From assembly GCF_026805325.1 (NCBI RefSeq), contig NZ_JAPRAT010000028.1, forward strand, positions 2,249 through 34,248: a stretch of DNA of 32,000 nt, in the 5' to 3' direction. Of this stretch, positions 1-32,000 are shown piece by piece. This DNA is from Natronobacillus azotifigens (lineage in GTDB: Bacteria > Bacillota > Bacilli > Bacillales > Amphibacillaceae). Position numbers and translations under genes: made by a program. Position 1 is the first letter of the stretch; every line of letters starts with the position of its first letter. Under the pieces are notes generated by a model, which worked only from the letters and a program-made list of their open reading frames with translations, was not told where the DNA came from and did not search any database.

Positions 1-636
1 CTTTACTACGATTCGATCAATCACTACCTCAATGGAATGTTTGTTGTTTTTCTCTAATGTAATATCCTCACTAATTTCGCGCATTTCTCCGTCAATACGA
101 AGGCGAATATATCCTTCTTGTTTAAGCTTATCTAATACCTTTACGTGACCGCCTTTACGACCTGATATAACAGGTGCTAAGATTTGTAGTTTTGTTCGTT
201 CTGGATAATCTAATATTCGATCAACCATTTGTTCAACCGTTTGTGAGGTAATTTCCGTTCCGTGCTTTGGACAAGTAGGATGCCCAACTCTAGCAAATAA
301 AAGACGTAAATAATCATAGATTTCTGTCACTGTTGCAACCGTTGAACGAGGATTTCTACTTGTCGTTTTTTGATCAATTGAAATAGCCGGTGATAAACCC
401 TCGATCGTGTCCACATCCGGTTTGTCCATTTGCCCTAAGAATTGACGGGCATACGCCGATAGTGATTCCACATAACGGCGTTGGCCCTCCGCATAAATCG
501 TATCAAAAGCAAGCGATGATTTTCCTGATCCTGACAAACCTGTTAGGACAACCAGTTTATCTTTAGGGATGTCCACATCAATATTTTTCAGGTTATGCGC
601 TCTTGCTCCTTTTATCGTAATATGTTTTTTAACCAT
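1..636 (-). CDS. uvrA: excinuclease ABC subunit A (UvrA), N-terminal 212 codons; gene continues past the left edge
   Basis: The reverse strand is open from position 1 to the ATG at 636. It translates [76 protein letters not shown]..., a canonical UvrA N-terminus with Walker [10 protein letters not shown]. The ATG lies 6 nt after the uvrB stop, and an SD (GAAGGATGA) sits inside the uvrB 3' end. It is absent from the ORF track because it is truncated by the window edge. Confidence 0.95.
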
Positions 637-642
637 CTACAC

Positions 643-2625
643 TCATCCTTCCGCTTTCAGTTCCAAAACTAAATCACGTAGTTCGGCAGCTTTTTCAAAG
701 TTTAATTCTCTAGCTGCTTGCTTCATTTCATGTTCCATTGTTTCAATTAGTTTCGTACGTTCTTTCTTCGTCATCTTACTGAGGTTCGGTTTGTTTTCTT
801 GATATTCCGCTTGATCCTCGGCAGCAATTGTTGCACGGATCACATCACGAACTTCTTTCTTAATTGTTTTCGGTGTAATACCATGTTTTTCGTTGTAAGC
901 GATCTGTTTTTCTCGTCTACGTTCTGTTTCTTCTATCGCACGTTTCATGGAATCCGTAATCCGATCCGCATACATGATGACTTGCCCATTTTCATTACGA
1001 GCAGCTCGTCCCATGGTTTGAATTAACGATCTATCTGAACGCAAGAAGCCTTCTTTATCAGCATCTAGTATCGCTACAAGGGAAACTTCAGGAATGTCTA
1101 GCCCTTCTCGTAAAAGATTAATACCGATTAATACATCGTATTTACCTACACGTAAATCACGGATGATTTCAATCCGCTCTAACGTCTTGATTTCCGAATG
1201 TAAATAAGCCACCTTCATTCCGATTTCTTTTAAATAATCGGTCAAATCTTCCGACATTTTTTTCGTTAATGTAGTCACAAGCACACGTTCATTACGCCCT
1301 ATTCGTTGATTAATTTCCCCAATTAAATGATCAATTTGACCATCAATTGGACGAATTTCAACTTTTGGATCAAGCAATCCAGTAGGACGAATGATTTGTT
1401 CCGTCATTTTTGGAGTATGTTCCAATTCATAAGGACCAGGAGTCGCAGAAATAAACATAAATTGATGAGCTTTCTGTTCAAATTCCTCAAATGTCAATGG
1501 ACGGTTATCCATGGCAGAAGGAAGACGAAAACCATGATCAACGAGTACTTGCTTTCGTGCTTTATCACCATTGAACATCCCACGCACTTGCGGTAAAGTC
1601 ACATGCGACTCATCTATAACGATCATAAAATCATCAGGAAAATAATCAATTAAAGTGTATGGTGTAGAACCAGGTTCACGTAAAGTAAGGTGACGTGAGT
1701 AATTTTCAATCCCAGAACAAAAACCCATTTCTTCCATCATTTCTAAATCATAACGTGTTCGCTGTTCAATTCGTTGTGCTTCTAATAACTTATCGTTTTC
1801 TCTAAAATATTTCAGTTGCTCTTCTAATTCTGCTTCAATATTTTTCATTGCGATTTTTAATTTATCTTCTCCAGTTACGAAGTGGGATGCAGGGAAAATG
1901 GCGATATGCTCTCGATCACCAATAATTTCACCCGTTAAAGCGTCTACCTCACGTATACGGTCGATCTCATCACCAAAAAACTCAACACGAACACAATGTT
2001 CTTCTCGAGAAGCAGGAATAATCTCAACAGAGTCCCCCCGCACTCGGAATGTTCCACGTTGAAAGTCAATATCGTTACGTGCATACTGAATATCCACGAG
2101 ATTGCGCAAAAGTTGATCTCGATCCTTCTCCATTCCGGTTCGAATCGATAACACTTGTTTGCGGTATTCTTCTGGTGAACCTAAGCCGTAAATACAGGAA
2201 ACACTTGCGACTACAAGTACATCGTTCCGTTCAAACAAGGAAGATGTTGCGGAGTGCCTAAGTTTATCAATTTCATCATTAATGCTAGCATCTTTTTCGA
2301 TAAATGTATCCGTAGATGGCACATAAGCCTCTGGCTGGTAGTAATCATAATAACTAACAAAATATTCTACTGCATTATTAGGAAAAAACTCTTTGAATTC
2401 ACTATATAGTTGGCCAGCCAACGTTTTATTATGGGCAATAACCAAGGTCGGTTTTTTCACTTCTTGAATCACATTAGAAACAGTGAACGTTTTCCCTGTT
2501 CCGGTCGCCCCTAACAATGTCTGGGCGCGCTTCCCTTCTTTAATTCCAGAGACAAGCTCAGCTATCGCTTTTGGTTGGTCCCCTTCCGGTTGATAATTTG
2601 ATACTAACTCAAATGATTGATCCAC
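643..2625 (-). CDS. uvrB: excinuclease ABC subunit B (UvrB)
   Basis: The track ORF 643..2679 is a full-length UvrB, with Walker [21 protein letters not shown], helicase C motifs, and the C-terminal UVR helix [22 protein letters not shown] place the start at GTG 2625. It is preceded by GGAGG (2639..2635) at a 9-nt spacing and gives [18 protein letters not shown], the usual UvrB N-terminus. The longer ATG at 2679 directly abuts the predicted -10 box. Confidence 0.93.
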
Positions 2626-2679
2626 GATTGCATTCCTCCATTCTCTTAAAAGATTCCCGCTTCTATATTTTCTAACCAT

Positions 2680-2709
2680 ATTATACTATATGTTCACATA
2701 TAATGCGAA
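2680..2709 (-). promoter_or_regulatory. candidate sigma-A promoter of uvrBA
   Basis: On the minus strand there is a -10 TATAAT (2685..2680) and a -35 TTCGCA (2709..2704) with an 18-nt spacer. This rests on motif match only. Confidence 0.4.
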
Positions 2710-2719
2710 CGAACATTCG
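2706..2719 (-). promoter_or_regulatory. candidate LexA (SOS / Cheo) box
   Basis: The minus strand reads CGAATGTTCGTTCG against the Bacillus consensus CGAAC-N4-GTTCG, with one mismatch in the left GAAC core. It overlaps the putative -35 of uvrB, and uvrBA is LexA-regulated in B. subtilis. Confidence 0.45.
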
Positions 2720-2738
2720 TGTTATGACGAAAAATTAC

Positions 2739-2772
2739 GAAGAAGCTTGAGGAAATAACCCTCAAGCTTCTC
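2739..2772 (-). terminator. stem-loop terminator downstream of prfC
   Basis: A perfect 12-bp stem AGAAGCTTGAGG / CCTCAAGCTTCT (2741-2752 and 2760-2771) encloses a 7-nt loop. It starts 11 nt after the prfC stop. On the minus strand the U run (TAATTTTT) is displaced by a few nt; on the plus strand CTTTTAT follows directly. Confidence 0.55.
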
Positions 2773-2782
2773 TTTTATCCAT

Positions 2783-4369
2783 CTAATACGATTGATCATA
2801 CTTATTTACTTCAAATAAATCAATTAATTTGATGTCTTTATGTTTATCTTCAAACCAACGAAGCGCAAAATCATTTTTAAATAGAACTAAAAATCCACCT
2901 TCTCTATCTTTAACCAACAAGTTACGTTCGTCGAATAAGGTTGTGTCTACTTGTTCTAATTCCAACCAACGAGGTATTCGCTCACCAATTGATTCTAGCA
3001 TTACATCCACATTATACTCGTGTTTCATGCGATGTTCAAATACTTGGTACTGCAGTTCCCCAACCGCTCCAATAATATAGGTTTCCATCGGATGCCCCGT
3101 AAATAATTGAATCGCACCTTCCTGTACTAACTGCTCTAAACCTTTTTTAAATTGCTTCGACTTCATAACGTTTTTGGCAGTTACTCGTTTAAACAGTTCT
3201 GGTGGAAACTGTGGTAGTTCATCATAAACAAAATTGTCTTTACCTGTGAGAAGTGTATCCCCAATCCGATATACACCAGGATCATAGATACCGATAATAT
3301 CTCCAGGATATGCTTCATCTACCGTGTCCCGAGAGGATGCAACAAATTGTTGTGTTTGTGATAGCTTGATCGTTTTGTTTGTTCTCGGTAACTTGACTGT
3401 CATTCCTCGTTCAAATTTACCCGAACACACGCGTAAAAATGCAACACGATCACGATGTGCTGGATTCATGTTTGCTTGAATTTTAAAAATAAAACCCGAG
3501 AAATCCTCTCGTTCTGGTTGAATCAATCCTTCTGTTGTTTTTCTAGGCTTTGGATTCGGTGCCATATCAATAAACGTATCAAAGAACGTTTCTACACCAA
3601 ATGGTGCTAATGCGCTACCGAAGAATACTGGCGTTTGTTCTCCTCTTAGAATGGCATCTATAGAAAACTCATCACCTGCTTCATCTAACAGAGCCAACTC
3701 ATCTTTTGTCTCTTCATAGGTCGGATTCTGCACCAACTCTTCATGTTCTGGTTGTTCTAATTGTTCATATGGAATGAAAGTTTCTGCTTCATTTCCATTG
3801 AATTTCACAAACTGTTTATGGTAACGATCAAAAATACCTAAAAACCGTTTTCCCATTCCTGCAGGCCAATTCATTGGATATGTTTCAATGTCTAATACTT
3901 CTTCAATTTGCTCCAATAATTCTAACGGCTCCCGACCTTCACGATCCATTTTATTGATAAAAGTAAAAATAGGAATCCCTCTCATTTTACATACTTTGAA
4001 CAATTTGATCGTTTGCGCTTCAATCCCTTTTGTTGCGTCAATAATCATAACAACACTATCCACAGCCGTTAAGGTACGATACGTATCCTCACTAAAATCT
4101 TCGTGACCAGGAGTATCCAAGATATTCACCTTAAAATCTTTATACGGGAAATTCATTACACTGGAAGTTACCGAAATACCACGTTGTTTTTCGATTTCCA
4201 TCCAGTCAGATGTAGCGAACTTGCCTGATTTCTTCCCTTTTACCGTCCCGGCTGAACGGATTAAATTACCGAAAAGAAGCAATTTTTCTGTTAATGTCGT
4301 TTTCCCGGCATCCGGGTGAGATATAATCGCAAATGTTTTTCGTTTTGACACTTCACTTTTTAAAGTCAT
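2783..4369 (-). CDS. prfC: peptide chain release factor 3 (RF3), translational GTPase
   Basis: The 528-aa ORF carries G1 [13 protein letters not shown]3 DTPGHEDF and G4 NKMD, with RF3-type length and domain order. The SD GAGAGGGA lies 8 nt upstream of the ATG. Confidence 0.92.
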
Positions 4370-4486
4370 TATTTTAAATCCCTCTCATTTCTTATATTTG
4401 TATAGTATTTTCTATAGGGGATTTCACATTTTTTATGCTCCTTTAAAAACATTACCTATACGAAGTAAAAGTTATTATGTAAATAA

Positions 4487-4666
4487 TTTATCCCGGAGCA
4501 ATCGTTCGTAAGACTCCCACTTCAAAACACCGAGAATATCAAGTGGTTTACGTGAGAGTAACGGACGCTAACACCCCCAAGGTTTTAAGGGCCTTTAGGT
4601 CATCTTTTAGAACTAACAATCGTGGGGGAATACCAAAAACCCTCACTGATTGAAGTTTCACTTTAT
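4487..4666 (+). repeat. intergenic repeat, copy A (full length, 180 nt)
   Basis: Strand convention for this family: + means the strand on which the element reads TTTATCCCGGAGCAA ... CTGATTGAAGTTTCACTTTAT.
Copy A aligns collinearly with the reverse complement of copy F (28232..28414). By hand alignment the two are roughly 85-90% identical.
Hairpin 1 is CAATCGTGGGGG (4617-4628) paired with CCCTCACTGATTG (4640-4652). TTTAT sits at both ends (4487-4491 and 4662-4666).
The copy lies in the divergent prfC / SNF2 intergenic region. Confidence 0.9.
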
Positions 4667-4768
4667 ATAGATAAGCTGAAAGTATATACACGTTACTGAA
4701 AATAGCATAGTTTTTTTAATAAAGTCAACTATTATTTCTATCTATACTCGTTTGTTTCGCTATTTCTT

Positions 4769-4777
4769 TGTTATAAT
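4769..4777 (+). promoter_or_regulatory. candidate extended -10 promoter for the SNF2 gene
   Basis: TGTTATAAT (TGnTATAAT) lies 36 nt upstream of the ATG at 4813. There is no good -35. Confidence 0.35.
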
Positions 4778-4812
4778 GAGCGGATAGACTTTTTTTATTT
4801 AAGGAGAACATC

Positions 4813-7800
4813 ATGCGCGCTATTTTTTTAGAACAACAAGATATTATTAAAATTACTGGGCAACGTTTTTACAAAAGAGGTTATGAGTATTTTAAAAAAG
4901 GAAGAATACATGGGCTTAACTATAATCCAATGATCGATTCTTGGAGTGCTCAAGTTCGTGGTGCACAAAACTATCAGGTGCGTGTCTTCTTTTTCGAAAA
5001 CGAAGAATTAGAAGCAAAGTGTAATTGCCCCGCATATGAAACGCACTACACTTGTAAGCACATTGCAGCGGTCTTACTGTCGATTACTCAGCAAAGTCAA
5101 CGGCATGACAAACAAGATCGTTATAAAACAAAACAAGCGGAAAAGCAAACGGCTTCAATGAGTGATCCTTTTCCTTTGCGGATGATCGAAGCCTTTGAAA
5201 CCATTCATACGCCTCAAAACCAAAGTACAAATTTTTTACAAGTCGATTATATGTTGTCTTTAAAGAAAGGTATATCAAGCAACCAATCCATGCTTACGGT
5301 AGAGTTAAAGGTTGGTGAACATCAACTCTATATTATTAAAGATATTCGTGATTTTTTAATTGTCGTCCAAAACGAACAACTTTTTGATGTTACAAAAAAA
5401 TTCACCTACGATCCAAGGAAACATGTATTTTCAGAAGATGATCAACAGCTGTTAAACAACCTATTTGAGGCGCAGCAACAAGAGTCGATCTATGCTAGTG
5501 ATTATTATGAACACGATAAAAGATCGCTATGCCTTCCAGCTTATTTAGTAGACTCATTCCTTAATACTATTGGCAACTTACCACACTCCCTAACAACCGA
5601 AACAGGTGAGGTGTTAACTGAGATCAAACGACATGACCAAATACCAAAATTGGTTTTCCCTGTTGAAATGGAAAGCGAACAAACTTTTTTAATCGATTTT
5701 TCTGATTTATTTATTTATCGATATTTAACGAACTATGGTTATTTGTTAAAAGAAAATAATTTTTATAAATTATCGACAGAACAACGAACCATTATTGATC
5801 AATTATATCGACTTCTTCCTTACCGGAATAAACAATCGCACCGAATTACAAATGAGACAATGGGAACATTCACTTCACATGTTATCCCTGTTTTAGAAAA
5901 AATCGGTAAAATTCATTATTCAATGGAAGCAGAAAGAAAGATACTATCTTTTCCTTTGGAAACAAAGATTTATTTTGAAGAAAAGAAAAATGCATTGTCT
6001 GCCACTATCACTTTTGATTATGGACCATATCAGTTCTTAGCCTTTCAAAAGAAATCAAACAATGATGCCGTAATCAAACGTGATGCCATAAAAGAGACTA
6101 GAATTATTAACTTACTTGAGCAAGCAGGTTTTCATTATCTTAACCAACATTTTCAACTGTTTAATCATGCTCAAATTTATCAATTTCTCCATGAAGGATT
6201 AGAGGAATTAGAAAACCATGCTACAATTTTTCTGTCCGATCAAGTGGAAAACTTGCTTTCAGATAATGAACCAATCTTAGAAACAAACATTGGTGTAAAC
6301 AAAACAACAGGTATGCTTGATATTTCTTTTGATATGGAAGGAATATCAGGCCAAGAAGTACAAGCTGTATTGCAAGCATTAGTGGAAAAGAAACAATATT
6401 ATCGTGTCACGGACGGGCCATTATTGAAATTAGATGACGAATCCTTTCTTTCCTTCCAAGCCTTTGCTGAAACGTTGCAATTAAAGAAGAAAGACCTGAC
6501 TAACTCACAGATAGAACTAAGCGCTGCACGTAGTTTTCAAGTGGAAGATAGTTTTTCACCAGAAGTTGCCCGTTACCAAACGACATTTAATCATTTATTA
6601 ACCAATTTAACGCATCCTCAAGATACCACTGTAAACGTTCCTTCTACGTTAAAAGCTACGTTACGTGATTATCAAACAACAGGATTCTATTGGTTAAAGT
6701 CGCTTTCTAGATATAAACTCGGTGGAATTTTGGCTGATGAGATGGGGCTTGGTAAAACCATACAAACTATTTCCTTTTTACTAAGTGAACAAGAGGAAAA
6801 AGGAACAGAACACTATCAAGCAATGGTGATCGCACCAGCATCACTTGTATATAACTGGAAAAAAGAAATAGAAAAGTTTGCTCCCTCACTCACCACCAAA
6901 ATTATCATAGGAACAAAATCGGAACGTGAAAAGCAAATACAAGCAGATAAACAAGTGAATATTTTCATTACTTCATACCCACTAATTCGTAAAGACATTG
7001 AACTGTATGAAAGCTATGAATTTGATGCACTAATTTTGGATGAGGCACAGGCCATAAAGAACCATTTGACGTTAACTGCGAGAGCCACTAGACTTATTCA
7101 AGCCAAACAACGCTTTGCCTTAAGTGGAACGCCAATTGAAAATGGACTTGAGGAATTATGGTCTATTTTTCAAACGATCTCACCAGGCTTTCTAAGTACA
7201 AAAAGACACTTCTTATCACTAAACATAGATTACGTAAAAAGAATAACTCGCCCATTTATTTTACGACGTTTAAAAGAAGAGGTTTTGTCTGAACTACCAG
7301 CCAAAATAGAAACAGAACAATATGCAGAGTTAACCAAACAGCAAAAAGAAGTCTATCTCGCATATTTAGAGAAAATGCAAACAAGTTTAGCTGAGACGAT
7401 TGATTCGAACGAGTTTAATAAAAGAAAATTAGAGGTCCTAGCGGGTTTAACACGATTGCGGCAAATATGTTGCCATCCTTCATTGTTTCTAGAAAACTAC
7501 GAGGGGCAATCAGGGAAATTAGAACATTTACAATCATTAGTTACCGAGTTAAGAGCAAACGGAAAACGGCCACTAATCTTTTCACAGTTTTCAAGTATGT
7601 TGAAGATCATCCACGACAGATTAGCTTCTGAAGGACACAAACTCTTTTATTTAGACGGTTCTACTCCTTCACAAGAAAGAGTGGAAATGGCTGATGCCTT
7701 TAATGATGGTGAAAAAGATATCTTTCTCATTTCATTAAAAGCCGGGGGTACAGGACTAAATTTAACTGGAGCTGATACAGTAATTTTGTATGACTTATGG

Positions 7801-8025
7801 TGGAATCCTGCTGTTGAGGCACAAGCAGCTGGTAGAGCACATCGGATCGGCCAAAAAAATGTTGTTCAAGTGATTCGATTAATTACTACAGGTACAATTG
7901 AAGAAAAAATCTATCAACTTCAAGCCAAAAAGCGGGAACTTGTTGATCAAGTGATTCAACCAGGAGAAACGATGCTTACTTCCCTGACAAAAGATGAATT
8001 ACAAGAATTACTAGCGATACAGTAA
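4813..8025 (+). CDS. SWIM zinc-finger / SNF2-family helicase (YwqA/RapA-like)
   Basis: The 1070-aa ORF has the SD AAGGAGAA 5 nt upstream of its start.
- N-terminal SWIM motif CNCPAYETHYTCKH (CxC-x8-CxH, nt 5020-5061)
- A long middle domain
- SNF2 ATPase motifs LADEMGLGKT (I), LILDEAQAIKN (II), SGTPIEN (III)
- Helicase C motifs LKAGGTGLNLTGADTVILYDLWWNPAVEAQAAGRAHRIGQ. Confidence 0.9.
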   Translation: MRAIFLEQQDIIKITGQRFYKRGYEYFKKGRIHGLNYNPMIDSWSAQVRGAQNYQVRVFFFENEELEAKCNCPAYETHYTCKHIAAVLLSITQQSQRHDKQDRYKTKQAEKQTASMSDPFPLRMIEAFETIHTPQNQSTNFLQVDYMLSLKKGISSNQSMLTVELKVGEHQLYIIKDIRDFLIVVQNEQLFDVTKKFTYDPRKHVFSEDDQQLLNNLFEAQQQESIYASDYYEHDKRSLCLPAYLVDSFLNTIGNLPHSLTTETGEVLTEIKRHDQIPKLVFPVEMESEQTFLIDFSDLFIYRYLTNYGYLLKENNFYKLSTEQRTIIDQLYRLLPYRNKQSHRITNETMGTFTSHVIPVLEKIGKIHYSMEAERKILSFPLETKIYFEEKKNALSATITFDYGPYQFLAFQKKSNNDAVIKRDAIKETRIINLLEQAGFHYLNQHFQLFNHAQIYQFLHEGLEELENHATIFLSDQVENLLSDNEPILETNIGVNKTTGMLDISFDMEGISGQEVQAVLQALVEKKQYYRVTDGPLLKLDDESFLSFQAFAETLQLKKKDLTNSQIELSAARSFQVEDSFSPEVARYQTTFNHLLTNLTHPQDTTVNVPSTLKATLRDYQTTGFYWLKSLSRYKLGGILADEMGLGKTIQTISFLLSEQEEKGTEHYQAMVIAPASLVYNWKKEIEKFAPSLTTKIIIGTKSEREKQIQADKQVNIFITSYPLIRKDIELYESYEFDALILDEAQAIKNHLTLTARATRLIQAKQRFALSGTPIENGLEELWSIFQTISPGFLSTKRHFLSLNIDYVKRITRPFILRRLKEEVLSELPAKIETEQYAELTKQQKEVYLAYLEKMQTSLAETIDSNEFNKRKLEVLAGLTRLRQICCHPSLFLENYEGQSGKLEHLQSLVTELRANGKRPLIFSQFSSMLKIIHDRLASEGHKLFYLDGSTPSQERVEMADAFNDGEKDIFLISLKAGGTGLNLTGADTVILYDLWWNPAVEAQAAGRAHRIGQKNVVQVIRLITTGTIEEKIYQLQAKKRELVDQVIQPGETMLTSLTKDELQELLAIQ

Positions 8026-8057
8026 CAAAAAAATATGCAAAACTTACTTCAAGAGGC

Positions 8058-8110
8058 AAAAAAAGAACCCAACCATATTTCCGGGGAAATAAAATGGTTG
8101 GGTTCTTTTT
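8058..8110. terminator. bidirectional rho-independent terminator (SNF2 gene / floT convergent pair)
   Basis: The stem GAACCCAACCA (8065-8075) pairs with TGGTTGGGTTC (8095-8105). It is flanked by an A-run on the left and a T-run on the right, so there is a U tract in both orientations. The right arm overlaps the floT stop codon. Confidence 0.8.
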
Positions 8111-9629
8111 ATTCTTGTTCTTCTTCGGCAACATGCTCTGCTTCTCGGTCAGTCTCTTCGGTATTCGATGTATTTTCTGGTACACTTAATTCGAACTTAT
8201 CGTCACTTTTTTTCGAAAGGTTATTCAATATTTCACTCAAATCAATTCCAGTCATTTGAGATAGACTTTCCTGTAACTTCACCATCGTACCTGTAACTCC
8301 ATCAGACAAACTTCGAACTCCATTACCATTTCCGCTTCCTCCACCATCTATAATTCGTATGGATTCAACATTAGCTAACGGTTCTGATACTGCTCTCGCA
8401 AACTCTGGTAGCATATTGATAATCATTTCGGACATCATTACTTCTTCATTCTTCGCTAATGCTTCTGCTCGTCGTTCGATTGCTTCTATTTCTGCTATGC
8501 TGGTCTGTCTAATTACCTCTGCTTCCGCTTGCCCTGCTTTTTTCTTTGCTTCTGCTTCTGCCTCTGCCTTCTTGATTTGTTCATAATATTCGGCATCTGC
8601 TTTTTCTTTTCGAACCTTTGCTTCTTCTTGCTCCAGTTTTACATTTCTTTCTCTTTCCATTTGCATTAACCGTAATTCTTCTTCCTTATTTTGACTAATT
8701 ACTTTTAGTCGTTCTTTTTCCACCTCTAGTTCTCGTTCTGCTTGCTCTAATGCATAAGCTGCTTCTGTTTTCGCTCTTGCTCTTTCTGTCTCTTCTTTGA
8801 ACATCGCATCTTTTAATTCTTTTTCTTTCCGCGCTTCAGCGATTGAAACTTCTCGTTCATACTCTTCCTTTTTCGTTTCTTCGTTCATCTTTGCACTATG
8901 CACTTTCGTATCTCTCGTATTACTAGCTTCTGCCATGTCTGCTACACGTTTTACTTCTGCTGCACGTTTACGACCCAAATTGACCAGGTACTGACTGCCA
9001 TCAGCATCCCTTATATCGGTTAAACCTAAACTAGTAATCTTAAAGCCCATATCATCTAATTGTTGCTGAGCAATATCCCTCACTTCTGTATTAAAACTTT
9101 CTCGATCATTATTAATTTGTTCTACGGTCATTTTTGATAAAATTGCTCGTAAATTAGAACCCAATACTCCTGCAACATCTGCTTCAATATCTTTTTGTTT
9201 ACGTCCGAGGAATTGTTCGGCATATTTAGCTGTTCCTTGTAAATTATCTGCTACCTTTAACATTGCAATAGCATCAGCTTCAATTGGCACACCTTCTAAT
9301 GTATATACTTTTGGTGTCGTAATGTCTAACTGAAAAGCGTTTAAGGAAACCTTCTCCGAACTTTGAAAAAGTTTAAGCCGATGTCCGCCACCACGGATAA
9401 TCTTCATGTACCGTCCTTCATTATCTTTGAAAATGCTCGGATCTCTTTCTGGATCACCCAACTTTGGCCCTGTTACGATCAATGCTTCATTTGAAGAAAC
9501 TGTTTTATATCTTATTTTCATATAAATAAACCAAACAACTGAACCTATAATTGTAAAAATAATTGCTACTATTAAAAAAACAATGCCACCAAGAAAACCT
9601 AATAACTCACTCACGTACACACGCTCCAT
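8109..9629 (-). CDS. floT: flotillin-like SPFH/band-7 protein
   Basis: The 506-aa ORF starts with a hydrophobic hairpin (LLGFLGGIVFLIVAIIFTIIGSVVWFIY). An SPFH domain follows, then a long Ala/Glu/Lys-rich coiled region. The length and architecture match B. subtilis FloT (YuaG).
The start is uncertain. ATG 9629 has no spaced SD. The in-frame GTG at 9614 has GGAG 9 nt upstream. Confidence 0.85.
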   Translation of the reverse strand: MERVYVSELLGFLGGIVFLIVAIIFTIIGSVVWFIYMKIRYKTVSSNEALIVTGPKLGDPERDPSIFKDNEGRYMKIIRGGGHRLKLFQSSEKVSLNAFQLDITTPKVYTLEGVPIEADAIAMLKVADNLQGTAKYAEQFLGRKQKDIEADVAGVLGSNLRAILSKMTVEQINNDRESFNTEVRDIAQQQLDDMGFKITSLGLTDIRDADGSQYLVNLGRKRAAEVKRVADMAEASNTRDTKVHSAKMNEETKKEEYEREVSIAEARKEKELKDAMFKEETERARAKTEAAYALEQAERELEVEKERLKVISQNKEEELRLMQMERERNVKLEQEEAKVRKEKADAEYYEQIKKAEAEAEAKKKAGQAEAEVIRQTSIAEIEAIERRAEALAKNEEVMMSEMIINMLPEFARAVSEPLANVESIRIIDGGGSGNGNGVRSLSDGVTGTMVKLQESLSQMTGIDLSEILNNLSKKSDDKFELSVPENTSNTEETDREAEHVAEEEQE

Positions 9630-9662
9630 TCCTGTTGTTTTACTACAACGAAGATCAATCTA

Positions 9663-9771
9663 TTTATCCCCGAGTAACGGACGCTATCACCCCGAAGGCT
9701 TCAAGGGCCTTTAGGGCTAACAATTAGTGAGGAAATACCTAACTCCCCCACTGATTGAAGTTTCACTTTAT
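9663..9771 (+). repeat. intergenic repeat, copy B (internally deleted, 109 nt)
   Basis: The sequence is TTTATCCCCGAG|TAACGGACGCTATCACCCCGAAGGCTTCAAGGGCCTTTAG|GGCTAACAATTAGTGAGG...CCCCACTGATTGAAGTTTCACTTTAT.
Both ends and hairpin 1 are present. The whole left arm and loop of hairpin 2, plus a 12-nt segment, are missing relative to copies A and F.
The copy lies between the minJ stop and the floT start. Confidence 0.88.
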
Positions 9772-9894
9772 CATTGTATGATTACAATTAGTTTTTATTT
9801 CTATTTTCAGATACTTTCATCACAATATTAGGACAGGCTCACAAAAGAACAATGACAACAAATCTAGGTTTAAAGAACACAGGAAAAGTTGTTT

Positions 9895-11079
9895 CTAAGA
9901 TGCATCGGAGGAGTCAAATGTTGGATCACAAGCAAAAATAATACCTAATTCATGATGATCTCCTTGATAAAGCGCTCGTTGTGCAAAACGTAGTTCACCA
10001 CGCTCATCAATAATATCCAATTTACAAAATGCACTATTCATTTGTAATGCTTGATAAAATTCGGATTGTTCTTCTATTTTTTCTCCGTTCACTTTGACAA
10101 TCGTTTCTCCAATTAGTAACCCAAGATCTTCAGCTGGTGAACCAGGTATAATAGCCAATATTTTTAGACCTTGAGAATTTGGACTGAACAAAATTCCTCT
10201 CGCTTGATCTTTTAGCTTCCATCGATAAGATAACCATTCCCTACCAATTAAAGCGACTACTACACTAACTATTGTAAATACACCCATGAAATAGCCGGAT
10301 ATAGAAAAGCCAATCACCAAAAACCCTAGTATGAATAAGGACTGACTAAAAGCCTTAGCTGCTTTAACAGGTAAAGATCCTCGAATTACGTGTTCAAACC
10401 CAATAATAATTGGGAAGAACAATATTCCATATGTATTCTCACCAAACTCGATAACTGGCCACCATTCAGCAAAAGGAGTGATTAATCCAGCAGGAATAAG
10501 CGTTCCAAATGGAAGAAGAGCAATCTTTTTGATTCGATGCTGACCAACCCACTTCCCGCGCTTACTTTTCATTATTTCAGGAAAAGTTTGATCTTGTCCT
10601 ACTTTTAATAAAATAACAGCTTCAAATAGCAAAAGAAGCCCCATTAATGTGGTAAAGGCAACCCATTGATAAACCGTAATATCTGATTGTAGTAGCTCTG
10701 GTAAATAATCACGATAATATGGGAAGAACAACAATGCAATGGTGGTAAAACCAAATGTATATGCACTAGAAAGCCATGTGAATTTTTTATGAATAGAAAA
10801 TAATATCGTAAATAAAATAAGTCCTATAATCATGAGATTATGCAACACAACACCTAATAATAATGAAACAGCTATCAATCCCAGTCCAAATAGTAGAGAT
10901 AACAAACGTGTTCCATAGACTTCATCATATAAATCATAGATTTTGCTACCGAATTTTTTTCTTTCTTGCTTTATTCGACTAGTTGATGCAAAAAAAGTAA
11001 TGATAATAAACCAATAGAACAACGGATTTAGGAAAAACCTTCCTATTCCTTTTGCTAATTCAATTAGCCAATCTTCCAT
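9895..11079 (-). CDS. minJ: polytopic membrane protein with C-terminal PDZ domain, MinJ-like
   Basis: The track ORF is 9895..11106. I start it at ATG 11079, which has the SD GGAGGAG 7 nt upstream and gives MEDWLIELAKGIGRFFLNPLFYW. The protein has multiple TM segments and a PDZ-like region (ILAIIPGSPAEDLGLLIGETIVKVNGEKI). The minJ call rests on this architecture and on its position next to the ctpB-like gene, as in B. subtilis. Confidence 0.7.
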   Translation of the reverse strand: MEDWLIELAKGIGRFFLNPLFYWFIIITFFASTSRIKQERKKFGSKIYDLYDEVYGTRLLSLLFGLGLIAVSLLLGVVLHNLMIIGLILFTILFSIHKKFTWLSSAYTFGFTTIALLFFPYYRDYLPELLQSDITVYQWVAFTTLMGLLLLFEAVILLKVGQDQTFPEIMKSKRGKWVGQHRIKKIALLPFGTLIPAGLITPFAEWWPVIEFGENTYGILFFPIIIGFEHVIRGSLPVKAAKAFSQSLFILGFLVIGFSISGYFMGVFTIVSVVVALIGREWLSYRWKLKDQARGILFSPNSQGLKILAIIPGSPAEDLGLLIGETIVKVNGEKIEEQSEFYQALQMNSAFCKLDIIDERGELRFAQRALYQGDHHELGIIFACDPTFDSSDAS

Positions 11080-11216
11080 CTGTAAACTCCTCCAAACGCG
11101 ATTCAATTACCTATCCTGTAAAACAGGAGGGTTTATCGCAACTTAATTAAAAATAGTGCTATCTCCTATATTCTATTTATTTTTTTCTAATTCCTGCATA
11201 GTAAAGCTATTTAAGC

Positions 11217-11254
11217 AAAAATAATCCGCCCTTAAGCATGGGCGGATTATTTTT
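11217..11254 (-). terminator. rho-independent terminator after the ctpB-like gene
   Basis: An 11-bp stem ATAATCCGCCC (11221-11231) / GGGCGGATTAT (11240-11250) has an 8-nt loop. AAAA and TTTT flank it, so a U tract is available on the minus strand. Confidence 0.8.
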
Positions 11255-11319
11255 CATCCTGATATAACTAACCATCATAGGCACAGACAAAACCCTTAAT
11301 GATTGAAGTTCTATCTTAT
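11255..11319 (+). repeat. intergenic repeat, copy C (degenerate hairpin-1 module)
   Basis: The sequence TCATCCTGATATAACTAACCATCATAGGCACAGACAAAACCCTTAATGATTGAAGTTCTATCTTAT aligns with the last ~65 nt of copies A and F. The GATTGAAGTT core is intact, but hairpin pairing is only partly retained. Its terminal TTA (11316-11318) is the ctpB stop codon on the other strand. Confidence 0.6.
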
Positions 11320-12803
11320 TGAAAAAGTACTTCAAATGCTTTTTCACGTTGCAGATCGTTCTCTCCACTTCTTATCTGTTCTATCAAGTTCACTTGAAGC
11401 AATTCAGCTGTTTGGCTATTTAATTCGCCCGATTCTTCAATTGATTGATCTGATTGGAATTGGATCAGAGCATCTTCTGTTTGTTGACTAAAATACCCAT
11501 CGGTTCGGTCAACTTGATATCCCAGTCCTCGGAGCATAATTTGAGCGAAGCCAATATTGTCATCACTATCATTATAGACAAACGCATCTTCTTCTACTTG
11601 GATCGGAGCTACATAATAATACTCTGGTTGTTCAACCTCAATGGTTGGCTCTACACCAACACGATGTATCGATGTGCCTTCAGGCGATAACCAATTAAAC
11701 AAGGTTAATTTGATTGAACTGCCATCTCCCATTGGAATTGTCTGTTGAACAGTTCCCTTTCCAAAACTTGTCGTACCAACAATTGTTGCGTCTATTGCTT
11801 CACGTAATGAGATCGCTAAAATTTCTGAAGCAGATGCGCTGCCTTCATCAATTAAAACACTAATAGGATAATCTTTTGGTTCTTCAAGAGTAGAGTAGTA
11901 ACGCTCCACCTCACCTTGACCATCTTCAATTTGCATGTATGGCTGATCTTTGGTTATAAAGATTTGTAAGATATCTTGAATCACTGGCAATAACCCACCA
12001 GGATTACCTCGAACATCAATCACTAAGCCGTCAATACCTTCATCTTCTAATGTCGCTAAATCTTCTTTAAAACGCGCACCAGTATTTTCAGAAAAAGAAG
12101 TTATTTGAATAAACCCTACATGATCTCCATTGACTTCTTGACTTTCTGTATAAACAGTCTCAAGAGGAATCGTATCACGTACCAACGTTATCGTTATCTC
12201 GTTGGACACCCCAGGGCGAATAATTTCGAGGGTAACTTCTGATCCCTTTTCTCCACGAATTTTTGATACAGCTTCAAACAGATCTAACCCTTCGACACTT
12301 TCGTCATCTACAGTTAAAATTTGATCATTTGGTCGCAAACCTGCTTTTTCAGCCGGAGAATCTTTAATTGGTGCAACAATGGTCACACGACCATCTACCA
12401 TGCTTACCTCTGCACCTATCCCCTCAAATGAGGATTCAATTTGTTCATTAAATCGCTCCATTGATTCCGAATCCATGTATTCACTATACGGATCATCTAA
12501 TGTATTAAGCATGCCACGCACAGCACCCTCAATCAGATCATCATCTTCGACTGATTCTAGAAAGTATTCTTGTATAATTTGAAACGCTTGAACAACCTTT
12601 GGCAATGCTACAGAATCACTGATACTTTCAATGATTTCTTGATATTCAGCTTCTGATAGAGTGGTTGTGCCATCTGATTCTTCGGTCAAATCATACATAG
12701 GCGAATCCTCTGTAAAGAACATTGTACCAAAGTATGTACCTATCCCCCCTAGGAAAACAGCTAAAATAATCATGGTTACGAAAAGACTTTTCTTTATTTG
12801 CAC
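11316..12803 (-). CDS. ctpB: S41 carboxy-terminal processing protease with PDZ and C-terminal peptidoglycan-binding domains
   Basis: Features, in order:
- signal-anchor sequence
- PDZ domain (GIGAEVSMVDGRVTIVAPIKDSPAEKAGLRPNDQILTVDDESVEG)
- S41 core (DVRGNPGGLL, GSASASEILA, FGKGTVQ)
- C-terminal PG-binding-like repeat (TEDALIQFQSDQSIEESGELNSQTAELL)
The track start is GTG 12812. GTG 12803 has a better SD (GAGGTGA, 5-nt spacer). The symbol is assigned from synteny with B. subtilis ctpB (yvjB). Confidence 0.85.
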   Translation of the reverse strand: MQIKKSLFVTMIILAVFLGGIGTYFGTMFFTEDSPMYDLTEESDGTTTLSEAEYQEIIESISDSVALPKVVQAFQIIQEYFLESVEDDDLIEGAVRGMLNTLDDPYSEYMDSESMERFNEQIESSFEGIGAEVSMVDGRVTIVAPIKDSPAEKAGLRPNDQILTVDDESVEGLDLFEAVSKIRGEKGSEVTLEIIRPGVSNEITITLVRDTIPLETVYTESQEVNGDHVGFIQITSFSENTGARFKEDLATLEDEGIDGLVIDVRGNPGGLLPVIQDILQIFITKDQPYMQIEDGQGEVERYYSTLEEPKDYPISVLIDEGSASASEILAISLREAIDATIVGTTSFGKGTVQQTIPMGDGSSIKLTLFNWLSPEGTSIHRVGVEPTIEVEQPEYYYVAPIQVEEDAFVYNDSDDNIGFAQIMLRGLGYQVDRTDGYFSQQTEDALIQFQSDQSIEESGELNSQTAELLQVNLIEQIRSGENDLQREKAFEVLFQ

Positions 12804-12856
12804 AATATTCACCTCAATAATTTGTCCTATTCTTCTAGTGTATCATATTTATGTGG

Positions 12857-12895
12857 AAAAAAGGCATCACAACGTAGCGTGCGATGCCCTAAAAA
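12857..12895 (-). terminator. rho-independent terminator after the M23 peptidase gene
   Basis: On the minus strand GGCATCGCA...TGTGATGCC forms a 9-bp stem with one mismatch, followed by TTTTTTCC. Confidence 0.7.
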
Positions 12896-12927
12896 GAATA
12901 TATGCTTCTAGTTTCTTTCATAGTCTT

Positions 12928-14349
12928 TTATGGTGATAAATAATTGAGTGGGTTTAATGAACTATCTCTACCTCTCCAGTGCCCAGTATGAACTTCAAAA
13001 TGAAGATGTTGTCCAGTGGAATTACCTGTATTGCCCATTGTCGCAATTTTTTGTCCTCGTTGAACCTGATCCCCTGCTCGTACTAGAGTAGTTCCACTGC
13101 GCAAATGAGCATATAAGGTGGAGATTTGTTGCCTATTTCCATCACCATTAAGATCTATATAGTGTGTTATCAAAATCGTATCACCATAACCTCTCATCAG
13201 TCCATCATTTTCCGTATAAGTTGCTTGTACAATTCCAGCTTCAGCGGCATAAATTTCTTGATATCCAATTTGAGCAATATCTATCCCAGTGTGAAATCTA
13301 TATGGTTCACCAGTAATTGGATGAGTACGATAACCATATGGTGAAGTTACCCTTCTTGTTGAAGCAGGCCAAAACAAGACAGCATTATTTGAAGCTTGAT
13401 CGTTTTGTGGCTCTTGTGCTAATTGGGCTAATCTCTGTTTTTCTTCCTCTTCTTTACGTGCCAACTCAATCGCTTTTTCGAGGGCTGCGACGGAACTGCG
13501 TTGAACTTCTTGTAGGTCTGCCAAAGTTATTTGATATTCTTCTAACTCATCATATTCATCTTCTAATGTAGCCATTAAATTTGTACGGTCATCGATTTGC
13601 TCATTTAACTGGGCTTGTAAGTTAGCTAATTCTTGCTGTTGAGCAACCAATGTGGCTCTTTGGTTTTCTAATTCATTCTTGTCATTATCTAACCGTTCTT
13701 TATCAGCAGTTAATTGATCTTGTTTTTCTTCAACCAGTGCTACGCTTTCTTCTAAACTTAACTTATCCGCCTGCTGCCTCTCGATGATAGTATTATCTTG
13801 ATCAATAATACGTGTTACAGCAGTTACTCTATTAATAAAATCACCGAAGCTTTGTGCGCCCATTAACACTTGTAAGTATGTTACATCTCCACCATTGTGT
13901 TGAATAGAGCGCATCCGATTTTTTATTAACTCTTCACGGTCGGCAATTCTTGCCATTAAAATATCAATCTCGTCATTAAGATCTATAATCTCGATTTCAG
14001 TTTGTTCAATTTCTATTTCTGTTTCTTTAATAGACGTCTCGATCGTTTTTATTTGCTCATTTGTTTTCGTTATATCATTTTGCTTGTTGGCAAGATTTGC
14101 TTCCGTTACATCTAATTCAGCGTTGATGTCATCGATCTCTTGACTAACTTCTGCTTGCTTTGCTTCATTTTCAGCAAGTTTTTGTTCTGCATCACTGGAG
14201 TCTTGATCAATACTATTACGTTCTTCTTCTAATTCTTTCAATTCTCTTTCTAGATCAGCAATACTCTGTGCAGTTGTCGTATTTCCTGAAGGCAAAACAA
14301 AACTAACTAGTAATGTTACAATAAATAGATAAGCAAACCATTTCTTCAT
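12928..14349 (-). CDS. secreted coiled-coil M23 (LytM-domain) peptidoglycan endopeptidase
   Basis: I start it at ATG 14349, which has the SD AGGAGGA and gives the signal peptide MKKWFAYLFIVTLLVSFVLPSG. About 300 aa of heptad-rich coiled coil follow. The C-terminal M23 domain keeps both metal-binding motifs intact, HTGIDIA (HxxxD) and HLHFEVH (HxH). It lies immediately downstream of ftsEX. Confidence 0.88.
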   Translation of the reverse strand: MKKWFAYLFIVTLLVSFVLPSGNTTTAQSIADLERELKELEEERNSIDQDSSDAEQKLAENEAKQAEVSQEIDDINAELDVTEANLANKQNDITKTNEQIKTIETSIKETEIEIEQTEIEIIDLNDEIDILMARIADREELIKNRMRSIQHNGGDVTYLQVLMGAQSFGDFINRVTAVTRIIDQDNTIIERQQADKLSLEESVALVEEKQDQLTADKERLDNDKNELENQRATLVAQQQELANLQAQLNEQIDDRTNLMATLEDEYDELEEYQITLADLQEVQRSSVAALEKAIELARKEEEEKQRLAQLAQEPQNDQASNNAVLFWPASTRRVTSPYGYRTHPITGEPYRFHTGIDIAQIGYQEIYAAEAGIVQATYTENDGLMRGYGDTILITHYIDLNGDGNRQQISTLYAHLRSGTTLVRAGDQVQRGQKIATMGNTGNSTGQHLHFEVHTGHWRGRDSSLNPLNYLSP

Positions 14350-14432
14350 GCCAGAAATCCTCCTTTTTCTTTTCAAATCTCCCACTATATCAAACTATTA
14401 ATTTATGTAGGTATAGCCTCTTGAAATAGAGG

Positions 14433-15317
14433 CTACACTTTAAGGAATTTACGAACACTCATTACACTTCCCCAAACGCCTATACATGCGCCAATGGCAA
14501 GAACAAGAAATGATAATTGCCATACAAATGGGTTAAATGGAAGTATCTCAATAAAACTAAACTGATTAACTGATTCAATGTTTTGATCTAGAAAGTAATA
14601 ACCGCTTATTAGTAAGGCGATAGGTAAAATACTACCAAGTACGCCTAATAGAAGTCCTTCAACAAAGAACGGCCAACGTATAAACCAATTTGTTGCGCCA
14701 ACAAGTTTCATTATTTCGATTTCTTTTCTTCTAGCCATAATCGTTATTTTAATCGTATTTGAGATTAAGAAAATAGCCGTAAAGACAAGCGCTAAAATAA
14801 GTACCAGACCAATGTTTCGAGCATATTGGTTAAAACGGAACAAATTCTGCACAACATCTTGTCCATAGTTAACGCGTTCAACTTGATTGAAATCAGCTAT
14901 TTCTTCTGCTATTTCAATCGTATCGTGCGGATCCGTTGCACGCACAATAAATGCATCATTCAGAGGATTATCATCCTCATAAGCACCCCAAATATCGCCC
15001 ATACTAGAAACTAAAGCTTGTAATTCTTCATCTCTGGATGAAAAAACTACTGATTCCACATTATCAATTTCTGCTAGATTCTCTCCGAGTTCAATCGTTT
15101 CCTCTTCCGTCGCAGTCAAATCTACTAGAACCTTTACTTCTACATCTTCTTCTAAGTTACTAGCCACATGATTTAAATTCATCATTAAAGCTAAAAATGT
15201 GGCCACTAAAATTAATGTTGTCGTAACTGCACCTACTGAAGCAATGGTCATCCAACTGTTTCTCCAACTATTCTTCAATCCTTCACGGAAATGTCGTTTC
15301 ACTGTTCTAAGTTTCAT
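14433..15317 (-). CDS. ftsX: cell-division ABC transporter permease-like protein FtsX
   Basis: I start it at ATG 15317 (MKLRTVKRHFREGLKNSWRNSWMTIASV), with the SD GAGGTGA 8 nt upstream. The start overlaps the ftsE 3' end by 11 nt. The topology is TM1, a large extracellular domain, then three TMs, which is the FtsX type. A stem-loop (TAGCCTCT/AGAGGCTA, 14414-14435) overlaps the stop but has no U tract. Confidence 0.9.
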   Translation of the reverse strand: MKLRTVKRHFREGLKNSWRNSWMTIASVGAVTTTLILVATFLALMMNLNHVASNLEEDVEVKVLVDLTATEEETIELGENLAEIDNVESVVFSSRDEELQALVSSMGDIWGAYEDDNPLNDAFIVRATDPHDTIEIAEEIADFNQVERVNYGQDVVQNLFRFNQYARNIGLVLILALVFTAIFLISNTIKITIMARRKEIEIMKLVGATNWFIRWPFFVEGLLLGVLGSILPIALLISGYYFLDQNIESVNQFSFIEILPFNPFVWQLSFLVLAIGACIGVWGSVMSVRKFLKV

Positions 15318-15993
15318 AGCCATAATCACCTCTATGTTGGTCACGCACAATTAATCCACCTTCAATGGCAATTACACGTCTTTTTATCGTGTTGACAATC
15401 TCTTTACTGTGAGTGGCCATTATAATCGTTGTACCCGCAGCATTGATTTCTTCTAATAGCTTCATAATCTCCCACGATGTATCCGGATCTAAGTTTCCTG
15501 TTGGCTCATCCGCAATTAATAGTTTTGGATAGTTAGCAATCGCACGAGCAATGGATACTCGTTGTTGTTCTCCACCGGAAAGTTCGTCTGGTATAAATCT
15601 CGCCTTGTTTTTTAAACCAACCTGATCTAATACTTCCATTACTCTTTTTCTAATATTACGTGGGGTCTCTTCGACAACTTCTAATGCAAAAGCAACATTT
15701 TCATAGACAGTCATCTTCGGTAGGAGTTTAAAGTCTTGGTATACAACCCCAATATCACGACGTAAGAGCGGGACCTCTTTCCATTTCATTTTTAATAGAT
15801 CAAAATTATCAACTTTAATTGAACCACTAGACGCTATTTCTTCACGAAAAATTAGTTTAATAAAAGTAGATTTTCCTGCGCCACTCTGACCTACAAGATA
15901 AACAAATTCACCAGCATCTATCGAAATATCTACACCATTAAGGGCTGAAACGCCATTAGGATATGTTTTTTTCACATCTTTCATTTCTATCAT
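15307..15993 (-). CDS. ftsE: cell-division ATP-binding protein FtsE
   Basis: The 228-aa ORF opens MIEMKDVKKTYPNGVSALNGV. It has Walker A GQSGAGKST, the signature LSGGEQQRVSIARA, and Walker B LLIADEPTGNLD. It is near-collinear with B. subtilis FtsE as I recall it. Confidence 0.95.
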   Translation of the reverse strand: MIEMKDVKKTYPNGVSALNGVDISIDAGEFVYLVGQSGAGKSTFIKLIFREEIASSGSIKVDNFDLLKMKWKEVPLLRRDIGVVYQDFKLLPKMTVYENVAFALEVVEETPRNIRKRVMEVLDQVGLKNKARFIPDELSGGEQQRVSIARAIANYPKLLIADEPTGNLDPDTSWEIMKLLEEINAAGTTIIMATHSKEIVNTIKRRVIAIEGGLIVRDQHRGDYGYET

Positions 15994-16066
15994 AATATAT
16001 ACTCACCTTTACGATTAGATTTATTGACACAAACTGTAATATTCTGTCGCATCATGAATCTATTTT

Positions 16067-16075
16067 ATTATAACA
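16067..16075 (-). promoter_or_regulatory. candidate extended -10 promoter for ftsEX
   Basis: The minus strand reads TGTTATAAT, about 70 nt upstream of the ftsE ATG. There is no convincing -35. Confidence 0.3.
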
Positions 16076-16183
16076 TCTAACCATGGTTTTTTTTCATTAC
16101 AATTTCATTTCAAAACGTGACATAATCTTCATAGGTAATTTCAAACATGGGTAGCAAGGAAAGGTTATGCTTTTCAGACATAT

Positions 16184-17050
16184 TTAGCCTTTTGTAAACC
16201 CTTCACCTAGCACTTCACTGGCGTTCATCACAACAATAAACGCATTTGGATCAGCATGCTTAACTACTTGTGTAGTTCTACTAAACTCTCTTTGATTCAC
16301 AACACACATGATCATTTTTCGTTTTTGGGCTGTGTAGCCTCCTTCTGCATTCCAAACCGTTACTCCACGATCAATTTCTTGAAGTAAAACTTGCCTTACT
16401 TCTTCAACATAATCCGTAATAATCATAATACTTTTGGAAGTATTAAAACCAACTTGAACAAAATCAATCGTTCTACTTGTTACAAATAACCCGATCATCG
16501 CATACAATCCTTGTTCTACAGAGAAAACAAAAGTCGCTGTCAAAACAATTAAGCCATCAAACAAAGCAACACATATACCAAGTGGTAACGGAAGATATTT
16601 GTGGACAATTTGTGCTGCCAAATCGATGCCGCCCGTTGATCCTTTTCCTCGAAAAACGATGCCAATCCCTAATCCAGCACTCATACCACCAAATATTGCT
16701 CCAAGCAACGGATCTGGAGTTGCTGGTGACCAGTCACTCGTAAAATACACGAAAAGAGGAACCATAATCGTACCGACAAGAGTTTTCACCCCGAATTTCT
16801 TCCCTAAAATGGCGATTCCGATAAAAAACAATGGGATATTAATTGCCCATTGTACAATGGAAGGCTGCCATCCAAATATGGAATTTGTTATTGTACTTAT
16901 CCCTGCTACGCCTCCAGAAGCAACATTATTCGGTAATAAAAACAAATTAAATGCAATAGCTACAAAAAAACAACCCAGTAAAACGAAACTATATTCTATA
17001 AAATAAACCAAAGACTTGGGCATTGGTTCACGACGATATTTTGCTATCAT
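16184..17050 (-). CDS. YitT-family membrane protein (DUF2179 C-terminal domain), YvjA-like by position
   Basis: The 288-aa ORF has the SD AGAGGTGA 6 nt upstream. It has five or six TM helices, the GGVAGISTI motif typical of YitT/YvjA proteins, and a soluble C-terminal domain. Confidence 0.8.
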   Translation of the reverse strand: MIAKYRREPMPKSLVYFIEYSFVLLGCFFVAIAFNLFLLPNNVASGGVAGISTITNSIFGWQPSIVQWAINIPLFFIGIAILGKKFGVKTLVGTIMVPLFVYFTSDWSPATPDPLLGAIFGGMSAGLGIGIVFRGKGSTGGIDLAAQIVHKYLPLPLGICVALFDGLIVLTATFVFSVEQGLYAMIGLFVTSRTIDFVQVGFNTSKSIMIITDYVEEVRQVLLQEIDRGVTVWNAEGGYTAQKRKMIMCVVNQREFSRTTQVVKHADPNAFIVVMNASEVLGEGFTKG

Positions 17051-17147
17051 TTTTAGTCACCTCTAATTACTTTTTTTAACCTTCTGGAGTATATCATTTT
17101 TCTACAATATCTAACAACCTGTTCACAGAAATAATTCGACAATTAAT

Positions 17148-17314
17148 TAAAACTTCAATCAATAGAGGGCAGGATCTTTTCCGCTGATAATTAGCCCTAA
17201 AGGATGATCTAAAGATTCTTGAAGCTGTTAGGAACTTCCTTCTGATACTCCCATTGAACTAGCTTTTATATTTTTGTTTTTTAGGTAGGAGTCTTACAAA
17301 CTGTTGCTCTGAGA
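17148..17314 (-). repeat. intergenic repeat, copy D (full-length but strongly diverged)
   Basis: The plus strand reads TAAAACTTCAATCAATAGAGGG...CCGCTGATAATTAGCCCTAAAGGATGATCTAAAG...ACTCCCATTGAAC...GGTAGGAGTCTTACAAACTGTTGCTCTGAGA. This is collinear with copy F, with conserved blocks CTTCAATCA, TTAGCCCTAAAGGATGA, ACTCCCA and GGAGTCTTAC..GTTGCTC. Both stems are largely eroded, and the boundaries are approximate. Confidence 0.65.
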
Positions 17315-17470
17315 CTAGTTCATAAATTAGTAGTGATCTCGGGGCTTTTGGTTCTGTTATGGTAATAGAGAATTTGAAGTTCGTAATATAGGAATTTGCG
17401 TGCATTCTTCGCGATTTACAGGCGGCTTTTCGAATTTAGATGCTACTTTTCGAACCCACTTGCGATCATC

Positions 17471-17518
17471 AAAATAAAAAAGCATTTCGCTGTTCAAATC
17501 AAACAACAAAATGCTTTT
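17471..17518 (-). terminator. rho-independent terminator after prfB
   Basis: The minus strand reads AAAGCATTTTGTTG..(loop)..CAGCGAAATGCTTTTTTATTTT. This is an ~11-bp stem including G.U pairs, followed by a strong U tract. It starts 7 nt after the prfB stop. Confidence 0.65.
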
Positions 17519-17524
17519 AAAACT

Positions 17525-18626
17525 TTAATTCATTTGTTCACGTAAGTATGCATTGATGAAAGGATCTAAATCCCCATCCAGTACAGATTGTGTATTGCCT
17601 GTTTCTACATTTGTACGATGATCTTTTACCATAGAATAAGGGTGGAAAACGTAAGAACGAATCTGACTTCCCCAACCAATTTCTTTTTGTTCACCACGAA
17701 TTTCACTAATCTCTGCTTGTTGCTTCTCAATCTCCAATTGATAAAGCTTAGCTTTTAACATCTTCATTGCTTGTTCTCGGTTTTTGATTTGCGAACGCTC
17801 AGACTGGCAGGTTACAACCGTGTTCGTAGGTACATGAGTAATTCGAACAGCTGAATCAGTCGTGTTTACATGCTGACCACCCGCACCACTAGCACGATAC
17901 GTGTCAATTTTTAGATCTTCTGTATTAACCTCGATATCGATGTCATCGTCTAATTCGGGCATGACTTCACACGAAGCAAAAGAAGTGTGTCTTCTTCCGG
18001 ATGAATCAAATGGAGAGATTCGAACAAGACGGTGAACTCCTTTTTCAGCTTTTAAATAACCATAAGCATTATGCCCTGTAATCAATAGTGTAACACTTTT
18101 CACACCTGCTTCTTCCCCTGGTAAATAATCAAGTGTTTCCACTTTAAAATTCTTTCGTTCTGCCCAACGTGTATACATTCGAAGCAGCATACTAGCCCAG
18201 TCTTGTGATTCGGTTCCCCCTGCACCTGGATGAAGCTCCAATATTGCGTTACTCTTATCATAAGGTTCACTAAGAAGAATAAATAATTCGAACTCATTCA
18301 AAGCTTTTGTTAAAGGAATTAATTCATCTTCTAACTCTTGTCTAAGATCCTCATCCGCTTCTTCCTTGACCAACTCATAAGAAACTTCCAGATTTTCAAG
18401 ACTCTCCACATGCTTATCAAAAGTTTGGACTAGTTCTTTAAGGGCATTAGCCTCGTTTATAACCTTCTGTGCCGCTTGTTGATCATTCCAGAATTCAGGG
18501 TCACTCATTTCCGCTTCTAATTCAGCGATACGCGTTCGCTTTTCTTCTAAGTCAAAGAGACCCCCTAAAGTCTGTTAATTTTGTTGCCATTTTCTCAAGT
18601 TCTTGCTTTATTTCTGCTAATTCCAA
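17525..18626 (-). CDS. prfB: peptide chain release factor 2 (RF2), expressed via programmed +1 frameshift
   Basis: The track ORF 17525..18508 carries the RF2-specific SPF (RISPFDS) and GGQ (SGAGGQHVN) motifs.
ORF0 starts at TTG 18626 with the SD GAGGTGAAG. It reads [24 protein letters not shown] and then hits the in-frame TGA at 18554-18552.
A shift to +1 at CTT TGA C joins it to [21 protein letters not shown].... Confidence 0.93.
18551..18566 (-). promoter_or_regulatory. prfB +1 frameshift (recoding) site
   Basis: The minus strand reads AGG GGG TCT CTT TGA C. This is an internal SD-like AGGGGG three nt upstream of the slippery CTT, followed by the TGA C stop. It is the textbook RF2 autoregulatory signal. 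Confidence 0.92.
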
Positions 18627-18682
18627 TTTCTTCACCTCGATAATAGTATTTAACCCTAACAAAATTAAACTCGAATATATAG

Positions 18683-18712
18683 AGGACACTCTCTAGCGAA
18701 AGAGAGTGTCCT
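18683..18712 (-). terminator. stem-loop between secA and prfB
   Basis: A perfect 12-bp stem AGGACACTCTCT / AGAGAGTGTCCT has a 6-nt loop and sits 10 nt after the secA stop. The downstream minus-strand sequence CTATATATTCGAGTTTAATTTT is only moderately U-rich. Confidence 0.6.
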
Positions 18713-18722
18713 TGTTCAATGA

Positions 18723-21230
18723 TTATCGCCCGTGACATTGCTTGTATTTTTTTCCACTACCACAAGGACATGGGTCATTACGACCGACAGTTTCTGCTTT
18801 TACAAACGGTGTCTTCTTCTTTTGCTTTTTACCTTGATCACCAGATACGGCTGTCGCATTTTTTGCAACTTCTTGACGCTTTAAGTTTTGTCGAACTTGT
18901 GCTTTCATCACATAACGTGCCACATCTTCATTTATCGAGGCGACCATTTGTTCAAACATTGCAAAACCTTCCATTTGATACTCACGTAATGGGTCGTTTT
19001 GACCGTAAGCACGAAGGTGGATACCTTGACGAAGTTGATCCATTTGGTCAATATGATCCATCCATTTTGTGTCCACTGAACGTAATAAAATTACTTTTTC
19101 AAATTCACGCATTTGCTCTGGACCTAAATCTGCTTCTTTTTCCACATACTTTTCACGAACTTTATCCATAATAAACGCAATGATCTCGTCAGGTTCTTTA
19201 TCCTTCAAATCAGCTTCTGTTAGATAGTTTTCTTCGACTAAGTTTGCATGAACATACTCTGTAATCGCGTGTAAATCCCACTCTTGATGATCATCATCTT
19301 GTGTGTGCGTTTGTACAGTTTCGGTAACAACCGATTCGATCATTGTTTCAATAATTTCTCGTAAATTATCTGAATCAATTACATCAAAGCGCTGTTTATA
19401 AATAATTTCACGTTGTTCACGTAATACATCATCATAAGAAAGGATGTTTTTACGTGCATCAAAGTTATTTCCTTCCACTCGTTTCTGAGCAGATTCTACT
19501 GCCCTAGAGATCACTTTACTCTCGATCGGTTGCGAATCATCCATACCGAGCCGCTCCATCACTGCTCGCATGTTATCTGAACCGAAGCGTCGCATTAAAT
19601 TATCTTCCATAGATAAATAAAACTGTGTAACCCCAGGGTCTCCTTGTCGACCTGAACGACCACGTAACTGATTATCAATTCGGCGAGATTCATGACGTTC
19701 TGTTCCAATTACAGCTAACCCGCCAAGTTCAATGACACCTTTACCTAATTTAATATCTGTACCACGTCCTGCCATGTTGGTAGCTATCGTGACAGAACCT
19801 AGTTGACCAGCATTTTCAATAATCTCTGCTTCTCGATAATGATTTTTTGCATTTAAAACATTATGATTAACTCCTGCCCTTTTTAACAATTGTGAGATTA
19901 GCTCAGAGGTTTCAACTGCCACTGTACCTACGAGAACAGGTTGACCTGATTGATTACGTTTTTTAATTTCTTCTACAACTGCACGATATTTCCCATCTAT
20001 TGTTTTAAAAATTAAGTCTGGACGATCATCACGCACAATTGGTTTGTTCGTAGGAATCGCAAGGACATTCATGTTGTAAATGTTGCGAAATTCTTCTTCT
20101 TCCGTCTTTGCAGTACCCGTCATACCAGCTAATTTCTCATACATACGGAAATAGTTCTGGAATGTGATCGAAGCTAATGTCATGCTTTCATTCTGAATTT
20201 GCAAACCTTCTTTTGCTTCAATTGCTTGGTGAAGACCATCACTATAACGGCGGCCTTTCATTAAACGTCCCGTAAATTGGTCAACAATGACAACTTCGCC
20301 TTCTTCCACTACATAATCCGTGTCTCGATGCATGGAAGCATGGGCTTTTAACGCTTGATTAATGTGATGGGTTAATGTAACATTCTCCAAGTCAAATAAG
20401 TTCTCTACACCAAAGAAGTTTTCGGCTTTATTAATACCTTCTTCTGTTAGTTGAACCCCTTTTGTTTTTTCATCAAAACTAAAATCAGCTTCTTTTTTTA
20501 ATGTGCGTACAAATGCATTAGCTTGCTGATAAAGACTTGCTGACTTACGGGCAGAACCCGATATAATTAACGGTGTACGTGCTTCATCAATTAAAATCGA
20601 ATCGACCTCATCAATTATCGCAAAATGCAAAGGACGTTGTACCATTTGATTTTTGTAAAGTACCATATTATCACGTAAATAATCAAAACCAAATTCGTTA
20701 TTAGTTCCATAAGTGATATCTGCTAGGTATGCTTCACGTTTTTGTTCTTTTGTTAGACTGTTAACATTTAAACCGACAGTTAATCCAAGAAATTCAAAAA
20801 GTTGTCCCATTTCTCGTGCATCACGATCTGCTAAATATTCATTTACGGTAATAATGTGAACACCTTTACCTGATAACGCGTTTAAATAGGCAGGCATCGT
20901 TGAGGATAACGTTTTTCCTTCCCCAGTTTTCATTTCTGCAATATCTCCGCCGTGCAAAACAATGGCACCTAATAACTGCACAGGGAAGGGACGCATATTT
21001 AATACACGTTTTGATGCTTCGCGAACAAGTGCATAGGCTTCTACCATCAAGTCATCCAAGGTTTCACCGTCTTGATAACGTTTTTTAAATTCGCTAGTTT
21101 TCTCCTGTATTGCATAATCAGACAATTGTTCATATTCCGATTCCAACGCTTCTATTTCATCGACTGACTTTTGAAGTTGATTTAATTGACGTTGGTTACC
21201 GTCAAACATCTTTTTAAGTAATCCACGCAT
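18723..21230 (-). CDS. secA: preprotein translocase ATPase SecA
   Basis: The 835-aa ORF has the SD AGAGGAG. Motifs include MKTGEGKTL (Walker A) and the [23 protein letters not shown]-like box. The C-terminal zinc-binding tail is [14 protein letters not shown]. Confidence 0.97.
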
Positions 21231-21712
21231 AATATACGCTCCTCTATTTAGTAAAAATGGCTAACAATACATGCTGTTAATCTACCCCTTATCATAACAC
21301 TAGCATATGGCAAAAACAAGAATGTTTCTCTAGTGATAAATTAAGCTACGAAAGGGTACAATACAATGATTAGTGCACATGATTTCATAGTTTGTACTAC
21401 TCATCATCATTTTTTAAAAAAATCAACTGGTATGAAATACATATAGTCCAAAATTGCCTTCAATACGTTATAATCGTTGCTTTTGCAAGGCTCCTACCTC
21501 TGGTTGCCAATACCGTTTTACATTTGGATGATTCAGTTGCTTTATTACTTGTCTAGCAGATTCTGCTCTATCTCTTAGGGAGCCACCATGATACTATAGC
21601 AAGATGGGAATTCATTTTTATCAACTAATTCAGCGATTCGAATACCATCGTTAACTATTGCATCTTAGTAGCTAAGTCAGCAAATCAAACATTGAAAATG
21701 TTTCTGATGAAA

Positions 21713-22336
21713 TTATTGCTCATTTAAAGCATCCAAAACGAGTTCCACACGATCCCAATTTCTTCCGGTGGCAGGGAAGAAAATATAACTGGATTCAAAC
21801 GTTTCATGTTCCTTAAAGGGAAACATTTCTTTCGCACTGATCGCATAAATTTCCTCATCAACAATAAGTAATTCATGTCCCGCTTCTTCAAATCTAGAAA
21901 CATCAATTTTATCCGTTATTGGTACAAAAATGTCTTCATTAATTAGCTGCTCAATAAAAGCAACATTTGTAACGAAAAGATCAATTTGACCTAACGTAAG
22001 ACTAATAAACATTCTCTCCGTCATTTCGTAAGGGTTATTTTCTAACAGACCACTTTCATGGTATACATGCTCAAAATACAAGTCAAAATCATCGAAAACG
22101 AATTCATACATTTCTTGCTCTATTGCTCTAATTTCTTCATCATCCGCTTCGCTAACTACTGTTATTCCCAACACTTCAGGTTCGGATCTGAAAGCCCCTC
22201 CAATAATAAAGACGACAAAAAATAGAAAAGCTATTGTACCAACAATATGGATCTTATAATACTCCCAAATATAATCGAGTTTTTCTTTTCGTGACATCCC
22301 CTGTAAAGCATCTCGCAAACGCAACCCCAACCCCAT
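21713..22336 (-). CDS. hypothetical N-terminally membrane-anchored protein (207 aa)
   Basis: The ORF has the SD AAAGGGGTG 7 nt upstream of ATG 22336. It has a single predicted TM (IVGTIAFLFFVVFIIGGAF) followed by an acidic soluble domain. I do not recognise any family motif. Confidence 0.6.
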   Translation of the reverse strand: MGLGLRLRDALQGMSRKEKLDYIWEYYKIHIVGTIAFLFFVVFIIGGAFRSEPEVLGITVVSEADDEEIRAIEQEMYEFVFDDFDLYFEHVYHESGLLENNPYEMTERMFISLTLGQIDLFVTNVAFIEQLINEDIFVPITDKIDVSRFEEAGHELLIVDEEIYAISAKEMFPFKEHETFESSYIFFPATGRNWDRVELVLDALNEQ

Positions 22337-22911
22337 ATAACTGCACCCCTTTTTTTATTCTAGTATGGGAAAACACTTACCATCATGCTGGTAAGTATAG
22401 TTTTTTTCTTCGAGATTTGTACACCTTTTTTTTGGTTTTCTTTATGGTACTTTCTATGTTACGTAAATCTTTTAAATCAGTAACCAGTGTTTCAAAGAGT
22501 TAATATCATGGTCTTGCAACTGAATAGAATGCATCCATTAAGTGAACCCGCTAAAACTTGATCTCCAATCATTTTACACGCTATGGTGAATTTTTCAACA
22601 ATTATTATATCCGTGAGAATATGGAAGTAATTTCAATCCAGAAGACTGGTCGCTATTCCTCCACAAATATTCGTTGTACCATGCGAGATGTTAGTTCCCA
22701 ACATTCTAATTATAGAATTTCCCCTCGTATACAACATTGTTTAAAATGTTTTCAAAAATGGGAGAGTGCTAGTATAACACAACTTACTGGGGCACAACCA
22801 GCTAATGGAGTTTCTGTTAACCTTGCTCGCTAATTCACCATTTTATCTACTCAGACGAGCAAAAAAAACTCTCGGTTCGCTCTTTATACTCACACATTGA
22901 TTATATAATTT

Positions 22912-22941
22912 GAGCCTGCTTCCCAAAAGGGAAACAGGCTC
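22912..22941 (-). terminator. stem-loop downstream of xylB (possible terminator, no clear U tract)
   Basis: A 13-bp stem GAGCCTGCTTCCC / GGGAAACAGGCTC has one mismatch and an AAAA loop. It lies 80 nt after the xylB stop, and the flanks are A/T mixed rather than a U run. Confidence 0.45.
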
Positions 22942-23021
22942 ATCAAAGGCATATTTATATAATCATTCGTTTATCAGATCCAGCTTTTCCTTATCAAAAA
23001 GGAAATACAAATTAGACGATT

Positions 23022-24518
23022 TTATCGGAAGGACATTAAGTTTTGGTTTAGCTCTTTCGTTTGTTGATAAACTTGACGATACAGCTGATACAATGATTGA
23101 TATTTTTTCACATGATCTGGAATTGGTTCGTATACATCTGCCTCCATTAAAAAATGATCTGCACATGCTTGTAGTGTCGAGAACCAACCGCAACCAAGGG
23201 CTGCCAACATTGCTGCTCCCATTCCTGGTCCTTGTTCACTTTTCAGTCGAACAATTTTTGCATTAAAAATGTCTGCTTGCATTTGTAACCAAACCGGATT
23301 TTTTGCTCCACCACCAATGGAATAAACAGTATCAATCTGTTTACCTTTTTCACGAAATATTTCAATGGATTCTTGAAGCGAAAAGGTTATTCCTTCTAAA
23401 ACCGCACGCGTGAAATCGACTAGTCGATGAGTCGTGTCCATTCCAATAAAACTAGCCCGAATCGTCGCATCGGCATGTGGTGTTCGTTCACCAACAAGGT
23501 ATGGCGTGAATAACAACCCGTTTGCACCAATAGGGACAGAAGCTATATCAGCTAACAATGCTTCAAACGATAAACCTGACGCAAAAGTATCTCTAAACCA
23601 CGAAAGACTATGACCTGCTGATAATGTCACACCCATTGCGTAATATGCATCCTTCTCGCCATGATTGAAGTAATGCACTTTCCCCTCATAATCTTTTTCT
23701 CCACTCGGTTCATAAGATAACACAACACCCGAAGTTCCAATGCTGGCAAACGTTTTCCCCTCTGATAAGATGCCTGACCCAATTGCACCACAAGCATTAT
23801 CTGCTCCACCCGCAAACACTTTTGTCTTGCTAGACAATCCGATGCTAGCTGCTAACTCAGGAATGATTGTTCCTACTTTCTCACTTGATTCAACTAATGG
23901 AGGACAAAGTGATTGTGGAATATCAACTGTAGCACAAATCTCCGCACTCCAATCTTTAGCCGCTACATCCAATAAACCAGTTCCGGCGGCATCAGAATAA
24001 TCCATAGCTAACTGTTTGGTCAGACGATAACGTAAATAATCTTTTGGTAATAAAAACGTTGTAGCTTTAGCAAAAAGGTCTGGTTCATTTTCTTTTACCC
24101 AAATGATTTTTGGTAGAGTGAATCCCTCTAATGCCAAATTTTTCGTTATTTCGATATAACGTTCTTTACCTACTTTTTGATAGATTGTCTCGCATTGTTT
24201 AGTAGTTCTCGTATCGTTCCATAAAATCGCTGGACGAAGTGGAGTATTTGTTTGATCCAATAAAACCAAACCGTGCATTTGTCCAGAGAAGCTAATTCCT
24301 TCTATTAATGTAATCTCTCCATCAAATCGCTTGGTTAATTCTTTCATAGCTAATATGGTCTGGGTAAACCATTGCTCTGGTTCTTGTTCGCTATATCCAG
24401 CTTTTGGTTGCAATAATGGATAATCTTTGGCTTCTTGATCCACTACCTCACCGTTCTCGTTTACCAGTAACACCTTTACCGCACTGGTACCTAAGTCAAC
24501 ACCCATTACATACTTCAT
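23022..24518 (-). CDS. xylB: xylulokinase (FGGY carbohydrate kinase)
   Basis: The track ORF is 23022..24557. I start it at ATG 24518 (MKYVMGVDLGTSAVKVLLVNENGE), with the SD GGAAGAGGTG 5 nt upstream. FGGY N- and C-terminal motifs are present (GGGAKNPVWLQMQADIFN). It lies directly downstream of xylA. Confidence 0.9.
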   Translation of the reverse strand: MKYVMGVDLGTSAVKVLLVNENGEVVDQEAKDYPLLQPKAGYSEQEPEQWFTQTILAMKELTKRFDGEITLIEGISFSGQMHGLVLLDQTNTPLRPAILWNDTRTTKQCETIYQKVGKERYIEITKNLALEGFTLPKIIWVKENEPDLFAKATTFLLPKDYLRYRLTKQLAMDYSDAAGTGLLDVAAKDWSAEICATVDIPQSLCPPLVESSEKVGTIIPELAASIGLSSKTKVFAGGADNACGAIGSGILSEGKTFASIGTSGVVLSYEPSGEKDYEGKVHYFNHGEKDAYYAMGVTLSAGHSLSWFRDTFASGLSFEALLADIASVPIGANGLLFTPYLVGERTPHADATIRASFIGMDTTHRLVDFTRAVLEGITFSLQESIEIFREKGKQIDTVYSIGGGAKNPVWLQMQADIFNAKIVRLKSEQGPGMGAAMLAALGCGWFSTLQACADHFLMEADVYEPIPDHVKKYQSLYQLYRQVYQQTKELNQNLMSFR

Positions 24519-24635
24519 CTGTACACCTCTTCCTAAGAGAAAAATCGCTTCGTCCATTGCTTTGCGGTTCCATTATAGTTTTCCAAAAAAAGCTCAACAT
24601 ACCGACTCTTTTACATTACCCTTAATGAATAAGGG

Positions 24636-24689
24636 GAAATTCAATCAGTGAGGTTTTTATCCTCCCCACTGATTGAAGTTTCACTTTAT
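24636..24689 (+). repeat. intergenic repeat, copy E (hairpin-1 module only)
   Basis: The sequence is CAATCAGTGAGG (24642-24653) TTTTTAT CCTCCCCACTGATTG (24661-24675) AAGTTTCACTTTAT. The last 20 nt before the final T are identical to copies A, B and F. TTA at 24686-24688 is the xylA stop codon on the other strand. Weak similarity may extend left to about 24608. Confidence 0.85.
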
Positions 24690-26011
24690 TGATTTGCAAT
24701 TGCTTTAAATAAGTACTGGTTAATAGTTGCTTTAATAACTTCTAATCGGCCAGACTGATGTTTAATTTCCCCTAACGATAATGCGTGTGCTTCTAATTTT
24801 TTAAAATCTGTTGCTCCATTCACTATATCCAAGCCGATTCCCTCACTAAATGTATGGTAACGGTCTGCTAGTATGGACTCAAATACTTGATCATCAATCA
24901 TTTTTTGCGCTACCTTATACCCGATAGCAAAGCTGTCCATTCCAGCAATATGTGCATGGAATAAATCTTCTGCTTCAAAGGAACCTCTGCGCACTTTGGC
25001 ATCAAAATTTAAACCTCCTGAACCTAAACCACCATTTTTAATGATTTCATACATTGCTAGTACGGTAGAATATAAGTCTGTTGGAAACTCATCAGTATCC
25101 CAACCTAATAAAGGATCTCCTTGGTTTGCATCTACGGAACCTAACATACCATTTACTCGCGCATAGCGTAATTCATGTTCAAATGTATGACCAGCTAAAG
25201 TAGCGTGGTTCGCTTCAATGTTTAGCTTGAAGTGATCTTGCAATCCATAATTAAGTAAAAAAGCGTGGGTAGACTGACTATCAAAATCATATTGGTGCGT
25301 CGTTGGTTCTTTTGGTTTTGGCTCAATTAAAAACTGTGCATCAAAGTCAATTTCCCGCGCATAGTCTACTGCCATTTGGAAAAAACGCGCTAGATTGTCT
25401 TGTTCCAGTTTTAAATCCGTGTTTAACAAAGTTTCATAACCTTCACGTCCACCCCAAAACACATAATTTTCTCCACCTAATTCTTTCCCAATCTCCAATC
25501 CTTTTTTCACCTTAGCTGCAGCATAAGCAAAGACATCTGCATGATTAGAAGATGCCGCTCCATGAACAAATCGTGGGTGTGTAAAGTTATTCGCAGTATT
25601 CCATAATAATTTCACACCACTATCTTTCATATAACCTTTTATCATTGAAACGATAGTGTCTAAATTTTTATATGATTCTCGCAGACTGTTTCCTTCTGGT
25701 GCAATGTCAACATCATGAAAACAAAAATACTTCACTCCCAGTTTTTCAAAAAATTCAAAAGCTGCTTCCACTCTTGCTTTTGCTTGATCCATTCCAGTCA
25801 AGTGATCCCAAGGTCGGATCGCCGTTCCTGCTCCAAATGGATCCGATAAATCCTGAGTTAACGTATGCCAATACGCAACACCGAATCGCAAAAACTCTTC
25901 CATTGTTTGACCATTGATTTTTTCCGTTGGATTATAAAATTTAAATGCCAAAGGATTCTTTGAGTCTATTCCTTCAAAATTAATTTGTTTAACGCTTTCA
26001 AAATAAGTCAT
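24686..26011 (-). CDS. xylA: xylose isomerase
   Basis: The 441-aa ORF has the SD AAGGGGG 8 nt upstream. Diagnostic blocks are [48 protein letters not shown] and GWDTDEFP. Confidence 0.96.
25986..26000 (-). promoter_or_regulatory. possible catabolite-responsive element (cre) inside the first codons of xylA
   Basis: The minus strand reads TGAAAGCGTTAAACA (codons 4-9 of xylA). The left half and centre match the cre consensus WTGNAANCGNWNNCW. The right-arm CA is displaced by 1 nt, so this is only a near match. Confidence 0.35.
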
Positions 26012-26060
26012 TAAAATAACCCCCTTCTAATTTAGCAAGCATTTGCTTAGCTTTAATAAA

Positions 26061-26089
26061 ATTATAGCAAGTTAAACTTAGTTTGTCTA
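26061..26089 (-). promoter_or_regulatory. candidate sigma-A promoter of xylAB
   Basis: On the minus strand there is a -35 TAGACA (26089..26084), a 17-nt spacer, and a -10 TATAAT (26066..26061). This lies about 50 nt upstream of the xylA ATG. Confidence 0.6.
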
Positions 26090-26106
26090 GCGGACAAACT
26101 AAGTTT
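26074..26106. promoter_or_regulatory. xyl operator (XylR binding site)
   Basis: This is a perfect 14-bp inverted repeat, AAACTTAGTTTGTC tagcg GACAAACTAAGTTT. The arms contain TTAGTTTGT / ACAAACTAA, as in the B. subtilis/B. megaterium xylO as I recall it. It sits in the xylR-xylA divergent region and overlaps the -35 and spacer of the xylA promoter. Confidence 0.8.
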
Positions 26107-26175
26107 ATAGTAATCTTTTCTTTTTTATGTTACATTAATAGTAATTTAACCTGAACAAAAAAATAACGTCGAACG

Positions 26176-26246
26176 CAACCGTTAGTTCCCTTCCCACTTT
26201 AACAACTACTGAGGGGAATCTTATAAACGGTTTCCGTCAGATAACA
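26176..26246 (-). repeat. intergenic repeat, copy G (diverged hairpin-2 module, apex deleted)
   Basis: The plus strand reads CAACCGTTAGTTCCCTTCCCACTTTAACAACTACTGAGGGGAATCTTATAAACGGTTTCCGTCAGATAAC. It aligns with copy F at CGTCCGTTACTCCCACTTAAACAAC...GAAGTGGGAGTCTTACGGACGGTTGCTCCGGGATAAA. The right half matches about 21 of 36 positions by hand count. It ends at ATAAC, just before the xylR RBS. The boundaries are approximate. Confidence 0.5.
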
Positions 26247-26267
26247 AGGGAGAAAGAGTGAGTAATC

Positions 26268-27455
26268 GTGAATCAAACGTGGAATCAACAGATCATAAAA
26301 AAAGAAAACAAAATGCTTGTATTAGAAACTGTCAAAGCAAATACCCCTTTATCTCGAGCAAATGTTGCTCAACTTACCGGATTAAATAAAGGAACGGTAT
26401 CGTCGTTGGTAAGTGAACTTATTGAAGAGGATTTTATTCATGAATCTGGTCCTGGTGAGTCCAGTGGTGGTAGAAGGCCTGTCATGTTACTATTTAATCG
26501 TCGAGCTGGCTATACCCTTTCAATCGATTTAGGTGTTGGTTATATTTGGGGGTTGTTAACCGATTTAACTGGAGATATCGTTTTAGAAGAACGGATACAT
26601 TTCCAGAAAAAAGAATTCAATGCTGTTCTTCCTAAATTAATTGAGTTCATCACCAAACTTCATGCTGCTGCTCCAACAAGTACTTATGGAATTATCGGAA
26701 TTGGCATTGGAGTGCCTGGTGTAGTCAGCAAACAAGGAGAAGTTTTACTTGCCCCTAACCTTGACTGGAAAAGAATTCAATTGAAACAAGTATTAGAAAA
26801 TTATTTTTCTACCCCTGTAATCATTGAAAATGAAGCAAACGCAGGAGCTTATGGAGAAATGAAATTCGGTTCTGGCCAGACAGCTAATCACATGATTTAT
26901 GCAAGTATTGGAAATGGTATTGGGATGGGATTAATATTAAATGGAGAATTATATAGTGGTTTACATGGGTTCGCTGGGGAAATTGGTCATATGACGATTG
27001 ACAATGATGGGATCGCTTGTCGCTGTGGTAACGTCGGTTGCTGGGAAAGATATGCTTCTGAACAAGCATTAATCGAGAAAGCAATACAATTGGAAATCAT
27101 CTCCCCAAATGAACTTGCTCCATTTGATCGATTAATTGAGTATGCTAGTAACGGGGATCACTCAACCATTCATTTATTTGAGAACATTGCTGAATATATA
27201 GGAATGGGATTAACTAACTGTATCAATATCTTTAATCCTGAACTTGTTATTATTGGGAATCAATTTATTCGAGCGGAGCGGTGGATTCGCCCTGTCATCG
27301 AAAAATATATACAGAAGCATACGATTGGTTTTCATCAAGAAGAGCTAAAAATTCAGTTTGCAGAGCCTAAATTTCATTCTTCAGCAGTAGGAATGGCGGC
27401 ATTTACTATCGAGGCATTTTTTCACAATCAAAACCAATCCAATGGACATAACTAA
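26268..27455 (+). CDS. xylR: xylose repressor XylR (ROK family)
   Basis: The 395-aa ORF starts at GTG. It has an N-terminal wHTH (LSRANVAQLTGLNKGTVSSLVSELI) and SSGGRRPVMLLFN. ROK motifs are present (ENEANAGAYGE, and the zinc motif CRCGNVGCWERYAS). It is divergent from xylAB, with the operator between them. Confidence 0.9.
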   Translation: MNQTWNQQIIKKENKMLVLETVKANTPLSRANVAQLTGLNKGTVSSLVSELIEEDFIHESGPGESSGGRRPVMLLFNRRAGYTLSIDLGVGYIWGLLTDLTGDIVLEERIHFQKKEFNAVLPKLIEFITKLHAAAPTSTYGIIGIGIGVPGVVSKQGEVLLAPNLDWKRIQLKQVLENYFSTPVIIENEANAGAYGEMKFGSGQTANHMIYASIGNGIGMGLILNGELYSGLHGFAGEIGHMTIDNDGIACRCGNVGCWERYASEQALIEKAIQLEIISPNELAPFDRLIEYASNGDHSTIHLFENIAEYIGMGLTNCINIFNPELVIIGNQFIRAERWIRPVIEKYIQKHTIGFHQEELKIQFAEPKFHSSAVGMAAFTIEAFFHNQNQSNGHN

Positions 27456-27550
27456 AGCATGATCTCCTAGCATTGTTAGAAACATAATCCTTCCTTATAC
27501 GTAATAGTGGTATCAAATTTTTGTCTTAAGTAAAATGGTTCTTTATGCTA

Positions 27551-27585
27551 AGAGACCATCGCAAACTTGCATTGCGATGGTCTCT
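27551..27585. terminator. shared stem-loop terminator between convergent xylR and hpf
   Basis: A perfect 12-bp stem AGAGACCATCGC / GCGATGGTCTCT has an 11-nt loop. On the plus strand T-rich sequence follows (ATGTAAGATTATTTATTTTTT). The minus-strand tail is not U-rich. Confidence 0.65.
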
Positions 27586-27604
27586 ATGTAAGATTATTTA
27601 TTTT

Positions 27605-28150
27605 TTAATTCGGTTCAATTAAGGCATATTTTCCGTCATTTCTTCGGTAAACTACATTGGTATCTCCAGATTCTGCATTGGTAAATACAAAGAAGTTGTG
27701 ACCTAGCATATCCATTTGTAAAATTGCTTCCTCTGAATCCATTGGTTTTAGATCGAATCGTTTCGTACGAACAATTTCTAAACCATCTTCTTCGTCATAG
27801 TCTAATGTTTCATCTTCCATTTCAGCAAAAACATGTTTTGGAGCACCTTTTTGACGGATTCTTCGATTGATTTTGGTTTTATATTTTCTAATTTGTCGTT
27901 CTAACTTATCTACTACTAAATCAATTGCTGCATACAAATCTGTATGCTTTTCCTCCGCTCTTAGTAATAAGTTCGGCATTGGAATCGTAACCTCAATTTC
28001 TTGCTCTTCATTATAGACACTTAAATTCACATTGACATCTGACGTTGGAGGGGTGTCAAAATAACGTTCTAGCTTGCTAATCTTTTTCTCCACATACTCT
28101 TTTATTGCTCCTGTCACCTCAACGTTTTCACCTCTAATGTTATATTTCAT
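27605..28150 (-). CDS. hpf: ribosome hibernation promoting factor, long form (YvyD-type)
   Basis: The 181-aa ORF has the SD GAAAGGAGGA. Its N-terminal YfiA/S30AE domain opens MKYNIRGENVEVTGAIKEYVEKKISKLERYF. Its C-terminal dimerisation domain is EAILQMDMLGHNFFVFTNAESGDTNVVYRRNDGKYALIEP. Confidence 0.95.
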   Translation of the reverse strand: MKYNIRGENVEVTGAIKEYVEKKISKLERYFDTPPTSDVNVNLSVYNEEQEIEVTIPMPNLLLRAEEKHTDLYAAIDLVVDKLERQIRKYKTKINRRIRQKGAPKHVFAEMEDETLDYDEEDGLEIVRTKRFDLKPMDSEEAILQMDMLGHNFFVFTNAESGDTNVVYRRNDGKYALIEPN

Positions 28151-28184
28151 AAAAGTGTCCTCCTTTCTATATCTATAATACTTT

Positions 28185-28210
28185 ATACCCTTTTCTTAAT
28201 AGGAATAAAC
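28185..28210 (-). promoter_or_regulatory. SigB-type promoter of hpf
   Basis: The minus strand reads GTTTAT (28210..28205), a 14-nt spacer, then GGGTAT (28190..28185). The SigB consensus is GTTTAA-N12-15-GGGTAT. The -10 lies about 35 nt upstream of the hpf ATG. B. subtilis yvyD/hpf is known to have a SigB promoter. Confidence 0.7.
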
Positions 28211-28231
28211 CAAAAACAGAAAAATATTTTT

Positions 28232-28414
28232 ATAAAGTGAAACTTCAATCAGTGGGGGTTTTTAGGTATTCCCCCACTGATTGTTAGCCCTAAAGGATGA
28301 CCTAAAAGGCCTTTGAACCATTCGGGGTGCTAGCGTCCGTTACTCCCACTTAAACAACTTGTTTTTCTTGTTGTTTTGAAGTGGGAGTCTTACGGACGGT
28401 TGCTCCGGGATAAA
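28232..28414 (-). repeat. intergenic repeat, copy F (full length, best-preserved, 183 nt)
   Basis: Layout on the plus strand:
- ATAAAGTGAAACTT at the left end
- hairpin 1, a perfect 13-bp stem: CAATCAGTGGGGG (28246-28258) / CCCCCACTGATTG (28271-28283)
- a 50-nt linker containing AAAGGCCTTT
- hairpin 2: CGTCCGT-T-ACTCCCACTT-AAACAAC (28334-28358) pairing with GTTGTTT-(TG)-AAGTGGGAGT-(CTT)-ACGGACG (28370-28398), about 24 bp with bulges
- TTGCTCCGGGATAAA at the right end
It lies between the hpf promoter and the DUF4190 gene. Confidence 0.92.
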
Positions 28415-28483
28415 ATGATACTTCATTACTTGATTAGATATCTATTAGGTTATTCAATATTAATGAATATTATTACAAAAGCA

Positions 28484-28492
28484 TGCTATAAT
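28484..28492 (+). promoter_or_regulatory. candidate extended -10 promoter of the DUF4190 gene
   Basis: TGCTATAAT (TGnTATAAT) lies 36 nt upstream of the ATG at 28528. The -35 is weak. Confidence 0.4.
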
Positions 28493-28527
28493 GAAATCAC
28501 ATATTTTAATGAAAAGGTGATTCTAAA

Positions 28528-28812
28528 ATGGAAACGCAACAATATCGACCAGCACCACCAACAAACGGAAAAGCTATTGCTTCAATGGTTATTGGAATCT
28601 TATCAATTATTATTGTATGGTTAGGTGTGGTACTAGGTATTATTGGTATCGTCCTTGCAAATCGTTCATTGAAAGAGATTACTGCCACCGAACAAGGGGG
28701 CAGGGGCATGGCTATTGCAGGTCTAACAACCAGTATTATCGGGACATCGATCCATGGCATTCTTCTTTTCTTTATGTTAATATCATTAATAACTTTTAGG
28801 AGCGCATTCTAA
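28528..28812 (+). CDS. small DUF4190-type membrane protein (94 aa)
   Basis: The SD AAAGGTGA lies 7 nt upstream. The protein has a Pro-rich N-terminus and two TM helices bracketing LANRSLKEITATEQGGRGMAIAGL, the typical DUF4190 layout. The overlapping track ORFs 28376..28624, 28506..28760 and 28617..28799 are judged spurious. Confidence 0.75.
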   Translation: METQQYRPAPPTNGKAIASMVIGILSIIIVWLGVVLGIIGIVLANRSLKEITATEQGGRGMAIAGLTTSIIGTSIHGILLFFMLISLITFRSAF

Positions 28813-28833
28813 GTTTATTACAATGTTTGATGG

Positions 28834-28862
28834 AAAAAACCTGATCAATAGATCAGGTTTTT
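28834..28862. terminator. bidirectional rho-independent terminator (DUF4190 gene / fliT)
   Basis: The sequence is AAAAAACCTGATC aata GATCAGGTTTTT. A 7-bp GC core is extended by A/T pairs, giving a U tract in both directions. The right arm abuts the fliT stop. Confidence 0.8.
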
Positions 28863-29214
28863 ATTTCTTCTTGTCCCAATATGTTCCGTCATTCGTAACT
28901 ACATTAATGTACGGGTTCGTGTATTGTTTATTTAATGTTTTTTGCTTCTTCACAGATCGAATCTCTTGTTTAATGTTTGAAAAAATAGCATTCATTTTTT
29001 CTGTTATTTCTGCATCAATTGGGAGTAGTTCCTTACCTATCGCTTGTTCTTCTTCTGTATATGGAGGCTCTATACTCTCTAATATATGCGCTCGTTTCTC
29101 TAACAATTGATTCATTTCATCCATTTTTTTTTCTCGATCATTTGTAGAAAACGATTCACTCACGCATTCTCTTAGCTCATAGGTAATTGTTTTTAATTGC
29201 TCCATCCGCTCCAT
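28861..29214 (-). CDS. fliT: flagellar export chaperone FliT
   Basis: The track ORF is 28861..29274. I start it at ATG 29214 (MERMEQLKTITYEL...), which overlaps the fliS stop as TAATG. The resulting 117-aa helical protein ends ...YTNPYINVVTNDGTYWDKKK, similar to the B. subtilis FliT C-terminus as I recall it. It occupies the last position of the flaG-fliD-fliS-fliT operon. Confidence 0.75.
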   Translation of the reverse strand: MERMEQLKTITYELRECVSESFSTNDREKKMDEMNQLLEKRAHILESIEPPYTEEEQAIGKELLPIDAEITEKMNAIFSNIKQEIRSVKKQKTLNKQYTNPYINVVTNDGTYWDKKK

Positions 29215-29612
29215 TAAGCTCTCGCACCTTGTCCGTGTTGTTGTTTTCGTGTTTGCCTTAAAACTTCTTTCCAAGTGTCTCGAAATTCTTCAACCATGCC
29301 GTAAGCTTCATCTAGACTTGCAACATCATTTTTAATATTGGCATTCATCAAGGTATGATGAATATAATCATACAATGGCATCATTTGTTTGGATATTTCA
29401 GCTTTAGGATCTAAAGTTACCATTAATTCTTGAATAATTCTTTGCGCTTTTTGTATATTCGTGTTTTTCATTTGAAAATCTTCTGTTTCCATACCTTTTT
29501 TCGCATATTTGATGAATTTCAAACAACCATTATAGAGCATTAACGTCAATTCTCCAGGGGAAGCTGTATTCACTGAATTATTCTTATACGCTTGGTATTG
29601 TTGTTGTGCCAT
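29214..29612 (-). CDS. fliS: flagellin-specific chaperone FliS
   Basis: The 132-aa ORF has the SD AAAGGAGTG 5 nt upstream. Conserved FliS N-terminal block: AYKNNSVNTASPGELTLMLYNGCLKFI. Confidence 0.92.
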   Translation of the reverse strand: MAQQQYQAYKNNSVNTASPGELTLMLYNGCLKFIKYAKKGMETEDFQMKNTNIQKAQRIIQELMVTLDPKAEISKQMMPLYDYIHHTLMNANIKNDVASLDEAYGMVEEFRDTWKEVLRQTRKQQHGQGARA

Positions 29613-29633
29613 TTTGCCACTCCTTTTAAAACA

Positions 29634-31136
29634 TTAAAAACCACCATTAAATTGTTGAAACATATAATTGGATTGATCATTCATTCGTTGGATTGCTTGT
29701 TCCATTCTCGTGAATTGACTCCAGTAACGAGTTTCCACTTGTTGTAATCTCGCTTGAAATGCAGTCATTCGTGTATCAATTTCCTTTAACCTTCTACCTA
29801 ATGAATACTGTTCTAATGTAGAAGTACTTCTACCCGCTTGTTCACGAATCCTCGCTGTGGTACGATCACCCGTATTATCTAACCGATTAATGATACCTCT
29901 TCCTTCACCCTCAACACTATTAGAAAATAATCTTTGCACTGATCTAGCATCATCTTCAAGTGCCTGTCTCAGCTTATCTTCATCGACTTCTAATTTACCA
30001 CCATCCATGTAATTCGAGGTAGTACTAATCCCAATTTGTGATATATGTGTAAAAGCTCCTTCATTTTTAACAACAGAAGACCAATTCTGACGCATCTGAC
30101 TTAAAGCGCTGGTAAGAATAGGATCACTTCGTAACAAGCCACTTTTGGCTTGCTCTTCCCAACGTTCAATTTCCGATTCGCTCATTTCATTTCTTTGCGC
30201 TTCTGTTAATGGTGGATAATCACGGTTACGTGGTTCTGTCAGTTTACCATTCGCTTTTTCTACAATTTCGTTATATTTATTAACAAAATTCATAATATTA
30301 TCCACAGCTTTATCCGTATCATTGGCAATTGTCACAAATGCCGGCGAATCCATTTTATTGGTGAAGTTGAAAGTGATTCCGTTTAACGTAGCAGAATTGG
30401 TTTTTGATGTTAAATCAACTGCATTATTATACCTGAATTTCGCATCTTCTCCACCTGTTTCTTTTTCTAAGTCTAAGTTTAAGAAATCAAAAAAACCGCT
30501 ATCATCTACATCAAAATCAATTTCAGGACCATCAGGATTATAATTTCCAGTACCTGTACGCTCCATAATTACTTTATCAGAATTGGCGTCATAAAAAGCT
30601 CGAACACCATTATTCTGGTTAGTAATTCTTCTTAAAATACTATTTAGAGAATCCCCTTCTTGGATTTCAATTTCATGTGGTGGTTCATCACCATTGTGAT
30701 ATGTTTTGAAGGTAATCTTTTTTTGAAAGTTGACTGGTCCATCTTCTCCAATTATATCTTTTAATGGCGCTGTAGGATCAATTTTGTTTCCCGCACCGGA
30801 GATCCCTTGTTGACTTACATTAATAGCATTCGTTGCCAACTGTGTAACTTCAATACTATAACTCCCTGGTTCTACACTGGAAGTAGCTGTTGCCGTAACT
30901 GCATTCGGTTGTGTAGATGTCGTTGTTTTTGCATTGTATGCACTGCTCAGTCTCATATCATACATTATACTGTCTAGCTCAAGAAACATCGCATTGACAT
31001 CACGATATGCGTCACGTTGCCATTCTAACCTCGTTTTGTCTTGTTCCATCTTATCTAATGGAATGCGTTCTGCTGCCATTAAATCTTCAACAATTCCGTC
31101 AATATCCATTCCCGTTGCTAATCCACCTATCCTCAT
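29634..31136 (-). CDS. fliD: flagellar filament cap protein FliD (hook-associated protein 2)
   Basis: The 500-aa ORF has the SD AAGGAGTG 7 nt upstream. The N-terminus MRIGGLATGMDIDGIVEDLMAAERIPLD and the C-terminal heptad region (RLQQVETRYWSQFTRMEQAIQRMNDQ) are typical of FliD. Confidence 0.93.
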   Translation of the reverse strand: MRIGGLATGMDIDGIVEDLMAAERIPLDKMEQDKTRLEWQRDAYRDVNAMFLELDSIMYDMRLSSAYNAKTTTSTQPNAVTATATSSVEPGSYSIEVTQLATNAINVSQQGISGAGNKIDPTAPLKDIIGEDGPVNFQKKITFKTYHNGDEPPHEIEIQEGDSLNSILRRITNQNNGVRAFYDANSDKVIMERTGTGNYNPDGPEIDFDVDDSGFFDFLNLDLEKETGGEDAKFRYNNAVDLTSKTNSATLNGITFNFTNKMDSPAFVTIANDTDKAVDNIMNFVNKYNEIVEKANGKLTEPRNRDYPPLTEAQRNEMSESEIERWEEQAKSGLLRSDPILTSALSQMRQNWSSVVKNEGAFTHISQIGISTTSNYMDGGKLEVDEDKLRQALEDDARSVQRLFSNSVEGEGRGIINRLDNTGDRTTARIREQAGRSTSTLEQYSLGRRLKEIDTRMTAFQARLQQVETRYWSQFTRMEQAIQRMNDQSNYMFQQFNGGF

Positions 31137-31166
31137 CGTGGTACACTCCTTACTAAATAAATATTT

Positions 31167-31550
31167 CTATATTTTTTCATCAACAATTAATCCCATATAC
31201 TCCGCCATTGCTGCGTACATATCTAGCATTTGCTTTGGAGGAATCTCTCGAATAATTTCCTCAGTAGCTGAATCTACTACCGTAACATAATATTTCTCTA
31301 GTCTATCATGCAATTCAAATTTTATCGAGGTATTTATCGGTTCCAAAAATTCATTTAAACCTTCTACCATGCTTTCTATTTCTGCGCGGTTAATCACTTC
31401 TGGTCGTCTCTCTGTTTCGATTGCGTTTGACTGTTTTGTGTTTGTAATTGTTTGTTGTCTGGATCGTTCGCCTGCAGTTGTTGTAGTTACTTCTAGCTGT
31501 TCTGACTTATGCATAAGCTGGGACCCGGAAAGTAACCTTCCCACATCCAT
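31167..31550 (-). CDS. flaG: FlaG-family flagellar protein (YvyC-like)
   Basis: The 127-aa ORF has the C-terminal FlaG block LNEFLEPINTSIKFELHDRLEKYYVTVVDSATEEIIREIPPKQMLDMYAAMAEYMGLIVDEKI. It lies immediately upstream of fliD. Confidence 0.85.
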   Translation of the reverse strand: MDVGRLLSGSQLMHKSEQLEVTTTTAGERSRQQTITNTKQSNAIETERRPEVINRAEIESMVEGLNEFLEPINTSIKFELHDRLEKYYVTVVDSATEEIIREIPPKQMLDMYAAMAEYMGLIVDEKI

Positions 31551-31588
31551 ACGTAGGCCAACTCCTCTATTTTATATAATTTCTTATT

Positions 31589-31616
31589 ATATCGGCATCC
31601 TTTGACTTTTCTTAAA
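31589..31616 (-). promoter_or_regulatory. SigD-type promoter of flaG-fliD-fliS-fliT
   Basis: The minus strand reads TTTAAG (31616..31611), a 14-nt spacer, then GCCGATAT (31596..31589). The -10 matches the SigD consensus (TAAA-N15-GCCGATAT) perfectly. It lies about 40 nt upstream of the flaG ATG. Confidence 0.75.
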
Positions 31617-31697
31617 TGTTTCTCAACTGTTATAATAGAAATAATAGAAATGCAGTATGAAAACGACAATATGTACCTAGTACTTAACAAAATAAAC

Positions 31698-31734
31698 AAA
31701 GACGCTTTTCACAACAAATCTGAAAAGCGTCTTT
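31698..31734 (-). terminator. rho-independent terminator after the ABC ATPase gene
   Basis: A 13-bp stem AAAGACGCTTTTC / GAAAAGCGTCTTT has an 11-nt loop. On the minus strand GTTTATTTTGTT follows. It starts 5 nt after the stop. Confidence 0.8.
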
Positions 31735-31739
31735 TGCTA

Positions 31740-32000
31740 TTATTTTTCTAATGTTAATTGACCATCTGCTAGCCGATAAATACGATCACAGTATTTCAAC
31801 AGATTTTCATCATGGGTAACCATTACGGCTGCCTTCTCTTTGTCTTTCACTTCTTTTGCAATCAGTTCCACAATCTCGGTACTTCGATCACCATCTAAAT
31901 TTGCTGTTGGTTCGTCTGCTAAAATAATATCTGGTTCATTCATAAATGCACGTGCAATCGCTACCCGCTGTTTCTCCCCACCTGATAGTTGATGCGGGAA
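31740..32000 (-). CDS. ABC transporter ATP-binding protein, C-terminal 86 codons; gene continues past the right edge
   Basis: The reverse frame is open to the window end and reads [47 protein letters not shown]...VTHDENLL.... This covers the ABC signature, Walker B and the H-loop. The substrate cannot be determined. Confidence 0.85.

Follow-up and report, generated by a model that had tools for sequence, protein, structure and literature searches.

Intergenic two-hairpin repeats in a core region of Natronobacillus azotifigens, a probable diverged subfamily of bcr1-type elements

The window, the whole 32,000-nucleotide stretch of DNA that was analysed, covers the uvrB-prfC … secA-hpf-fliD core region of the soda-lake bacterium Natronobacillus azotifigens, and every protein it encodes is a protein of this species. 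The 20-mer CTGATTGAAGTTTCACTTTA is found there exactly at 4646, 9751 and 24669 on the forward strand and at 28233 on the reverse strand, the four places given by an earlier sequence-only reading of this DNA, with a shuffle expectation of 0. Copies A and F are full-length, collinear and 88.0% identical (161/183), inside the 85-90% estimated in that reading. We searched the window with nhmmer, using an HMM built on A and F only, and with a covariance model (CM) run with filters off. Six copies have statistical support, three of them full (A, D and F) and three partial (B, C and E) (Table 1), and the covariance model found no further copies in the window beyond those listed. The repeat family in the window is real, and its earlier description as interspersed, intergenic and present in both orientations is genuine; the seven copies counted at that time come down to six, since C and D, two of the three weaker copies, pass the formal models and G fails (E about 0.5-1.3). 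The six confirmed copies (seven with G) lie among 21 gene junctions, where 7 of about 20 gaps had been given as occupied, the seventh being the unsupported G. An extra full copy is present nearby, outside the window (L084:10484-10656).

Table 1. Repeat copies in the window, their search statistics, and the structural parts of copy F
Feature	Positions	Strand	Description	nhmmer	CM	Support
Copy A	4487-4666	+	full-length, 180 nt, TTTAT at both ends		138.9 bits, E=1.8e-29	strong
Copy B	9663-9771	+	109 nt, internally deleted derivative; both TTTAT termini retained	E=6.6e-26	E=2e-13	strong
Copy C	11225-11319	+	decayed, 5'-truncated: middle part, eroded 3' hairpin and tail	E=0.0056 (11255-11317)	40 bits, E=3.7e-7 (11209-11319)	moderate
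Copy D	17142-17326	-	full-length, diverged; 68% identical to F	E=3e-18	E=2.4e-21	strong
Copy E	24628-24689	.	62-nt near-palindrome, xylA-xylB spacer	E ~5e-5, both strands	E=1.4e-5 (+), 4.9e-5 (-)	moderate
Copy G (doubtful)	26176-26246	-	hairpin in xylA-xylR divergent spacer	E=0.53-0.56	11 bits, E=1.3, top of noise	not supported
Copy F	28232-28414	-	full-length, 183 nt, best preserved of the copies; TTTAT at both ends		169.8 bits, E=1.9e-36	strong
F long 5' hairpin (H1; earlier called hairpin 2)	28334-28398	-	from the MFE structure
F small middle hairpin	28286-28311	-	GGCCTTTTAGGTCATCCTTTAGGGCT, from the fold
F 3' hairpin (H2; earlier called hairpin 1)	28246-28283	-	CAATCAGTGGGGG / CCCCCACTGATTG, 13-bp stem
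F conserved 3' tail	28232-28245	-	AAGTTTCACTTTAT; last letters are the terminal TTTAT

prfC and the Snf2-helicase gene diverge from the spacer that contains copy A; this copy lies 147 nt upstream of the helicase start codon (ATG), sense to the helicase, and mutations have weakened its fold (-44.4 kcal/mol, z=-1.8). Copy F lies between hpf and the divergent DUF4190 gene, 82 nt upstream of the hpf start codon and sense to it. Copy D, between prfB and a yitT-like gene and also sense, had been recognized as full but heavily diverged, which holds; its boundaries have shifted, since they are now set by the empty site of relatives, with TTTAT (17322-17326) and TTAAT (17142-17146) as flanks. Copy B occupies the spacer between a PDZ-protein gene and a floT-like gene, antisense to both, and in alignment to F has lost the long 5' hairpin (TTTATCCC|GAGTAACGG junction) and part of the middle hairpin. 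The 5' boundary of copy C moved out to about 11225. In copy E the last ~27 nt of the element (3' hairpin arm and tail) occur twice, inverted with respect to each other and with TTTATCC in the loop between them; a 26-mer of E is at 100% identity to F. All copies are intergenic as first stated, except that two genes end within a copy: the terminal CTTAT of C contains the TAA with which the ctp S41 protease gene stops (11316-11318, minus strand), and the xylA stop TAA (24686-24688) lies inside the terminal TTTAT of E. Copy G, a doubtful member of the family, may be a relic of the long 5' hairpin: its local match to the long hairpin of F covers 15/16 nt, AGTTGTT(T/A)AAGTGGGA, and scores 27, just above the 25 attained by the best of 498 window controls and 2000 shuffles.

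The copies decayed by internal deletion, truncation and palindromisation. The idea that the family is built from separable modules does not survive this comparison, as B is an internal deletion that keeps both termini, and C and E, taken before for hairpin-1-only modules, are a decayed 5'-truncated copy and a palindromised 3' end. A REP/BIME/REPIN-type identity, with RAYT-mobilised short palindromes, or a BOX-type one, with a modular boxA-B-C array, is on this evidence most improbable. REP, BIME and REPIN sequences are 20-40-nt palindromic units with a conserved head tetranucleotide, often in inverted pairs and linked to RAYTs. The window repeats do resemble them and pneumococcal BOX in being intergenic, hairpin-forming and variable in copy composition, with possible effects on mRNA stability; both orientations occur, the inverted pair of 3' hairpins in copy E gives it a superficial likeness to a REPIN, and in some metagenome copies the linker contains additional hairpin modules. 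However, the sequences are unrelated, the unit is 155-185 nt long with asymmetric fixed termini (TTTATCCC… / …GTTTCACTTTAT), no tandem or alternating BIME-like arrangement is seen, and the short copies can be shown to have arisen from the long form by deletion or truncation, not by module shuffling. We therefore disfavoured a REP/BIME/REPIN identity; the homology lies instead with a bcr1-type repeat.

The A+F HMM matches a record of Bacillus sp. N5-665 (L002) over HMM positions 18-183 with E=1.4e-12, and a 13-sequence alignment that includes six copies from the Bacillus cereus group is collinear. The L002-type element is 154-157 bp long, TTTAT-flanked and present in 52 Bacillus records, with at least 40 places on one chromosome, and folds as two independent stem-loops. 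Published bcr1 is described as a MITE-like repeat of ~155 bp with 5-bp TTTAT direct repeats, two stem-loops and numerous partial copies (PMC3184786, PMC6199540, PMC6542083, PMC3446304), and the deletion and truncation derivatives of the window agree with these published partial copies. Every published descriptor fits, and we equate the L002-type repeat with bcr1 by description, not by sequence comparison with the published consensus. bcr1 to bcr3 reportedly form Group A of the "Bacillus cereus repeats" in the work of Okstad et al. 2004, Klevan et al. 2007 and Kristoffersen et al. 2011.

Like bcr1, the window element has TTTAT at both ends (exact in A, B and F; TTTAT…TTAAT in D), a 5' start TTTATCCCG, a 3' end …CACTGATT(G/A)AAGTTTCACTTTAT, and the collinear order of long 5' hairpin, linker, 3' hairpin and tail; the similarity is significant over about 165 HMM positions. 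Both are intergenic, in both orientations and rich in partial copies; the presence or absence of copy D may parallel the bcr1 pattern, in which positions vary among related strains and the flanks of empty sites are conserved. The window element differs in its length of 175-185 nt versus ~155 nt, the ~25 nt being due to an extra linker hairpin, in a long-hairpin stem that has gone from GGGCAGT/ACTGCCC to CGTCCGT/ACGGACG via compensatory changes, and in that blastn picks up only its 3' ~60 nt. Its host, Natronobacillus, stands far outside the B. cereus group, to which the literature gives bcr1 as specific (PMC6199540, PMC8725734). Relatives are also present in Niallia, Lysinibacillus, Pseudalkalibacillus, Peribacillus and a Bacillus prophage and on at least 120 metagenome contigs; the secA regions (22 kb) of about 30 other Bacillales contain none, and the pattern across hosts is patchy. 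Since there are hosts beyond the B. cereus group, the element is not bcr1 sensu stricto but a member of a wider bcr1-like superfamily.

These comparisons make it likely that the window repeats are non-autonomous, MITE-like elements of bcr1 type that form a diverged subfamily in N. azotifigens. The repeat had been thought to match no named family; Rfam indeed gave no match at gathering score, its sole match with E<1 being a spurious miRNA match on palindrome E (24.5 bits; gathering score 66). Given the homology over the whole length to the TTTAT-flanked ~155-bp B. cereus-group repeat, bcr1 by description, the novelty is reduced to a new host and a diverged subfamily of a kind of element that is already known.

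Full copies (175-185 nt) start with TTTATCCCGG and end with GTTTCACTTTAT, the 5' terminus being TTTAT|CCCGG and the tail terminating in …GTTTCAC TTTAT. As read from the sequences, terminal inverted repeats are absent: the 5' end TTTATCCCGGAGC is not an inverted copy of the 3' end GTTTCACTTTAT. The element folds into a long 5' hairpin, a small middle hairpin, a 3' hairpin and a 15-nt tail, and as RNA copy F reaches -74.4 kcal/mol (z=-8.5), with none of 200 shuffles equally good. The long 5' hairpin of F has a lower stem CGTCCGT/ACGGACG, an AAGA bulge and an upper stem CTCCCACTT/AAGTGGGAG; compensatory changes are seen at 7 of 13 lower-stem pairs against bcr1-type copies and, in 73 metagenome copies, at 11/11 lower-stem and 6/7 upper-stem pairs. 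The small middle hairpin is an additional module that the 155-nt bcr1-type copies lack (all bcr1 alignment rows have a gap there) and that copy B and L084 have in shortened form; a similar module, GGGCCTTTAGGTCA, is carried by the linker of the metagenome copy L105. The 3' hairpin is the most sequence-conserved part of the superfamily, with nearly invariant alignment columns, and helices 3 and 4 are 96% and 85% paired. The tail AAGTTTCACTTTAT is identical in A, B, E, F and L084 and common to bcr1-type copies (…AAAGTTTCACTTTAT).

Over the aligned copies 88.9% of the cells are paired, compared to 25-48% with the partners slid; 11 pairs show compensatory change, and none of 500 shuffles reached the covariation score. 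In the 73 metagenome copies, which are independent, 25/36 pairs are compensatory against 14.8±2 in shuffles. On the given strand, G·T pairs are more frequent than A·C pairs (53:18). Across genera, compensatory substitutions preserve both hairpins, and the hairpin-based, MITE/REP-like character recognized by the sequence-only reading is borne out.

The repeat is probably a mobile DNA element. A, B and F begin and end with TTTAT, as do about 36 of 40 metagenome copies. The prfB-yitT spacer measures 474-479 nt in the window, L091, L093, L095 and L096, and 309 nt in L090 and L092, close relatives (the secA of L090 is 98.5% identical to that of the window) in which copy D is absent and the empty site (L090:7194-7209 and L092:3870-3885) reads CTAATTTAT|TGTCGAA, with a single TTTAT. 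D is the only polymorphic copy (1/7), and A, B, E and F were found in all sampled relatives. Between the two lineages the right flank of D is 96.8% identical but the left just 65.6%, so the difference at this site could have come about by recombinational replacement or precise deletion and not by transposition; that D is the most diverged copy argues against recent insertion from an A/F-like master. Classical MITEs such as Correia/nemis and RUP are likewise small, non-coding and intergenic, structured if transcribed and presumably moved in trans, with an AT-rich target and a short terminal direct repeat; the window element differs in its lack of terminal inverted repeats, which in a classical MITE match those of a parent IS. 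We found no ORF-bearing element with matching termini and no adjacent transposase, and to our knowledge no autonomous IS is related to the window element.

The strongly conserved, covarying secondary structure could also be read as that of host-functional RNAs, cis-regulatory elements in 5' or 3' untranslated regions or small RNAs, whose high number would stem from recruitment for regulation and not from selfish mobility. The full copies, four in all (A, D, F and L084), are each sense to the gene that follows. F probably falls within the hpf leader, where a weak promoter-like site immediately precedes it (28444-28415), and 12 of 42 copies have their 3' end next to the stop codon of a gene that converges on them. 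Transcription is known for about half of the bcr copies in B. cereus, where mRNA half-life is longer in correlation with bcr3 (PMC3446304). We nevertheless consider it improbable that this is the main role of the repeats. The neighbouring genes have no functional relation, copies occupy different positions in different genera, close strains may have or lack D, and copies are often decayed, as are A (z=-1.8), C and L085. The orientation to tandem genes (16 sense to 9 antisense) is not significant and Rfam has no matching family. No canonical promoter or terminator was found inside the elements.

As with PATEs, the family could owe both its origin and its movement to an IS200/IS605-type HUH (Y1) transposase that acts on single strands ("peel and paste"). 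The element would then insert 3' of TTTAT with no duplication, the second TTTAT being its own right-end cleavage site; this is a mechanistic refinement of the bcr1-type explanation and not an exclusive rival. As in IS200/IS605 PATEs, inverted repeats are absent, each end has a subterminal hairpin, set in by about 11-16 nt on the left and about 15 nt on the right, the left junction has a specific pentanucleotide with one TTTAT in the empty site, and there are signs of strand-specific structure in the G·T bias of 53:18. In the superfamily consensus AYTAAC-N3-CAGT precedes the feet of both hairpins on the same strand, although by a rough estimate just marginally above chance, and in L101 a 3'-end fragment directly adjoins a 5' end, with TTTA common to both. 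On the other side, IS608 and ISDra2 each have a near-identical pair of hairpins, and here the two differ in both sequence and size. Both orientations occur in 32 kb of one replichore (A on the plus strand, D and F on the minus strand), which gives no sign of a strict lagging-strand bias. Neither a tnpA nor a tnpB gene bounded by such ends, nor any other link to a Y1 transposase, was seen, and the available sequences fit target-site duplication and non-duplicative insertion alike. We regard this origin as unlikely.

For the bcr1-type elements we propose that movement, now or recently, would occur in trans by an enzyme encoded elsewhere. This enzyme would recognize, probably on one strand, the conserved 3' hairpin with its tail as well as the 5' hairpin by its shape. 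Insertion would take place at TTTAT, which would be duplicated or have the element placed next to it. Effects on the host would be secondary: where copies are co-transcribed, the 5' or 3' untranslated region would gain a stable hairpin, as ahead of hpf or immediately past the xylA and ctp stop codons, and mRNA stability or read-through may change as a result.

More tentatively, and with the balance still against it, all these repeats may belong to one Bacillaceae-wide superfamily of TTTAT-targeting two-hairpin elements whose hairpins are the cis sites of a putative trans-acting single-stranded DNA enzyme. Such a superfamily would be abundant in metagenomes, with an invariant 3' hairpin and tail and a 5' hairpin conserved in shape. 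The restriction to the B. cereus group stated in the literature fails for the wider bcr1-like family. If the superfamily reading is true, finding its enzyme would reveal a new (or newly assigned) transposition system, and the same enzyme would explain a 20-year-old orphan repeat.

The 20-mer CTGATTGAAGTTTCACTTTA, which the sequence-only reading had placed at four positions of the window, is exact at each of them, where 0 occurrences are expected by chance, and an unbiased repeat search of the window finds the same pairings (A-F, B-A/F, D-F and E-F). Copies A and F are collinear and 88.0% identical, in line with the 85-90% estimated earlier, while copy D, described as full but heavily diverged, is 68% identical to F. 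We scanned the window with a profile HMM trained on A and F alone and with a covariance model of sequence and structure (filters off, both strands). Of the proposed family of seven, copies A to F are supported by these models and G is not significant with either. G is the top of the noise, since the chance matches that follow it score 9.5 bits with the covariance model; it shares with the long hairpin of F a 15/16-nt stretch, AGTTGTT(T/A)AAGTGGGA, a marginal local match barely above 498 window controls and 2000 shuffles. The covariance model found no further copy on either strand of the window.

Repeat copies in the window, with their model scores, and the parts of copy F in 5' to 3' order
Feature	Position (strand)	Profile HMM match (E)	Covariance model E	Description
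Copy A	4487-4666		1.8e-29	full-length
Copy B	9663-9771	9646-9771 (6.6e-26)	2e-13	partial
Copy C	~11225-11319	11255-11317 (0.0056)	3.7e-7	partial
Copy D	17142-17326 (-)	17145-17314 (-) (3e-18)	2.4e-21	full-length
Copy E	24628-24689	both strands (~5e-5)	1.4e-5	partial
Copy G	26176-26246 (-)	26180-26234 (-) (0.56)	1.3 (11 bits)	doubtful
Copy F	28232-28414 (-)		1.9e-36	full-length, best preserved
F, long 5' hairpin				imperfect; lower stem CGTCCGT/ACGGACG, AAGA bulge, upper stem CTCCCACTT/AAGTGGGAG
F, middle hairpin				small, between the long 5' hairpin and the 3' hairpin
F, 3' hairpin				13 bp, CAATCAGTGGGGG/CCCCCACTGATTG
F, 3' tail				single-stranded, 15 nt

Full copies start with TTTATCCCGGAGC and end with GAAGTTTCACTTTAT. 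Read directly, the ends of the full copies form no terminal inverted repeats, and the elements have no coding capacity. F folds with -74.4 kcal/mol (z = -8.5), and A has the same layout with a fold weakened by mutations (z = -1.8). The short copies, previously taken for separable building blocks, are derivatives of the long form. Hairpin 1 of the sequence-only reading corresponds to the 3' hairpin, and its hairpin 2 to the long 5' hairpin. B has indeed lost the long hairpin, through an internal deletion that joins TTTATCCC to GAGTAACGG and keeps both TTTAT termini, together with part of the middle hairpin. C and E are not the free-standing 3' hairpin modules proposed for them: C is a decayed, 5'-truncated copy and E is a near-palindrome in which the last ~27 nt of the element occur twice, inverted relative to each other. 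The T(T)TAT ends of E and C hold, on the opposite strand, the TAA stops of xylA (24686-24688) and ctp (11316-11318).

Rfam gave no real match, either at the gathering score or at E<1. When F was compared with plasmid records by blastn, matches were found in B. cereus-group records alone and covered the 3' ~60 nt alone; one of these "plasmid" records, from Bacillus sp. N5-665, is a chromosome of 5.5 Mb. The element at L002:301-457, from this strain, is 157 nt long, starts with TTTATCCCGC, ends with AAAGTTTCACTTTAT and folds as two independent stem-loops, and its type is present at at least 40 places in the N5-665 chromosome and in 52 Bacillus records. The A+F HMM matches this copy over positions 18-183 (E = 1.4e-12), and an alignment of 13 sequences (six Natronobacillus, six B. 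cereus-group and one Niallia copy) is collinear end to end. From its fit to the published descriptors we infer that the L002-type repeat is bcr1, a Group A member of the Bacillus cereus repeats, the two being equated by features and not by sequence comparison with the consensus; the conserved 3' sequence is not printed in the literature searched, and the supplement of PMC6542083 lists copy counts only. Compared with the bcr1-type repeats, the linker of the Natronobacillus family holds one more hairpin, of ~25 nt, and the long-hairpin stem is rewritten. By this collinear and significant similarity, the Natronobacillus repeat is a diverged bcr1-type, MITE-like member in a new host genus and not a new kind of element.

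In publications as late as 2021 at least, the bcr repeats are described as exclusive to the B. cereus group (PMC6199540; PMC8725734); Natronobacillus and the other genera found here contradict this. Members with the same termini are present in Niallia tiangongensis (L013:5875-6025) and, as two copies, in a Lysinibacillus sp. locus (L012). Such members are also found at three places in a Pseudalkalibacillus hwajinpoensis plasmid, in the prophage Bacillus phage proCM3 and, as the 3' part only, in Peribacillus asahii plasmids. In all, bcr1-type relatives extend to at least four other Bacillaceae genera, one prophage and at least 120 metagenome contigs. The 22-kb secA regions of ~30 other Bacillales, among them the closest kin of Natronobacillus, yielded no copy; a patchy distribution of this kind would be expected for a mobile element.

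N. azotifigens is distant from the B. cereus group: in a SecA-anchored genome scan, the closest SecA among the 80 loci listed, from Pseudogracilibacillus, is 78% identical. All window proteins that were looked up by exact match are N. azotifigens proteins. The window corresponds to 2344-34343 of contig JBNPWT010000025.1 (assembly GCA_050433685.1), and its gene set (uvrB, prfC, a Snf2 helicase, a floT-like gene, a PDZ protein, the S41 protease ctp, an M23 peptidase, ftsX, ftsE, a yitT-like gene, prfB, secA, xylB, xylA, xylR, hpf, fliS and fliD) is a typical core region for Bacillaceae. The subfamily is dense in this haloalkaliphilic host, with six of its copies within 32 kb of core genome. Upstream of the prfB ORF (17525-18508) lies the classical +1 programmed frameshift site known from prfB (AGGGGG TCT CTT TGA C, 18552-18575, minus strand), on account of which the ORF is without its first ~30 codons. 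A strong sigma-70-like promoter (TAGACA, 17 nt, TG-TATAAT; 26061-26089, minus strand) precedes xylA, with the doubtful copy G upstream of it, on the xylR side. Between secA and xylB, an unannotated 207-aa gene is flanked by unusually long spacers (21231-21712, 482 nt; 22337-23021, 685 nt), neither of which holds a repeat or matches Rfam; the ~104 nt of extra or unrelated sequence in the first of these, upstream of secA, in the related contigs L090 and L094 is ordinary divergence and no element.

In the 13-sequence alignment the two-hairpin structure is 88.9% paired, compared to 25-48% when the partners are slid by 1-3 columns, and at 11 pairs both partners have changed. The structure has a covariation score of 0.351; the slid pairings reach 0.06-0.12 and shuffles 0.22, with none of 500 shuffles scoring as high. 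The lower stem GGGCAGT/ACTGCCC of the bcr1-type has become CGTCCGT/ACGGACG in Natronobacillus, with three double substitutions. Scanning metagenome contigs with the 23-mer CACTGATTGAAGTTTCACTTTAT matched at least 120 contigs, in which the model found 75 elements, most of them 150-165 nt long and near the bcr1-type. In an alignment of 73 distinct metagenome copies, compensatory change is seen at 25 of the 36 pairs, where shuffles give 14.8 ± 2, and the paired cells amount to 88.6%; this alignment was fitted to the model and leans to structure. Judged from these alignments, both hairpins are under selection for structure. On the strand as written there are 53 G·T pairs and 18 A·C pairs, the latter being G·T on the opposite strand; since the structure itself came from the written strand, this is only mild evidence that it is the folding strand.

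Some metagenome copies reach 210-260 nt, with extra hairpin modules within the linker (loci L135, L121, L179, L123, L174, L155 at 4645-4897, L145, L161 and L105). These modules are of at least two kinds, one of which (GGGCC…GGTCA…) resembles the Natronobacillus middle hairpin, and the linker seems particularly prone to gaining modules.

Contigs of close relatives were retrieved from sequencing runs by identical proteins. The prfB-yitT spacer measures 474-479 nt in the window and four relatives and 309 nt in L090 and L092, and in the alignment the gap is exactly copy D: the filled site reads CTAATTTAT/GAACTAG…TTAATTAAT/TGTCGAA and the empty site CTAATTTAT/TGTCGAA, with one TTTAT. Filled and empty sites have been compared in the same way in the bcr1 literature. 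The secA of L090 is 98.5% identical to that of the window, and between the two lineages the right flank of D is 96.8% identical and the left flank 65.6%. Because the left flank is so unusually diverged, the difference may also stem from replacement by recombination or from a precise deletion between TTTAT repeats, and a further caveat is that D is the most diverged copy. The diverged spacer between prfB and D (17327-17524, compared with L090:6985-7200, 65.6% identical) carries a degenerate short tandem motif, …AAATTCGAAAAGCC…GTAAATCGCGAAGAATGC…GCAAATTCC…. Every relative sampled has copies A, B, E and F. Outside the window, on a relative's contig, there is one more full copy (L084:10484-10656); in its ortholog from another sample the 3' hairpin has lost its 3' arm. 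Of 40 metagenome copies inspected, ~36 are bounded by TTTAT on both sides. On the B. thuringiensis YB6 plasmid (L101:57-75), a 3'-end fragment (…GTTAAAGTTTCACTTTA) abuts a full bcr1-type 5' end (CCCCGCTATTTG…) via a common TTTA, which could be a head-to-tail junction or could mean that the element inserted into an older copy's TTTAT.

We propose that an enzyme encoded outside the element would move it in trans, recognising the folded 5' hairpin as well as the conserved 3' hairpin with its tail, and inserting the element at TTTAT; putative effects on the host would be secondary. In 120 metagenome loci, separate 5'-end and 3'-end HMM matches lying 270-6000 nt apart revealed no autonomous partner, all such pairs being independent elements on either side of ordinary genes such as holA, rpsT and gpr, and two matches to the 5' end only, on plasmids of B. 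cytotoxicus and B. mycoides, had no adjacent transposase. Movement by a single-strand mechanism like that of IS200/IS605 would be compatible with subterminal hairpins without inverted repeats, with the strand-specific G·T excess and with the AYTAAC-N3-CAGT motif common to the 5' side of both hairpins. We nevertheless consider it unlikely, given that the two hairpins differ, that both orientations are present locally and that the loci examined hold no partner gene.

A scan of the elements found no promoter or terminator consensus inside them, and relative to tandem genes 16 are sense and 9 antisense, a bias that is not significant. Of 42 elements whose neighbours could be scored, 12 hold the TAA stop of a converging gene in their 3' TTTAT, ATAAA on the coding strand, as also at xylA and ctp (metagenome examples are L131, L148, L138, L171, L128 and L133). 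This is probably due to a target preference for TTTAT at gene ends, and it places a stable hairpin directly 3' of the stop.

Logan contigs of N. azotifigens-like relatives (L001, L084-L089 and L097; runs SRR35198269, SRR31967943, SRR31968101, SRR31968102 and SRR31967948) have their start or end within copies A, B, E and F, 24-29 nt from the edge of the copy, and the diverged C, D and G are assembled through. We do not take these contig ends as a sign of high copy number, as the four near-identical copies of the window alone could cause the breaks. In practice, the repeats break short-read assemblies of N. azotifigens and supply the stop codons of neighbouring genes in a noticeable share of cases.

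Comparison across genera separates parts kept as sequence (TTTAT, the start of the element with TTTATCCC and its TTTATCC, and the 3' hairpin with its tail) from the long 5' hairpin, kept mainly as shape, a distinction not possible within the B. cereus group alone. The bcr1-type family thus reaches well beyond that group, and the parts so distinguished delimit the likely cis recognition sites of the putative mobilising enzyme, which should make the search for it more tractable.

Follow-up and report, generated by a model that had tools for sequence, protein, structure and literature searches.

Locus and anatomy of the repeat

The window, by which we mean the whole 32-kb stretch of DNA analysed here, is a segment of a Bacillaceae chromosome with 36.9% G+C that carries uvrB, prfC, ftsEX, prfB, secA, xylAB, xylR, hpf, fliS and fliD. 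A repeat element of 183 nt, hereafter copy F, occupies positions 28232-28414, flanked by hpf (27605-28150, minus strand) on one side and by a divergent ORF of 94 aa (28528-28812) on the other. On the minus strand, its sequence is TTTATCCCGGAGCAA...GATTGAAGTTTCACTTTAT and follows the plan TTTAT-CCCGGAGCAAC-long hairpin-linker-short hairpin-AAGTTTCAC-TTTAT. Its parts are listed below, with the score of a family covariance model, R1, that includes copies from the Bacillus cereus group.

28232..28414, minus strand: copy F, the best-preserved copy in the window, full length 183 nt (75.6 bits, E 1.6e-15, whole model length)
28410..28414, minus strand: left-boundary TTTAT, presumed to be the target (TAM), the element lying on its 3' side; TTTAT precedes the left end of most family copies
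28334..28398, minus strand: long hairpin of the left end, based on the fold, on covariation in the family and on matches of model R2 (see below) to IS left ends
28388..28391, minus strand: AAGA directly 5' of the inner stem, where IS200/IS605 elements have their left DNA guide (G_L); near-invariant in the family
28284..28333, minus strand: subfamily-specific linker CTAGCACCCCGAATGGTTCAAAGGCCTTTTAGGTCATCCTTTAGGGCTAA, which in alignments is about 25 nt longer than that of the canonical 155-nt family
28246..28283, minus strand: hairpin of the right end, whose 13-bp stem CAATCAGTGGGGG/CCCCCACTGATTG is perfect and whose loop has 12 nt, based on the fold
28232..28245, minus strand: right tail AAGT-TTCAC-TTTAT, in which TTCAC coincides with the motif at which ISBth16 and ISGst2 are cleaved on the right

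The two termini of copy F are not inverted repeats of each other. When the first 30 nt were aligned without gaps to the reverse-complemented last 30 nt, at most 12 of 30 positions agreed; shuffled sequences average 10.8, with 13 as their 95th percentile, and terminal inverted repeats are thus absent. Both ends carry a subterminal hairpin. The long one, at element positions 17-81, has 7+10+7 = 24 bp with bulges and consists of an outer stem (CGTCCGT/ACGGACG), an internal loop AAG(A) and an inner stem (ACTCCCACTT.../...AAGTGGGAGT); the short one, with its perfect 13-bp stem at positions 132-169, stops 14 nt short of the boundary. When copy F was folded as single-stranded DNA, a free energy of -42.7 kcal/mol was obtained (z = -8.05), and none of 200 shuffled sequences was equally stable. 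The same three properties, namely non-inverted ends, a strong hairpin near each boundary and a fixed TTTAT on both sides, had led a first-pass annotation of this DNA to set the element apart from classical MITEs, and our measurements bear this out: we found neither terminal inverted repeats nor variable target duplications.

Across family copies, GTAAG(A) is invariant or almost so, the right-end stem is near-invariant (46 copies) and a conserved TTCAC lies 5 nt inward of the right boundary. The terminal TTTAT of the right tail presumably belongs to the inserted DNA, on the assumption that cleavage falls after TTTAT. A GGGCCTTTAGGTCAT module resembling the linker is present in one copy from Virgibacillus salarius (L032).

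Other copies in the window and abundance in the host

Searching the window with R1 yielded seven copies or fragments, namely copy F and the following six.

4487..4666, plus strand: copy A, a full-length copy of 180 nt with 88% identity to F, long hairpin decayed (62.3 bits)
9663..9771, plus strand: copy B, 109 nt, TTTAT at each end (48.8 bits)
11211..11319, plus strand: copy C, degenerate (36.9 bits)
17142..17318, minus strand: copy D, full length, strongly decayed, upstream of prfB (26.4 bits)
24629..24689, plus strand: copy E, a solo right-end hairpin with tail in the xylA-xylB spacer (30.9/27.8 bits)
26163..26245, minus strand: copy G, a decayed left-end fragment between xylA and the gene of a ROK-family regulator (17.3 bits, E 0.038)

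All seven are intergenic and together they make up 16% of the non-coding DNA of the window. Copy A sits between prfC and the gene of a Snf2-family helicase; its fold is weak (-19.8 kcal/mol, z = -1.1) and no better than that of shuffled sequences, which is why we regard this copy as decaying. Copy B has undergone an internal deletion that removed the 5' arm and the loop of the long hairpin. Two copies touch stop codons: the terminal CTTAT of copy C overlaps the TAA of an S41 protease gene (11316-12812, minus strand), and the TTTAT of copy E supplies or overlaps the TAA of xylA. TTTAT bounds copies A, B and F on both sides, while the retained ends of C and E are CTTAT and TTTAT, and copy G starts with GTTAT, all as first read from the sequence. 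Since the background frequency of TTTAT in the window is only 0.0028 per position and strand, these flanks exceed what chance would give. Gene orientation relative to the copies is mixed, in the window as well as around 124 other copies.

The public sequence runs that contain the window comprise one isolate-like assembly of 3.56 Mb, the rest being food metagenomes. In the 3.56-Mb assembly, the word depth at position 28304 is about 175,000, as against about 360 for single-copy DNA, which corresponds to several hundred copies in the host, roughly 500. The contigs of the host terminate within repeats. In the related strains, which come from food metagenomes, each of the sites A, B and F carries a copy and contigs likewise break in the repeats, so that these strains offered no empty site for the window's own copies. 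Relatives of the subfamily also occur at Oceanobacillus, Aquibacillus and Virgibacillus loci.

The family and its relation to bcr1

The exact 23-nt right end, CACTGATTGAAGTTTCACTTTAT, was found in at least 111 stretches, with more than 20 genera of Bacillales among the matches listed. The genera carrying it, among these same matches, include Niallia, Sporosarcina, Paenibacillus, Oceanobacillus, Lysinibacillus, Cytobacillus, Peribacillus, Virgibacillus and Psychrobacillus, together with species of the B. cereus group. The family right end is also present in 30 IMG/VR viral contigs, and prophages are among the carriers. Most family copies measure 150-160 nt and conform to the consensus TTTAT^CCCGCATTAACGGGCAGTAAGACCCCCACCTCAAG..TAGGTGGGGGATCAACTGCCCGTAAAAGCCCGATTGGTTCAACTAACAATCAGTGGGGGATGAAGAAAACCCCCACTGATTGAAGTTTCACTTTAT, where ^ here and below marks an element boundary; size variants range from mini-forms of about 55 nt to composites of 210-340 nt. 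Some copies are arranged in head-to-tail arrays, in which adjacent copies have one TTTAT in common. A canonical copy of about 155 nt and copies on B. cereus-group plasmids are 82-91% identical, in alignments that span 98-100% of the canonical copy.

A repeat of this description has been catalogued before. Bacillus cereus repeat 1 (bcr1), one of the group A repeats bcr1-bcr3 (Okstad 2004, Klevan 2007, Kristoffersen 2011), is reported as a repeat of about 155 bp that is bounded by direct repeats of TTTAT and forms two stem-loops. It is described as more abundant in the B. cereus group than any other repeat and is considered specific to this group. Copies of bcr1-3 are often transcribed, lying inside UTRs and operon spacers, and recent reviews describe the mechanism of bcr1 mobility as uninvestigated. 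The window element resembles bcr1 in having TTTAT on either side, a pair of independent stem-loops, an intergenic multi-copy distribution and presence/absence differences between close strains. Judging from the published description, the family to which it belongs is almost certainly bcr1. A full-text literature search for the terminal sequence itself gave no relevant match.

By the sequence comparisons made here, the window copies are a divergent subfamily of the ~155-nt family. They measure 180-183 nt compared with about 155 nt for bcr1 and the canonical family, owing to a linker longer by some 25 nt, and their outer left stem reads CGTCCGT/ACGGACG instead of the canonical CGGGCAGT/ACTGCCCG, a replacement that is compensated. 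When copy F was compared with B. cereus-group plasmids by blastn, the match was confined to positions 124-183 (the 3' third), whereas R1, which includes B. cereus-group copies, matched it over its full length with the 75.6 bits given above.

Insertion site

The B. mycoides plasmid p507 carries a copy that six sister plasmids lack, with flanking DNA that is 99-100% identical. In a pair whose flanks agree at 100%, the sequence of the empty site is ...GGTTTTTTTAT^ACTCTAAAG, with a single TTTAT, and that of the occupied site is ...TTTAT-CCCGC...TTTCACTTTAT-ACTCTAAAG. The insertion hence amounts to 152 nt ending in TTTAT, placed at one TTTAT. The first-pass annotation had proposed such a comparison as a way to tell a duplicated target from a flanking one. 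The pair reveals the single TTTAT of the empty site but does not separate the two, as its sequence would result equally from an element with a TTTAT of its own at the right end and from a 5-bp target duplication.

On the left side, TTTAT precedes most family copies, and also related TnpB elements, amid unrelated flanks. On the right side, among 21 right ends that had not been selected for TTTAT, 14 have it after TTCAC, and three further ones are a single substitution away (CTTAT, TATAT and TAAAT). The orientation of copies is weakly biased with respect to the majority coding strand, a proxy for replication direction: 44 copies share that strand and 29 oppose it (p = 0.10).

Homology of the left end with TnpB-carrying IS200/IS605 elements

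The IS200/IS605 family offers a framework for such ends. In the experiments of Meers et al., TTTAT proved to be the TAM and TTCAC the TEM of ISGst2 from Geobacillus stearothermophilus; the authors also demonstrated DNA guides adjacent to the hairpins that pair with TAM and TEM motifs, a TnpA that works in trans on many tnpB-only elements, ISGst2 included, and PATE-like derivatives of ISGst elements. We delimited two elements on B. cereus-group plasmids by comparing copies with differing flanks. ISBth16, which encodes both TnpA and TnpB, extends as TTTAA^CGAATTC...GGCGGGTAGTTCAC^, and its tnpA is common on B. cereus-group plasmids (197 Bacillus records). The other, a tnpB-only element, extends as TTTAT^CATTTTAGCCAAGAAGA(CTCCTTCCTCAAGG..TAGGTGGGAG)ATGAATTGGC...(CCCCCTCTTC..GTGGGGG)TAGTTCAA^. 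The left ends of this tnpB-only element and of the repeat have a common plan: TTTAT^C, outer stem, AAGA, inner stem CTCC(C/T)(A/T)CCTCAAG...TAGGTGGGAG, AT-AA and the return of the outer stem.

A left-end covariance model, R2, was then built from repeat copies alone. It matched the B. cereus-group plasmid elements with 25.4 and 23.1 bits (E 2e-4 and 7e-4). Applied to 100 tnpB loci from metagenomes and viral contigs (283 kb) with a cut of E < 1, it matched 35 loci, and every match lay on the tnpB strand, upstream of tnpB. The best ones scored 33-37 bits, with E about 1e-6 to 1e-5 in the 283 kb, values that are rough because the calibration was shortened, though the margin is large. The positional consistency of the matches is independent evidence of left-end homology. 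The IS left ends aligned by R2 start at TTTAT amid unrelated flanks and present their parts in the order of the repeat, namely outer stem, AAGA, inner stem CTCCCACCTCAAG...TAGGTGGGAG, ATGAA and outer stem. Their outer stems covary across IS lineages (GGCGA/TCGCC, GCCAA/TTGGC, CGACA/TGTCG, AGCAA/TTGCT), and target and guide change together: TTTAT goes with AAGA, AATA or AAAA, TTTAA with GAAT (L239, ISBth16). Some TnpB relatives and repeat copies have 17 consecutive bases (AAGACTCCCACCTCAAG) in common. Judged by these alignments, the long left-end hairpin of copy F and its counterpart in TnpB-carrying IS200/IS605 elements are homologous, and the AAGA of copy F would act as the guide in the repeat as well.

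The TTCAA end of the related tnpB elements is followed by varied sequence and not by TTTAT, from which we conclude that this tnpB family does not duplicate its target. Two other comparisons were set aside. Similarity to ISBth16 alone is too weak to serve as proof (16.8 bits with R1, 9-12 bits with R2), and the IS605-type element of loci L115 and L117, with TnpA and TnpB and a right end ...GGGAGTGTCAA, proved unrelated.

The structure of the left end is conserved

Among 34 diverse left ends, 95.1% of the cells in the two stems are standard pairs, and changes on both sides affect 9 pairs (48 cells). None of 500 column shuffles reached these values, a control that overstates significance because the copies are related; in controls with slid partners, paired cells fell to 33-49%. 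The structure of the left hairpin is under selection, a case made by the slid controls together with several independent stem variants. It had initially been proposed, from the differences between A and F, that the repeat is a decaying DNA element and not a selected structure. This holds for copy A, with its mostly non-compensatory differences and its poor fold, but not for the family, in which both stems of the long hairpin covary strongly.

The right end and the search for a transposase-bearing copy

Known IS200/IS605 elements have two hairpins that are alike. In the repeat, the arms of the right hairpin come with the G-rich one first (CAATCAGTGGGGG...CCCCCACTGATTG), whereas related IS elements place the C-rich arm first. 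A right-end model, R3, matched no IS right end in 110 IS loci (10 + 100), and motif scans for the right end were negative in 160 TnpB loci. The likeness of the right end to IS elements is limited to the short tail hairpin-[T/A]AG-T(T)TCA[C/A]. A search of Rfam gave nothing at gathering thresholds and only chance-level matches at permissive ones. The suggestion that the short-hairpin end might be related to a TnpB guide-RNA scaffold is not borne out: Rfam offers no match, and in the TnpB elements sampled nothing corresponds to the right end, which is where an omega-RNA would be expected.

We also searched for a locus in which the two ends enclose a coding insert, as the first-pass annotation had suggested. 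None was found in the 111 genome loci, where the sole large spacing was unrelated and a motif screen detected no TnpA- or TnpB-like ORF. Over the 111 genome loci, the 160 TnpB loci and the plasmid collection, no copy holds tnpA or tnpB between both ends. With the window and canonical copies as blastn queries against plasmids and phages, no match fell under a transposase gene; matches to the right end only were truncated copies next to ordinary genes.

A proposed mechanism for the repeat and its rivals

The first-pass annotation had proposed a PATE-type origin in the IS200/IS605 family, and four findings argue for it: the R2 matches to TnpB left ends, the shared TTTAT, AAGA and inner stem, the single TTTAT of the empty site, and the lack of terminal inverted repeats. 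Our analysis suggests that the element is probably a non-autonomous, non-coding IS200/IS605 derivative (PATE) of the bcr1 family, moved in trans by a Y1 TnpA, inserted 3' of TTTAT and carrying a TTTAT of its own at the right end. The homology of the left end, the correspondence of target and guide and the occupied/empty pair are the grounds for proposing mobilisation in trans, and ISBth16 is a likely source of the enzyme. Several observations count against it: the right hairpin with its G-rich arm in front, for which R3 gave no IS match, the failure to find tnpA or tnpB between the two ends at the loci covered, the location of TTCAC inside the right boundary, and the weakness of the orientation bias.

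Such an element would move as single-stranded DNA. A Y1 (HUH) TnpA encoded elsewhere in the genome would bind the subterminal hairpins, and the AAGA guide beside the left hairpin would pair with the flanking TTTAT. Excision would be exact, on the left just after TTTAT and on the right after the terminal TTTAT of the element, which implies cleavage there rather than at TTCAC, and the element would then be pasted 3' of another TTTAT without duplicating it. As it ends in TTTAT, each insertion would recreate the target at the 3' end of the element. A recreated target could account for the head-to-tail arrays and, in part, for the bloom to several hundred copies.

The bcr1 literature favours a different view, that of a MITE-like element with TTTAT target duplications. 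Under this explanation, a double-strand transposase or site-specific recombinase would target and duplicate TTTAT, and the likeness of the left end would reflect ancestry and not the present mechanism. TTTAT on both sides of the copies and once in the empty site is what it predicts, and a right end unlike those of IS200/IS605 elements agrees with it. The termini, however, lack inverted repeats, and the left end retains a complete IS200/IS605 grammar, with guide position and covarying stems, which would not be expected if it were unused. We know of no candidate enzyme that duplicates TTTAT, and we consider this explanation unlikely.

Considerably less probable still is a cis-acting RNA or DNA structure (a UTR stabiliser, a terminator or a protein-binding site) kept for a function in the host, even though bcr1-3 are transcribed within UTRs and operon spacers, the structure covaries and seven of the seven window copies are intergenic. 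The mixed orientation to neighbouring genes, in the window and at the 124 other copies, speaks against it, as do hundreds of copies per genome, the decay of copies and loss of internal segments in place, and presence/absence differences between otherwise identical plasmids. A scan of the F region revealed no terminator-like site and promoter-like matches no commoner than in shuffled sequences, and the Rfam result adds to these objections. The other structure-based class named at the outset was that of REPINs mobilised by a RAYT (REP-associated tyrosine transposase). RAYTs are related to the TnpA of IS200/IS605, and the abundance of the repeat, its reliance on structure and its lack of inverted terminal repeats would suit a REPIN. 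Yet the repeat does not consist of two inverted short REP palindromes and lacks a GTAG/CGTC-type head, its left end matches the ends of TnpB elements instead, and no RAYT-like gene is found among the ORFs of the window; we give this alternative very little credence.

Returning to the PATE interpretation, we tentatively propose a narrower version of it, in which the element is a hybrid and self-seeding PATE: a genuine IS200/IS605 left end (TTTAT, AAGA) would be joined to a right end that has no counterpart in the sampled IS elements and finishes in its own target, TTTAT. If so, this design might underlie the tandem arrays, the occurrence in more than 20 genera (among the matches listed) and in prophages, and the bloom to about 500 copies in a genome of 3.6 Mb, and it would offer a first mechanistic answer to the question of how bcr1 moves.

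Implications

The bcr1 repeat has been catalogued in genomes of the B. cereus group for more than 20 years. The present analysis adds a testable mechanism in which a Y1 TnpA of the ISBth16/ISGst type would mobilise the repeat in trans, a host range that for the family is far wider, across Bacillales and into prophages, and a case of extreme expansion, with several hundred copies in one genome and 16% of the intergenic DNA of the window. The consequences are practical as well as biological. The repeats break short-read assemblies, as seen from the host contigs that end inside them. Copies often lie on stop codons and in UTRs, and each copy sets a TTTAT, the TAM of related TnpB nucleases, beside new sequence.

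Comparison with known systems

The distribution reported here differs from that described for bcr1. The repeat has been called specific to the B. cereus group, whereas the family right end was found in more than 20 genera among the matches listed, and the host of the window, with the gene order fliD-fliS-hpf-xylR-xylAB-secA-prfB, lies outside that group.

With REPINs/RAYT and classical MITEs (Correia, RUP, BOX), the window element has in common that it is a small, abundant and structured intergenic repeat, but it has no inverted REP doublet, no terminal inverted repeats and no variable target duplications. It is like PATEs in being short and non-coding, with subterminal hairpins, no inverted repeats and a fixed flanking target. 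Typical PATEs retain both ends of the parent IS, and the window element differs in that only its left end is traceable to such a parent.

The resemblance to ISBth16 concerns the architecture of the left end, the inner-stem motifs CCTCAAG and TAGGTGGGAGAT, and the right-end order hairpin-TAG-TTCAC; ISBth16 differs by its target TTTAA and its guide GAAT, and profile similarity to it is weak (9-17 bits). Another close system is that of the TnpB-only elements with the TAM TTTAT, namely ISGst2 and an unnamed element that lies beside cry1Da on pGR340, with its relatives (loci L159-L161, L174 and L178). Like these, the window element has the TTTAT^C boundary, an outer stem, AAGA at the guide position, CTCCCACCTCAAG...TAGGTGGGAG and an ATxAA return, and it carries TTCAC near its right end, as in the TEM of ISGst2 and ISBth16. 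It departs from them in lacking tnpB, in an unrelated right hairpin with the G-rich arm first, and in ending with TTTAT instead of TTCAA or TTCAC.

Size variants and changes in place

Copies of the bcr1-type repeat, represented in the window by copy F (28232-28414, minus strand), also occur as shorter and longer forms. Mini-forms of about 55 nt, in which TTTAT CCCGCATTAACGGGCAGTAAGACCCCCAC is fused straight to TGATTGAAGTTTCACTTTAT, recur in several genera (loci L029, L031, L081, L087, L089, L090 and L094) and look like deletions between both CCCCCAC repeats. Composite copies of 210-340 nt (L009, L014, L018, L028, L098, L101 and L114) carry a second repeated module, ...GGAACACAGACTAAG...GTCTGTGTGACCCAC...CCTGTGGG..., located either between both hairpins or within the loop of the right hairpin. 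This module may be another small element nested within the bcr1-type element, or possibly a sequence resembling bcr2/bcr3.

At a single orthologous site in B. cereus-group prophages (IMG/VR contigs, L129-L158), three different forms of the element were found, which points to in-place slippage between repeated arms:

Forms at the orthologous prophage site
Full length
Inner hairpin deleted
Deletion between both GTGGGGG arms

Tandem arrangements were also encountered. Eight host contigs of the public run X1 pass from window position 28414 directly back to 28232. Two TTTAT pentamers lie between these head-to-tail copies; in other genera, by contrast, neighboring tandem copies have one TTTAT in common.

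Genomic neighborhood of the copies

Several copies end on the stop codon of a neighboring gene. The terminal CTTAT of copy C (window 11315-11319) overlaps the TAA stop of a convergent S41 protease gene, the terminal TTTAT of copy E (window 24685-24689) overlaps that of a convergent xylA, and in the plasmid copies L118-L120 the terminal pentamer likewise lies on the stop codon of the adjacent gene. Gene ends are frequent targets of the element because ATAAA contains TAA.

Two further window genes lie near copies:

4813-8025, plus strand, Snf2-family helicase gene (1070 aa), directly downstream of copy A
17525-18508, minus strand, prfB ORF

The top match of the helicase is the model 'pilus expression-regulating Snf2 family helicase', with a score under the curated cut-off. 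For prfB, the match to the RF2 model starts only at model position 31. The programmed +1 frameshift site that is usual for this gene is probably located a short distance upstream.

Among plasmid-collection records, NZ_CP093325.1 (5.5 Mb, Bacillus sp. N5-665, L001) contains the element in at least 40 copies; although labelled 'plasmid p1', it is evidently a chromosome. In pGR340 (L159), about 470 nt separate the tnpB-only element that targets TTTAT from the end of a cry1Da pesticidal crystal protein gene.

A possible alternative hairpin after the target

In the alignment of family copies (A2, columns 25-41), the bases right after TTTAT can pair with the long hairpin's 5' arm to give a small alternative hairpin. 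Four subfamilies preserve this pairing, each with its own sequence (CCCG/CGGG, CAG/CTG, CCG/CGG and CGG/CCG). A comparable small hairpin (GAATTC...GAATTC) follows the target of ISBth16, an IS200/IS605 element with tnpA and tnpB.
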